Source: Fibrobacteria bacterium (GTDB lineage: Bacteria > Fibrobacterota > Fibrobacteria > UBA11236). From it: a stretch of 37,902 nucleotides of DNA. Location of the stretch: assembly GCA_041746255.1 (NCBI GenBank), contig JBGTHM010000011.1, positions 1 through 37,902 on the forward strand. The letters run 5' to 3'. Of the stretch, positions 1-37,902 are shown piece after piece. How positions within the stretch are numbered: position 1 is the first letter of the stretch; each line of letters starts with the position of its first letter. The notes under the pieces are model-generated. The model saw nothing but the letters and a program-made list of their open reading frames with translations, did no database searches and had not been told where the DNA came from. The translations under genes were made by a program, and so were the position numbers.

Positions 1-48
1 ATCGCGGATTCCATCTTCGCCATTTTGGAAACCGGGCGACGGAATTAG
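1..48 (+). CDS. possible 3' end of a gene entering from the left (…IADSIFAILETGRRN*)
   Basis: Open frame from base 1 to TAG at 46-48, converging on the stop of the next gene at 56. Too short to identify. Confidence 0.3.
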   Translation: MADSIFAILETGRRN

Positions 49-55
49 GTTCTAC

Positions 56-1858
56 TCACAAGGTTTCCTTGTAGCTTTCCAACCTACGCAAAACGGTATT
101 GACGAATCTATCTTGCGGGGACCGCAGGGGTGAACGCCTCCGCTCGAGCGGCATCCACTGCCCGGGCAAAAGCACCTGGGATTCTATCACTAAATCCACT
201 ACTCCCTGCCACCTGACGCGGTCGAGTTTCTTCCGCGCGGCCAAGGCATCCTTTACTATCCACACCAAACCGTCCCCTGTCATGCGGCAATCGAAATTGA
301 TGACCTGAGATCGGGACTTTACCACCCGCAGCGCCTCTTGCGGAGCATCCGACGCCGCCCGGATAAGTCGGAGATATAATTGTTCGAATCGGCGTAATTG
401 CTTTTTACGGTAATCAGTAAGCGCCAGGTCGTCGTCACCCGCATAAGAAGCCCTTAGTATTCCATCCAAATCTTCTGGTGGAAGGCCGGGAACCGAGTCC
501 CCTCCGTCCCAATTCCGTTCCAATTGAACCGGGAATTCACGTAAAAGATTTCTCACGATATACGCGGGAAAATGCGTGACGCCATCGGGGACTTTTTCGA
601 GACCGCCGCTTACCTTGGCTTTTTCCAGGCGTCCCAGAAGCGTCCGTATCTCCCGTAACGCCGCGCCGTCTTTTTTCGTTATCTGCTGTCCTTGCCCGTC
701 GGTAAAACCCAACCGCCAAATCCACAAGCGTCCGGCATGCGCATCGAAGGCCTTGTCGAAGCGCCGCAAGCAACCCGAGTCGGCGAATTGCGCCAGGGGT
801 TTCTTTTCGCCGGAAATAATGAACTCCACACCTTGCGCGAACGTTTGCAAAATGCGCCGCAGCCACCGTCGCTGTTCCGGCAATGAAGCGGATAGCCGGT
901 CCACGTCTTCGTAACGGTATTGATCGTGGAATGCCGCGAATTGGCGAATGGATCCGTAGTCGAGCAGCGAGCCATCCATCAATAAATTGTCTCCGTCCCA
1001 CGAGAACCAGGAGAAGATATATTCCTCGGCCAATTGGGCGCCCAAAGCGGCGTAACGCTCCGCCAGTAAATCCAGCGCCGCGCTCAGCCGTGCCGGATTT
1101 TCCCGCGGCAATTCCCACTCCCCGTTGCTCTCCTGACGCTCGATAAAATATTCCATGGCGCGCCGTAGCTCTTCGCGTCTGCCCAATTTCAAATAGCGGA
1201 ACAAATGCGCCGGCCGTATCAGGTTTTGCGCCGCACGCACTCCCACCGCCGAGCCGTCCGGAAAGTCGATGACGGCCAGGCACCTTTCCGTGGGGATCCC
1301 GCGCCGATGAAAAATTTCGCTCATCACCGCGCCGCCCAACATCTCGTCCGTATCGGCGCGTCCCGAGGCATACCCTTGCGTCTCGTCCCCCGTTTGGATT
1401 ACCTTCCGGGCTTCTTGTGCTCCCGGACTCAAACAAGTCGCCCCCGTTCCCCGGCTGGAAAGGTCCCAGGTTTTCCCCTTGTGGCGTAAACATCCGTTCC
1501 AAATGCTCCGGCCATCCCCCGAGGTTTTGCCCCGTTTGTCGCGGTGTTGTTGCTGCAAATATCGGGTGGCCATAAAAGGACCCGCCACCTCCACTTTATC
1601 GAATAACTCCGGCCGGTTTTCCGCATCCCATTCGTTCAGAATTTCCAGGCAAAACGTGTCGAGTATGATTTTTTCCAAGGTAGGGTTGAGCGCATCCGGA
1701 TGTTCAACGGGAATCAATCCCATTTCGCGAGCCAAGGCAAAATTGAAATACAAGACCTTACCGCCTGTCCTGCGACGCGCTTTATAATCGACGAAGCCGT
1801 CGGGGGCGGCCACGCGCCAAGGATGACTCCCGTTGATGCGGTGGAAGCGATTGTACAT
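56..1858 (-). CDS. SelO/YdiU-family (pseudokinase-fold AMPylase-like) protein, divergent
   Basis: 600 aa. SelO motifs appear in order: SGDGRS, SSRGTG, SEIFHRRGIPTERCL, and DN-x8-DYG (DNLLMDGSLLDYG). AAGGAGAGG RBS upstream. Confidence 0.75.
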   Translation of the reverse strand: MYNRFHRINGSHPWRVAAPDGFVDYKARRRTGGKVLYFNFALAREMGLIPVEHPDALNPTLEKIILDTFCLEILNEWDAENRPELFDKVEVAGPFMATRYLQQQHRDKRGKTSGDGRSIWNGCLRHKGKTWDLSSRGTGATCLSPGAQEARKVIQTGDETQGYASGRADTDEMLGGAVMSEIFHRRGIPTERCLAVIDFPDGSAVGVRAAQNLIRPAHLFRYLKLGRREELRRAMEYFIERQESNGEWELPRENPARLSAALDLLAERYAALGAQLAEEYIFSWFSWDGDNLLMDGSLLDYGSIRQFAAFHDQYRYEDVDRLSASLPEQRRWLRRILQTFAQGVEFIISGEKKPLAQFADSGCLRRFDKAFDAHAGRLWIWRLGFTDGQGQQITKKDGAALREIRTLLGRLEKAKVSGGLEKVPDGVTHFPAYIVRNLLREFPVQLERNWDGGDSVPGLPPEDLDGILRASYAGDDDLALTDYRKKQLRRFEQLYLRLIRAASDAPQEALRVVKSRSQVINFDCRMTGDGLVWIVKDALAARKKLDRVRWQGVVDLVIESQVLLPGQWMPLERRRSPLRSPQDRFVNTVLRRLESYKETL

Positions 1859-2081
1859 GCGGTAATCCTCTCCTTACTATTATAGAGCTTGACTACCACC
1901 CAGAGCCATCCCGATTTGAGTTCTTATAAGGAATCGTGGTGATTTCCGAAGATAATGGGTCTATTTTTCGGCATTTTAATACGAAGGCTTGCTTGGATCG
2001 GATTTCAAACAAGCAAATCTCTTGTTTTATCTGTCAATCGCGGTGAAAAAAGGATAGGATTAGGCCTTTAGGAAGCGCAGC

Positions 2082-2990
2082 ATGTTCCCGTTTTTTCCGG
2101 AGGCTCTTTTGCGGAAACTCTTCATCCTGTTTCAGATACCGGTTTGTCTCATCAGCATGAGCATGGCGGCTAAACCGTCCACATCATCCGACCGCAGTGT
2201 GACGATCGAATGGAACGCGGATTCGTCGGTAATCACCTACAAGACCTTCTATCCCAACGGGAAGGTGAGAAGTTCAGCTCCCAGTGTCGAAGGCAGAGTA
2301 CAGGGAACGGTGCTACTTTACTTTCCCAATGGGAGAATCCATAAGCGCATTGAATATTCCGACGGATTGATTCAGGGGGACTATGAGCAGTATCACTCCA
2401 ATGGCCAAGTGAAAACCCGCAATAATTACGATCGAAACAACCTATTACTGGAAAAAAGAATCGATTTCGACAGCACGGGCAAGCAAATTTCCAAATGGAA
2501 TGCCTCCGGTGAAAATCCACGGACGGGTCGGCTGGATATTTATGAGAGGGATAAAGTACGCGAAAGCATCGGGCTTAAAGACGGTTGGCGCGAAGGCGTT
2601 CATGTGAAGCTTACGGCGGCGGGTGATACGCTTCATCGGGAATTTTATAGCCAAGGCCGACTCGATACAGCTCGAAGTTTTTGGAGTGTGGACTATGTGG
2701 ATCCCGAACGCTCCAAGGAATCGTTACTCCAAGCGGTAACGCCCTATTTGCCGAATATTAAATCTGCATACGAAAGAGTGGTTAAGGAAAAAGTCGCATC
2801 GAGCTCCATTTTATTTTTTATCGGCGTACAGGCTGACGGTAAAGTGGGCTGGGTATTTCCGATTATGGATACCTTGTTGAAGCCCCAATTGGTAAAAGCC
2901 TTGATGAAGGAGATCCTGACCTGGAAATTCCCGACACATAAATCACCCGAGGATCAATATCTGACCTTGCCGCTCAATTTCGCCGATTAG
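2082..2990 (+). CDS. MORN-variant/YwqK-like repeat protein with C-terminal TonB-C/AgmX-PglI-like domain
   Basis: Hydrophobic N-terminus. Repeats YPNGKV, YFPNGRI, YHSNGQV. C-terminus has IKSAYER…IGVQADGKV…ILTWKFP…LTLPLNF. Confidence 0.65.
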   Translation: MFPFFPEALLRKLFILFQIPVCLISMSMAAKPSTSSDRSVTIEWNADSSVITYKTFYPNGKVRSSAPSVEGRVQGTVLLYFPNGRIHKRIEYSDGLIQGDYEQYHSNGQVKTRNNYDRNNLLLEKRIDFDSTGKQISKWNASGENPRTGRLDIYERDKVRESIGLKDGWREGVHVKLTAAGDTLHREFYSQGRLDTARSFWSVDYVDPERSKESLLQAVTPYLPNIKSAYERVVKEKVASSSILFFIGVQADGKVGWVFPIMDTLLKPQLVKALMKEILTWKFPTHKSPEDQYLTLPLNFAD

Positions 2991-3082
2991 GCCGATACAA
3001 CTTCCTCAATCCTCCCGACAGGGAGCCTGCCGCCGGCCGCCTGGTACGTTCACGGGCGTTTATTGCTAAATTACCATTCCAC

Positions 3083-5005
3083 GTGGATACTCTGATTTCA
3101 TTTCCCAACCTCGAGCCCACCGGCCCCGAATTCCCGCCCGTGACGGTTTCGGAAACCGGGGTATTACCCGAAGAAGCGGCCGGACAAACCGCCGAATTGC
3201 ATCGGGCCCTCACGCATACGTTCGGCTATAATGTCTTCCGTCCTCACCAACTTGAAATTGTACGGAATATCGTGGATGGGCGCGACGTTTTCGCGGTCAT
3301 GCCCACCAGAGGCGGAAAGTCATTATGCTATCAGCTCCCCGCACGGGTTCTGAACGGAACCGCTGTAGTTATCAGTCCGCTTATCGCCTTGATGAAGGAC
3401 CAGGTGGACGCGGCCCGGCAGAACAATCTCGCCGCCTCTTTTCTGAACAGTTCGCTGTCCGCTTCCGACGCATCCTCGGTTTACCGGGAAATGCAAAGCG
3501 GCGTTCTCGATTTGCTGTACATTTCGCCGGAGCGCTTCGCCTTGGAAGCCTTCGTGAAAAGCCTGAAACAGATGCCCATCTCGTTTTTCGCCGTGGATGA
3601 AGCCCATTGCCTTTCGGAATGGGGTCATGATTTCCGTCCCGATTACCTTGGTTTATCCGGCATCCGCCGCCACTTTCCCGAAATCCCCATAGCCGCCTTC
3701 ACTGCCACCGCGACTTCGCTGGTCGCCACGGATATCCGCACCAAGCTGGCCTTGCGCAATCCTTATCTGGTAAGAGCCTCCTTCAACCGCCCCAATCTTT
3801 ATTATGAGGTGCGAGCCAAGCAAAAGGTAGAGGCCCAGATCCTGGATTTTGTGCGCTCGCATCCCGAAGATCCCGGAATCGTATACCGCACCACCCGCGA
3901 TTCGGTGGAAAAAACCGCCGCATTTCTGGCCAAGCATGGGATCAATGCCCTTCCCTATCATGCGGGACTGCCGCAAAATACCCGGGTCAAGCATCAGGAA
4001 GCCTTCAGCCGCGACGAAGCCCAGGTAATCGTAGCCACCATAGCCTTTGGTATGGGTATCGACAAATCGAACGTGCGGTTCGTATTGCATGCCGACCTGC
4101 CTAAAAGCATGGAGGGGTACTATCAGGAAACCGGTCGCGCGGGACGCGACGGCGACGCTTCCGCATGCGTGCTTTTTTACGGGGGCGGCGACATTCCCAA
4201 GCTGCGGCATTTTCTGGATCAAATGCCCGAGGGTCCGGAAAAAGATTCCGCTCTGAAAAAGCTGAACCAGATGGCCGAATTCGCGTCCCGCTTCCTCTGC
4301 CGCCGACGGCAATTACTGGCCTATTTCGAAGAAGTTATCCAAACGGAAAATTGCGCCTCCTGCGACATCTGCAAAGGACTGGTGGAAACCGTGGACGCCT
4401 CCCGGGAAACGCAAATGCTGATTTCGGCCATTGTGCGCACGGGTGAACGCTTCGGCGCGGGCCATGTCATCGACATCCTGCTGGGAGCCGATACCCAGAG
4501 GATACGGGATCTCGGACATGACGCCTTGAAAACCCACGGCGTGGGAAAGCATAAGGACCGTAATTATTGGCGGTTTTTGGCCGGTGAATTGGTGGCACGC
4601 AATATTCTCGCGCTGGATCCCGGCCCCTACCCGATTTTGAAGCTGACCGGGGATTGCCTCCCTCTGCTCAAGGGCGAAGCCAATTTCGAGATTCTCAAAG
4701 GCAGGGACGAAGTCAAGGAACGGAAAAAGGCGGGGAAAAACCGCGAGGCCGATAGCGGAAGCGAACCCACCGGAGACGATGGTTTGTTCCAAGCCTTGCG
4801 CGCCTTGCGTAAAACCTTGGCGGCGGGCCAGGGCATTCCGCCGTATATGGTTTTTTCCGACAAGACCTTGCATGAGATGTGCACCAAGCTTCCCGTGACG
4901 TTGGCCGATTTGCGCGAGGTATCGGGAGTCGGCGACGCGAAGCTGGAGCGCTATGGCGAAGAGTTCGTGCGCGCGATTATAGCCTACGACGGAAATTCAT
5001 TGTAA
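3083..5005 (+). CDS. recQ: ATP-dependent DNA helicase RecQ
   Basis: GGKSLCYQLP, VDEAHCLSEWGHDFRP, VATIAFGMGIDK, YYQETGRAGRDG, Zn-binding CRR…C-x2-CD-x-C, RQC region and C-terminal HRDC (PPYMVFSDKTL). GTG start. Confidence 0.97.
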   Translation: MDTLISFPNLEPTGPEFPPVTVSETGVLPEEAAGQTAELHRALTHTFGYNVFRPHQLEIVRNIVDGRDVFAVMPTRGGKSLCYQLPARVLNGTAVVISPLIALMKDQVDAARQNNLAASFLNSSLSASDASSVYREMQSGVLDLLYISPERFALEAFVKSLKQMPISFFAVDEAHCLSEWGHDFRPDYLGLSGIRRHFPEIPIAAFTATATSLVATDIRTKLALRNPYLVRASFNRPNLYYEVRAKQKVEAQILDFVRSHPEDPGIVYRTTRDSVEKTAAFLAKHGINALPYHAGLPQNTRVKHQEAFSRDEAQVIVATIAFGMGIDKSNVRFVLHADLPKSMEGYYQETGRAGRDGDASACVLFYGGGDIPKLRHFLDQMPEGPEKDSALKKLNQMAEFASRFLCRRRQLLAYFEEVIQTENCASCDICKGLVETVDASRETQMLISAIVRTGERFGAGHVIDILLGADTQRIRDLGHDALKTHGVGKHKDRNYWRFLAGELVARNILALDPGPYPILKLTGDCLPLLKGEANFEILKGRDEVKERKKAGKNREADSGSEPTGDDGLFQALRALRKTLAAGQGIPPYMVFSDKTLHEMCTKLPVTLADLREVSGVGDAKLERYGEEFVRAIIAYDGNSL

Positions 5006-5133
5006 CCGTCGCCCTGTCTGCAAGCTCCCAAGCAGACGGGAAATTCTTGCCATGGCCTCCCCCAGGATTTAGGTTAAGCACAAGGCCAGAGCGCCTCACG
5101 TCGGCTGATTATCTCCCTTTAGCGAGGCGTTAT

Positions 5134-5442
5134 ATGCAAGCAGTGGAAAGACATGAAATCGAAGCGGACTGGCGCCTGCGCGGTTTCAGCTGCGATATGT
5201 GGGTTGAGCCTCCCGGCGCCAAGTGGGAGGATTTCATCCATGACATGGATGAATTGGTGGTGGTGCTGGTCGGGCATGTGGAATTCGAAATCCAGGGACA
5301 GCGCCACCGACCGGCCATAGGAGAGGAATTGCGGATTCCCGCGGGGGCCCGCCATTCCATTCGCAATTTAGGCGACACCTCCGCACGTTGGTTATATGGT
5401 TATGACAAGGGGGGAGCCGCCGATCCTTCCTTCTTTGGTTGA
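5134..5442 (+). CDS. cupin domain protein
   Basis: H-x3-E…G…IPAGARHSIRN cupin motifs. ATG at 5134 follows GAGG. The ORF-track extension to 4879 overlaps recQ and is not coding. Confidence 0.85.
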   Translation: MQAVERHEIEADWRLRGFSCDMWVEPPGAKWEDFIHDMDELVVVLVGHVEFEIQGQRHRPAIGEELRIPAGARHSIRNLGDTSARWLYGYDKGGAADPSFFG

Positions 5443-5507
5443 AGCCGTCTACACCCTGAGCCTACCATCGGGTTTTTATCTACCTTCCCGACCCTTTGGG
5501 AGGAAAA

Positions 5508-6215
5508 GTGGAAGAAACTCGAAGGGAAAATTCCCTTCTTAAATTGCAGGAACCCGGGCCCTGGAGTCAAGCCCTGGCCGCAGCCCGCGCCAATCTTATT
5601 CCAGGATTGGTTCTGCAAAGCTTCGCCCTGGCCATCGTATTCGGGTATTATTTCCTTCCACCTTTTCAGGCATTTCTCAACCAAATCGCCGATTTCAAAA
5701 CCGCATGGGGCTGGTGGTACAGCCTGGTGGCCACCGCCCTATTCGGCGGGTTAATCCCTTTTCTCTATCTCCGATTGCATCCGGCCACGCGCGCCTCTAC
5801 TCCCCCGGCCTATCTTCTCTTTTACTTGGTTTTCTGGGGATACAAGGGATTGGAAGTAGATGCCCTGTATCGATTGCAGGCCCTGGTATTCGGCTCCCAT
5901 CCCGATATTTCCACCATTGCGGCCAAAGTGGCTGTAGACCAATTCATTTACAACCCATTTTGGACCGCACCTACCGCCCTGGTGGTTTTTCTGTGGAAAG
6001 ACGAAGGGTTCCGCCTAAACCGTTTGCAGAACCGCAACTGGATTGCCTTCTTCCGCCGGACCCTGCCCGCGGCGTTGCTGGGTACCTGGGCCGTATGGAT
6101 GCCCACAGTCGCGATTATCTATGCCTTGCCTTCCGCCCTGCAAGTTCCGCTTTTCAATATCGTGCTTTGCTTCTGGGTGCTCATGTTCACCACCTTGACG
6201 CGTCCTAAAGTTTGA
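5508..6215 (+). CDS. Mpv17/PMP22-like integral membrane protein
   Basis: Several TM segments. KVAVDQFIYNP and W-x2-W-x-P…IYALP-x2-LQ motifs. GTG at 5508 follows GGAGGA. Confidence 0.75.
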   Translation: MEETRRENSLLKLQEPGPWSQALAAARANLIPGLVLQSFALAIVFGYYFLPPFQAFLNQIADFKTAWGWWYSLVATALFGGLIPFLYLRLHPATRASTPPAYLLFYLVFWGYKGLEVDALYRLQALVFGSHPDISTIAAKVAVDQFIYNPFWTAPTALVVFLWKDEGFRLNRLQNRNWIAFFRRTLPAALLGTWAVWMPTVAIIYALPSALQVPLFNIVLCFWVLMFTTLTRPKV

Positions 6216-6480
6216 TGGGATAAGGCCCGGCACGAAAAACTTTTGCGGCCTTATCAACTTATGCACCAAGCATCCTCGCGTATCCTAGATAAAAAACACT
6301 ACTTTGATCTGCTCCTACTGGGTAAACCATAACGTTGTCATGGGATCGTACGGGTTCGGATAGTTGGGATTGAGCTTGGTCTCATAGGGGCGGGTTCGCC
6401 TTCGTCATCACCAAATCGAACAATTCGCTTTTATTGTTGAAGTCCAAAACATCCAGCACATTATTCTGGTCTTACTGATA
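6216..6480 (-). pseudogene. decayed C-terminal secretion/FlgD-Ig-like (T9SS type A-like) domain remnant
   Basis: Minus-strand translation from 6383 reads ETKLNPNYPNPYDPMTTLWFTQ*EQIKVVFFI*DTRGCLVHKLIRP…PG, matching the NYPNPFNP…IYD-x-RG-x-LV pattern. Stops at 6315-6317 and 6285-6287, probable frameshift near 6390. Confidence 0.65.
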
Positions 6481-6569
6481 ACCGAACAGGGGACATTGAG
6501 AACAAGGATCGGAAATTCAGCAGCCTGCATGCCATTGAAATGTCCATGCCTATTTGCGCTTCAACTGTT

Positions 6570-7871
6570 TCATTGTGCCGATAACCGCTTACCTTCCAGA
6601 GAATAGCGAACGCCATCCCGAATTATGGACAGGCTGTTTCCCAACAAAGTCAAGCCACGGTATCCTTTCACATCAGGGCGACCTACAGATTCTTGGATTC
6701 CCATAACTCCCTCTTTCCCCAACTCACCGTGTGTCATTGTTTCCCAGATCATATGGTGGGTGCTATGTCCCGAGGGGCGAATCTTGCTGATGATTAGTTG
6801 CTTCGTGAAAGGCATCTCCCGCCCCATACGGTTATGGAAATGGTTGTACCCGATTTCCCAGGTATCTACCAAACGTATCTTAGCTAGCTTTCCACCACAG
6901 AGGCCTGCGGGGGGTGAGTTTCCTAAAAGAATTCTCGCATGAAATTCCATGCCTGCAATGATTCTGTCCGCCTCTTCGCCGTAGAGATCAATACGCTGAT
7001 GAAAGGCGATTTCAGCTCCATTGATCAGAGCGGCTAAGCCCATCTGGGTATGGCCGAAATCCCGGCATGTCTCCTGGCACAGTCCATTCGGCCAAATCTT
7101 GGGAGAATACCATCTCTTGATCAGATTCGTGGGATCGTCAAAATTTTTGGTGTTAGCAGGCCTAAGGGGAAGGGGCCCGTCAGACGTAAGGTAGAAATAG
7201 GCCGGCACCCTTTTTCGCCAGAGGGATACGCCCTGATTGAAGGCGATGGAGTCCTCGTTGAATATCGCGATCGAAAGAGTTGCCTCGATGAAGGACAACT
7301 CCCAATTGCCGTTACGAGTCGCGGCCCCGTTCCTGACTAAAGGCAAAAAGGCCTTGTTCATCATCGATTGGAACTGGTTGCGGCTGGCCTCACCCCAGGC
7401 GGGATAGGTGTTTCGGAGTATCATAGCTGCACGCACAAAAACAGGTGCAACCCAGGAAGCCTGTAAGGGCGCATTATTGTTCGTATGGGATTCAAGCACC
7501 GTGGACCAGGCATCTAGAATGGCGGCGGATTTGGAAGCATGGGCCACTTTTCCGGTGAACATCCAGAGCAACGCTTGGGTATAAGCTGCTTTGGCATCAT
7601 CCTTTTCATCGGAACAACCGACGTCAGGCATGGAGTAATAACCGCAATCCACATTGGCTCTGGGACGCGGAGACCTAATGAGGGAAGCAAAGCCATCCGA
7701 CTGCATCTTTGCGAATGCGCTTTTCCATGGCTCGACCCCGGCCTCGACTCGACCTTTAATGTATTCCAATTGGTTTTGGTTATTGAGAATGGCTTGCTGG
7801 TAGGGTTGTGCCGCCGTCAACCGTGCAAGGTTCCCGATCAATATGAAATAAATTACATAGGATTTTAGCAT
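6570..7871 (-). CDS. secreted alginate-lyase-domain (PF05426-like) polysaccharide lyase
   Basis: Signal peptide. AILDAWS, NGNWE, QETCRDFGHTQMG and WEIGYNHFHNR motifs. C-terminal YSLEGKR tail. AGGAG RBS. Confidence 0.8.
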   Translation of the reverse strand: MLKSYVIYFILIGNLARLTAAQPYQQAILNNQNQLEYIKGRVEAGVEPWKSAFAKMQSDGFASLIRSPRPRANVDCGYYSMPDVGCSDEKDDAKAAYTQALLWMFTGKVAHASKSAAILDAWSTVLESHTNNNAPLQASWVAPVFVRAAMILRNTYPAWGEASRNQFQSMMNKAFLPLVRNGAATRNGNWELSFIEATLSIAIFNEDSIAFNQGVSLWRKRVPAYFYLTSDGPLPLRPANTKNFDDPTNLIKRWYSPKIWPNGLCQETCRDFGHTQMGLAALINGAEIAFHQRIDLYGEEADRIIAGMEFHARILLGNSPPAGLCGGKLAKIRLVDTWEIGYNHFHNRMGREMPFTKQLIISKIRPSGHSTHHMIWETMTHGELGKEGVMGIQESVGRPDVKGYRGLTLLGNSLSIIRDGVRYSLEGKRLSAQ

Positions 7872-7892
7872 AACTGAATCACTCCTATTTAT

Positions 7893-7907
7893 TCGTTAAA
7901 TTAACGA
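7893..7907. promoter_or_regulatory. perfect 15-bp palindrome TCGTTAA-A-TTAACGA, candidate operator
   Basis: Perfect 7-bp inverted repeat about 22 bp upstream of the lyase start codon. Confidence 0.35.
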
Positions 7908-8111
7908 CGCAATCCAATTTTCGCCGCTAAAAAAGAAATTATTTTCGTGACAGTTTATGCTTTTAGAGATCACATCCATATCGGACTCGAAATTTTAGAA
8001 TCGGAGTAAGTTCAACGCGACAATGCAAACACCCTTTGGGGGGCAATGTATAGTGAGCTGCACTTAGACCTTCAAGATTTGGTCCCGAAATCGATACGAT
8101 TGAAGGAATAC

Positions 8112-9122
8112 TTACCAAAGGAAAATGAGCGATTTTGAGCGATGCCCGCTATCCTCACTTTTTGGGGAATACGTATCTAGAATCCGACCATCCAAACTCA
8201 ATATTCGAAGAGGCCTGTCAGGACGGGCATTTTGTCGCAGCTCCTCGAACCGTATACTGGCATGGGGGAAATATTGAGTCGACGGCCCAACGCGGACATG
8301 TTCGACCTCATACACGGCTATATTATCGAAATAGGAATACTGGGTGGCGTAAGTGCCGTTTGAATTCCTGGGCGCCCAATCCGGGCTGTTGCCTCCGAGA
8401 AAGGTGGAGAATAATACCTTGTTAATTTCTGCGTCTGCATTATCGAGCTTACGGAATTGTGCGTTTTCACGCTTCTGGACGAGCTTACCGTTCGCATACA
8501 AGCGGAAAACTCCATTGGAAGCCGAGGCGGGCTTATTCACTTTTACATATTGACAAATCGATTGGTATTCGCCTTTTTTCATTTTATAACCATTTACGCC
8601 GGTACCATTCTCTCCATGTGATTTTTTCATTTTCTGATGGTAAGTGTACGTTATAAGACTTCCTCCATTACCCCACATGGCCCGCGCTGACCATCCATCG
8701 GGCTTGATTGGGTTGCCTCCGGTTATCTTATTCACGGGGCCCAGGCCATGTAATTTCCCACCCTTTACAAATTGAAAATTTTTCTCAAACATCACATCGA
8801 AGCAAAGAGTCGCTTCCATCAAATTTTTAGGCAATCTAAGATCAACCACGATTCGCTCGCTACCTCTGGAGTCTCCGACATATTCAGCCTTTAAAGCGGT
8901 AGAGTTACCGACACCCATCGTTTCGGAGAGGGTCAATTTACGATGCTGGAGAAGAGTAGTCAGGAAATTGTTTGAAGGGACAGAAAAATTTGACTTCGAT
9001 TCAAAATCAATCCAGATAACGGGAGTTGGTTCCGCCGCCAATAAGGGATTAAGCCACAGGCCACCGACTAGAGCGATAAAATTGTAGCCAGCTTTTCCCC
9101 GTTTTTTATGATTTGATTGCAC
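8112..9122 (-). CDS. secreted PL14-like polysaccharide lyase
   Basis: FVKGGKLHGLG, GG…DGWSARAMW, YTYH and FSTFLGG…WAP motifs of PL14-type beta-jelly-roll lyases. Probable GTG start at 9122 after a G-rich RBS (ORF track starts at 9155). Confidence 0.8.
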   Translation of the reverse strand: MQSNHKKRGKAGYNFIALVGGLWLNPLLAAEPTPVIWIDFESKSNFSVPSNNFLTTLLQHRKLTLSETMGVGNSTALKAEYVGDSRGSERIVVDLRLPKNLMEATLCFDVMFEKNFQFVKGGKLHGLGPVNKITGGNPIKPDGWSARAMWGNGGSLITYTYHQKMKKSHGENGTGVNGYKMKKGEYQSICQYVKVNKPASASNGVFRLYANGKLVQKRENAQFRKLDNADAEINKVLFSTFLGGNSPDWAPRNSNGTYATQYSYFDNIAVYEVEHVRVGPSTQYFPHASIRFEELRQNARPDRPLRILSLDGRILDTYSPKSEDSGHRSKSLIFLW

Positions 9123-9182
9123 GATATCCCCCCCCTTTTCGTAATTTCCCATCAAATTTTTTACGAGACGAAGTGAACTATT

Positions 9183-11210
9183 TTATTCTCGTGGGTTTTT
9201 TCCGTTAATTTCCTGGAGGCCCTGAGCGCCCATCCACTCACCCTGAAGCGAATAAAAGCCGGTAGGTTTATCCGGGTGATTCGTTAATTGCATAACCATG
9301 CCCGAAGAAGTGCGAATTTTTTTGACCCGGGGCGAGAGAGAAGAGTAGGCTTGAGATGATTGATCCCTCGCAATATTTACAGTCTTTACAGTCGCTACCT
9401 TTCCGTTGTGAAACAAGGATGCCTTCGGAATCGGTTCGGCCGAAGAATTTTGCCCAGGAATTTTCCATAAAACGTGAAAATCCCCTTTCATGGAACCGTA
9501 GTCTTCGTGTAAATTCATTGCTCTGTAGTTGCCGTTATTGACAACGACGAACAAAGGATGCTTTCCGGCTTTTAAACCAATAGGATACCCTACATCCTTC
9601 CAAAACATACGCCCACGATTGTCCCTTAAAAAATTTTCGACCAACTTGGTATTACCGATATAGAGCGCCGATTGATTTTCGGTTCTAAGATAAAAAGTAT
9701 AGATCCCGTCTTTCTCAACATTAAGATACCCCGAGAATCTCAACCCATATTGTATATCCCCCCCGGCCACTTCAAAATTAAAATACGGCGTGACGCCGGA
9801 ACGGGTACCCAATGATCCCGAATTTCCCGGATTCTTTGCAAAAATATCCGGAGCATACTCATAAAAAAGCCCGGGCTGCAATTCCTTCGGCGCCTCATAT
9901 GTTATCAGAGGCTTCACAACGAGCAGGTATTTCTGTTCGACCAATCCACCTCCGTTGTCCTCGGCCCTGAGCGTAAATTCATAGGATCCGGGAGTGGCAT
10001 TGACTTGCCCGACCAAGATGCCCGGATTCTGGATGGAAATATTTCCAGGTAAGCTTCCCGCAGCAACAGACCAAGCTTTTATGGATCCCCCTCCATAAGT
10101 TTTCAGGGGTGCGGAGTAATTCAAACCGGTATAGGTTTCAGGCAATCGCCAACCATAAACTTTTGGGGGAATTTTCACATCCATCTCGCCCTTCAGTAAA
10201 GTCCCGAGGCCCCATTGACGACTAATCATGTCCGGCCTCAAGCGTTCGACGATACTACGAGAATACGTCATTTCCATCTTGAGGCGATTATGGTAGTGGT
10301 TATAGGCCATCTCCCACCCGCTGGCAATCGGAGAATTGCTTTTATATCCACCGGATTTATTCTTTAAGGGTTCGCCTATGTATTCATGGCTTCGGGCAAG
10401 CCTACTGTCCAGAATACTATACAGATCTATTCCCTGCGTCCAGCCAATTTCCGCCGCTTGCACCAAAGAACCCAGACCCATTTGAGTGTGCTGCAGATCG
10501 CGCATTAACTCCAAAGGCCGGCCATTTTCAAAGGGAATATTCACGGGCAGGTATAATCGGTACCTTTCCACCGCCAGATTAAACATGTCAAGATCATCCT
10601 TGAATATGGCAACTGTCATTAGGGATTCGGTTATGGTGGACATCCAATTATTTTCATGATCTACTCTGGAAAGTAAAGTGGGTAAAAATACCCTGTCCGT
10701 CATTTCCAAAAACCGCTTCTCCACCGCCATATCATAATCCGGGTACGTATATTTGATTATTTCCGCTCCCCGGAAAAAGGGCGCCGCGCACCAGCCTATG
10801 ACCAAATCCTTGTTATCGCCCGTCACTTGGGTTAGGACCTTGGCCCATGCATCCATGATTTTCAGTACGTTCTCAGCATAAACCTTTTCTCGGGTAATAA
10901 ACCACAACAAGGACTGGGCCCAGGCTGCGTTCGCATCTCCCTCTAACTCCGCACCACCATCATCAGGGTTGTTGTTATATCCAATATTCAGCCTGGCCTG
11001 CGCACGGGGAGCATAGTTTTTGTTCGAAAGGGAGGAGGCGATCAGCCTATCATAGGCCATCTTTTGAGGTTGCGTATTTGCTAAAACTCTTTCCCTGATT
11101 TTGTTTAAATCCTCTAGATTAATCAAATGCCCCGGATGTACAAAGTTAGCAGCCGCAATTGAACTTGTTGTAGATAAAAAAGCCAATAAGAACCTAATCA
11201 ATACCGACAT
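9183..11210 (-). CDS. secreted alginate-lyase-domain protein with Ig-like and PA14-like domains
   Basis: Signal peptide. FVHPG start, ENNW, ELMRDLQHTQMG, WEMAYNHYHNR. Ig-like WSVAAGSLP…G-x-YEFTLRAED. PA14-like FSGYLNVEKDGIYTFYL…IGLKAGKHP. FYSLQG tail. Confidence 0.8.
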   Translation of the reverse strand: MSVLIRFLLAFLSTTSSIAAANFVHPGHLINLEDLNKIRERVLANTQPQKMAYDRLIASSLSNKNYAPRAQARLNIGYNNNPDDGGAELEGDANAAWAQSLLWFITREKVYAENVLKIMDAWAKVLTQVTGDNKDLVIGWCAAPFFRGAEIIKYTYPDYDMAVEKRFLEMTDRVFLPTLLSRVDHENNWMSTITESLMTVAIFKDDLDMFNLAVERYRLYLPVNIPFENGRPLELMRDLQHTQMGLGSLVQAAEIGWTQGIDLYSILDSRLARSHEYIGEPLKNKSGGYKSNSPIASGWEMAYNHYHNRLKMEMTYSRSIVERLRPDMISRQWGLGTLLKGEMDVKIPPKVYGWRLPETYTGLNYSAPLKTYGGGSIKAWSVAAGSLPGNISIQNPGILVGQVNATPGSYEFTLRAEDNGGGLVEQKYLLVVKPLITYEAPKELQPGLFYEYAPDIFAKNPGNSGSLGTRSGVTPYFNFEVAGGDIQYGLRFSGYLNVEKDGIYTFYLRTENQSALYIGNTKLVENFLRDNRGRMFWKDVGYPIGLKAGKHPLFVVVNNGNYRAMNLHEDYGSMKGDFHVLWKIPGQNSSAEPIPKASLFHNGKVATVKTVNIARDQSSQAYSSLSPRVKKIRTSSGMVMQLTNHPDKPTGFYSLQGEWMGAQGLQEINGKNPRE

Positions 11211-11336
11211 GCATCCTCTTTCTATGGCTATTCGGTCGTTCGGGAATTCCGCAATCCGTGAAATTCATTGCACGACATTAATTTTGGTTTAACCTATGGC
11301 GGGGACGGATTTCTGGCCATAGACCCGGATGCAAAT

Positions 11337-11358
11337 GTGGTGAAATTTACTTCACCAC
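11337..11358. promoter_or_regulatory. palindromic operator copy 1 (GTGGTGAA-ATTTAC-TTCACCAC)
   Basis: Perfect 8-bp inverted repeat with a 6-bp spacer, upstream of the lyase cassette and overlapping the GH20 stop codon. Confidence 0.7.
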
Positions 11359-13208
11359 CATTTGATGGTATTGCGGCTGGCCAGTGCGGAATAGTGGAGC
11401 ATGTACTCTGGCCACACGGAGGGGTGGTAATCGGGATTGCGGGATTGGTGGAACATGGAATAATGTTTGAACTCAAATTCCTCAAGGCGGGGTAAGGCAC
11501 CACTCAGATGCTCCCCCACGATGTGAGCGAGGTAATCCAGCCTGGCTGCCACGGCGCCCATCCTGCCCTCGATGACTTCTAATCCGAACGGGCTGCGTTC
11601 CTTCAGCCAGTATTCACGGTAAAGCTTGCGCGTTTTGGCCAGTTTCCGCGACGCGGAAGCGATTTCTTCCAATTGCCGCTTCATGGCTTTTTTATCCTTT
11701 TTCCGATATGCGGCGACGAGGTTTCGACGTAAATCGCTTTTCACGGAGAGGAAATCGCAGAAACTTTCCGCAAAACGGAACAAGGGTTGAAAGGGGCTTT
11801 GGGCACGGCTATGCACGGCCATTTCCTTGGCGAGCTCCCGGTAGAATCCTGCGGCGGGACGTACCTTGGACGCGCCGCTGAAAAGACCTTGCGCCGGATC
11901 CTCATAGAAAAAGCATTTCCCCACGTTGTAGGGGAGTAGGGATTCCACCTTGTAGCCTGCCGTATCGATTTTCTCGACCGACCGAACGGCGTCGTAATCG
12001 AATTGAAAAACGGCAGCGAACTTTCGTTTTGCATGAGACAACACTTCGCTCACTTCCGTGCATTGCGCCAAAAAATAGGTGTGTGCAGGCAGGTTATAGT
12101 CGAAAAAACATTCGTGGCCGTCGTCGCCCCAATGCGTGTTGAGGGCGGACCGGACCCCGTTCCGCTTGCCCGATTCGAGCAAAGTGCTGATATTGGATTC
12201 GGCCTTATAATAGGCCGGGAAGAAACGAGACCAGCACCAGACTCCGGGAGATACCATAGGATCATACCCCATGTTTTTGAAATCAGCGAGATCCCGGCTG
12301 TATTTTTCGACATCGCAATATGCGTACTCCCAGTAGTTCATGGCGACGTCCTTGGGTAACCTACGCGCCTCCTCTCCCTGCATACGCGCCTCGCAGGTGG
12401 TGCCCAAAACGATATCGCCCCACATGATGGGTTTAAGCCCCTTCTTTCGGCAAATTTCCGTCACCTTGCGGACATGATCCACGTAAAGCTTGCGGGGATT
12501 GATTCCCTCCATTTCTTTGAACGCCAGGCCCCGGCCCAAACCGAAAGTTTCGTCCATCCCGACATGGATAAGATCCGTGTCATAGGGCGCCCTGGCGGCG
12601 TCGATGGTTTTTTCGATGAAATCGTACAAGCCATCGGCGTACACGTTGTAGACGGCATCGTTATCCTTGAGCGGAGTATAGTGGGGATACTTGAGAATGT
12701 GCTCCATATGCCCCAGGGTCTGGATGCAGGGAAACAGGGTCACTCCAAAAATTCTGCCGTATTTCACCAGATCCCGAATTTCCGCGGAGGAATAACGACC
12801 GCGGGCGTATCCAAAAAGCGGCTCACCCGGTACCGTGAAGGTGTCTTCGGTATAGAGGCAAAACCGGTTTAACCCCATCAACGCCAGTTTGGCGATTCTC
12901 TCCTTAAGGAAATCGGTCCGTACCACCGCGTTGCGGCTCACATCCAACATAATGCCGCGAAACCGATAGGGCGGAATTTTTGATTGACGAGCCGCGAGCC
13001 CATAAGTCATCAGCTCTCCCAAGGCCATGACTAGATCGTCGGTATCGGAATGGGTGATGAGAATTTCATCCTTCGCGAGGGAGATGGAATAACCTTCGTT
13101 CCCTCCGCGTTTCCATCGGCAAATCGTTCCGCTCCTTAATGAGAAGGAATCCGGAAACAGACGGGTCAATTCGCGGCCGAGCGGGCATTCGGTAAGTTTG
13201 AGTTTCAT
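11352..13208 (-). CDS. GH20 beta-N-acetylhexosaminidase, no signal peptide
   Basis: RGIMLDVSR, LYTED, PCIQTLGHME, catalytic IHVGMDET, MWGD, THWGDDG. Starts 1 nt after the upstream stop. Confidence 0.9.
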   Translation of the reverse strand: MKLKLTECPLGRELTRLFPDSFSLRSGTICRWKRGGNEGYSISLAKDEILITHSDTDDLVMALGELMTYGLAARQSKIPPYRFRGIMLDVSRNAVVRTDFLKERIAKLALMGLNRFCLYTEDTFTVPGEPLFGYARGRYSSAEIRDLVKYGRIFGVTLFPCIQTLGHMEHILKYPHYTPLKDNDAVYNVYADGLYDFIEKTIDAARAPYDTDLIHVGMDETFGLGRGLAFKEMEGINPRKLYVDHVRKVTEICRKKGLKPIMWGDIVLGTTCEARMQGEEARRLPKDVAMNYWEYAYCDVEKYSRDLADFKNMGYDPMVSPGVWCWSRFFPAYYKAESNISTLLESGKRNGVRSALNTHWGDDGHECFFDYNLPAHTYFLAQCTEVSEVLSHAKRKFAAVFQFDYDAVRSVEKIDTAGYKVESLLPYNVGKCFFYEDPAQGLFSGASKVRPAAGFYRELAKEMAVHSRAQSPFQPLFRFAESFCDFLSVKSDLRRNLVAAYRKKDKKAMKRQLEEIASASRKLAKTRKLYREYWLKERSPFGLEVIEGRMGAVAARLDYLAHIVGEHLSGALPRLEEFEFKHYSMFHQSRNPDYHPSVWPEYMLHYSALASRNTIKWW

Positions 13209-13209
13209 A

Positions 13210-15300
13210 TTAAAAGGTTACCGTCAGAAACAGACTGGACAGGTTTTGGGAAAACCGCGTTCCGGTTACGGATTCGTCTAAGTCGAGTACGCCATATTCC
13301 GCGGTCACATAGGCGCCGTGGGTAAGCTTAATTTCCAGCCCCACGGACCATTGGGATTGAACCAGGTCGAGTTCATCGAAGGTGCGGGAGCCTGCGTCCC
13401 GGGCGGTTTCCCGATAAGGATTCGAAGCGATTTGTTGGTACCCGGCCGATAGGATCAGGTTATTCGAAACGCCGACCTGAACGCCGGCATTTACCATGGC
13501 GGATTGGAAATCCTGTTGGGAGACGGATATTCCCTTGTCCGTAAAAGCGGGTTGGTTGCGTCCTTCCCGAATATAGCTGCCGGAAAGCGCCAGAGGTCGG
13601 GAAAGTTTCAAAAATTCTCCGGCCTGGACGCTTAGGCCGCCGCCCAGACGCCCGTAGGTGGCGATGCTCGTGATCAAGGTATCCATGTCCCGGCCTTCCA
13701 GTTCTTGCAAACCGGCATACAGTCCGCGCACCTCGATTTTGCTTTCTAAAAACGAAGCTTCCAAATCCAAGGTCAAGCCGGAGCGGTTCGGGGTGGCAGG
13801 ACCGTAGGGAAGCAGCAATTGGACATGCGGATCCAGGGCTCCCGCCAGAGATTCCCTTTCCAATTTAGTGAGAGTCGAGCGGGTGTAGGAATTTTTGAAG
13901 GTGGGAGCCCGGTACCAATTGTTGGTGCCGTTATACTGGTACGCGGCTCCCTGGCCCCAGAATTCCGAGGTATTGATATTTGTGATGGGATCCACGTTGT
14001 ACACATGGTGATACAGGGCATCGAAGGTGCTGTAGCCGCCTATGCCCTCGACACCATTTTTGGAATTAAGGACACGCCCGCCTATGAAGGCGGGGGATTG
14101 GGCAAGGTCATTGACGAAGTCATTTCCATTTCTGAGAAAACCCACCTTGAGGCCGACAGCGAAAAGCGATTCACCCGACGTATATCCGGCTTCGAGTCCG
14201 GCATTTAAAGCATTTCCATCCAGAGCTTGCAACTCTATCAGCTTGGGGCCGGTGAGAGGCCGGGAAATGGGGGTCCACATGCCCGATTGCGGGTTAAGAG
14301 TGGAGTCGGGGTAGTATCCCAAGGTATCGAGACCTTCCCGGCTCCGGCGATAGTTGGAAAAAGCGACTTCCAGGCCGAGTTTCAGGGTCAGATTCCGGCT
14401 TGCGAGCAAATGTTCACCATCAAAATTTAAATTAATCGCGTTTACCAAAACATTTTCATACAGGACTTGAGGAAGTACCCCTTTTGATGAGGTAAAATGG
14501 ACGTTACTTCGGGCCCGACTGCTTCCGATATCGTCCACGGCCCGGACATGAGTACCTCCGATTTCGAGCGCTTCGAAAGCCCGCAACTTGAGGAAGGTTC
14601 CCCCCATGAATTTTTCCGTGGGTCCGGTGTTGAAAAGCCACCCTAAGCCTACCCCGGGATCGGCGCTTCGCAATCTGCCTCCGGTAAGGCCTGCTTCGAA
14701 CCCCAGGACTTCGCCCAGGCCTTGGCGGTATACGGCGTTCAAGCCCTGGATGGGACGGCGGTTATCGGCCAGGAACCATTCGTCCATGGCGTTTTGGCGA
14801 CGGCGGGCGAATATTTCCGGTTCGTACAAGAGTTCCGGTTCGGGAGAGTAAATGGTAAGGGGTGAGTATTTTTGCAATACATCGCCGATGGCGAATTCGA
14901 CCTTTCCATCAATAATAGATCCACCGTAGTCGAACCAACGGGTGCTAATGGGATTGGGACCTTCCGGGTAATGATTTTGCCAATCCTGGTGCACGCGAAA
15001 ATACACTCGTCCGCGCGTGTGGGCGCTCGGTCTCGCAATCAAGCCGATATCGGCCTGGGTGAATGCCGCGTTCTCGCCGACGGGGTGTTCGGGGTTAGCG
15101 CTTTCGCCGGAAAGCGCGGAGCGAAGGAATTCAGACTTGGCCTTGCCCGTGAGGCTGACGCCGATCTCCTCATCCTCCAGTTTGCGGAGGGTATCCTGGG
15201 ATATTCCCGGAATCGGGTGGGACGGCTGCGACCATGCTCCCATGGTGAGGGCCAATAATACGATGGCCGTCGCGCCCGCCATCCTATGCTGCTTAAACAC
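13210..15300 (-). CDS. putative outer-membrane beta-barrel protein (paralog 3)
   Basis: Signal peptide, alternating amphipathic strands, terminal Phe (LFLTVTF). Full-length similarity to the upstream gene. Confidence 0.7.
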   Translation of the reverse strand: MFKQHRMAGATAIVLLALTMGAWSQPSHPIPGISQDTLRKLEDEEIGVSLTGKAKSEFLRSALSGESANPEHPVGENAAFTQADIGLIARPSAHTRGRVYFRVHQDWQNHYPEGPNPISTRWFDYGGSIIDGKVEFAIGDVLQKYSPLTIYSPEPELLYEPEIFARRRQNAMDEWFLADNRRPIQGLNAVYRQGLGEVLGFEAGLTGGRLRSADPGVGLGWLFNTGPTEKFMGGTFLKLRAFEALEIGGTHVRAVDDIGSSRARSNVHFTSSKGVLPQVLYENVLVNAINLNFDGEHLLASRNLTLKLGLEVAFSNYRRSREGLDTLGYYPDSTLNPQSGMWTPISRPLTGPKLIELQALDGNALNAGLEAGYTSGESLFAVGLKVGFLRNGNDFVNDLAQSPAFIGGRVLNSKNGVEGIGGYSTFDALYHHVYNVDPITNINTSEFWGQGAAYQYNGTNNWYRAPTFKNSYTRSTLTKLERESLAGALDPHVQLLLPYGPATPNRSGLTLDLEASFLESKIEVRGLYAGLQELEGRDMDTLITSIATYGRLGGGLSVQAGEFLKLSRPLALSGSYIREGRNQPAFTDKGISVSQQDFQSAMVNAGVQVGVSNNLILSAGYQQIASNPYRETARDAGSRTFDELDLVQSQWSVGLEIKLTHGAYVTAEYGVLDLDESVTGTRFSQNLSSLFLTVTF

Positions 15301-15318
15301 CGGTATATCCCTTTCTGC

Positions 15319-17397
15319 CTAGAACTTTACGTTGATGACCAACTGGGTCAACAACTGCGAAAAGTCCGTCCGGCGATTCTTGGCCGGATCCGCATTTGTT
15401 TCCGCTCCGGTTTGGGCGCTGCCCAGATGAGTGGTAGTCCGTTCCACGTCGATCATGCCTCCCGAGACTACCAAGTAGGCGTTTTCGCCTAAAGCATATT
15501 CCAATCCCCCGCGGTAATGCCTCTGGGTTTCAGCCCTGGAATATTGATGAACGACTTGTTGGGCCGGGACGGAGGTTTCCTGGTTCCGCAGGGTGGATTC
15601 CAGGGTCGCTTGCTGTACACCTCCCAGCAAAGCCCATTTGCGGAAAAACCGGTAATAGCATCCCGCCATCAAAAAATCAGCGGTCACGTCCGGCGACCCC
15701 AGGTCGGTTCCGATGCTACCGCGCGTGGATTGGTTTCGCGCGTAACTGGCGGAAACATCCAAGGGCAGGTTCAATCCCAAAGATTTATCCAATTCCAACT
15801 TCAAGCCTGCGCCGATTTGGGTGAAGGAAGCGAGAGTCGGTATGCCGTCAATCGGATTTCCTTCGATTTCCTCCAGCTTCACTGCATCCATGGAGGCATG
15901 CAAGGTGCTGGCCCAGTGGCCGCGAATCCGAGCCTTGAAGCCGGCCCGGTCAGGAGTCGCCAATCCGAAGGGAAGGGCGAGTTGCAAGACCGGATCGAGA
16001 TGAACGCGGGATAAATCTTCGGGCGAGAGTACGGCCCGGTTATACGAGGTTTTGGTGAATGGGGCATGCTGGTTCGAGGCCGTCCTGCGTGAAGGACTGA
16101 ATTTGTATACACCGTTGTTCAGGGCATCCAGAGTGGAATAAAGTTGGCTGGTAGCGAAATCGTTTTCGGTATTCAGAACGCGCTCGCCGATAAAGGTGGG
16201 GCTTTGGGCCATGGGATTGAGAAAGGACGCGTCGTTGCGGAGATAATGAGCCGTTAGGAATATCCCGTAAGCTCCATCCCGTGGTTGGTAACCGGCGCCC
16301 AGCTCCAGATTGAGGGCGGTGCCGTCCTTTCCGGGAGCCGTCGCCTCGATCTCGACATTCCTGGGAATTCCATCCACACTTTCTTTTTTGAATCGCCAGG
16401 CATAGCGGTTAAATTCGCCAGAAGTTGCGAACTCGCCCAGGATCTCCAATGTTACCTCGGAAACTCCCAGGAACCCGGCGATATCCGCACCTCCATGTCC
16501 GCCGAATATCCGTAAATCCCGGGCGATGACCGAATCCATCCCATTCAGGGAACGACCGTCATGAACGCCGTCGGGATAGACAGAATTATAAACCACGGGT
16601 CCATAGGGAATGAGTTCATAACTGTCCCTGTCGTCGAAAATCGATAGGAAGGAGCCGCCCAACAGGAGGTTGTCCCGCACCAGGATTTGCGAGTTCAAGG
16701 CCAAAAAGAAGCGATCCATGTCGGACCGGGAAAGGCCATACCCATGGCGTCCGTCCGGGTCCAGGAACTCGGCCCTGCGCAAACGCGATCCGATGGCGTC
16801 GGCGCGGAATTCGCTGACGGGTAAGTCGAAGCGTTTGGCCATGTTGAAGTTCAGACCTTGGAGCACCCGGTTGTTGCCGCCCAGAAACTGTTCCTCCATC
16901 AATTCCGCGCGCGGGCGGGAGAATATGAGGGGTTCATAAATCAGGTCGAGCTCCGGAGCCCAGAGGGTCAGGGGCGTGTATTTCTGCTTGAAATCGCCGG
17001 CATTGAAGCCGAGGGTATTCGCCAGGTTACCGTCCACACTGAGCCAGCGGGAGGCGAGAATGCGGCTGCGGGTGGAAAAAAAGGTTTGCCAATCCTGATA
17101 AAACCGGAATTGCGCACGCGCGCCAAGGAAATCGTAAGGGCGGTAATGCATGTCCAAATCGAAGGAGGTGAACTGGGTAGTCTCGTTGGCGTAATTGGTG
17201 TCTATTCGGGCCGATCCGGACAGGCCGGAGTTCAGGTATTCGGCATTGATTTCGCCGCCGATCTCGATCCCGTTCTTGGAAAGCACGTTTTCATATGCGT
17301 CCTCCAGGCGGTTTGGCAAGGGGAAGGCGTCGCCTGGAAAGGCGAGTTGTCCAACGAGAATCACTAGTGCCGTAACTGTGATTTTATTCAAAACCAT
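15319..17397 (-). CDS. putative outer-membrane beta-barrel protein (paralog 2)
   Basis: Signal peptide from the ATG at 17397, which overlaps the upstream gene. Amphipathic strands and terminal Phe (LVINVKF). Confidence 0.7.
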   Translation of the reverse strand: MVLNKITVTALVILVGQLAFPGDAFPLPNRLEDAYENVLSKNGIEIGGEINAEYLNSGLSGSARIDTNYANETTQFTSFDLDMHYRPYDFLGARAQFRFYQDWQTFFSTRSRILASRWLSVDGNLANTLGFNAGDFKQKYTPLTLWAPELDLIYEPLIFSRPRAELMEEQFLGGNNRVLQGLNFNMAKRFDLPVSEFRADAIGSRLRRAEFLDPDGRHGYGLSRSDMDRFFLALNSQILVRDNLLLGGSFLSIFDDRDSYELIPYGPVVYNSVYPDGVHDGRSLNGMDSVIARDLRIFGGHGGADIAGFLGVSEVTLEILGEFATSGEFNRYAWRFKKESVDGIPRNVEIEATAPGKDGTALNLELGAGYQPRDGAYGIFLTAHYLRNDASFLNPMAQSPTFIGERVLNTENDFATSQLYSTLDALNNGVYKFSPSRRTASNQHAPFTKTSYNRAVLSPEDLSRVHLDPVLQLALPFGLATPDRAGFKARIRGHWASTLHASMDAVKLEEIEGNPIDGIPTLASFTQIGAGLKLELDKSLGLNLPLDVSASYARNQSTRGSIGTDLGSPDVTADFLMAGCYYRFFRKWALLGGVQQATLESTLRNQETSVPAQQVVHQYSRAETQRHYRGGLEYALGENAYLVVSGGMIDVERTTTHLGSAQTGAETNADPAKNRRTDFSQLLTQLVINVKF

Positions 17398-19781
17398 ATT
17401 TTTGTTTCCGCGAACAAGAAGGTTCCTTGCCAATTGTTGGATGGCAGATGCTCGTCGTCATGGGTGGCGTATTTGAAGCGGACGTGGACGCCTGCCCGCT
17501 CGCTGAAATCCCAGTCGAAGCCGAGGCCGTAAGCCATTTGCAGGTACTCGATGGGGGAATGAACCGCGACTACCCTGGGAACGGCGTTCTGAGAATTGAT
17601 ATCGAGGCTGGAAATGGGCTCGTAGTAGTTGATGTTGTTATAAGTGGGGGTGATCGCGCTGGTCTTATTGTAAAGGGCGTTGCGATAGGACTTTTCTGAT
17701 TTCCACGTTTCCGCGCCCACCAGCCCGATAACGTGAAAAGAGGGGCTGAGCGCGATGCCAGGCTCCAGCCTAGCCAGACCGGACCAGAGCAGGGTTTTGT
17801 CGGAGTTAAGGATACCGAGTGCGTCGGTTGTGATGGAACTAAACGCACCATACAGGGCGACCAGAATGGTGCGGTCCAGCCCAAACCATTGGTTGATGTT
17901 TCTACCCCAGTCAACGGCCAGGGTAGTGGAAAATTTCTGATGGCGGGGAACGATTCCCGCATTCGCTTGTTCGACGCTTTCGTAGGCAGCGAACTCCTCC
18001 CAAAGTTCCAGGTCGTCGCCGCGCAGGCCGCCGGGTTGGTGGCCGGCGTGCACCAGATTGCGATCCGGGCCGAGATCGCCTATGCGTGCCTGGTATTTGG
18101 GATTGCCGAAGGGAAGCCCCTCGTCCAGCATGCGTCTCGGGTCGGTGCGCGACCAGGATCCGGAGGCGTACCATAAATCCCTTCCGGTCAGATTATGTTG
18201 AAAGCGGAGTATGTCCTTGCCCTTGCCGACCTGGACGTGTTTTCCCAGGGTTACGGCCAAAAACCCGTTGGTAACCTTGGGCGACGCCTTGAAGTTGATT
18301 CCCGTCAGATTGGATTGATAACTGAAGCTACCGACGCCCAGTTTCATTTCGTCCTTGCGCACGGGCACGGCGTATTCGGTCATGGCGTATGGTGACCAGA
18401 AATTCCGGGAAGCGAAAAAAAGCTCCGTTTCCGAGGGATGACTGCCGGTGTTGTTCAACTTCAGGTAGGCGGCCGGAGCCATGGCGCTGGATGCCCTTTC
18501 CGTTCCGCTTCTACCGTCGTAAATAGTAACGTCGGGCTGGGAAGGATCCTGGACCCGCAAGTATTTGACGCTGTCTTCCATGGCCAACGCGATATCCGCT
18601 TGGATAAACAGGGTGGGGCTGAAATTGCCGCGGGCATCTAAGGAAAAAACCCTGGAGTTGGTAAAAAAAGGCTGGCGTCCTCCCCGGAACTGGTACCTGA
18701 ACCCCTGCACGGGATTGGGGGAGAAAACCCTCTGGTTGATGATGTCTTCTGGGAGTTGCACCCAAAGCAGGTTGCCGCCGAGGGTGATGTCGCGGAAAAC
18801 CTTTTGTCGGGTGAGTCGGCCGTAGTACAAATCCCCAATGCTGTTAATTGAACCCAGGGCCTCGGCATCGCCGAGGTGGGAATTGGTGTTACCGTCGGTA
18901 TTGGTGGGTAGAATGTTGGAAGGTTGGGCTACGTCGAATTGCAGTCCGAGGCCGAAAGGCATTTTGTACGCGTCGATCTCTATGCCGCCGAAAGGCTTTT
19001 TCGGCCAAGTGGACCGTCCCTGGTCGTTTCTCCGATAGAAGAATTTCTGGTTATAGTATTGGGCGGAGGACAGCTCGGGTTCATAGGATTCATAATACCA
19101 GGCGAGCCTTTGGCGAGGGTCCCTTTTCCAGATGGTGAAAGGGCTGCCTTCCAGCCACAGGGCGCTTCCGGCGCGCAAGTAGGCGTCGACGGGTTCGGTG
19201 CGGATTTCCATCCCGGCCATCATATCCTCGAAAACCCCCAATCCTTCCCGCTGTTTGTCCTGATTGGTGGGAAAGCGTTTTTTGTCGCTGAATACCGTGT
19301 CGAGGCCGGAGGCACCACTAGGTGTGGTGACCCACCTCGGATGCTTCCAGGACCTTTCGTTCAAGTCATGGCCTTGGAATCCGTACCCGAAGGTCAACAT
19401 GGACCAGACCTTCATGAAGGAATAGGCGTTGACGTTGACCTTGAGGGTAAGCTCCGCGTCCATGAAGGTTCCCGCCGCATCGGTCCCCAACCAAGCGGGG
19501 AATTCATCGTAGCGGTGGTTGAATGCGCGATTGACCAGAAAGCCGGAAAAGCCGACCTTGTCGGACGCGTTGGCGAGGTTGGTGGAGGCGATCCTTTCCT
19601 TGAACGGCAGCAAGGAGTCCGGTTCCGCGTCCGCTGATGCCGTGGTTTGAGGGGAATCGTCCAATGGCTCCGGTGAGGATTCCGCCACGACGGGAGCTTC
19701 TTCTGCTCCAGGTCCGCCGGTCCATGGATACAGCGCCGCCGCCGCAAATATGAGGAGTTCCCTCATTCTCATGCATTTCAC
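17388..19781 (-). CDS. putative outer-membrane beta-barrel protein (more distant member 1)
   Basis: Signal peptide, aromatic-rich strands (YGLGFDWDF…VHVRFKY), terminal AETKIWF. GTG start overlaps the upstream TGA; alternative ATG at 19772. Confidence 0.7.
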   Translation of the reverse strand: MKCMRMRELLIFAAAALYPWTGGPGAEEAPVVAESSPEPLDDSPQTTASADAEPDSLLPFKERIASTNLANASDKVGFSGFLVNRAFNHRYDEFPAWLGTDAAGTFMDAELTLKVNVNAYSFMKVWSMLTFGYGFQGHDLNERSWKHPRWVTTPSGASGLDTVFSDKKRFPTNQDKQREGLGVFEDMMAGMEIRTEPVDAYLRAGSALWLEGSPFTIWKRDPRQRLAWYYESYEPELSSAQYYNQKFFYRRNDQGRSTWPKKPFGGIEIDAYKMPFGLGLQFDVAQPSNILPTNTDGNTNSHLGDAEALGSINSIGDLYYGRLTRQKVFRDITLGGNLLWVQLPEDIINQRVFSPNPVQGFRYQFRGGRQPFFTNSRVFSLDARGNFSPTLFIQADIALAMEDSVKYLRVQDPSQPDVTIYDGRSGTERASSAMAPAAYLKLNNTGSHPSETELFFASRNFWSPYAMTEYAVPVRKDEMKLGVGSFSYQSNLTGINFKASPKVTNGFLAVTLGKHVQVGKGKDILRFQHNLTGRDLWYASGSWSRTDPRRMLDEGLPFGNPKYQARIGDLGPDRNLVHAGHQPGGLRGDDLELWEEFAAYESVEQANAGIVPRHQKFSTTLAVDWGRNINQWFGLDRTILVALYGAFSSITTDALGILNSDKTLLWSGLARLEPGIALSPSFHVIGLVGAETWKSEKSYRNALYNKTSAITPTYNNINYYEPISSLDINSQNAVPRVVAVHSPIEYLQMAYGLGFDWDFSERAGVHVRFKYATHDDEHLPSNNWQGTFLFAETKIWF

Positions 19782-20632
19782 TTGAAATCCTCATTGGTGA
19801 TGGCATAACCCGAACCGCCGACCAGCGAGCCTTCCGGCCCTTTTTTCAAAATCGTCACGTTATCCATCCATATTTTGAAAGATTTGTGCCGTTCCTTGTC
19901 GATATCGAAGGTGAAGCAGGAAACCTGCTTCCAATTGAAGGTGTTGAAAATGCGGGCGTTCACTTCCTCGCTCCAATAACTGCCTCGGGTTCCGAGCGCT
20001 CTCAAGGGAAACCTTACCCGTTTCCACTCTTCTTTGGATACTTTGGCAAAGCTACGGGAGTTGACCCACAGTTGCAATGCGCGTCCGGCCGGATTGTTTC
20101 CGTTATCGAGCAGCCCTACGCTGAACACCTCCTGGCCTTCGGCGCCCTTGACCCATAATTCCACCACGCCGGTTTCCAGGTAGGGGGACAGGTCCACCGG
20201 AGCGGGTGAACAAACGGCTCCGCCGGAATAGGCGTCGGCCTTGAGGATAACTTCCAGCGAAAACCGTCCGTCTTTGGCCTGAACGTCGGTCATGGCCGGT
20301 CTGGGATAACCGGAACCATCGGGATACATCCAGACCTGCGCGCCGGGAACCATGTTATCGTCCACGAATGCGATGGCCAGATTGGGATCCCGGTTCTTAC
20401 GCTTGAGCTGGAAATTGAGGACGGATGAGGAACGGTTTCGAATCCCTTGGAAATTCGTAGTCCCTGAAATCGCTCGCTTTGCGCGTACGTGCATGGTCTC
20501 CAGGGAAAGCGTATCTTTGCTCTCTAGGAGCGCTTCAGTTTCCGAACCACCTATGGCGGTACCGCCAAATCCAAGCATGACCAATATGGGGCTTGCGTAT
20601 TGAAGGGCCAAAAAGGTTCGTGATGCCTTCAC
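19778..20632 (-). CDS. secreted non-catalytic carbohydrate-binding-domain protein (CBM30/CBM11-like beta-sandwich)
   Basis: Signal peptide. DLSPY…LELWVKG-x2-G-x-E-x-FSVGLLD, WKRVRFPL, FNWKQV, IWMDNV pattern of galactose-binding-like folds. Confidence 0.65.
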   Translation of the reverse strand: MKASRTFLALQYASPILVMLGFGGTAIGGSETEALLESKDTLSLETMHVRAKRAISGTTNFQGIRNRSSSVLNFQLKRKNRDPNLAIAFVDDNMVPGAQVWMYPDGSGYPRPAMTDVQAKDGRFSLEVILKADAYSGGAVCSPAPVDLSPYLETGVVELWVKGAEGQEVFSVGLLDNGNNPAGRALQLWVNSRSFAKVSKEEWKRVRFPLRALGTRGSYWSEEVNARIFNTFNWKQVSCFTFDIDKERHKSFKIWMDNVTILKKGPEGSLVGGSGYAITNEDFK

Positions 20633-20656
20633 TCGAAACTACCTACATCTTTATAG

Positions 20657-20693
20657 AAAATGAAAAGAGGGGAAGGTGGCCTTCTTGCCCCCC
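20657..20693 (-). terminator. putative intrinsic terminator inside the operon
   Basis: Minus strand reads GGGGGGCAAGAAGG-CCA-CCTTCCCCTC followed by TTTTCATTTT, just after the stop at 20710. Confidence 0.45.
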
Positions 20694-20709
20694 ATGGAAA
20701 TACTTGGAT

Positions 20710-21771
20710 TTATTTTAACAGGGTGATGGTATTGGAAATATTCTCGTTGCCGACTTTCGCATGGACCATGTAAACGCCGTTGTCCAACATGGATAGGTCC
20801 ATAATGGGACGCAAAGTAGACACAACGCCGGAGGTCATGACCTTACCCGATAGACTCCTAACAGCGACCTCCATCGTGCCGATTTTAGCAATATCGGTGA
20901 AATGAAGCGCGCCGTCGGCGATGTTCATGGAAAATCTTTTGTGCTTACCGGCTGCGATTTCAAAAATTGAGTTAGGAGTTGCATTGGGGACGACCTGGCA
21001 GTTGACTCCGTTGAGAGCTACTTTCTTGACGGTCAGGGTGTGTTCGTTTTGGTCATATGGCGCAGGTTCGGCGGCGACCAAACCGGTTTGGCCTTCATAG
21101 AAAATTATTAGTCGTGTGACTTTGGTTAGGTCCAAAGCGGCAGCGGCGGGATCGATCCATTTGGGGGCGATGCCGACAAATCCGGAAGTGAGGGCGAATT
21201 TTTTACCGACTTCAACTGCGCCGGTTCCTTGATATCTCCACCCATATTGCGGGCTGGTGGGGCTGTCCTTCTCGATCCAGGGATTGTAAAGACCGATCCA
21301 AAGCTGGCGGTTGGCAGTAAAACCGATATCCAATTCCAGCTCGGTGCAGGAACTAATATTGACCTCATTTCCCTTTTCCCAGGGCAGTTTTTCCCAAGCA
21401 TCCGGACCGACTTCAGCCTTAAAATTCATCACCCAGCCTGCATAGGCCCATTTCTTATCAACGCCCGCATCGGCGGTTACTTTTAGTTTTGAGACCAGCG
21501 CTCCACCGTCATAGGCCTTGGCGATGTTGTGTCCTGCATAGCAACCCGACGCGCAACCCTCTCCTAGAACCAAATCACTGCCGGTGAAGATGTCGAGAAC
21601 CTTGGATGAGCCACCGACGCCGGGCCAGATGTCGGAATCGGCGCTCCAATTCCCGCCAAGCTTGTTGGCCCCGGTGGTATTGGTGAAATCATCAACTAGC
21701 ACGTTGGCATGAATCACCACAACGCCCAGGAGCAACCCACCCAGGGTGGTTCTTATCTGCTTCGAATTCAT
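20710..21771 (-). CDS. secreted CBM11/CIA30-like domain protein with T9SS type A-like C-terminal domain
   Basis: Signal peptide (…VIHA). LVDDF…GGNW-x3-D…GGSS domain start. CTD reads VRSLSGKV…DLSMLDNGVYMV. Purine-rich RBS. Confidence 0.7.
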   Translation of the reverse strand: MNSKQIRTTLGGLLLGVVVIHANVLVDDFTNTTGANKLGGNWSADSDIWPGVGGSSKVLDIFTGSDLVLGEGCASGCYAGHNIAKAYDGGALVSKLKVTADAGVDKKWAYAGWVMNFKAEVGPDAWEKLPWEKGNEVNISSCTELELDIGFTANRQLWIGLYNPWIEKDSPTSPQYGWRYQGTGAVEVGKKFALTSGFVGIAPKWIDPAAAALDLTKVTRLIIFYEGQTGLVAAEPAPYDQNEHTLTVKKVALNGVNCQVVPNATPNSIFEIAAGKHKRFSMNIADGALHFTDIAKIGTMEVAVRSLSGKVMTSGVVSTLRPIMDLSMLDNGVYMVHAKVGNENISNTITLLK

Positions 21772-21886
21772 CTTCCTTCTCCCATTTGTGAAAATATTGT
21801 CGATCGGGCGATAAGCCTATGCCGAATCGATTACTCACTAAACCTATGTTGGATGGAAGCAATTGTCCATGGACCGCAGTTTAAAA

Positions 21887-21908
21887 GTGATGAATCATTT
21901 TTCACCAC
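21887..21908. promoter_or_regulatory. palindromic operator copy 2 (GTGATGAA-TCATTT-TTCACCAC)
   Basis: Lies in the AT-rich divergent promoter region between the outer-membrane operon and the chitinase. Confidence 0.75.
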
Positions 21909-22125
21909 TAATTCTTCCATTTTTTCGCAATACCCCAATATTTTAGGGGTTAAAACGTCATAAGAGAAAAAGGTATGGATCGGGATTCCATCATACGGAA
22001 AGCACAGGTGAAAGAAGATAAACATTCATCAACCGTATTTTTTCTTAGATTAAATTACGCATGGGGTTCTCACAAAATTCAATTTCAGAATCGAGCAAAG
22101 CCTCAATTTCATACAAGAAAGAAAC

Positions 22126-23274
22126 ATGAGAAAAATTCCAACGATGGCATCCGTGGTGGCGGCCGCCCTATTGACGGGTGTTCAGGCGGCTGACATGCAG
22201 GCGCAAGCGGTTCCGGCGGAAACCGAAAATAAATTCCTCATGGGATATTATCCCAACTGGAGCCACTACTCGGGCTTCACTGCCGACAAAATCCCTTATG
22301 ACTACCTGACCCACATCCTATACGCCTTCTACATCACCGACAACGGCGGCAACATATCCAATTCGGATCCCCTCGACGGGGAGAACTTCAAGAAGCTGGT
22401 CAAGAACGCCCACGCCAAGGGTGTCAAGGTGTTGCTTTCCATCGGCGGGGCTTCGCAGTCCGAAGGCTTTAAGGCCATGTCCGCAAGCTCCGGATCGCGC
22501 GCCAACTTCATCAAGAACTGCATCAAAGTAGCCGAGGATCTAAAGCTCGACGGCATTGACCTGGATTGGGAATACCCGGCGGAAGGCGACGGTGACAACC
22601 AGGAAAAGCTGCATAGGGAAATGCGCGCAGCCTTGGATAAGCTGCCCCGGAAAATACTTTTAACCGCCGCCGTTCCGGCCAGCGACTGGTGGGCTCGGCA
22701 TTCCACCGACGAGGCTTTCAAGTTGCTGGATTACCTCAACGTGATGACCTATGACTATATGGGAACGTGGGAGAAGTACGTCATTCCCAATTCCGGTTTC
22801 GACATGTCCACGGCCACCTTGGAATATTATGAGGAGCGAGGCATACCCCGATCCAAGCTCCTGCTGGGCGCGGCCTTCTACGGCAAATCTTTCGACGGCG
22901 CCACCGGCATGGGCTCCACCTACACCGGCAAGGGCAGCGGCCACGACGGAATTTGGCTATGGAAGGATTTGTTGAAGCAGTTCGAAGCGGTGCCTTACAA
23001 TATCATGTGGGACGAAAAGACCAAGAGCGAATTCGCTCTCGGCAACGACGAGATCATCGTTTTCAACGGGCTTCCCAGCCAGCGCGTCTGGGGCGAATAC
23101 GTGCGGAACAGCGAATACGCCGGGGTCATGTTCTGGGACATGCTCTGCGACGTGGAATATAAAAGCAAATCGTTGCTGGTATCTCTTTTCCGCGGCCTGC
23201 GTGGAATCAATCGAGACTCCATGGTCACCCCGCCTCCGGGACCCCAATGGAGCTTGCCGGCAGCCACCGAATAA
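22126..23274 (+). CDS. GH18 chitinase-family glycoside hydrolase, secreted, single domain
   Basis: Signal peptide. GYYPNW, THILYAF, LSIGG, intact catalytic LDGIDLDWEYP, VMTYD, FYG, GVMFW. Confidence 0.95.
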   Translation: MRKIPTMASVVAAALLTGVQAADMQAQAVPAETENKFLMGYYPNWSHYSGFTADKIPYDYLTHILYAFYITDNGGNISNSDPLDGENFKKLVKNAHAKGVKVLLSIGGASQSEGFKAMSASSGSRANFIKNCIKVAEDLKLDGIDLDWEYPAEGDGDNQEKLHREMRAALDKLPRKILLTAAVPASDWWARHSTDEAFKLLDYLNVMTYDYMGTWEKYVIPNSGFDMSTATLEYYEERGIPRSKLLLGAAFYGKSFDGATGMGSTYTGKGSGHDGIWLWKDLLKQFEAVPYNIMWDEKTKSEFALGNDEIIVFNGLPSQRVWGEYVRNSEYAGVMFWDMLCDVEYKSKSLLVSLFRGLRGINRDSMVTPPPGPQWSLPAATE

Positions 23275-23370
23275 GTCCGGCATGTGTAAACAATCAGGCT
23301 TGCGGATGTAGAAACGCGCGCCCAAAACGACATTCTCCCCTGGGCAGCCGCACATATGACAATAGTCCAG

Positions 23371-23399
23371 AAAGAAAAAGCGATATCCCGGATATTCGC
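23371..23399 (-). terminator. putative intrinsic terminator of the ABC operon
   Basis: Hairpin GCGATATC-CCG-GATATTCGC next to an A-tract (U-tract on the minus strand), between convergent genes. Confidence 0.4.
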
Positions 23400-23415
23400 A
23401 CCGTTTTTAATATTT

Positions 23416-24552
23416 TCAAAACCTGTCCGCCCACCACATGTGGGCATGGCGAAGGGGAAACCAGGCGTTTAGAAGGGAGGCTTGGGATTTCGTCATCCGG
23501 AGTATTCCCGCCGCCGTCAGATCGGGGGCCGAGCGGTAGCCCATGACCATTTGCAACAAAAAACTATGCGGGATTTTCACGGCGCCGCGTCCCGATCCGG
23601 TCGAGAATCTCGAACCGCGGGAACCGACCTCCAGGACACCATTGCCCAGCTCCGTGGAAATGGCCAAGCGCCCCTTCGGCCCGGCCTTTGCGATTCCGGA
23701 CGCCGCTTTGTCCATGAAGGCGCGCAAGTCGAGGATGAGTCCCATGAATTCGCCGTTGCAGGGATAGCGGATATGGGATTCGCACCCGAACTCCCTGCAG
23801 AAGAGTGCGAAAGGGTGGTCGGGCGGTATTGTGAGCGTCACCTCCTCCTTACCCAGATCCACCGCGCGGCGCGCCAGAAACTCGAGGATGACCGCCTGAA
23901 CGTCCCATCCGGTCCCACCGGCCTCGGAGGCCCTGCACCTGGACGCCTCATCATCGAAAACCAGGTAACCCGCGACCTTTTCCCTTCCGTCGACAATTGC
24001 GCGCATTCCCGGTTTGGTGAAAAAGCCGGCGCTGCGGGGAAAGCCCTGCCATGCCTTAGCGTCCCTGACTATCGAGCCCGTACGGGCCGCGTTTTCCCGG
24101 TTATAGATGCGCACGATAGCGGGAATATCCTCCCGGCGCACCTCTCTAACCTTCAACCCGGAACTTGCCTTTGAACGGCCGAAAAGCGGCCTGACTTTTT
24201 CCGCCGAAAGGGTGGGAATACGCAGTTCATATTCCGGGATGCAGCAGGTGTATCCGAAACGGTGATAGAAATCCGGAATGCCGTGGAGGATAGTGGCCGA
24301 GTAGCCCTCGCGCTTCATCAGCGCCAACGCGCCCCTCATAACCCGGCTGGCGAGGCCCTGTCCCCGGTATTTTTCTTCCGTCTCCACCGAGGAAATCCCC
24401 CCGATCTTCACCTCCGATCCGCCGATACGCATCGTGCGGTCGACAATCCACATTCGGGAGGCGGAATGGCCTGTATCGAGGAGTTCGATTTTCCATCCCG
24501 AAGAGACCCTGTCCGGAGGGCAGGAGCTGGTGCGGGTTTCCTTCATGACCAT
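23416..24552 (-). CDS. Eis-like GNAT N-acetyltransferase
   Basis: GGISSVET-x3-YRGQGLAS acetyl-CoA motif, FYHRFGY, a second GNAT-like domain and an SCP2-like tail ending in DRF. AGGAG RBS. Confidence 0.85.
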   Translation of the reverse strand: MVMKETRTSSCPPDRVSSGWKIELLDTGHSASRMWIVDRTMRIGGSEVKIGGISSVETEEKYRGQGLASRVMRGALALMKREGYSATILHGIPDFYHRFGYTCCIPEYELRIPTLSAEKVRPLFGRSKASSGLKVREVRREDIPAIVRIYNRENAARTGSIVRDAKAWQGFPRSAGFFTKPGMRAIVDGREKVAGYLVFDDEASRCRASEAGGTGWDVQAVILEFLARRAVDLGKEEVTLTIPPDHPFALFCREFGCESHIRYPCNGEFMGLILDLRAFMDKAASGIAKAGPKGRLAISTELGNGVLEVGSRGSRFSTGSGRGAVKIPHSFLLQMVMGYRSAPDLTAAGILRMTKSQASLLNAWFPLRHAHMWWADRF

Positions 24553-24566
24553 GCGGGTGCTCCTCC

Positions 24567-25370
24567 TCAGCGGGAGATTTTGGCGAGCAGTTGTTCCGCG
24601 GTGGGCATGGACGGTACGGAATTTATCAGGTTGCGCGTGTACTCGTCTTTAGGGTTGAGGAAAATATCTTCCGCCGTCGAACATTCGACCAACTTGCCGT
24701 TCCGCATAATGAGGACTTCGTCACTTAGGTATTCCACGACGCCGAGGTTATGGGAGATGAAGAGGTAGGTGAGATCGAGTTCCTTCTGCAGGTCCATCAG
24801 CAGGTTGACGATCTGGGCTTGTATGGACACGTCCAGCGCGGATACCGCCTCGTCGCATACGATGAATTTAGGATCCAGGGCCAAGGCGCGGGCGATGTTG
24901 ATGCGCTGTTGTTGCCCGCCGGAGAATTCGTACGGAAAGGCGTAGGCGAACCGGGGATGGATACCCACTATGTCCATAAGCTCCTTCACCCTTTTCCGGC
25001 GGGATTCCTTATCGCCTATACCCCAAATTCTCATCGGATCCTCGATGGCGGAACCCACGCTCATCTTGGGATTAAGGGAGGAAAAAGGATTCTGGAAAAT
25101 CATCTGCATATTACGACGATAGGGTCGAAATCGCCTATGGGTAATTCCGGAAATAATCTCCCCGTTGAACCTGATCTCCCCGGAGTCCGGCTCGATGAGC
25201 CTCAGTATACATCTGCCCAGAGTGGACTTTCCGGATCCGGATTCTCCCAGCACACCCAACGTCTTGCCCCGGGGTATGCGCAGGCTGATATCATCCACTG
25301 CAACGACACGTTGTCCGCCCTTGCCGAAGGTTTTACTGATGTGGTTCGCCTCGAATATATAGTCAGCCAT
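24567..25370 (-). CDS. oppF: Opp/Dpp-type ABC transporter ATPase (OppF-like)
   Basis: GESGSGKST, FSGGQQQR, IVCDEAVSALD, ISHNL. Confidence 0.9.
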   Translation of the reverse strand: MADYIFEANHISKTFGKGGQRVVAVDDISLRIPRGKTLGVLGESGSGKSTLGRCILRLIEPDSGEIRFNGEIISGITHRRFRPYRRNMQMIFQNPFSSLNPKMSVGSAIEDPMRIWGIGDKESRRKRVKELMDIVGIHPRFAYAFPYEFSGGQQQRINIARALALDPKFIVCDEAVSALDVSIQAQIVNLLMDLQKELDLTYLFISHNLGVVEYLSDEVLIMRNGKLVECSTAEDIFLNPKDEYTRNLINSVPSMPTAEQLLAKISR

Positions 25371-25389
25371 GTTCGTAACTCGTTCCTGG

Positions 25390-26367
25390 TTAATTCGGAA
25401 AGTGGCAGCTCACGAAATGGGAATCGTCCGTTGCCTGAAGCAAAACCGGTGCCTCCGAGCGGCATTTGTCCTTGGCCGCGGGACAGCGCGGGTGGAACCG
25501 GCATCCCTCCGGCAATTGCGTGAGGGGTGGGATATTTCCCTTGATGGGCTCGATGCGTATCCCTTTCCTGCCCAGCTCCATGTTGGAGGAGAACAAGGCT
25601 TTGGTGTACGGATGTCCCGCTTTTGAAACGAGCTGATAGGCTGAACCTTTTTCCATCATCCTGCCGGCATACAGCACCAGCACACGATCACAGTAATTCA
25701 GGGCGACGGGAAGGTTATGGGTGATCATGATGATGGAAAGGCCCAAATCGTCCTTCATCTGCATCATCAATTCCAGGATTTGCTTCTCCACCGTCACGTC
25801 CAGGGCGGTGGTAGGTTCGTCGGCGATGAGGAGTTTGGGGCCGCAGGAAAGGGCCATGGCGATCATCACCCGCTGGCGCATGCCGCCGGAAAGTTCATGG
25901 GGATAGGCTCGGTAACGCATGGCGGGTTCGCGGATGCCCACCTTGTTGAGGAGTTCCACGACCATGTCTTTGACTTCGGAGCGTTTCGCTTTCCCGTGCA
26001 GCAGCATGCCTTCGGCGATTTGCGGGCCTATGCGCAAGGTGGGATTGAGGGAACTCATGGGGTTCTGGAACACGAACCCGATTTCCTTGCCGAGGATTTT
26101 GGCCAGGCCATCGGCGTTGAGCTTGAGCAGGTCGCGCCCCAGAAATAAAGCCTTGCCCCCGGTTTCCCGCCCTTCCTTTTTGATGAGGCCGGTGATGCTG
26201 AGCATGCTCACCGATTTTCCGGATCCCGATTCGCCGACTATGCCCAAAACCTCCCCGGGTCGCAACTTGAAATCCAGCCCGTCCACGGCTTTCAGGAGCC
26301 CCGTATCGGTTTGGAAGGCCACTTTCAGATCCTGCACCTCCAGGATGGGGGCGTCATTCCTTTCCAT
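25390..26367 (-). CDS. oppD: Opp/Dpp-type ABC transporter ATPase (OppD-like)
   Basis: GESGSGKS, YPHELSGGMRQR, ADEPTTALD, HPYT, GCRFHPRC. Confidence 0.92.
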   Translation of the reverse strand: MERNDAPILEVQDLKVAFQTDTGLLKAVDGLDFKLRPGEVLGIVGESGSGKSVSMLSITGLIKKEGRETGGKALFLGRDLLKLNADGLAKILGKEIGFVFQNPMSSLNPTLRIGPQIAEGMLLHGKAKRSEVKDMVVELLNKVGIREPAMRYRAYPHELSGGMRQRVMIAMALSCGPKLLIADEPTTALDVTVEKQILELMMQMKDDLGLSIIMITHNLPVALNYCDRVLVLYAGRMMEKGSAYQLVSKAGHPYTKALFSSNMELGRKGIRIEPIKGNIPPLTQLPEGCRFHPRCPAAKDKCRSEAPVLLQATDDSHFVSCHFPN

Positions 26368-27259
26368 ACACCTCCCGAAGGCCGTCGCCGATGAAGGTGA
26401 AGGCGAGAAGGGTCAGGCCGAAAGTCAGGGAGGGCCAAAGCACCAGGTGAGGAAATCCATACATCTGCATCATGCCGGAACTGATAAGGTTGCCCCAGCT
26501 CGGCATGGGCGGTCGAAGTCCCATTCCGATCAGGCTCATGGCGCTTTCCGCCATCATCGCCGCCGGAATGCCGAAACTCACGGCCACGATGATGGGGCCG
26601 ACGATATTGGGGGCGATGTAACTGCGGATGATATGGCCATCCTTGGAACCCAGGCAGCGGGCGGCCTCCACGTAATCGTTGTTTTTCGCGCTCAGGATTT
26701 GGCCGCGGACCAGGCGTGCGTACCCAGCCCAGCTCGTAATGCCGATGGCGATGAACATGGTCATGAGACCGCGTCCCATGGCCGTCACCAGGATGATAAG
26801 CAGAAGAAACTGCGGAAAGGCGAACATGATGTCCACGATGCGCATCACCAGTATGTCCAGCCATCTGCCGTAATAGCCCGATATGGCGCCGATCACGGCG
26901 CCGATGAGAAGCCCAATGAGCACCGAGCCGAAAGAGACGATGATGGCGTTTCGCGCGCTGTAGATTATCCGTGAAAACAAATCGCGGCCCAGTTCGTCAG
27001 TGCCGAACCAATGCCGCCAGCTCGAGCCCTCCAGGGCGTGGGCGGGGCTGGTAGTCTCGTAGTGGAACGGCGCCACCCAGTCGGCCAGAAAGGCTACGAT
27101 AAAAAGGACGATGATGTAGATGAGGCTCGCAACCGCCGGCTTGTTCCTGCGGAAGCGGCGGATGTCCCTGAAAAAGCCGACGGAACCTCCGTACCGGGCC
27201 TGCTCCGGCCCCGCGCCTACGGCTTCCACGTCTGCATTTTGGGTGTCTGCCTTCGACAT
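26354..27259 (-). CDS. oppC: Opp/Dpp-type ABC permease (OppC-like)
   Basis: HWFGTDELGRD, EAA motif YVEAARCLG, PSWG. Confidence 0.92.
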   Translation of the reverse strand: MSKADTQNADVEAVGAGPEQARYGGSVGFFRDIRRFRRNKPAVASLIYIIVLFIVAFLADWVAPFHYETTSPAHALEGSSWRHWFGTDELGRDLFSRIIYSARNAIIVSFGSVLIGLLIGAVIGAISGYYGRWLDILVMRIVDIMFAFPQFLLLIILVTAMGRGLMTMFIAIGITSWAGYARLVRGQILSAKNNDYVEAARCLGSKDGHIIRSYIAPNIVGPIIVAVSFGIPAAMMAESAMSLIGMGLRPPMPSWGNLISSGMMQMYGFPHLVLWPSLTFGLTLLAFTFIGDGLREVYGKE

Positions 27260-27261
27260 GT

Positions 27262-28224
27262 TTACTCCAGCTTGATCCGCGGATCGAGAATTGCATAGAT
27301 AACGTCCACCGCCAGGTTGACCAGCATGATGGCTGCGGCGAAGATGAGGGTGGAGGTTACCAGCATGGGATAATCCCGGAGTTGGGCCGCCGACACGAAC
27401 AGGGATCCCAGCCCGGGAATGCGGAAGATCTGCTCAACGAGCACACTGCCCAGCAGCATGAAGCTGAATTGGGGGCCCATCACCGTGACCAGGGGAATGA
27501 GCGAGTTGCGCAGCGCATGGGAGGCGATGACCTGGGATTCGCGCAAGCCCTTGGAATACGCCGTGCGGATGAAATCCTGCTCCAGCGTCTCAAGGATGCT
27601 TGAGCGGATGAATCTCGCCACGGTGGCGATGGGGGCCGCGCCGATGGCCAGGGACGGAAGGATATAATGGTTGCACTGTCCCCAGCCGGAGGTGGGGAGC
27701 ACGCCCAGCACCACGGCAAAAAGGACGATTAGGCCCACCGCAATGATAAACGAGGGGATGACCTGTCCGATCATGGACAGCCCCATCAGGGAATAATCCC
27801 ATACGGTGTTTTTCCGCAAGGCGGCGATCACCCCTAAGGGGATGCCGATGAGTATGGCCAGAATCAGACCGATAGCCACGACCTGAAGGGTCACACTGAA
27901 TTTTTCCCTGACCAATTGCTCGATGGGCACGTTGGGATTGACGAAAGAGGGGCCGAACTCGAAGGTGGCGGCGTTCTTCAGAAAAATTCCGATTTGCATA
28001 TAGATGGGCTTGTCCAGGGCATAGCGTTTCTGGAATTCCACCTCGTATTGTTTCTGCGCCTCCTTACCCTTGCTGTCCAAGGCCGCCATGGCTTCGCGCA
28101 CCTGCTGCATTTCCAAAAAATTGCCGGGGGCGGCGTGCATCAGATAAAAAGTGATGGCTACGACGGCCGCGAGGGAGATCGCGATGGAGACGATGCGCTT
28201 GGCGAAAAACTTGAGCAGATTCAT
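27262..28224 (-). CDS. oppB: Opp/Dpp-type ABC permease (OppB-like)
   Basis: LDKP, FIRTAYSKGL, HALRNSLIP, VEQIF-x-IPGLG, RDYP, LDPRI. Confidence 0.92.
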   Translation of the reverse strand: MNLLKFFAKRIVSIAISLAAVVAITFYLMHAAPGNFLEMQQVREAMAALDSKGKEAQKQYEVEFQKRYALDKPIYMQIGIFLKNAATFEFGPSFVNPNVPIEQLVREKFSVTLQVVAIGLILAILIGIPLGVIAALRKNTVWDYSLMGLSMIGQVIPSFIIAVGLIVLFAVVLGVLPTSGWGQCNHYILPSLAIGAAPIATVARFIRSSILETLEQDFIRTAYSKGLRESQVIASHALRNSLIPLVTVMGPQFSFMLLGSVLVEQIFRIPGLGSLFVSAAQLRDYPMLVTSTLIFAAAIMLVNLAVDVIYAILDPRIKLE

Positions 28225-28225
28225 G

Positions 28226-30280
28226 TTAGGAAGATCCCATTCGGCCTGCCCGGGAGAGATAGGCCTCTTTGTCCACCTCGATGTATTGCAAATTGAAGAG
28301 AACGTTCCACATTCCGAATTTGTTGATCGATTCCCCCTGGATGAAGGGGCGCCGCAAGTACACCAGCTTTTCCGAATAAATGGGAATGATCCAATTCTGC
28401 TTAAGGGAGAGCTGGATGAATTCGCGAATCAGGCGCGGTGCCTCGGCATCCTCCAGGGTCATCGTTTCCAGGTGCGCGAAAATCCGGTTCCCCTCGTAAT
28501 TCGCCCTGTTTTGAAAATAGGTGAGGAAGTTGAAATGGGCATCGAGGAGCAAATCCTTGGCGCTTTGCCACTTGGAGATTTTTTCCTCCCGGGTCGCGCC
28601 GTCATTCAAAGTCGCGACGATGCGATCGAATTGGGCAGAGTAGTCGAGTTCCAAAACCTTGCTGCGGTACACGGTATCCGGCTCCGCCTTCCGGATTTGG
28701 GCGAACCAGAGGGCGGCGGAATCGCGCAAGGATTGCAACTCCCGCCAATCTTCCGGCTTGTCCCCCTTGTTCTCCTTTTTGATGTTGATGCGTTCCACGG
28801 TGAGCCGCTTGCGGAGTTCCTTCAGAGGGTAGTCGAAATTCATCCAGAACCAGGAGTGGTCAGCCAGACGGAGCATCATGATGGGATCCTTCCACAACAC
28901 CTTGCCCGGAAAGAGAGTGAGGCCTGGGCGGGTGTAGCGGACATCGTCGATATAGCCACCTCCCCACATATAGGTGGAGAGCATGCCCTCCTCCATGTTT
29001 TCGATGAGCACGTTGAGGCCGATGGCCTTCAGATGGGATTGGATGGCTTCCGCGACGGTTCCCAGGCCCTTGATGTCGGTGGAGGGTGGCGTGAAGATAT
29101 AAATGGGCTCGCCCCGGTAGGACGAACGGGCCAAATAGCGTTTGGCGGCCTCCTTGTCCGGGTTCTCGGTCTTAATCCCCAGGTTGATCAGGGTATCTTC
29201 CATGGGTCCAAAGTTGGAGGTGGGCGTCACCCGTCCACCCATGATATTGTGGGCTATGTCTCCCTTGTCCAGAGCCATGGCGATGGCACGACGCAAATCG
29301 TCATCGTTCATCAACGGGTTTACGGTCCGGGCGATTTGGATGCCCGTGTATCCCATTTCCGGTGTCAGAACCACATGCTCATTCAGGTGTTTCGCTTTGG
29401 TGGCATAAGCGTAGTCGCCCAGCGTCTGCACGTGGGCGACGTCGATCTCGCCCGCTTCGTATTGCTGGATCTGTGCGCTTTGGGCCAGCATGTTCATCGA
29501 CTTCAAGACGAAGCGATCCACGTTGCCGCGCGGGCCGACGTAATACGGGTTAACAACCAATTCGAACTCGCCGTCCGGAACGAAGGTTTTCAGCACGTAG
29601 GGCCCGTTACCTACGAAATGCGTGGGCATCCACCAATTCTCGACTTCGCCGCGGGTCTGGGCGGCTTCGATGCTGGGCTTGTGCATGGGCAGCGCCGAAG
29701 CCAGCGCCAAAAAGCCCAGCAGGGCCTTGGGCTTGATCAGCCGGATTTCCAGGGTATGATCGTCCAGGGCCTTGAAACCCACGGAGTCGGCTGGAACGGT
29801 GCCGGCCTTATAATCCATGGCGCGGACTACCGAGGGGAAGAAGCTGGCCCAGGTCGGCGAAGGCAGTTCCGGGCTGCAGAAACGCGTCCAGCCATACACA
29901 AAATCATGGGCCGTCACGGGGTCCCCGTTCGACCACTGCTTGTCCCTGCGCAAGGCGATCGTCCAGGTCAGCTTGTCGAGGGAAAGGACCCAGGAATCTG
30001 CGATTTTGGGAACCACGTTGAGGTCACGGTCATATCCGAAAAGCCCCTCGAAGAGGGTGCCTTGCATAAGAACGGTCTGGGGGGCCCATACGTAGGGTTC
30101 GAGGCTTTGCGCTGGGTAGCTGGGCAGCCGGACAACGATTTCCCCTTCGCGCCCGCTGCCCGGAATTTTCGCGACCGCGGAGGCTCGCTGGGCGTCGGAG
30201 CAGAAAATGCAATGATAGAGCCCGTACCCTGCCAACGTAACCAGGGCCAGGGGCGCAACCACCCACTTAAGCAAACGCAC
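28226..30280 (-). CDS. oppA: family-5 solute-binding protein (OppA-like), probably oligosaccharide-binding
   Basis: LFEGL, WSNGDPVTAHDFVY, VGNGPY, RRAIAMALDK. N-terminal TM anchor. Likely GTG start at 30280, 1 nt after the upstream TAG (ORF track starts at 30313). Confidence 0.88.
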   Translation of the reverse strand: MRLLKWVVAPLALVTLAGYGLYHCIFCSDAQRASAVAKIPGSGREGEIVVRLPSYPAQSLEPYVWAPQTVLMQGTLFEGLFGYDRDLNVVPKIADSWVLSLDKLTWTIALRRDKQWSNGDPVTAHDFVYGWTRFCSPELPSPTWASFFPSVVRAMDYKAGTVPADSVGFKALDDHTLEIRLIKPKALLGFLALASALPMHKPSIEAAQTRGEVENWWMPTHFVGNGPYVLKTFVPDGEFELVVNPYYVGPRGNVDRFVLKSMNMLAQSAQIQQYEAGEIDVAHVQTLGDYAYATKAKHLNEHVVLTPEMGYTGIQIARTVNPLMNDDDLRRAIAMALDKGDIAHNIMGGRVTPTSNFGPMEDTLINLGIKTENPDKEAAKRYLARSSYRGEPIYIFTPPSTDIKGLGTVAEAIQSHLKAIGLNVLIENMEEGMLSTYMWGGGYIDDVRYTRPGLTLFPGKVLWKDPIMMLRLADHSWFWMNFDYPLKELRKRLTVERINIKKENKGDKPEDWRELQSLRDSAALWFAQIRKAEPDTVYRSKVLELDYSAQFDRIVATLNDGATREEKISKWQSAKDLLLDAHFNFLTYFQNRANYEGNRIFAHLETMTLEDAEAPRLIREFIQLSLKQNWIIPIYSEKLVYLRRPFIQGESINKFGMWNVLFNLQYIEVDKEAYLSRAGRMGSS

Positions 30281-30281
30281 T

Positions 30282-31604
30282 CTATTTGACCATGTCGCCC
30301 AGGTTGATTCCATCCAGGCGGATGTGATCTAACTGGAATTCGGATCCGCCCGTGCCTATGAAGCGGATGGAGCGGATCATGCCGCCCATTTCCTGCCATG
30401 ACTCCGGCTTTTTGATATACAGGGGGAGCTTGGCCGATAGGAATTGAGCATGGTGTTTTTCCGGCGCGTCCGGGAAAACCGAGGCGATTATGCGAAGGTT
30501 ATCGGGAGTTATGGAGACCAGTCCCCAGTCCGCGGTCAGGGCAACCGAATCCATGGCCACCACATGTAAGGGATATCCACCTTTGATTGGGTTTTGAATG
30601 AGTTCGATTACCAAGTTGCCGGTTCCGCGAGCAAAAAAACTGAGAGTGTCAAATGCGGATAGATTGTAATGGATATCGGAACCGCCTAGATTCAATTCAA
30701 CCGTGACAAAAGGATAGGGTTTATCGAGTCCAGCGCCGCCTTCCGTGTATAGGACCTTCAAGGCCTTGCCTCGCTCTCCTCCCTCATTCAATATGGCAGA
30801 GGAGAAATTAAGGGGGGCGGCATTCAAAGGCATGAGCAGCTTGGAGGAGCCACCGACGTATTCATCGCTGTAGGCGTCCCAATAGCCGCCGCCAAGTAGC
30901 GGGCCGATGCTGTTACGGTTGTCTCGATCTTCGAAATCATCTAATAAGACGAACTTGCGTGGTGTTGGAACAATTGTGTCTACTTGCGTCTCAAGTCTCC
31001 CGTCCAGTTCAACTTCGTCGGCGACGAAAAACACCTCGCTGCCATCAGCCTTAACGCTCCGAATCAGGACGGAATAATGCTGTTGCGGCACGGACTTGAG
31101 AGAAAACCCGCCCGTGGATTCGTCAACATCCGCGGAAAAAGGCGTTCCGGCAAGAAGCACTTGCTTGGAGGCGGCCAAAGAATCCATGATCACCCCATTG
31201 TAAGTTACCAGCGCACGCATGGAAATTTTTCCCCAGTACTCCTTATTCAGCCGTTGCTGCGAGACCTCACGGATTAGGAATCCGTTGCTTCCATCGCTTG
31301 CCATGATGCTTGCGACGGTTCCGGAATCAACGTTGAACTTGAATACGCCTGAATCATTCGTGACAGCACTGTCAATCACGATGCTGTTGCCGTTTATAAT
31401 ATTGGTCACCCATTCCTTCTCATTCAAAAGGTAAACCTTTGTGTTCGAAGCCACCACGCCGTCCGGACGCATCACCATTGCGGTGATTCCGTTTGTGGTC
31501 TCGATGGTCCCACCCGCATGTGGGCCGGCGCCGCTTTCGAAGCAACCCCAGAAGATAACGGCCACACTGGAAATGGCAACTGATATGAGCCACCTGCAAC
31601 TCAT
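30282..31604 (-). CDS. lipoprotein with two beta-sandwich stalk domains and a CBM11/CIA30-like domain
   Basis: Lipobox IFWG-C21, then GGTIETTNG. C-terminal LLDDFED…GGYW-x3-SD…GGSS…FFARGTG…W domain. ATGA overlap with the TIGR02147 gene. Confidence 0.75.
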   Translation of the reverse strand: MSCRWLISVAISSVAVIFWGCFESGAGPHAGGTIETTNGITAMVMRPDGVVASNTKVYLLNEKEWVTNIINGNSIVIDSAVTNDSGVFKFNVDSGTVASIMASDGSNGFLIREVSQQRLNKEYWGKISMRALVTYNGVIMDSLAASKQVLLAGTPFSADVDESTGGFSLKSVPQQHYSVLIRSVKADGSEVFFVADEVELDGRLETQVDTIVPTPRKFVLLDDFEDRDNRNSIGPLLGGGYWDAYSDEYVGGSSKLLMPLNAAPLNFSSAILNEGGERGKALKVLYTEGGAGLDKPYPFVTVELNLGGSDIHYNLSAFDTLSFFARGTGNLVIELIQNPIKGGYPLHVVAMDSVALTADWGLVSITPDNLRIIASVFPDAPEKHHAQFLSAKLPLYIKKPESWQEMGGMIRSIRFIGTGGSEFQLDHIRLDGINLGDMVK

Positions 31605-32437
31605 TTCAAATTCCTCCGTCTGGCGGTAAGCGGGAAAAGCTGTAAATTCATTTGATACACCCGGTCCGGATTGCTGTAGCTATTGGCTAGTTTCTTGAGC
31701 GACTCGCGACACTCGCCAACCAATTCCCGGATCTCCGGAATGGCGGCTTCAGGAATGTTTAAGGTCAAGGTCGATATGTCCCGTTCTTCTTTTTGAAATC
31801 GCTCAAGTGATCCCTCCGCCAGGCGAATCATCTCCCTTTGGTATTCGGTGATGGCCAAGGATTGCCATTCCTTGCCTGTAGTCAGATTGAGTCCGGCGGC
31901 ATAGAATTCCCCGTCCTCGGTCCTTTTAATGAGACCGAGATCGTCCAACAATTTCAAAGCAGCCTTGGCCTCTTTTGCGGTTATGGCAGGTGCCAATTGA
32001 GTCGCGATATCCTTGGCTTCTCCTTTGAAGGATTCCCCGGAGAGCAGAGACCAAACCGCCGAGTAATACCATTTTTGGAAGAATTCGTATTGATTTTTCC
32101 CAAGCTTGTCGGATTTTGCCTTGTTTAAGGAAAGCATCTTCTCGAAATAGATTTTGCTGTCCTTTTCCGTCTTCGCTTTACTGAAGTGGACCAGGCAATT
32201 GAAAAAAGCGGCTTCCTGATCGTTGAATCCACAAACCTTGGTGAATTTATCAATCCGGTTGTCGGCGATATGGAGATTACCTTGCAGCACCTTAATCAGG
32301 AAGCTGGAATCCATACCCACTCTATTCCCAATGTACCTATAGGAAATAAAGGCGCTGGTTTTTTTCTGTTGGATATAAAAATCTCTCAGAAATGCGCGGT
32401 AATCCAAATAATCGTATACGCTAATCACTAACTTCAA
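31601..32437 (-). CDS. TIGR02147/DUF4423-family protein with N-terminal HTH-like region
   Basis: YxDYRxFLRDFY…SYR…G…L-x-KVLQG, WYYSAV, ERDISTLTL, VYQMNLQLFPL are characteristic of the family. TTG start. Confidence 0.9.
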   Translation of the reverse strand: MKLVISVYDYLDYRAFLRDFYIQQKKTSAFISYRYIGNRVGMDSSFLIKVLQGNLHIADNRIDKFTKVCGFNDQEAAFFNCLVHFSKAKTEKDSKIYFEKMLSLNKAKSDKLGKNQYEFFQKWYYSAVWSLLSGESFKGEAKDIATQLAPAITAKEAKAALKLLDDLGLIKRTEDGEFYAAGLNLTTGKEWQSLAITEYQREMIRLAEGSLERFQKEERDISTLTLNIPEAAIPEIRELVGECRESLKKLANSYSNPDRVYQMNLQLFPLTARRRNLK

Positions 32438-32477
32438 TTTATGCCTGAACCGTTTATTTGTCCACCAAGGTTATTAG

Positions 32478-32623
32478 GAATGTGATGAAGAATAGTTCAC
32501 CAAAATACCCCAAACATCCCGAATGTGAGCCAAATTATCCAAAGTTAAGACGCTATGTGCTCTGGCGCCGAGGGACATTTTTCATCGGTAGCTAATTATT
32601 CCAGCGGTGTTTTCACCAATTCC
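32478..32623. repeat. diverged direct repeat, copy A (operator plus relic of the nagB 3' end)
   Basis: Aligns with 36086-36200 apart from a ~30-bp extra segment. Minus strand encodes ELVKTPLE*. Confidence 0.85.
32482..32503. promoter_or_regulatory. palindromic operator copy 3 (GTGATGAA-GAATAG-TTCACCAA)
   Basis: About 45 bp upstream of the TIGR02147 start codon. Confidence 0.75.
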
Positions 32624-32627
32624 GACC

Positions 32628-35600
32628 TCAATTTCTGATAAGGCCGAATTTTTTCTTTTCCTCGAACCTGCCCGGTTGCGCTCCCGTCCTCAGGTCCCGG
32701 CCGGTGACGAAGGTGGCCTTGAGAATATACGCCCCGGTGCCGACCCGGGTTCCCCTGCTGGTCCATCCCGTCCAGACGATAGGCACTTCATAGCTGGCCC
32801 CCAACGCCGTGCTGGTGTATTTCACCTGGGAGAGATCCTGCTCGTTTATTTTACCGGTACCCGAGGCGATAAACTCGCCCACGTTGCTGAATATTTTAAA
32901 ATCGTAATCCAACGGTCCCGGCGTGAAAATCTGGAAAACCGGTCCCACGAATATTCCGCCCTGTTGGGGCTGACAGCTCTCGCATTTGCCGTCCGAATGT
33001 CCCGGAAGGGGCGCTCCATCCTTATTGATGGGAATGAACAACGCATTCTGGCGATGGGTGATGGGAGCTCCCTGGGAAGCTGTTTCCCGGGTTCCGTTGG
33101 GGAAAAGGATCACCAGCTTGACCGGCTTGGGTTGGGGCGGTAGGCCGTCCAGCAAGCGAAAGAGCTTGATGGACGGCGAATTGCCATTGGCGTCCCTGGT
33201 TACGCGATTGGTGTTGATGGCTACCGAATCCCCAACAATGGGAAAGACGGTGGAGTTTTCATCGATGAAGAATACCACCCGTCTGGTATCCATCAGCTCG
33301 TGGCGCAAGATCACCACGGCGCCGGCAGGGAGTTCCGAGCCGTCCCTTTTGAATACCAGCGGCAGCGAGGCCTCGGACGAGAGGGTCACTGGTTCCGAGT
33401 AGGTGATGATGACGCGTTTCAAGGGAATGTCCGCATCGGGTTCCTTAATTTCCGCGCCGAGAATGATGGGTGGTATTGAATCGTCCACGGCAAAGGCGCC
33501 GTCGTTCAAGGGGAAATTATCCTGCCGGAAGGTTTGACCGGAGAAATCCCGATTGCGCAAGGACGTAATACCCTGATCGAAAGGCGAAACGAAGGTGACG
33601 ATGGCGCGGTTCCCGGACAGGGTGATTTCTCCGGCGGAGGCAGTGCGGACATATTCCTTCCCGTCCTCACCGGTGATCCTGAACGTCAATTTCTCCGGAG
33701 CCGAGGGAGGAACCTTTTCGAATTGGACGATGGCTTTGTCGATGTGTCCATCGCCGTTCTCATCCAGATACCAGGCCTTTGAGATGCCGATGGTAGGCAG
33801 GTTGGTGGGCGTGGCCACCTGCGGGGGCACGGGGGGATCGCCGCAAATGGCGGTGGAATGGGCGGTGAAATCAAGTTGCTGCACCGTGGAGTTTCCGCAG
33901 CCATCCGTGGAACGCACCCAAAGCGCGCCCTTCTCCCCTCTCTTGGGGTAACCGGGACGTTTACAGGAAACGTGGAATTCGTATTTGTTGCCGCCAAGGT
34001 GGGTGGCGGCGTTCCAGACGACCCAGTTTGTGTCCATGCTCCAATCCGCTTTGATTCCAGGTTCATTGTCCTTGGTGTCGAAGGTCACCTTGAACCCGGG
34101 ATCGATGATGGGCGCTATGGCCGCGCCTTTCACGGGGGAAGTGAGGGTGAGATTCGGATAGATTTCGTCCTTGAGCTTGCCCGCGCAGGTGCGGGCGTTC
34201 TTGCTGTTGCGGTCTACCATCAGGCGGAAATCGGATTGGACGGGTACCAGGCGTCTCCGTGAGGGCAGGTAGTTTTTCGCGACGCGCAGAATCGTCAGCC
34301 AGTCATAGCGAAAGCTTATGGCCTCCTTGCCGTTGGTGGAGGGCGCCTTGCCTTTGAGCCGGTTGAAGGCGCATTCCAGATCCGTCTGTAAAGCCTTCCT
34401 CTGTTCCACATCGAGGTCGAAGTGTAAGAGCAGTCCACCATCCGCTTGGGTCTCGGGTGTGCCGGGAGAGGCGGTTCCCCCATAGAAGAAACGCCGGATC
34501 TCGGTCCAGGTAATGTCCGCGTCATAGATTATGTTACCGCCTCCGCAGGTGGAGGAGGATTTCGACGCGTCTACCTGCGCGTCCAGCAACCTGAACACAT
34601 TGGTCCGGTAATCACCGTTGCCCGCTGGAAACCTGAGAGACGCCTGGGGATCGTTTTTCAGATTAGGATCCTTGAGGGCGGACTCGAAACCGGAATTGGG
34701 GCCGAGATTGTAGCCGGGGATGAGAGCGGCGAGGCCGACTCGCGGATCTTTGCCGTTGACTATGGCATCGGCGAAGCAAAGGTCGGTGGAATGCTCCAGG
34801 CCGTCATAAAGCCAATACCAAACCAGGGCGGAAGAAAGGACGGAGTTGGCGATTTGTGGAGAGTTGGGGCCGGTGCCGCCGGCTCCGGGCGCGGGTGTGT
34901 ATCCGGGCGTACGCATGTAGAAGGCGGAGGCGGCGGTCCATTGACCATTGTCTCCGGAACAGGAGGCTGCAGTGGTCACGTCCCGAAACCTACCCATGCA
35001 GGGGCCGTATTTGGGGTAGAACTGTGGATAGGATTGCATGGTGCGGGCGAAGGTGGTGGCTTCGATTTCCCATGGGCTGAACGCGCCGTCGTCGTCTCGG
35101 TTGAAACTCGCCCATTCCGAAATGGAACCCAGGTTTTCCCTGCCATGCTCGACGAAGCCGAACATGGTTTCCTTGCCGGCAATGGCGGCCAGAAATTGCA
35201 TGTCCACATTCAGGATTTCCTGGGCCATGGACAGGGCCATCATGTACTGCGGGCCGCCCAAGGAACGGGGATCCCATTTGACCTGCATTCCGTTCAACGT
35301 GACGGGAGTGGAGGGAATGGCCGCCTGGATTTGCGTCTGACCGAAAAAGGTGGATACCAGACCACCGAAGCTCTCTCCTCCATTTGTTCCTATGGAATCG
35401 ACAATACACTGGGTTCCATAAAAGGAGGTTGGCGCTTGCGCGGGGATGGCGGCACATTTCAAGGGTTCCGCGTCCGTATAAGGCGGCGCCTCGCTGCATG
35501 AGCCGGTTTTGACCAAAGTCTGCGGGTCGAATAAGGTCCCGTTCTGCCCGGCGGCCAGAGTGCCGGTATAATCCACGGCGGCGGCTCTACAGACGCCCGC

Positions 35601-35912
35601 CTGCATTTGTTGCTGGTCGTTGGGAGGAATCTTCTGCGTATACTCGACGGGGGCAGCTCCCTCCCGGGTCAGTCCCTGCATCCAGGTCGAATAACCAGCG
35701 AAGTCTTGGGTACGGAATTTCCAGCCCTCGACCAATTGCGGAGACGCCGTCTCATTGCAGGTGTGCACCCGTGGATATTGGGTGCCCGGCCCGACCAGAT
35801 TGTCGTTGCCCTGAAACGTGACGGAAACCTGGGATTGGCCGATCCCAAAAAAGGAAAGACAAACCGCCCGAATCAGGAGCCTTTTTCGGAAATGTGACAT
35901 TTTTATCATCAT
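32628..35912 (-). CDS. large secreted protein: Cys-rich/lysozyme-like N-terminal region, Ig-like domain, Fibrobacter-type C-terminal region
   Basis: Signal peptide after ATG 35912/35909/35900. AIAGKET and GYNLG motifs, Pro-rich linker, YLDENGDGHID, and FlgD-Ig-like end IFSNVGEFI…WTG…G-x-RVGTGAYI. Confidence 0.75.
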   Translation of the reverse strand: MMIKMSHFRKRLLIRAVCLSFFGIGQSQVSVTFQGNDNLVGPGTQYPRVHTCNETASPQLVEGWKFRTQDFAGYSTWMQGLTREGAAPVEYTQKIPPNDQQQMQAGVCRAAAVDYTGTLAAGQNGTLFDPQTLVKTGSCSEAPPYTDAEPLKCAAIPAQAPTSFYGTQCIVDSIGTNGGESFGGLVSTFFGQTQIQAAIPSTPVTLNGMQVKWDPRSLGGPQYMMALSMAQEILNVDMQFLAAIAGKETMFGFVEHGRENLGSISEWASFNRDDDGAFSPWEIEATTFARTMQSYPQFYPKYGPCMGRFRDVTTAASCSGDNGQWTAASAFYMRTPGYTPAPGAGGTGPNSPQIANSVLSSALVWYWLYDGLEHSTDLCFADAIVNGKDPRVGLAALIPGYNLGPNSGFESALKDPNLKNDPQASLRFPAGNGDYRTNVFRLLDAQVDASKSSSTCGGGNIIYDADITWTEIRRFFYGGTASPGTPETQADGGLLLHFDLDVEQRKALQTDLECAFNRLKGKAPSTNGKEAISFRYDWLTILRVAKNYLPSRRRLVPVQSDFRLMVDRNSKNARTCAGKLKDEIYPNLTLTSPVKGAAIAPIIDPGFKVTFDTKDNEPGIKADWSMDTNWVVWNAATHLGGNKYEFHVSCKRPGYPKRGEKGALWVRSTDGCGNSTVQQLDFTAHSTAICGDPPVPPQVATPTNLPTIGISKAWYLDENGDGHIDKAIVQFEKVPPSAPEKLTFRITGEDGKEYVRTASAGEITLSGNRAIVTFVSPFDQGITSLRNRDFSGQTFRQDNFPLNDGAFAVDDSIPPIILGAEIKEPDADIPLKRVIITYSEPVTLSSEASLPLVFKRDGSELPAGAVVILRHELMDTRRVVFFIDENSTVFPIVGDSVAINTNRVTRDANGNSPSIKLFRLLDGLPPQPKPVKLVILFPNGTRETASQGAPITHRQNALFIPINKDGAPLPGHSDGKCESCQPQQGGIFVGPVFQIFTPGPLDYDFKIFSNVGEFIASGTGKINEQDLSQVKYTSTALGASYEVPIVWTGWTSRGTRVGTGAYILKATFVTGRDLRTGAQPGRFEEKKKFGLIRN

Positions 35913-36020
35913 GTAATTCTTCGATAGGTGGATTTCGATTTGGTTCATGCGCAATACCTTATCCTGTACTGCCAAAACTAGGGTCGAAGGGTGAGTTTGT
36001 CCACCGGTGCCCACGCGAAA

Positions 36021-36042
36021 GTGATGAACTCCTTATCATCAG
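36021..36042. promoter_or_regulatory. palindromic operator copy 4 (GTGATGAA-CTCCTT-ATCATCAG)
   Basis: Same arms and spacer as the other copies, upstream of the large secreted gene. Confidence 0.6.
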
Positions 36043-36085
36043 GCTAGCCGATAAAGACGAGGTTTTTGGGGAGGATTAGGGTTAT

Positions 36086-36200
36086 GAATGTGATGAAGTG
36101 GCGTTCACCAAAATACCGACAATTAGGACGTCTTGTGATCTGGCGTCGTGGCCAGTTTTCATCGGTAGCTACTTATTCCAAAGGTGATTTCACCAGCTCC
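36086..36200. repeat. diverged direct repeat, copy B (operator plus nagB 3' end)
   Basis: Shares GAATGTGATGAAG, GTTCACCAAAATACC and TTTTCATCGGTAGCTA-TTATTCCA with 32478-32623. Confidence 0.85.
36090..36111. promoter_or_regulatory. palindromic operator copy 5 (GTGATGAA-GTGGCG-TTCACCAA)
   Basis: Same arms and spacer as the other copies. Confidence 0.75.
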
Positions 36201-37792
36201 TTGCTCCGCATCAATTCCTTGTGGGGTTTCATTTCCTCCACGAACTCGGTATAGCTCATGTCCTTGAGATAGATCGCCCCATAAGCGCGCCGCATCATGG
36301 GATGGAGGTGTCCATAGAACGCCTCCTTGCCAAGGAGAGTAGTGAGATCCTTGAACTGTTCCGCCCAACTCTTCTGGCACAATTCGCTGAAGGTGCCGTC
36401 CAGCTCGTAACTGGGAAAAGACGCGGACTTCTGGCTGACGAAGCAGCTTTGGAACATGTTATGAAGCACGGCGAATGAGTTCAGAGAAACCGGAATAATG
36501 GTATTCACTTCAGCGGGATGGAAACGCGCCCACACGTTTCGATAGCCCCAGACGCGCAGGTTTTCGCTACCATGCCGGGCTGTGTAGGTTTCCAAGGCTG
36601 CGGCTATGGCCATGAGCACCTTGAAATGGGTGTCCGGGCCGCTACCTTCGGGATCAAGAGCCAAAGTGACCACAGTGGGGCGAACCTTTTCCAACAAATC
36701 CACTATGGGTAGTACGTCTCGCTCGTATTCGGGATCCTGGGGGAAGGTGGCGTCCGTATAGAATTTTAAACGCATATGGGTGACTTGCTCCGGACCGAAT
36801 CCGAAGTGGGCCCATACCAGCTCGGCTTCCCATTCCCGCAGCCAGCCTTTGAGCAATTGCATGGTTTCAGGTTCCCGCTTCCCCGGGGGCAGTGATTCGA
36901 TGAAACCGATTTGCTCGTTGACAACGGTTTGAATGCTTTCAGCAGTGGCCGACTCCAAATGCTTACGAAAGAAGCGATAGATGCGGCAAGCCGTGAACAG
37001 AGCCTGGCCGGCCAAGTTCTGTTCGGCGATGGCATTGAGATAGCCGTAGATTTCTTTGTAGCGGGCTTCTTCCCTGCCCAAGTCCCTTTCATCCATGCGC
37101 TGAAAAAGACTTCCGTCCCGAAGGCACTCGCGCAAGGCGATCATTCGTTCCAGGAGGTAATGGTTTGTCACCGAAGTGAAGCCGCTGGTGAGGTAACAAA
37201 AATGATTGTAATTACGTTCCGATCGCACCAGGTGGTGGAGCAGTGGAAAGTAGGCCAGCTCGATGTCGTCATGATGCGGACCGGTATGCAAAAAACGTTG
37301 TTCGGCGGCCGGGGATCCGTTCTTGGTCCCAAGTCCGGACAGCCGCAGGCCGTTCTGGATTTTTTGCATCAGGCTTTCCTTAGCGGCCTGGGCCAAAACC
37401 GGAATGGGCATGCCTGTCAAGTTGGACGCCAAATCCCAGGATGCCGTCTTGGTAGCCCCTTTGCCCGCATTTTTTAATTCCTCGTGTTTGGAAAGCGCAC
37501 CGTCGAGGATCAGTTTATGGCAATCCACTTCGGAGAGCCGGGAACCGCCGGCATGGTTGAGAATTTTAAAACGCCTGGATTTCAGGCGGGAAGCCGCTCC
37601 CTTGGTCAAGAAAAAACGAGTATTGGGTAGCTTCTGCAGGCAACTGGCTGGACTGTTTATGTCTGGATCCTCTTCGATAGCCTGAGCCACCACCTTGGAC
37701 TTAGCCTCGCCGGCGGCCATGATGATGGCGACCACCTCGGGGTTGTAGGTGATGGTTTCGAGCCCTATGGTGATGACGGCTTTTTTTCGGAC
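36173..37792 (-). CDS. nagB: long-form glucosamine-6-phosphate deaminase fused to a PIG-L/LmbE-like domain; 5' part missing
   Basis: Deaminase C-terminal motifs VITIGLETI, MAAGEAKS, PASCLQ, then PHHDD and GPDTH in the fused domain. NagB-like sequence stops at about 37792. Confidence 0.8.
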   Translation of the reverse strand, partial: VRKKAVITIGLETITYNPEVVAIIMAAGEAKSKVVAQAIEEDPDINSPASCLQKLPNTRFFLTKGAASRLKSRRFKILNHAGGSRLSEVDCHKLILDGALSKHEELKNAGKGATKTASWDLASNLTGMPIPVLAQAAKESLMQKIQNGLRLSGLGTKNGSPAAEQRFLHTGPHHDDIELAYFPLLHHLVRSERNYNHFCYLTSGFTSVTNHYLLERMIALRECLRDGSLFQRMDERDLGREEARYKEIYGYLNAIAEQNLAGQALFTACRIYRFFRKHLESATAESIQTVVNEQIGFIESLPPGKREPETMQLLKGWLREWEAELVWAHFGFGPEQVTHMRLKFYTDATFPQDPEYERDVLPIVDLLEKVRPTVVTLALDPEGSGPDTHFKVLMAIAAALETYTARHGSENLRVWGYRNVWARFHPAEVNTIIPVSLNSFAVLHNMFQSCFVSQKSASFPSYELDGTFSELCQKSWAEQFKDLTTLLGKEAFYGHLHPMMRRAYGAIYLKDMSYTEFVEEMKPHKELMRSKELVKSPLE

Positions 37793-37902
37793 ACTGCTAT
37801 GGCGTTTGGTATGCGCCGTCTCTCTATTATAGACCTTGGGGGTGGCAAGCAACCCATAGAAAATGAAGAGGGAAATCTTATCATTGTTTTTAATGGCGAG
37901 AT
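37772..37902 (+). CDS. asnB: internal fragment of glutamine-hydrolysing asparagine synthase (no start codon region; runs off the window)
   Basis: Plus strand reads DDGFFSDTAMAFGMRRLSIIDLGGGKQPIENEEGNLIIVFNGE(I), the hallmark class-II GATase motifs of AsnB. The N-terminal MCGI…HRGP is absent. Confidence 0.85.

Follow-up and report, generated by a model that had tools for sequence, protein, structure and literature searches.

Polysaccharide utilisation loci of Bacteroidota have local regulators, namely SusR, hybrid two-component systems and ECF sigma/anti-sigma pairs, and the regulators of chitin and GlcNAc use include NagC (ROK), DasR and NagR (GntR/HutC) and ChiS of Vibrio. Class I activator sites lie upstream of the promoter, as for CRP, at -61.5 at lac and near -72.5 at other promoters. 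In this work, we analyzed an entire contig (C11, 37,902 nucleotides, hereafter the window) of a genome of 4,591,299 bases in 130 contigs, from an uncultured Fibrobacterota bacterium. A palindrome recurs there that appears to differ from the NagC, DasR and NagR boxes. We regard it as probable that this palindrome is the homodimer site of a TIGR02147/DUF4423 protein, a member of a large protein family, encoded in the locus, which would act by class I-like upstream activation, regulate its own gene and respond to a chitin-derived signal.

The five copies of GTGRTGAA-N6-WTCAYCA noticed in an earlier, sequence-only reading all matched at their coordinates (11337, 21887, 32482, 36021 and 36090), and those at 11337 and 21887 also match on the reverse strand, giving seven matches in the window, compared with none in 100 dinucleotide-preserving shuffles and a chance expectation of 0. 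The motif is practically absent from unrelated DNA, the exact pattern occurring at six places in the 4.59 Mb genome (the five on C11 and C9:930). When the 16 arm positions were scored against GTGRTGAA/TTCAYCAC, the whole genome held two sites at 16/16, four at 15/16 and four at 14/16. By a rough ORF map that marks 90% as coding, eight of these ten sites are intergenic, all five window copies among them, versus 5 of 52 at 13/16, which is background, and 38 of 437 at 12/16. The signal thus ends sharply at 14/16, although this threshold is not clean, because the 14/16 match C26:7646, beside T6SS genes, is a chance hairpin. Besides the five copies, the window has no site scoring 13/16 or more, and its sole 12/16 match (17830) lies in coding DNA.

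The sites, and the promoters tentatively assigned to them, are the following.

11337 to 11358, minus strand: site 1, sense GTGGTGAA-gtaaat-TTCACCAC, 16/16, overlapping the GH20 stop codon (11352-11354)
11291 to 11319, minus strand: putative lyase-cassette promoter, from the constant geometry, beginning 17 nt past site 1; TGGCCA (11314-11319), 17 nt, TAGGTT (11291-11296)
21887 to 21908, minus strand: site 2, sense GTGGTGAA-aaatga-TTCATCAC, 16/16
21841 to 21869, minus strand: putative promoter at site 2; TGGACA (21864-21869), 17 nt, TAGGTT (21841-21846)
32482 to 32503, minus strand: site 3, candidate autoregulatory site, sense TTGGTGAA-ctattc-TTCATCAC, 15/16
32436 to 32464, minus strand: putative promoter of the regulator gene; TGGACA (32459-32464), 17 nt, TAAATT (32436-32441)
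36021 to 36042, minus strand: site 4, promoter-proximal for the large gene, sense CTGATGAT-aaggag-TTCATCAC, 14/16
36090 to 36111, minus strand: site 5, distal for the large gene, sense TTGGTGAA-cgccac-TTCATCAC, 15/16
35975 to 36003, minus strand: putative promoter of the large gene; TGGACA (35998-36003), 17 nt, TAGTTT (35975-35980)

The genes around them are listed next.

6570 to 11210, minus strand: lyase cassette, alginate-lyase-like/He_PIG/PA14 (9183-11210), PL14 (8112-9155) and alginate-lyase-like (6570-7871)
11352 to 21771, minus strand: six-gene operon of site 2, encoding an unknown 353-aa protein, a CBM30 protein, an unknown 797-aa protein, two 700-aa proteins, both with an OMP beta-barrel tail, and a GH20 hexosaminidase
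22126 to 23274, plus strand: GH18 chitinase, divergent from site 2
23416 to 30313, minus strand: Opp/Dpp-type ABC importer (family-5 solute-binding protein, two permeases, two ATPases) and GNAT protein, following the regulator and lipoprotein genes at short spacing
30282 to 31604, minus strand: 440-aa lipoprotein with a lipobox (...FWGC) and then the tag GGTIETTNG; its gene start overlaps the regulator stop by 4 nt
31601 to 32428, minus strand: TIGR02147/DUF4423 protein of 275 aa, the proposed regulator, GTG start at 32428
32628 to 35948, minus strand: large 1106-aa protein with two sites (4 and 5) and no Pfam family in the scan of window ORFs; its start is probably the ATG at 35948, because the listed GTG (36014) is upstream of the promoter
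36173 to 37852, minus strand: NagB-like/PIG-L-like gene

Two more putative promoters lie off this contig, that of a second GH18 chitinase on C9 and that of a 1114-aa paralogue with a chitobiase C-terminal domain on C22 (site C22:4214). The predicted regulon in this genome would therefore comprise seven sites at six promoters: those of the regulator-lipoprotein-ABC importer-GNAT operon, the six-gene envelope/GH20 operon, the lyase cassette, the large gene and the C9 and C22 targets. Of the seven sites accepted as real, six precede chitin-related or envelope genes, and the seventh is site 5. The presumed chitin/GlcNAc theme is borne out by GH18, GH20, chitobiase C-terminal-domain proteins, the family-5 ABC importer and the NagB/PIG-L-like gene, which in G009 and G013 lies directly upstream of the regulator's site. 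Two details of the earlier reading are amended: site 1 reaches into the GH20 stop codon, and site 5 lacks a promoter of its own and lies 69 bp upstream of site 4, centre to centre. Over some 170 bp around sites 3 and 5, the two regions are identical in 75% of alignment columns, apart by a single 30-bp indel and matching into the 3' end of the upstream gene, an alignment indicating that these two copies do derive from one duplication, as had been claimed. Site 2 had been assigned to both the outer-membrane operon and the chitinase; the former part stands, but membership of the GH18 gene at 22126 is uncertain because no promoter module faces it. This gene shares the intergenic region of site 2, an adjacency kept in G013 and G017.

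Within four genomes, 20 sense-oriented promoters follow one layout (palindrome, 17 nt, hexamer, 17 nt, hexamer), although these genomes are close kin and the 20 promoters are therefore not 20 independent observations. The palindrome stands exactly 17 nt upstream of TGGACA-N17-TAnnTT, its centre about -64 (-63.5) from the predicted start point. TGGACA is exact in 16 of the 20 and TA[GA][GAT]TT is present in all 20, the spacer between the module elements is not conserved, and the module is absent from five opposite or distal readings in the same genomes. In distant orthologues, the palindrome lies one helical turn farther from the promoter; palindrome and -10 hexamer are 39-40 nt apart in five of the autoregulatory promoters and 48-50 nt apart in the remaining nine. 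Upstream of genes in this genome, hexamers of the TAnnTT class (TAGTTT, TAAATT, CTAGTT, CTAAGT) rank with the most enriched (4-6 fold). Of these promoters, a generic sigma-70 scan picks up only the one at 32464-32436, and its number of calls is no different from that in shuffled sequence.

A weak -35 box does not explain why TGGACA is nearly invariant. The same hexamer is the half-site of another paralogue group's palindrome, and it could be the site of a second factor.

Site position by itself cannot tell activation from repression. The same protein on the same sites could be a repressor at a true operator, released by a chitin-derived ligand, which might block an upstream promoter element from about -64 or loop to weaker promoter-near half-sites. 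Most of the XRE, MarR and ArsR relatives listed by the fold searches are repressors, and looping could be served by the large gene's two sites and by the extra half-sites TTGGTGAA and GATGAA upstream of site 3. We nevertheless consider a repressor unlikely, since no site overlaps the -35, -10 or start point in any of the 20 promoters and all sites point the same way, with the invariant arm TTCATCAC towards the promoter. In addition, the fixed 17 nt spacing and the shift by one helical turn are what is expected of a protein in contact with RNA polymerase.

The motif is also conserved at orthologous promoters in related Fibrobacterota genomes: G009, G013 and G017 hold five, four and five sites at up to one mismatch, against 0-2 per genome for a reversed-pattern control. 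In all three, sites precede the regulator operon, the unk353 operon, the large gene (54% orthologue) and its 31% paralogue, and in G009 and G017 one follows GH20. The six-gene order is the same in G009 and partial in the stretches fetched from G013 and G017; the lyase cassette is specific to this genome, the counterpart of its site in G009 and G017 standing in front of GH18-like genes.

A site of at least 14/16 was found 75-88 bp upstream of the orthologue start in 13 of 16 orthologue loci (TIGR02147/DUF4423 protein identity at least 50%). The three without a good site within 100 bp are L004 (12/16), L014 (10/16) and L018, a 14th locus with a variant site at -160. No site was found in 58 paralogue loci (L023-L080), searched throughout. 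Among 40 relatives, only G009, G013, G017 and G030 have at least three sites, and likewise only these have an orthologue of at least 55% identity. In nine distant loci (L005-L010, L013, L020, L021), site and regulator remain and the other window genes give no tblastn hit. This pairing argues against another transcription factor, encoded elsewhere, binding the palindrome, with the TIGR02147 gene simply one of its targets. Such a factor might be favoured by the facts that palindrome binding by the TIGR02147 protein is a prediction, that its HTH assignment depends on middling structural scores and that G003, with a 51% orthologue and a 14/16 variant beside it, has no site at up to one mismatch. 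Since, in addition, the Pfam scan of the 25 window ORFs detected no second recognised DNA-binding regulator family, we judge it quite improbable. The TIGR02147 gene, previously listed only as a target, does have its own site and is now the proposed regulator.

The family shows related patterns. A perfect 7+7 palindrome lies upstream in 20 of 77 family loci versus 354 of 4800 random windows, other paralogue groups have their own recurrent palindromes, and members of one paralogue group share an HTH recognition helix that differs from those of other groups. This genome has 21 TIGR02147 paralogues over the cut-off, and a relative has up to 49 protein matches.

That the repeat is instead an RNA hairpin (terminator or processing site) or a small mobile, REP-like repeat is very improbable. 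Sites 1, 3 and 5 do lie just downstream of co-directional genes, and on the sense strand a G-U pair would form between the usual G at position 4 and the T at position 19. However, none of the five sites was called terminator-like or is followed by a T run, and no co-directional gene lies upstream of sites 2, C9:929 and C22:4214. The sense-strand consensus of the 22-bp imperfect palindrome, nTGGTGAA-N6-TTCATCAC-TTYC, varies in a non-compensatory way (G in only 10 of 21 sites at position 1, C in all 21 at its partner, position 22). Flank conservation is limited to the promoter elements, and the genome has seven copies, not hundreds.

The proposed regulator matches NCBIfam TIGR02147 with 261 bits (cut-off 50), and DUF4423 alone in the Pfam scan; Pfam HTH models rarely match members (HTH_31 in 3 of 47, HTH_3 in 1 of 47). 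An AF2 model from 47 orthologues (pLDDT 79) predicts an XRE-type HTH (about residues 7-90) and a winged helix (about 103-189). The first region has its structural matches among XRE-type HTH proteins (3pxp, Z 8.7, rmsd 3.2, 82 aligned; HigA, DdrO, P22 c2) and the second among winged-helix repressors (CzrA, Z 8.7, rmsd 4.0, 82 aligned; SmtB, MarR, PadR), although such middling matches (Z 7-8.7) can reflect a common arrangement, and Foldseek on the model gave nothing below E 0.028. A homodimer is supported by prediction (ipSAE 0.62; best of three controls 0.00), three runs sharing at least 95% of contacts with partner pLDDT of at least 77 and a C-terminal interface over about residues 190-270. 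In calibration, the mark was reached by 20 of 30 proteins whose solved structures are pairs and by 1 of 23 whose structures are single chains, counts that are only rough here because our own alignment was used. The earlier view of one dimeric regulator and a locus-wide regulon is supported.

The sites, their rarity, conservation and geometry, and the tie to the regulator gene are observations, from which we infer binding, promoters, activation and signal as follows. The TIGR02147/DUF4423 homodimer (31601-32428, minus strand) would bind the 22-bp palindrome 17 nt upstream of sigma-A-type promoters with an off-consensus -35 box (TGGACA-N17-TAnnTT) and, from about -63.5, would most likely recruit RNA polymerase in the manner of a class I activator. 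The -10 hexamer of the regulator gene ends 7 nt before its GTG start, so its mRNA would be leaderless or nearly so; with its own site, the gene would thus amplify its own synthesis. A product of chitin breakdown is the probable signal. Taken together, the constant position about 64 bp upstream and the helical-turn shift fit an upstream activator site of an autoregulated local regulator better than the earlier label of operator, and the palindrome does not overlap the promoter.

Class I sites such as those of CRP are the closest parallel in geometry: here too a dimer-sized palindrome of 22 bp is centred about 63.5 or 72.5 bp upstream of the predicted start point, the helical face stays constant and the -35 box departs from consensus. 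However, the half-sites here, arms of 8 bp spaced 14 bp between centres, differ from TGTGA-N6-TCACA, activation is a prediction, and the proposed regulator has DUF4423 only and no Crp/Fnr-type domain in the Pfam scan. C proteins of restriction-modification systems and other small XRE autoregulators have the features predicted for it, namely an XRE-type HTH, autoregulation by a dimer on a palindrome upstream of its own gene and a leaderless or short-leader mRNA. In contrast, C-boxes abut or overlap the -35 box, whereas 17 nt intervene here, and the present regulator would have an extra winged helix, a large C-terminal dimer domain and a predicted multi-operon catabolic regulon. As in Bacteroidota polysaccharide utilisation loci, the regulator lies inside the glycan-degradation locus that it apparently controls, with many paralogues per genome, each tied to its own locus, but it is an unrelated soluble protein of 275 aa without kinase, receiver or sigma domain in the Pfam scan. 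Finally, the role predicted here is that of NagC, DasR, NagR and ChiS, namely to control together the chitinases, the hexosaminidase, the ABC importer for oligosaccharides and GlcN-6-P-type enzymes, in a locus whose 25 window ORFs contain no ROK, GntR/UTRA or sensor-kinase family in the Pfam scan.

The palindrome GTGRTGAA-N6-WTCAYCA, which the sequence-only reading had located at five positions, was recovered by pattern search at 11337, 21887, 32482, 36021 and 36090 (sites 1 to 5), and none of 100 dinucleotide-preserving shuffles of the window yielded the pattern, of which zero copies are expected there. The genes around these sites, assigned with Pfam and NCBIfam, form four units, all on the minus strand, next to two further genes:

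6570-11210, minus strand: unit 1, three lyase-like genes
11352-21771, minus strand: unit 2, six-gene operon encoding an unknown protein of 353 aa, a CBM30 protein, an unknown protein of 797 aa, two 700-aa proteins with a beta-barrel tail, and the hexosaminidase GH20
22126-23274, plus strand: GH18 chitinase gene, divergent from unit 2
23416-32428, minus strand: unit 3, nine-gene operon encoding a TIGR02147 protein (the proposed regulator), a lipoprotein, a family-5 binding protein, two permeases, two ATPases and a GNAT protein
32628-35948, minus strand: unit 4, a large gene without family
36173-37852: NagB/PIG-L-like gene, upstream of unit 4

This gene content points to the use of chitin and GlcNAc. 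The large gene probably starts at the ATG at 35948, because the GTG listed at 36014 lies upstream of its inferred promoter. Together with that promoter, it looks like an insertion that parted the regulator gene from the NagB/PIG-L-like gene. On either side of the block lies one copy of a duplicated stretch, roughly 170 bp long, with the palindrome and the tail end of the gene upstream (32482-32640 and 36090-36230), and in two relatives, G009 and G013, the NagB/PIG-L-like gene directly adjoins the regulator gene with a single site between them. The proposal that sites 3 and 5 stem from one duplication was borne out, as the roughly 170 bp around both align with 75% column identity into the 3' end of the upstream gene. 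Between site 2 and the GH18 start we also noticed by eye the sequence GGTGAA-N12-TTCATCA (22008-22035, plus strand), which has both half-sites and a spacer of 12 nt instead of 6.

The exact pattern occurs at six places in the whole genome (4.59 Mb in 130 contigs), namely the five in the window and C9:930. We scored candidate sites over 16 arm positions against GTGRTGAA/TTCAYCAC and called them intergenic by a crude ORF map, under which 90% of the genome is coding, with the following counts:

Score of at least 14/16: 10 sites, 8 intergenic
Score of 13/16: 52 sites, 5 intergenic
Score of 12/16: 437 sites, 38 intergenic

Sites scoring at least 14/16 are thus mostly intergenic, whereas those at 13/16 and 12/16 are mostly coding, so that the true sites stand clear of the background; by these counts, the motif is over-represented and concentrated in non-coding DNA, as expected of a transcription-factor binding site. 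Of the top ten, we accept seven as real: all five window copies, C9:929, ahead of the gene for another GH18 chitinase, and C22:4214, upstream of the gene for a 1114-aa paralogue of the window's large protein that has a chitobiase C-terminal domain. The hit at C26:7646 (14/16) was not accepted, as it has a small hairpin of its own followed by a T run and adjoins type VI secretion genes, and the remaining two hits lie within coding DNA. It is very unlikely that the palindrome is instead a hairpin or a mobile repeat and not a protein site at all. An intrinsic terminator or REP-like hairpin would have a G+C-rich stem with a T run behind it and compensatory changes in the stem; none of the five sites is among the terminator-like calls, three sites (site 2, C9:929 and C22:4214) have no co-directional gene upstream, and the variation in the arms is not compensatory. 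A CRP-like reading of the motif was dropped, the GTGA/TCAC cores being 14 bp apart instead of 6. The motif is not known to match the NagC, DasR or NagR boxes, and Pfam found no gene for a ROK or GntR/HutC regulator (the NagC/DasR/NagR type) among the 25 ORFs of the window.

We searched 40 related genomes for the palindrome with at most one mismatch, using the reversed pattern as control. There were 5 sites in G009, 4 in G013, 5 in G017 and 3 in G030, and 0 or 1 in each other genome (the unpublished G021 counts as a zero in this tally), against 0-2 per genome for the control. When the window proteins were mapped onto the regions around the sites, G009, G013 and G017 each had a site upstream of the TIGR02147 operon, of the large-gene orthologue (53-55% identity), of the large gene's 30-32% paralogue and of the operon headed by the 353-aa gene; in G009 and G017 there was also a site after GH20. 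Sites at orthologous promoters thus persist while the spacer and inter-element sequence vary. The sequence-only reading had named, among other observations that would count against a regulon, a similar density of the motif in unrelated DNA and its absence from orthologous promoters; the six exact places in the genome, five of them in the window, and the sites kept at the same targets in these three relatives speak in its favor on both points. Behind GH20, the site (11337-11358 in the window, L100:11773 in G009 and L104:8368 in G017) forms with its putative promoter a module that is kept while its cargo changes, being the three lyase-like genes in the window and GH18-like genes in G009 and G017.

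The four genomes with at least three sites are the only relatives, of the 40, with an orthologue of the regulator at 55% identity or more. In G003, whose orthologue is 51% identical, a 14/16 variant adjoins the orthologue gene, and G001, the sole other genome of the window's genus and the nearest relative searched, yielded neither a site nor a close orthologue (best match 37% identical). Among orthologues of 51-56% identity, we noted the variant motif GTGAGGAA-GTAAAT-KTCACCAN, with one arm altered and the spacer kept, at these positions:

Locus L116 (contig C40 of G030): 4765, 9236 and 12200
Locus L114 (contig C17 of G003): 10400

By itself, the co-occurrence of site and orthologue in relatives could mean inheritance of the whole locus. 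We therefore attach more weight to 80 loci encoding TIGR02147 relatives, fetched from public genomes. Among those in which site and regulator gene occur together are loci from Chitinispirillaceae and Fibrobacter MAGs. Sixteen of them encode a protein with at least 50% identity, and in 13 of these 16 a site scoring at least 14/16 lies 75-88 bp before the start codon; the exceptions are a variant at -160 (L018), a decayed site of 12/16 (L004) and a locus with none (L014). None of the 58 loci L023-L080, where the encoded paralogues are 33-49% identical, contains a site at any position. In nine distant loci (L005-L010, L013, L020 and L021), the palindrome still adjoins the TIGR02147 orthologue gene, tblastn gave no match to any other window protein, and the downstream genes are different ones. 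The TIGR02147 gene is thus the site's only constant partner, and it is these distant loci that settle which protein is predicted to bind. The same observation makes it unlikely that a regulator unlinked to the locus binds the palindrome, since only the TIGR02147 gene stays beside the site there.

The regulator matches TIGR02147 (NCBIfam) with 261 bits over residues 5-272, for a cut-off of 50, and PF14394 (DUF4423) with 121.8 bits, for a cut-off of 30. A single-sequence AF2 model was unusable (pLDDT 42) and was superseded by one based on an alignment of 47 orthologues (pLDDT 79). In VIA-align comparisons with Z scores of 7.3-8.7, in the middling range, residues 7-90 resemble XRE-type HTH proteins and residues 103-189 the winged helices of ArsR, MarR and PadR proteins. 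Foldseek against the PDB gave no row at E of 0.001 or below (E was at least 0.028), its weak rows being nearly all MarR, ArsR or CodY regulators; a PDB sequence search with the profile of A1 gave no match below E 0.22, and the Pfam HTH models match at most 4 of the 47 members. Structure prediction supported a homodimer, with a score of 0.62 against 0.00 for the best of three controls, at least 95% of contacts shared between runs and a partner pLDDT of at least 77. Of the calibration proteins, 20 of the 30 that had been solved as pairs reached the mark, as did 1 of the 23 solved as single chains; these counts hold only roughly here as our own alignment was used for the dimer prediction. The predicted interface lies in the last 80 residues of the protein, a part without structure in the monomer model. 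The predicted HTH recognition helix, MDSS..IK.VLQG.LH, is present in all 14 orthologues carrying the motif and differs in the paralogue groups that have other palindromes. This pattern supports the putative pairing of regulator and motif modestly, being confounded with relatedness.

Read on the gene strand, 20 promoters from four genomes, which are close kin, have a common order: the palindrome, 17 nt, TGGACA, another 17 nt and TA[GA][GAT]TT. TGGACA is exact in 16 of the 20 and TA[GA][GAT]TT occurs in all; the distance from the palindrome to the -35-like hexamer is 17 nt in all 20 sense promoters, the promoter elements being inferred, and the intervening stretches are not conserved. The module is missing in five opposite or distal readings, including the one toward the GH18 gene at 22126. 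Hexamers of the TAnnTT class are among those most enriched upstream of genes in the window genome, and TTGACA-N17-TAnnTT occurs 11 times, 9 of them intergenic, which argues that the second hexamer fits the local -10 type and TGGACA an off-consensus -35 box. In several promoters of the regulon, the TGGACA box forms TCCATGGA(C)A. A generic promoter and terminator scan gave counts at the level of shuffles and called one of the four inferred promoters. Among sequencing runs listed for 28000-37900, the sole match was a DNA run that may be the source of the window, and no RNA run matched.

The -10 hexamer of the regulator gene ends 7 nt ahead of its GTG, and the corresponding distance to the start codon is 6-12 nt at 13 of the 14 orthologue loci, which suggests a leaderless or nearly leaderless regulator mRNA; so short a distance also anchors the inferred start point. 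Counted from such start points, the palindrome would be centred at about -63.5 in 5 promoters and about -72.5 in 9. The latter belong to nine distant orthologue loci, where palindrome and -10 are spaced by 48-50 nt instead of 39-40 nt, one helical turn more. Class I activator sites centre near -61.5, -72.5 and so on, on one helical face. In addition, the palindrome is polar, with a promoter-proximal arm, TTCATCAC, invariant in 20 of 21 sites and followed by TTYC, and a distal arm variable at its first base. These features fit, without proving it, a regulator acting as an activator that would touch RNA polymerase from the palindrome. This reading is favored because phase and polarity are fixed, the core promoter is not overlapped and the -35 box is off-consensus; we consider it rather improbable that the same protein acts as a repressor from the same sites.

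Upstream of the other 20 paralogues in the window genome, palindromes are mostly single and about as many as chance would give. Only one type recurs, YTGTTCCC-N4-GGGAACAR, found upstream of the TIGR02147 paralogue on contig C32 and at about six further places, four of them intergenic; it may mark a second regulon of the family. Its listed positions in the window genome are:

Contig C32: 50061 and 56061
Contig C5: 141345 and 142110
Contig C41: 774
Contig C98: 856

In other genomes, paralogue groups have perfect palindromes of their own 83-138 bp before the start codons, namely TGGACAT-N2-ATGTCCA in seven loci (L014, L030, L031, where it takes the form GTGGAC-N6-GTCCAC, L033, L044, L047 and L057) and ATGTTCC-N8-GGAACAT in three (L062, L071 and L078). 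The former has TGGACA in common with the -35-like box of the candidate chitin regulon. Scanning the window genome with GTGGAC-N6-GTCCAC and ATGTTCC-N8-GGAACAT gave no convincing sites.

Palindromes as binding sites, local regulators under their own control and activator sites placed upstream are all classical, and the regulator family is unstudied. A search of article full texts did not return TIGR02147 and returned a single mention of DUF4423, in unrelated Bdellovibrio proteome work. Among the matches listed for Fibrobacteres, chitin and regulators, titles and abstracts held nothing on regulation, and Fibrobacter succinogenes did not turn up among the matches listed for Fibrobacter promoters. 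The locus adds a regulon whose function can be read, in that its annotated genes point to chitin, and makes the function of TIGR02147/DUF4423 testable, because it provides a defined 22-bp site, a promoter geometry and that regulon. The regulon also flags several large proteins without known domains as candidates for an apparatus that degrades chitin anaerobically: those of 1106, 797 and 353 aa and the pair of 700-aa proteins whose tails are beta-barrels.

The lipoprotein gene (30282-31604, minus strand) overlaps the regulator gene by 4 nt, and its product has the lipobox ...FWGC and, just behind the anchor, the tag GGTIETTNG. The partner of the orthologue in distant locus L010 (L010:10825-12390) has this tag too. 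Partner C-terminal domains differ, being a two-component-regulator propeller in L010 and Laminin_G_3/DUF2341 in L013 and L020; for that of the window lipoprotein, Pfam returned no family. TIGR02147/DUF4423 copies over the cut-off number 21 in the window genome, and one relative has as many as 49 protein matches. It is tempting to speculate, as a tentative proposal that taken whole is doubtful, that these proteins are the main regulators of glycan loci in Fibrobacterota. They would make up a new activator family, dimeric and with two DNA-binding domains, in which every paralogue has a palindrome of its own at a constant position upstream and controls its own expression from a leaderless mRNA. 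Translational coupling would link each of them to a surface lipoprotein that shares the tag GGTIETTNG with the others and has a variable, sensor-like domain for binding glycans, and regulator and lipoprotein would constitute an undescribed trans-envelope sensing pair. If so, the present locus would be the first of the family whose substrate, chitin, can be read, and the pair would fill the role taken in Bacteroidota by SusR, hybrid two-component systems and ECF pairs.

Follow-up and report, generated by a model that had tools for sequence, protein, structure and literature searches.

Several described systems bear on how a bacterium might couple glycan recognition to transcription. Local sugar regulators with palindromes before their own operon are often repressors. 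For chitin and GlcNAc, the described regulators are NagC (ROK family), DasR and NagR (GntR), NagR (LacI) and ChiS with the chitin-oligosaccharide-binding protein CBP, and SBP_bac_5 importers include known chitobiose transporters. CRP-type sites share a GTGA..TCAC core and class I CRP sites sit near -63, the lac CRP site being centred at -61.5. The genes of controller (C) proteins of restriction-modification systems have very short or absent leaders. Gram-positive pheromones are cut from lipoprotein precursors.

Here we present a locus from a Fibrobacteria bacterium in which a gene of the TIGR02147/DUF4423 family heads a run of putative glycan-uptake genes, and a palindrome stands before this and other glycan genes of the same genome. 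The window refers to the whole stretch of DNA analysed, 37,902 nt in length. The explanation that we favour, with moderate confidence, is that a soluble, dimeric TIGR02147 factor binds the palindrome and activates an amino-sugar glycan regulon. The operon is laid out as follows.

31601..32437, minus strand: TIGR02147/DUF4423 regulator gene, 278 aa from TTG 32437
30282..31604, minus strand: lipoprotein gene, 440 aa, in ATGA overlap with the regulator stop
28226..30313, minus strand: family-5 solute-binding protein (PF00496, E 2.4e-63)
27262..28224, minus strand: Opp/Dpp-type permease, by profile match
26354..27259, minus strand: Opp/Dpp-type permease, by profile match
25390..26367, minus strand: ABC ATPase, by profile match
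24567..25370, minus strand: ABC ATPase, by profile match
23416..24552, minus strand: GNAT-like gene, last of the run, its order kept in the related genomes G009 and G013

The regulator stop (TGA 31603..31601) overlaps the lipoprotein ATG (31604..31602), which confirms the ATGA coupling at 31604..31601 described in an earlier note on this DNA. The solute-binding protein (SBP_bac_5), two permeases, two ATPases and the GNAT-like gene lie behind the lipoprotein on the same strand with gaps or overlaps of up to 32 nt; the regulator and lipoprotein do head an ABC importer operon, as had been proposed. Both permeases match BPD_transp_1 (one with OppC_N) and both ATPases carry an oligo_HPY tail. By these profile matches the importer is of the Opp/Dpp type; its substrate is predicted only. 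The real start of the regulator is likely GTG 32428, giving 275 aa, and its homologs begin at the equivalent GTG.

The palindrome, TGGTGAA-N6-TTCATCA, is 20 nt long. The earlier note placed a copy about 45 bp upstream of the regulator start; the copy is present, 46 nt before TTG 32437 and 55 nt before GTG 32428. The window holds five matches at two mismatches or fewer against 0.42 expected, a count reached in 0 of 100 shuffles. The copies, and the promoter predicted for the regulator operon, are these.

32483..32502, minus strand: palindrome before the regulator operon, TGGTGAACTATTCTTCATCA in gene orientation, a predicted TIGR02147 site
32436..32464, minus strand: predicted sigma-70-type promoter of the regulator operon, beginning 18 nt past the palindrome (TGGACA 32464..32459, 17 nt, TAAATT 32441..32436)
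36091..36110, minus strand: distal palindrome copy without a promoter of its own; the next copy follows 69 nt downstream
36022..36041, minus strand: palindrome copy with one mismatch, followed by 18 nt, TGGACA, 17 nt and TAGTTT, before the ORF at 32628..36014
21888..21907, minus strand: palindrome copy with promoter, before the run from 21771 down to 11352
11338..11357, minus strand: palindrome copy with promoter, before 9183..11210

The 4.6-Mb genome contains five exact palindromes, all before glycan genes: four in the window and one on contig C9, about 150 nt before a GH18 gene. The palindrome is equally placed before the homologs in G009, G013 and G017. As to an RNA hairpin or terminator, a terminator scan found nothing at the palindrome, which lies upstream of the predicted transcription start. 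As the -35/-10 pair of an alternative sigma factor it was rejected, since only 6 nt separate its halves and distinct -35 and -10 elements come after it. The remaining genes around these sites are listed below.

32628..36014, minus strand: large ORF, 1128 aa as listed, with no Pfam match
22126..23274, plus strand: GH18, divergent from the run 21771 to 11352
9183..11210: alginate-lyase-like gene with PA14, behind a palindrome copy
8112..9155: PL14, after 9183..11210
6570..7871: gene after PL14, in the lyase run

The C-terminal 390 residues of the large ORF resemble large palindrome-adjacent proteins in G009, G013 and G017. The minus-strand run from 21771 to 11352 comprises a gene of unknown type, a CBM30 protein, a 797-aa protein, two outer-membrane-barrel-like proteins and a GH20, and a PIG-L/NagB-like gene adjoins the locus. 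The first predicted target would be the regulator's own operon, that is the regulator, the putative glycan-binding lipoprotein as its first structural product, the Opp/Dpp-type importer and the GNAT-like protein. Three more promoters in the window are predicted targets, namely those of the large secreted protein, of the run from CBM30 to GH20 and of the lyase genes, as is the GH18 gene on contig C9 outside it. Together they would make up a regulon for the utilisation of an amino-sugar (chitin-type) glycan; with PL14 and alginate-lyase-like genes also present in the locus, 'chitin' may be too narrow.

The distribution of the site points to the regulator. Among 41 genomes, comprising the source genome (G000) and 40 relatives, four to five exact sites occur only in G000, G009, G013, G017 and G030, which are the five with a homolog of at least 55 % identity; of the other 36, two have one site and 34 none. 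All five sites of G009 and all four of G013 are on the contig of the regulator homolog. Four MAGs of other families carry homologs of 50-53 % identity with an exact site at -85 to -87. The partner in those MAGs is a DUF2341/Laminin_G_3 lipoprotein, and genes for pectinesterase, GH2 and arabinofuranosidase lie nearby; tblastn in these other-family loci gave no match to the window's lipoprotein or to other genes of the locus. In all five genomes of family f13 the motif is found once or twice genome-wide, with one copy before a TIGR02147 gene. As judged from these genomes, the palindrome is tracking the regulator and not the locus.

The regulator itself is a full-length member of its family, matching NCBIfam TIGR02147 ('Fsuc_second') over model positions 2-271 of 272 with 261 bits (E 1.2e-77; curated cut-off 50 bits) and Pfam DUF4423 (PF14394) over residues 105-270 with 121.8 bits (E 3.1e-35; gathering score 30 bits). 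DUF4423 is its sole match when Pfam HTH models (HTH_3, HTH_31 and relatives) are included at E up to 10, and a sequence search of solved structures gave nothing meaningful (best E 0.28). The predicted structure (pLDDT 85.5) has three modules: an XRE-like HTH at about 10-93, a winged helix at about 107-186 and a dimerising C-terminus at about 191-273. The segment that the earlier note had quoted as an HTH, SYRYIGNRVGMDSSFLIKVLQG, is present at residues 32-53 and is a helix-turn-helix in the model (helix 33-40, turn, helix 44-51). Residues 10-93 superpose on the XRE-type protein 3pxp with Z 8.6 (rmsd 3.1 over 82 residues), on HigA with Z about 8 and on DdrO with Z 7.6, all middling on the tool's scale; Foldseek gives C.AhdI a probability of 0.99 and a TM of 0.57 against the N-terminus. 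Residues 107-186 fit ArsR/MarR-type winged helices with Z 8.4-9.0, likewise middling on that scale (2oqg, Z 8.7, rmsd 2.6 over 73 residues; 2p4w, Z 9.0), and the best Foldseek match of this region is MarR 2qww (E 0.013). With the regulator model Foldseek returned nothing at E <= 0.001, all matches being at E 0.013 or worse.

The homodimer model scored 0.61 in each of three runs, against 0.00 for the best of three controls, with at least 94 % of contacts common between runs, a partner pLDDT of at least 78 and an interface at residues 197-273. In calibration, 20 of 30 proteins with structures solved as pairs reached this mark, as did 1 of 23 solved as single chains; these counts hold only roughly because we supplied the alignment in place of the tool's own. 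The regulator has no membrane segment, no exported part and no recognisable ligand-binding domain. It models as a soluble dimer with XRE-like and winged-helix modules. The window supports the claim that it is the sole DNA-binding gene of the locus: a Pfam scan of the 29 larger ORFs (about 150 aa or more) revealed no further DNA-binding domain.

Covariation between protein and site was assessed on the best locus per genome in the 30 best-matching of 296 genomes of the phylum. Two were dropped as their HTH was unreadable, leaving 28 aligned, and a site was counted at one mismatch or fewer within 260 nt upstream. The pattern M-D-S-S-x-x-I at residues 42-48 is present in 14 of 14 homologs with the site and 0 of 14 without, a split confounded with relatedness because the site-bearing homologs form one clade. 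S44 and I48, both in predicted helix 3, and D9 near the N-terminus are the three best-separating columns, tied, and the recognition helix of the winged helix is variable among site-bearing homologs. The palindrome differs between subgroups: upstream of six homologs with D-[AP]-S-Y-L-[LA]-K-V stands TGGACA-N4-TGTCCA instead, and two single homologs have yet others. The check proposed earlier, whether paralog and palindrome covary, thus came out positive among the homologs. Against the association, G054 (50 % identity, M-D-S-S-F-I-V) has no site, the closest copy in G030 has a two-mismatch site only and G003 has a one-mismatch site at -162. Many of the other 20 paralogs of the source genome have candidate upstream palindromes; a crude repeat search of these 20, allowing up to two mismatches, turned up a further local copy for just one, on contig C32 (CTGTTCCC-N4-GGGAACAG at 56061 and 50061), whose flanks lack, by eye, the 18/17 geometry described below. 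By co-occurrence, covariation and the want of a co-occurring rival, the TIGR02147 protein is the best in silico candidate for the palindrome-binding role that the earlier note gave it, and the XRE-like HTH of its dimer would most likely read TGGTGAA-N6-TTCATCA.

The position of the site bears on the sign of regulation. Across four genomes, 16 of 17 sites show the palindrome, exactly 18 nt, a TGGACA-like hexamer, exactly 17 nt and TA[AG][AGT]TT, and 14 of 17 share the same asymmetry, with TGGTGAA distal and TTCATCA proximal. Genome-wide, the spacing of T[TG]GACA...TAnnTT peaks at 17-18 nt. The -35 of the regulon (TGGACA) is sub-optimal because promoters of likely tRNA genes, judged by their flank alone, which resembles a tRNA 5′ end, read TTGACA...TAATTT. 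The site has one fixed position 18 nt upstream of the weak -35, and therefore a centre near -63.5. Such a placement speaks more for activation than for repression; the sign is read solely from predicted hexamers. A -35/-10 regular expression run upstream of the genome's paralogs found the pattern at this regulator only (two matches on C20 are AT-rich noise), and, read by eye, the promoter elements of the AT-rich family f13 are ambiguous. A dimer at about -63.5 would most likely help RNA polymerase to start.

The strongest alternative, to which we give a minor though real share of belief, keeps the same protein and the same site and makes the protein a repressor of its own operon and of the other promoters, released by an imported amino-sugar oligomer. 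Palindromes before an operon of their own commonly mark repressors, the one or two copies in the f13 genomes, one of them at the regulator's own gene, resemble simple negative autoregulation, and the tandem sites at 36022 and 36091, 69 nt apart, could support looping. Against this, the palindrome stays clear of the -35, the -10 and the predicted start wherever the 18/17 geometry holds, in 16 of 17 cases; it does not look like a repressor-type operator lying on the promoter. A -35 weaker than the TTGACA of likely tRNA promoters also speaks against repression, and the fixed orientation and spacing would be needed by an activator that contacts polymerase, not by a roadblock.

On activation by the TIGR02147 dimer, the lipoprotein would be produced by the operon that the regulator controls. 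Its N-terminus is hydrophobic and Cys21, mostly preceded by Gly, is invariant in 18 of 18 homologs, with unusual lipobox residues F and W at -3 and -2. The invariant Cys and hydrophobic N-terminus mark the predicted 440-aa product as a bacterial lipoprotein. The model (pLDDT 84.1) comprises the Cys21 anchor, a flexible tether with AGGTIETTNG (residues 15-37 are low-confidence), two beta-sandwiches and a CBM11-like jelly roll at 218-440. Residues 218-440 match the Clostridium thermocellum CBM11 6r31_A at Foldseek E 3.7e-8 (TM 0.70 on the target) and CBM11 1v0a at TM 0.71; the other best fold matches are Bacteroides SGBP-B (7k44, E 1.8e-7), CIA30 and CBM30. Pfam and NCBIfam gave no match to CBM11 (PF03425) or to any other CBM profile, and at E up to 10 the sole Pfam match is CarboxypepD_reg (E 0.0037). 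The predicted fold thus supports the CBM11-like domain noted earlier, and sequence profiles find no match. Lipid-anchored, with tandem beta-sandwiches and a CBM11-like end, the protein would probably capture glycan at the envelope, its ligand, like the regulator's inducer, being a prediction.

The earlier note had offered capturing and sensing as alternatives; the fold fits the first, no finding supports the second, and the pairing of one regulator clade and one palindrome with unrelated lipoproteins speaks against it. A version in which the lipoprotein senses glycan at the envelope and signals to the regulator through its tether motif or a released peptide is in our judgement unlikely. It draws on a pairing conserved throughout the genome: a lipoprotein gene directly follows 21 of 21 paralogs, with an ATGA overlap in 12, which upholds the regulator-lipoprotein pair as a unit. 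Common to the partners is a G-[GTS]-x-[ED]-x-x-N-like motif after the Cys, here in the low-confidence tether; 8 of 20 partner-locus ORFs outscore all 789 other lipoprotein-like ORFs for it by a PSSM that is noisy and in which 3 of the 20 partner rows are wrong frames near the partner gene, and a loose regular expression caught 9 of 21 partners. An Opp-type importer is also next in the operon. Besides the unrelated lipoproteins, several points argue against signalling: the regulator has no part in or beyond the membrane, most sister cassettes examined have no adjoining Opp importer, no transducer gene is conserved alongside and an SBP_bac_5 importer fits oligosaccharide uptake, as in chitobiose transporters. 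An extended form, which we strongly doubt, makes the cassettes the Fibrobacterota counterpart of PUL sensor-regulator modules, the tether motif AGG-T-x-E-x-x-N being released or presented on glycan capture and reaching the cytoplasmic regulator; one possible route, by analogy with the Gram-positive pheromones, would be re-import of a peptide by the operon's Opp-type transporter. If true, such communicating cassettes, numbering thousands, would be a new envelope-to-DNA signalling route.

That the palindrome belongs to a Crp/Fnr, LacI, GntR or ROK regulator elsewhere, with the TIGR02147 gene a mere target, is barely credible: the GTGA..TCAC core, a position of about -63 and the one Crp-family gene of the genome recall class I CRP sites, but the Crp-family protein has close homologs in most of the 41 genomes and matches in 40, including 33 of 34 without any site, and G030 with four sites has only a 25 %-identical match; LacI homologs are confined to G000, G001 and G006, the latter two without a site, and are missing from the other four site-bearing genomes; ROK has no match in the genome; GntR-like matches, sought in the source genome only, fall inside two large atypical ORFs; and the motif copies of the five f13 genomes again include one before a TIGR02147 gene. 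Crp and LacI were rejected as binders on their distribution among the 41 genomes. A LacI, ROK or GntR protein that co-occurs better with the motif, which the earlier note had named as fatal to its proposal, was not found, ROK and GntR being sought in the source genome.

The family is large. Clusters at 50 % identity matching the regulator number 10,012 at E <= 0.001 and 4,474 at E <= 1e-10; the source genome has 21 TIGR02147 copies, and relatives up to at least 61 matches each, by contrast with one LacI gene, one Crp gene and no ROK match in the source genome. A full-text literature search for TIGR02147, DUF4423 or PF14394 returned a DUF4423 protein in a proteome table as the sole mention, and, among the papers listed on Fibrobacter succinogenes paralogs, lipoproteins or HTH proteins, titles and abstracts hold nothing on the family. 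To this the locus would add a defined binding site of 20 bp, target promoters that form a coherent set, a recognition-helix signature that accompanies the site and a prediction of activation that can be tested. If the favoured explanation is true, the local regulators so far missing for glycan degradation in Fibrobacterota are probably the TIGR02147 proteins, and the regulons of these proteins could be read from sequence.

Compared with known systems, the N-terminal 90 residues of the regulator are modelled as a five-helix XRE-type domain, whose best, if middling, fold matches are small XRE-family regulators such as C proteins (C.AhdI, PDB 1y7y), HigA antitoxins and DdrO. Like them it is predicted to dimerise, with a palindrome before its own gene, and its leader, as in C proteins, is very short or absent. 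It differs in its extra winged helix and C-terminal dimerisation part (DUF4423), in lacking a Pfam HTH match, in a site upstream of the -35 and not over it, in the expansion of its family and in the constant coupling of its gene to one for a lipoprotein. Class I CRP activation at lac resembles the arrangement predicted here, a dimer site of about 20 bp at a fixed distance before a weak -35, centred at about -63.5 if the predicted -10 is right. The fold is unrelated to CRP, however, the gap between GTGA and TCAC is 8 nt where CRP sites have 6 nt, and the palindrome does not follow the distribution of the genome's Crp-family protein.

Bacteroidota PULs (SusR, hybrid two-component systems, ECF sigma/anti-sigma pairs) likewise combine a local regulator with a lipid-anchored tandem beta-sandwich glycan-binding protein, and glycoside hydrolases and an uptake system adjoin. 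SusE/F and SGBP-B (7k44, 6e57) are comparable by fold and architecture only; the 29 window ORFs scanned include no SusC or SusD, so the lipoprotein is not classed with SusE/F. Uptake here is through an Opp/Dpp-type ABC importer, and the regulator is small and cytoplasmic without a sensor domain. Like the systems under the known chitin and GlcNAc regulators, the predicted regulon has GH18, GH20 and a family-5 importer resembling that for chitobiose in Vibrio, with a PIG-L/NagB-like gene next to it. The locus contains none of the NagC, DasR, NagR or ChiS regulator families, its palindrome does not resemble their sites, and in the genome as a whole there is a single LacI protein, no typical GntR regulator and no match to ROK. 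The lipoprotein's jelly roll is predicted to be that of CBM11 from Clostridium thermocellum Lic26A-Cel5E (1v0a, 6r31) at 18-19 % identity, borne on a lipoprotein and not on an enzyme and without a profile match. CBM11 binds mixed-linkage glucan, whereas the context of this locus suggests an amino-sugar glycan for the lipoprotein.

Comparative evidence, namely the co-occurrence of site and protein across genomes and their covariation, gives good support to the proposal that the TIGR02147/DUF4423 protein binds the palindrome TGGTGAA-N6-TTCATCA. The features observed in the earlier note (regulator, ATGA-coupled lipoprotein, palindrome and ABC operon) are confirmed in the sequence of the window, which is a complete contig (C11) of the 4.59-Mb genome G000 (130 contigs):

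31601..32437, minus strand: TIGR02147/DUF4423 regulator, 278 aa (NCBIfam TIGR02147, 261 bits; cut-off 50)
30282..31604, minus strand: lipoprotein gene, 440 aa, its ATG overlapping the regulator TGA as ATGA
31480-31545: tether motif (lipoprotein residues 21-40), also considered in the 20 partner genes of G000
32483-32502, minus strand (gene orientation): palindrome upstream of the regulator operon
32464..32436, minus strand: predicted promoter TGGACA-17-TAAATT (independent consensus scan)
about 21862-21875: promoter with GTCCATGGAC, also on C9 and at G009:C100:48772 and G013:C65:77694

Downstream of the lipoprotein, genes for an SBP_bac_5 protein, two permeases of Opp type and two ATPases, and then a GNAT-like gene, follow on the minus strand, separated by short gaps or overlapping slightly. 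Elsewhere on the contig, Pfam and NCBIfam identify GH18, a CBM30 protein, two outer-membrane-barrel-like proteins and GH20, together with alginate-lyase-like, PL14 and PIG-L/NagB-like genes; an ORF of 1128 aa has no Pfam match. No second DNA-binding domain was found in the 29 larger window ORFs (about 150 aa and up). Within the portion of the full-text literature returned by our search, no functional study of the TIGR02147/DUF4423 family was found.

The palindrome is real and rare. A repeat search of the window gave five copies (at 11334, 21884, 32479, 36018 and 36087), and TGRTGAA-N6-TTCAYCA with up to two mismatches matches five times against 0.42 expected, a number reached in 0 of 100 shuffles. 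The whole genome holds five exact palindromes, four on C11 and one on contig C9 (2.5 kb), where it precedes a GH18 gene by about 150 nt; the 36022 copy deviates by one mismatch. A 51-nt direct repeat of 84 % identity (32573-32623 and 36150-36200) precedes two palindrome copies by about 85-116 nt and contains an additional TGGTGAA half-site within a compressed GGTGA..(T)CACC mini-palindrome. In the related genomes G009, G013 and G017 a TGGTGAA word likewise precedes the main site by about 86 nt. Such an element may serve as an auxiliary site or be what is left of a terminator. Because another palindrome copy precedes PL14 and alginate-lyase-like genes (the latter PF05426, with PA14; 6570-11210), the regulon may act on a glycan containing both amino sugars and uronates, and not simply on chitin.

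Site and regulator were followed through 41 genomes, G000 and 40 relatives, including the unpublished G021, which is counted only in the TIGR02147, site, Crp and LacI tallies. TIGR02147 matches are present in 40 of the 41, and among the relatives only G017, G013 and G009 (73 %) and G030 (58 % and 55 %) encode homologs at least 55 % identical to the regulator. The same four genomes and G000 are the only ones with four or five exact sites; two genomes have one and 34 have none. All sites of G009 (5/5) and G013 (4/4) lie on the contig of the homolog, one of them 50-65 nt upstream of it. The closest regulator copy of G030 has only a site with two mismatches, and its second copy, like G003 (51-52 % identity), has TGGTGAA-N6-TTCCTCA. 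In the G009 locus, the stretch from the ABC operon to a GH18 gene also carries genes for isocitrate lyase and malate synthase (G009:C100:41049-44791; locus L079, 13053-16792), which are missing from the window.

Taken alone, co-occurrence in these 41 genomes could be explained by inheritance of the entire locus. This explanation is disfavoured by homologs from other families, by the rarity of the motif in their genomes and by covariation in helix 3. Four metagenome-assembled genomes of other families encode homologs of 50-53 % identity, each preceded by an exact site (-85 to -87), and tblastn finds no match there to the other genes of the window; the partner gene is a DUF2341/Laminin_G_3 lipoprotein, and the neighbours are pectinesterase, GH2 and arabinofuranosidase genes. 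In 5/5 such other-family genomes (3.3-6.7 Mb) the exact motif occurs just once or twice, one copy preceding the regulator.

Covariation was assessed in the best locus from each of the 30 best-matching genomes out of 296 phylum genomes searched; 28 loci were aligned, two being dropped with an unreadable HTH. A site (at most one mismatch, at most 260 nt upstream) is present in half of them, and M-D-S-S-x-x-I (residues 42-48) is found in 14/14 loci with the site and 0/14 without, counts that are not independent since all site-bearing proteins belong to a single clade. Loci with and without the site are told apart best, and equally well, by three columns, S44 and I48 in predicted helix 3 and D9; in G054, which lacks a site, the homolog keeps M-D-S-S while position 48 is V. 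The winged-helix recognition helix is variable within the site-bearing group. The test proposed in the earlier note, whether other TIGR02147 proteins have upstream palindromes of their own that covary with the recognition helix, gives a positive result in 6 + 1 + 1 homologs. A sister subgroup, recognised by D-[AP]-S-Y-L-[LA]-K-V in helix 3, carries (G)TGGACA-N4-TGTCCA at 108-138 nt upstream of its gene in 6/6 genomes (loci L126, L128, L131, L130, L134 and L124 of G079, G081, G078, G091, G090 and G051), while single homologs pair M-D-P-G-Y-L-V-R-V with GTTGAT-N6-ATCAAC (G102) and M-D-P-S-H-I-V-K-I with GTGGAA-N6-TTCCAC (G264). Another G000 paralog, on C32, has its own palindrome, CTGTTCCC-N4-GGGAACAG, at 50061-50080 and 56061-56080, one copy upstream of the paralog gene and the other 6 kb off.

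Regulators encoded elsewhere fare less well as palindrome binders. G000 has one Crp-family and one LacI gene. Crp-family matches are found in 40/41 genomes, including 33 of the 34 site-less ones, and G030, with four sites, has only a 25 %-identical match. LacI is found only in G000, G001 and G006 among the 41 genomes. There is no ROK match in the G000 genome, and its GntR-like matches fall only within two large atypical ORFs of 599 and 543 aa, as domain pairs at G000:C97:50736-51128 and C112:1462-1818; another TIGR02147 paralog follows about 1.5 kb after the C97 ORF. The 88 ORFs of at least 170 aa in the 58-kb locus of G009 contain no DNA-binding family other than DUF4423.

The regulator was modelled from an alignment of the 21 paralogs, which are 22-35 % identical, with a pLDDT of 85.5. 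Residues 10-93 align, with middling scores, to XRE-type regulators (3pxp, Z 8.6; HigA, about 8; DdrO, 7.6) and to C.AhdI (Foldseek probability 0.99, likewise of middling score class). Residues 107-186, within the Pfam DUF4423 match (105-270), align to ArsR/MarR/PadR-type winged helices, again with middling scores (Z 8.4-9.0). No membrane segment was found in the protein (maximum 19-residue hydropathy 0.81). Homodimer modelling supports a dimer: all three runs score 0.61, and the highest-scoring of three controls stays at 0.00, on a scale whose mark was reached by 20/30 solved pairs and 1/23 solved single chains and which is rough here, given the custom alignment. The runs share at least 94 % of contacts with a partner pLDDT of at least 78, and the modelled interface is formed by residues 197-273, with strands 260-271 pairing.

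All 21 TIGR02147 genes of G000 directly precede a lipoprotein-like gene, whose start lies from 22 nt upstream to 7 nt downstream of where the stop codon ends, with an ATGA overlap in 12. This shows that regulator and lipoprotein are a constrained pair. Partner domains vary (CarboxypepD_reg in 10/21, Laminin_G_3 in 5, DUF2341 in 4, no Pfam match in 9). Past the lipid-anchor Cys, partners with otherwise different domains have in common the tether motif A-G-G-[TS]-x-[ED]-x-x-N-[PG]; it seems specific to them, as 8/20 partner-locus ORFs outscore all 789 other lipoprotein-like ORFs of G000. Among 18 homologs of the window's lipoprotein (28-49 % identity), Cys21 is invariant and closely followed by the shared motif AGGTIETTNG. 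Its model (pLDDT 84.1) consists of a low-confidence tether (15-37), two beta-sandwiches and a jelly roll (218-440), with CBM11 (6r31_A, E 3.7e-8, TM 0.70), Bacteroides SGBP-B (7k44), CIA30 and CBM30 as top fold matches. The jelly roll thus resembles CBM11 in fold and differs from it in having no sequence-profile match, so that the label 'CBM11-like' holds at the fold level. The earlier note had the lipoprotein capture or sense the glycan. Capture agrees with the CBM11-like/SGBP-B fold, and the protein is best read, from its model, as a glycan-capture protein; sensing finds no such agreement, and a signalling role of the pair is not implied. The regulator itself is a cytoplasmic protein, and a single regulator clade goes with differing lipoproteins.

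The sites are embedded in a fixed promoter geometry. In 16/17 sites of G000, G009, G013 and G017 the palindrome is followed after exactly 18 nt by a TGGACA-like hexamer and, after exactly 17 nt more, by TA[AG][AGT]TT, the lone exception being the distal copy 36091, 69 nt upstream of 36022. TGGTGAA is distal and TTCATCA proximal in 14/17. Genome-wide, T[TG]GACA...TAnnTT spacing peaks at 17 (14 matches) and 18 (8) against 1-3 elsewhere, and upstream of likely tRNA genes (called from a 5'-end-like flank) the promoter reads TTGACA ... TAATTT; the regulon promoters would therefore be sigma-70-like with a weakened -35. At several of them the -35-like TGGACA lies inside a perfect 10-bp palindrome, GTCCATGGAC, replaced at others by GGTGGACA; the palindrome upstream of another TIGR02147 subgroup likewise has TGGACA as its half-site. 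At the regulator's own promoter (region 32426-32441), the predicted -10 TAAATT (32441..32436) overlaps TTG 32437, the listed start, which is probably not the start. GTG 32428 comes 7 nt after the -10 (the same in G009 and G013, 15 nt in G017), so the mRNA would be leaderless or nearly so. Likewise GTG 36014, the listed start of the 1128-aa ORF, sits 5′ of a predicted -35/-10 (36003..35975, region 35940-36014), and translation probably begins instead at an ATG some 30 nt beyond the -10.

Most likely, the regulator would exert positive control over an amino-sugar glycan regulon, its own operon included. Given the fixed geometry, the palindrome centre would fall near -63.5 relative to the predicted start. 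CRP class I promoters have their site centred at -61.5, and by that example constant spacing and orientation, together with a weak -35, speak for activation more than for repression.

Follow-up and report, generated by a model that had tools for sequence, protein, structure and literature searches.

Non-mobile genes can be reordered by direct duplication followed by loss from both copies, as proposed in the SNAP model (PMC7055797), for which experimental support has been reported (PMC9016547); tandem duplication-random loss (TDRL) in mitochondria is a related model (PMC5745709). Once completed, the SNAP process is reported to leave nothing that would single out this model (PMC7055797). Here, we analyzed a window, that is, the whole stretch of 37,902 nucleotides of contig JBGTHM010000011.1 from a Fibrobacteria bacterium, in which a large gene for a secreted protein is bracketed by a direct repeat of non-mobile chromosomal DNA. 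As in the SNAP and TDRL cases, the gene order would have changed through a direct duplication and loss from both copies, with retention of short remnants. The present case differs from those described there in being natural, small (~15–20 kb, as inferred) and nearly complete, with an ancestral order that can be read from relatives.

The repeat comprises copy A (32478..32623) and copy B (36086..36200); all features described here lie on the reverse strand. A global alignment of the two copies gave 96 identities in 115 aligned bases, 19 mismatches and 31 additional bases in copy A, confirming the coordinates and sequences given in an earlier sequence-only reading of this DNA. The local alignment score was 119, whereas 1000 dinucleotide shuffles reached at most 38. 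For the part outside the palindromic site, which consists of the relic codons and the post-stop bases, the score was 70, and none of 1000 shuffles exceeded 30. In a blastn search of the whole genome, the pair was found with an E value of 2e-13, and the next best match had an E value of 0.017. Among the genome's own sites, only the A/B pair (with the overlapping 36022 region) scored above its shuffles, and no second duplication was found.

Copy B carries the true end of nagB (ELVKSPLE*), a spacer that is 31 bases shorter, and a perfect palindromic site (36091-36110). Copy A carries a relic of the last nagB codons (ELVKTPLE*, 32596..32622, 5 differences in 27 bases), which has no start codon of its own and begins 5 bases past the stop of the large gene, followed by the full-length ancestral spacer between nagB and the gene for a TIGR02147 protein. 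Over its full length, copy A aligns with the 86 bases that precede the site in four relatives, at a score reached by 1-2 of 300 shuffles. The relic matches the nagB of its own lineage (ELVK.PLE; EQVR or EQVK in the relatives). By hand count, four of the five differences between the relic and the nagB end are synonymous, and three of the five changes, when polarized against the relatives, fall on the relic. The palindrome arms are identical in the two copies, and 4/6 spacer bases differ. This pattern suggests selection on the arms of copy B, but the earlier claim of arm selection was not borne out statistically: the comparison of the arms with the rest of the repeat gave p = 0.12, 12 flanking bases are likewise unchanged, and the run of four adjacent mismatches has p = 0.058. 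The nagB-like gene itself (36173..37792, long PRK02122 type) is present as its 3′ part; its 5′ part ends contig C22, behind a paralogous chitinase gene (ChiD2). Some 14 codons separate the end of C22 from the nagB part in the window, and the two contigs are unjoined in the assembly. The last 110 bases of the window's contig appear chimeric.

The large gene (ChiD1, 32628..35912, 1094 aa as called in P0001) lies in a cluster with GH18, GH20, nagB and ABC transporter genes. It encodes a ChiD-like catalytic domain, an Ig-like domain and a lineage-specific C-terminal domain, and matched no Pfam or NCBIfam family. Its catalytic domain matched the profile of archaeal ChiD (PDB 5XSV, E 1.1e-13), which was also the top Foldseek match (E 4e-16, TM 0.67 on the target). 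E260 (codon 35169-35171) is invariant in 18 sequences, and in the comparison with 5XSV its motif AAKE aligns to AGKE, Glu on Glu. We take archaeal ChiD (5XSV/5XSW/5XSX) to have a GH23-like fold and the aligned Glu of 5XSV to be catalytic. The product of the gene is thus a putative chitinase related to archaeal ChiD by the sequence and fold of its catalytic domain. Unlike archaeal ChiD, with which it shares 17% identity, ChiD1 is bacterial and has its own lineage-specific C-terminal domain. Its composition (GC 57.5, GC3 70.2) is comparable to that of nagB, oppA and ChiD2 (54-59 and 65-75), and its identity to the relatives is 54-57% and 50-54%, depending on the domain; the window's sequence is the outlier to the relatives for ChiD1, and likewise for TIGR02147 and the lipoprotein. 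From its composition and divergence, ChiD1 looks native.

In a quick tree, the C-terminal domain of ChiD1 falls among those of ChiD1 proteins and is separated from geneX and ChiD2 (support 97). The catalytic domain (tree with 2/29 rows dropped for short cover) groups with P0002, the closest ChiD1 homologue (64%), and with short stand-alone forms (97/96), away from the ChiD1 of the relatives' clusters. The genome's own ChiD2, in the same analysis, nests with those of G013 and L040. Because the groupings of the catalytic domain and ChiD2 differ, a separate history is possible for ChiD1.

Four related loci, three of them from one genus, were available for comparison of the gene order. In G009 and G013, the order is ChiD1-X-ChiD2-nagB-site-TIGR02147, with a single copy of the repeated sequence. 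L040 and G017 have the same order without nagB, across a contig break in G017. The window's gene order was found in none of the four. In each of the four, the ChiD1 counterpart belongs to this cluster and lies two or three genes further upstream, in the same segment and orientation, where a site and a promoter of its own precede it. The single-copy nagB-TIGR02147 junction in G009 and G013 indicates that the window's order is derived; the sequence-only reading, which had proposed this ancestral order and a search for such relatives, was right on this point. In G001, the one genome of the same genus, neither the chitinase nor oppA was matched.

The promoters distinguish the two copies. The site of copy A (TGGTGAA-N6-TTCATCA, 32483..32502) is preceded at 85 bases, the ancestral spacing, by a half-site, CGATGAA (32581..32587; TGGTGAA at 86 bases in 4/4 relatives). 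It is followed, 18 bases behind and outside the repeat, by a sigma-70-type core promoter for TIGR02147 (TGGACA-17-TAAATT, 32436..32464). Copy B ends before the −35 box. A third site, which the earlier reading had missed, lies 69 bases downstream of the copy B site (TGATGAT-N6-TTCATCA with one mismatch, 36022..36041) and is followed by the native core promoter of the chitinase gene (TGGACA-17-TAGTTT, 35975..36003). The 55 bases behind this site best match the four ChiD1 promoters of the relatives (33-35/55); copy B lacks −35 and −10 boxes and matches no promoter (<=19/55). The geometry site-18-(−35)-17-(−10) holds for 6 of the genome's own sites and 16/16 sites of the relatives, and copy B deviates from it. 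Where copy B gives way to the native upstream region of the chitinase promoter (36042..36085), the 40 bases before site 36022 weakly match the ChiD1 upstream regions of the relatives (19-22/40) and one ChiD2 upstream region (23/40). As a result of the 31-base deletion, a TGGTGAA within the nagB codons for LVK (36189..36195) lies 85 bases before the copy B site. The best explanation of these data is that copy A represents the complete ancestral promoter of TIGR02147 and copy B is an orphan site. Six terminators were found, compared to 4.7 in shuffles, and none was informative.

These results suggest that the repeat is probably the scar of a chitinase gene that moved within its own chitin-use cluster by a local tandem duplication and subsequent deletions. 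The ancestor would have had the order site1-ChiD1-geneX-site2-ChiD2-nagB-site3-TIGR02147-lipoprotein-ABC transporter. A new joint, site3′/site1, near 36080, would have arisen from a tandem duplication that began immediately upstream of site1 and ended immediately behind site3. In the second copy, a deletion with its joint near 32625 would have removed geneX, ChiD2 and all of nagB except the last nine codons, and ChiD1-geneX would have been lost from the first copy. The outcome would be ChiD2-nagB-site3′(copy B)-site1-ChiD1-relic-site3(copy A)-TIGR02147, in which copy A was presumably retained because it is the promoter of TIGR02147. The nagB relic is the remnant of loss on one side, and no ChiD1 or geneX relic was found upstream of the genome's own ChiD2 (best blastn E 0.12). 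AATTGA is common to the chitinase stop and nagB; it was rejected as microhomology at the deletion joint, because the gene end is native and the GGTCGG behind it also follows ChiD1 in G013, so the deletion joint cannot be fixed. The synonymous differences count against this order of events, as both copies appear to have diverged while coding.

The main rival, which we consider possible but clearly less probable, is transfer from a close lineage. The donor would have lost geneX-ChiD2-nagB, leaving site1-ChiD1-relic-site3-TIGR02147, and the segment would have entered a recipient in which ChiD2-nagB was retained, recombining through homology at its TIGR02147 end and through an illegitimate joint behind site3 of the recipient; the two copies would then be xenologues. 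The synonymous differences in the relic, the discordant trees of the catalytic domain and ChiD2, the missing left-hand relic and the absence of nagB from this place in 2/4 related loci are all consistent with transfer. However, no such donor was seen in the 296 genomes searched, the composition is native, and the excess of changes on the relic (three of five) is what neutral decay predicts.

Integrative elements insert into the 3′ end of a gene and are bounded by attL/attR repeats. The window resembles such elements in having an intact gene end on one side and a relic on the other, in direct orientation, and copy A is of ancestral length. It is nevertheless improbable that a 3.6-kb circle consisting of the nagB end, a site and ChiD1 entered at the nagB 3′ end by Campbell-type integration, with the incoming copy B restoring nagB and the resident copy A being displaced. 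No integrase, recombinase or transposase family was found in the window's ORFs (24 scanned with Pfam, 21 of them with NCBIfam), in agreement with the sequence-only reading, and no relative was found in viral contigs. The segment has a single gene as its cargo, which is resident rather than foreign, the repeats are 83% alike with a 31-base indel, and the circle would need the same two joints as the duplication and deletions. An excised or empty-site joint was not seen in the contigs of three runs, among which only run X1 covers the stretch and from which rare forms are dropped.

The sequence-only reading had taken the 3.3-kb gene to be a new insertion that joined the regulon through duplication of the promoter. 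The single-copy order in G009 and G013 and the perfect site of copy B upstream of the gene fit that proposal, but it is very unlikely, since both a site and a core promoter belong to the gene itself and match those of the counterparts already present in the cluster in 4/4 loci, and copy B has no core promoter. Thus, the ancestral order and the lack of a mobile-element gene stand, whereas the new insertion is not supported and arm selection is at most suggested. An assembly artefact, conceivable given the chimeric contig end, can practically be dismissed, since the copies differ at 19 positions and 31 bases, and a separately assembled public contig from run X1, which may rest on the same reads and may be the source of the window, spans 31747-37792 with zero differing letters.

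The protein encoded next to the repeat (31601..32428) scored above the curated cut-offs for TIGR02147 (261 bits vs 50) and DUF4423 (121.8 vs 30). Its model has an N-terminal XRE-type HTH and a winged helix (best Z 8.8), with no Foldseek match at E 0.001. Among 26 near homologues from across the phylum, whose kin are not independent, the site was found upstream in 11/12 with the same recognition helix (0/100 shuffles each) and in 0/14 with other helices. Two other helix types carry other N6 palindromes (7/7 and 3/3), and the site is absent from L247 and L249, whose helices are similar. These data suggest that the palindrome is most likely bound by the adjacent TIGR02147 protein. As for other regulators, ROK was found in 0/5 genomes, LacI above the cut-off only in G000 and G001, the genome's own GntR-like proteins are <=31% identical to those of G009, G013 and G017, and the 960-aa gene that adjoins the relatives' cluster is amylase-like; the search covered the ROK, LacI and GntR families.

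Class I activators bind upstream of the −35 box, as does CRP at −61.5. The palindromic site described here similarly keeps a constant distance from the sigma-70 promoter that follows it, and because activators usually bind upstream of the −35 box, its earlier designation as an operator in the repressor sense is doubtful. The TIGR02147 protein would bind the full palindrome together with a half-site about eight helical turns upstream and activate from about −63. Its XRE-like HTH resembles those of HigA, DdrO, P22 c2 and C proteins (Z 7-9, middling fold scores). It differs from CRP and the XRE regulators in belonging to a two-domain, unstudied paralogous family and in having the extra half-site, which lies 83-87 bases upstream of the palindrome in 10/10 cases examined. 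The site with the −35 pattern occurs in 4/296 genomes of the phylum, namely those with a 73% TIGR02147 orthologue. For the paralogues (21 in this genome), this site geometry was found exactly in 5/105 and with one mismatch in 24/105, compared to a background of 11-12%. Distant homologues have no TGGACA at +18, indicating that activation is not general. The family-wide lag signal, among 91 lags and 45 groups, was weak at 86 (0.12 vs 0.04) and 44 (0.17 vs 0.05). A literature search found no paper naming TIGR02147. Chitin oligomers are a plausible inducer of the regulon.

We tentatively propose, at rather less than even likelihood, that the TIGR02147 family reads a palindrome plus a half-site eight turns upstream and that the copy B scar is reused as a second working module for the chitinase promoter. 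If so, the 31-base deletion placed the nagB-encoded half-site at the conserved 85 bases, offsetting the weakened native site. Events of the kind that produced the repeat are ordinary, but in this case one can read the ancestral order, the two joints and what became of either copy, which is rare for natural bacterial rearrangements. The locus also draws attention to ChiD-like chitinases of bacteria as a family (127 clusters at 50% identity) for which Pfam lacks a model, and, by offering one protein, one site and six promoters, it makes the function of the TIGR02147 family testable.

The two copies of the direct repeat that carries the nagB 3' end and a palindromic site (copy A, 32478-32623; copy B, 36086-36200) are identical at 96 of 115 aligned bases, with 31 extra bases in copy A. 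Their local alignment score was 119, compared with a maximum of 38 in 1000 shuffles, and the repeat without its palindrome scored 70, compared with a maximum of 30, confirming the direct repeats noted in the sequence-only reading. No further match close to this pair was found in the 4.6-Mb genome. The nagB relic in copy A (ELVKTPLE-stop) begins 5 bases past the stop of ChiD1, the large secreted gene between the copies (32628-35912, minus strand). The window is the entire contig C11, and its last 110 bases (37793-37902) look chimeric: their plus strand encodes a glutamine-amidotransferase N-terminus (PF13522, E 1.9e-6), where a public contig reads on in nagB (GGIES, as in the relatives).

ChiD was found in 3 of 31 family genomes, which also carry the oppA orthologue (3 of 38 within the order) and a 73% orthologue of the TIGR02147 gene (31601-32428, minus strand; next best, 52%). 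With the metagenome locus L040, they provide four comparable loci; the family, order and phylum tallies include one row for G021, an unpublished genome, and no claim is built on its sequence. Relatives G009 and G013 share the order site-ChiD1-geneX-site-ChiD2-nagB-site-TIGR02147, in which ChiD2 is a paralogue of ChiD1 and geneX the gene between them; the G009 locus includes one unrelated opposite-strand gene. L040 and G017 have this order minus nagB, G017 across a contig break. nagB is missing between ChiD2 and TIGR02147 at L040:21842-22077 and L077:6205-6468, and inspection of L040 by eye revealed no nagB relic. None of the four loci has the window's gene order or a second repeat copy. In the window's own assembly, ChiD2 lies on contig C22 immediately before the nagB 5' half, which ends about 14 codons short of the window's nagB part, giving an own order of ChiD2-nagB-ChiD1-TIGR02147 across the assembly gap; this assembly contains no orthologue of geneX or of the genes upstream of ChiD1. 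The earlier interpretation is thus partly supported by the relatives' orders: the proposed ancestral nagB-TIGR02147 order is correct, the two being adjacent and single-copy in G009 and G013, but the moved gene is no newcomer, since a ChiD1 counterpart already resides in the relatives' cluster.

On balance, duplication followed by deletions probably accounts for every feature of the scar. A tandem duplication spanning the palindromes before ChiD1 and TIGR02147 would have been followed by a deletion in the second copy, from the ChiD1 stop to the nagB end, and by loss of ChiD1-geneX from the first. These steps would leave two sites 69 bases apart, the relic behind ChiD1, and a promoter that is complete in copy A but truncated in copy B. 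In its favour, the relic is closer to the own nagB than to that of the relatives, the GC, GC3 and identity pattern of ChiD1 are in line with its neighbours, and its C-terminal domain clusters with ChiD1 proteins. Against it, no left-hand relic was found, the ChiD1 catalytic domain clusters with protein P0002 and short stand-alone forms, and four of the five relic differences are synonymous; these points make transfer of the ChiD1 piece from a close lineage the main, though less likely, alternative. Duplication followed by loss is the bacterial model termed SNAP (PMC7055797; PMC9016547); any selection for the duplication at this locus would be hypothetical. Scars of this type are familiar, and this one is resolved unusually well.

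The palindrome TGRTGAA-N6-TTCAYCA has five perfect and four one-mismatch matches in the own genome. At six own sites and all 16 of the relatives' sites, it is followed after 18 bases by a TGGACA-like box and, 17 bases on, by a TAGTTT-like box, a pattern derived from those same sites, with the core alone occurring only 52 times in the genome. Copy B is the sole perfect site without a core promoter behind it. ChiD1 keeps its own site (36022-36041) and core promoter, which contradicts the suggestion that a duplicated promoter wired the gene into the regulon, and the 55 bases behind this site best match the relatives' four ChiD1 promoters (33-35 of 55). Copy A best matches the TIGR02147 promoters (33 and 31), and copy B reaches a maximum of 19. 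Copy A has the ancestral length, and therefore 31 bases were lost from copy B. Activators such as CRP bind at comparable upstream positions, and by analogy the palindrome, centred near -63, would occupy an activator position. TIGR02147 probably starts at a GTG 7 bases past the -10 box (32426-32441); G009, G013 and L040 show the same arrangement, which suggests that the transcript is leaderless.

In the last 32 bases of the repeat, all four differences fall within the spacer (arms versus spacer, p = 0.003), consistent with the proposed selection on the arms; however, the flanks are unchanged to the same degree, and the arms do not stand out from the rest of the repeat (p = 0.12). Four adjacent mismatches arose by chance in 5.8% of trials, and they could represent a single mutation event. 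A half-site lies upstream of the TIGR02147 site by 86 bases in all four relatives, 85 in copy A and 83-87 in the 10 of 10 distant homologues examined. In copy B, as spotted post hoc, the 31-base deletion places TGGTGAA (from the nagB LVK codons) at 85, and this retained spacing would favour a functional copy B.

Of three runs whose contigs were searched, one contained the stretch and is possibly the window's own source. The one contig spanning both joints matched the window without a difference over 31747-37792 and revealed no empty or joined form, although contigs can miss rare forms. Excision between the copies should be rare, because their identity is 83% and their longest exact match 16 bases.

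The chitin-use cluster contains GH20, GH18, a peptide-type ABC transporter, the TIGR02147 gene and a long nagB-like gene; named homologues were from Fibrobacterota. ChiD1 has no family match in Pfam or NCBIfam. When a profile was built from 18 relatives, it matched an archaeal chitinase, PDB 5XSV (E 1.1e-13), which is also the top fold match of the ChiD1 structure model (E 4e-16; TM 0.67 on the target). Glu260 is invariant in ChiD1 and its relatives, and presumably acts as the catalytic residue in a GH23-like fold. Two PF13290 repeats, present in 11 full-length relatives, are absent from ChiD1; the missing PF13290/PF13287 repeats (~200 aa) sit in the relatives between the Ig-like and C-terminal domains, corresponding to about 33790-33810. 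The ChiD-like domain, which is without a Pfam model, forms 127 clusters at 50% identity (P0019-P0141; E up to 0.001), and the proteins containing it range from 100 to 2900 aa. In P0002, the catalytic domain is sister to that of the window's ChiD1 and the C-terminal domain to that of G013 ChiD1, so that P0002 is likely a domain swap. One review assigns the archaeal enzyme to GH18 (PMC8615776).

At 11338-11357, the left arm of the site is made by the GH20 gene end (TGG TGA A); in G009 this half-site lies 89 bases ahead of a separate site, and the two may have collapsed into one in the window. Behind this site are polysaccharide-lyase genes (6570-11210) whose GC3 is low (47-57), in a place that a GH18 gene occupies in relatives; they are better candidates than ChiD1 for foreign DNA that has come under a regulon promoter. 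Behind the site at 21888, five conserved genes (13210-21771), in an order shared with G009 and G013, include two with outer-membrane barrel matches, one with CBM30 and two without a clear family, and form a possible uptake system unlike SusC/D.

The site with its -35 box was found in 4 of 296 phylum genomes, and no candidate regulator was shared among their ROK, LacI and GntR-like proteins. Genomes of the family each encode several 540-600-aa proteins in which two GntR-like winged helices stand in tandem (G000:C97:50640-52412 and C112:241-1869). The TIGR02147 structure model combines an XRE-like HTH with a winged helix, at middling scores. Among the closest TIGR02147 homologues across the phylum, 26 upstream regions were scored (one, from G003, already seen earlier). 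The site was present upstream of 11 of the 12 with the helix MD(S/N)S(F/Y)x(I/V)(K/R)V (12-14 of 14 bases; 0 of 100 shuffles each), a count that overstates the association, as the genomes are related and these 11 also rank closest among the homologues; none of the 14 with other helices attained 12 of 14 bases. The helix D(A/P)SYL is accompanied by GTGGAC-N6-GTCCAN (7/7), and DPG(Y/F)LV by GTTGAT-N6-A(T/A)CAAC (3/3). In 105 more diverse upstream regions (84 of 88 loci and 21 own paralogues), the N6 geometry was uncommon; L114 and L129, from a different TIGR02147 group, have GTTCAC-N5-GTGAAC upstream, with another spacer length. At L229:8862-13922 in G003, the next-closest family TIGR02147 gene (52%) and a lipoprotein are together flanked by two GH18 genes; the sole genome match to the site pattern is upstream of it, with a second TTCCTCA 86 bases further.

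The simplest reading is that the TIGR02147 protein would bind the palindrome, regulating the chitin genes as well as its own. No publication was found under the name TIGR02147 and one under DUF4423, while wider literature searches returned nothing relevant. What the locus adds is a regulon in which a so far unstudied family of regulators becomes testable, together with a ChiD-like chitinase.
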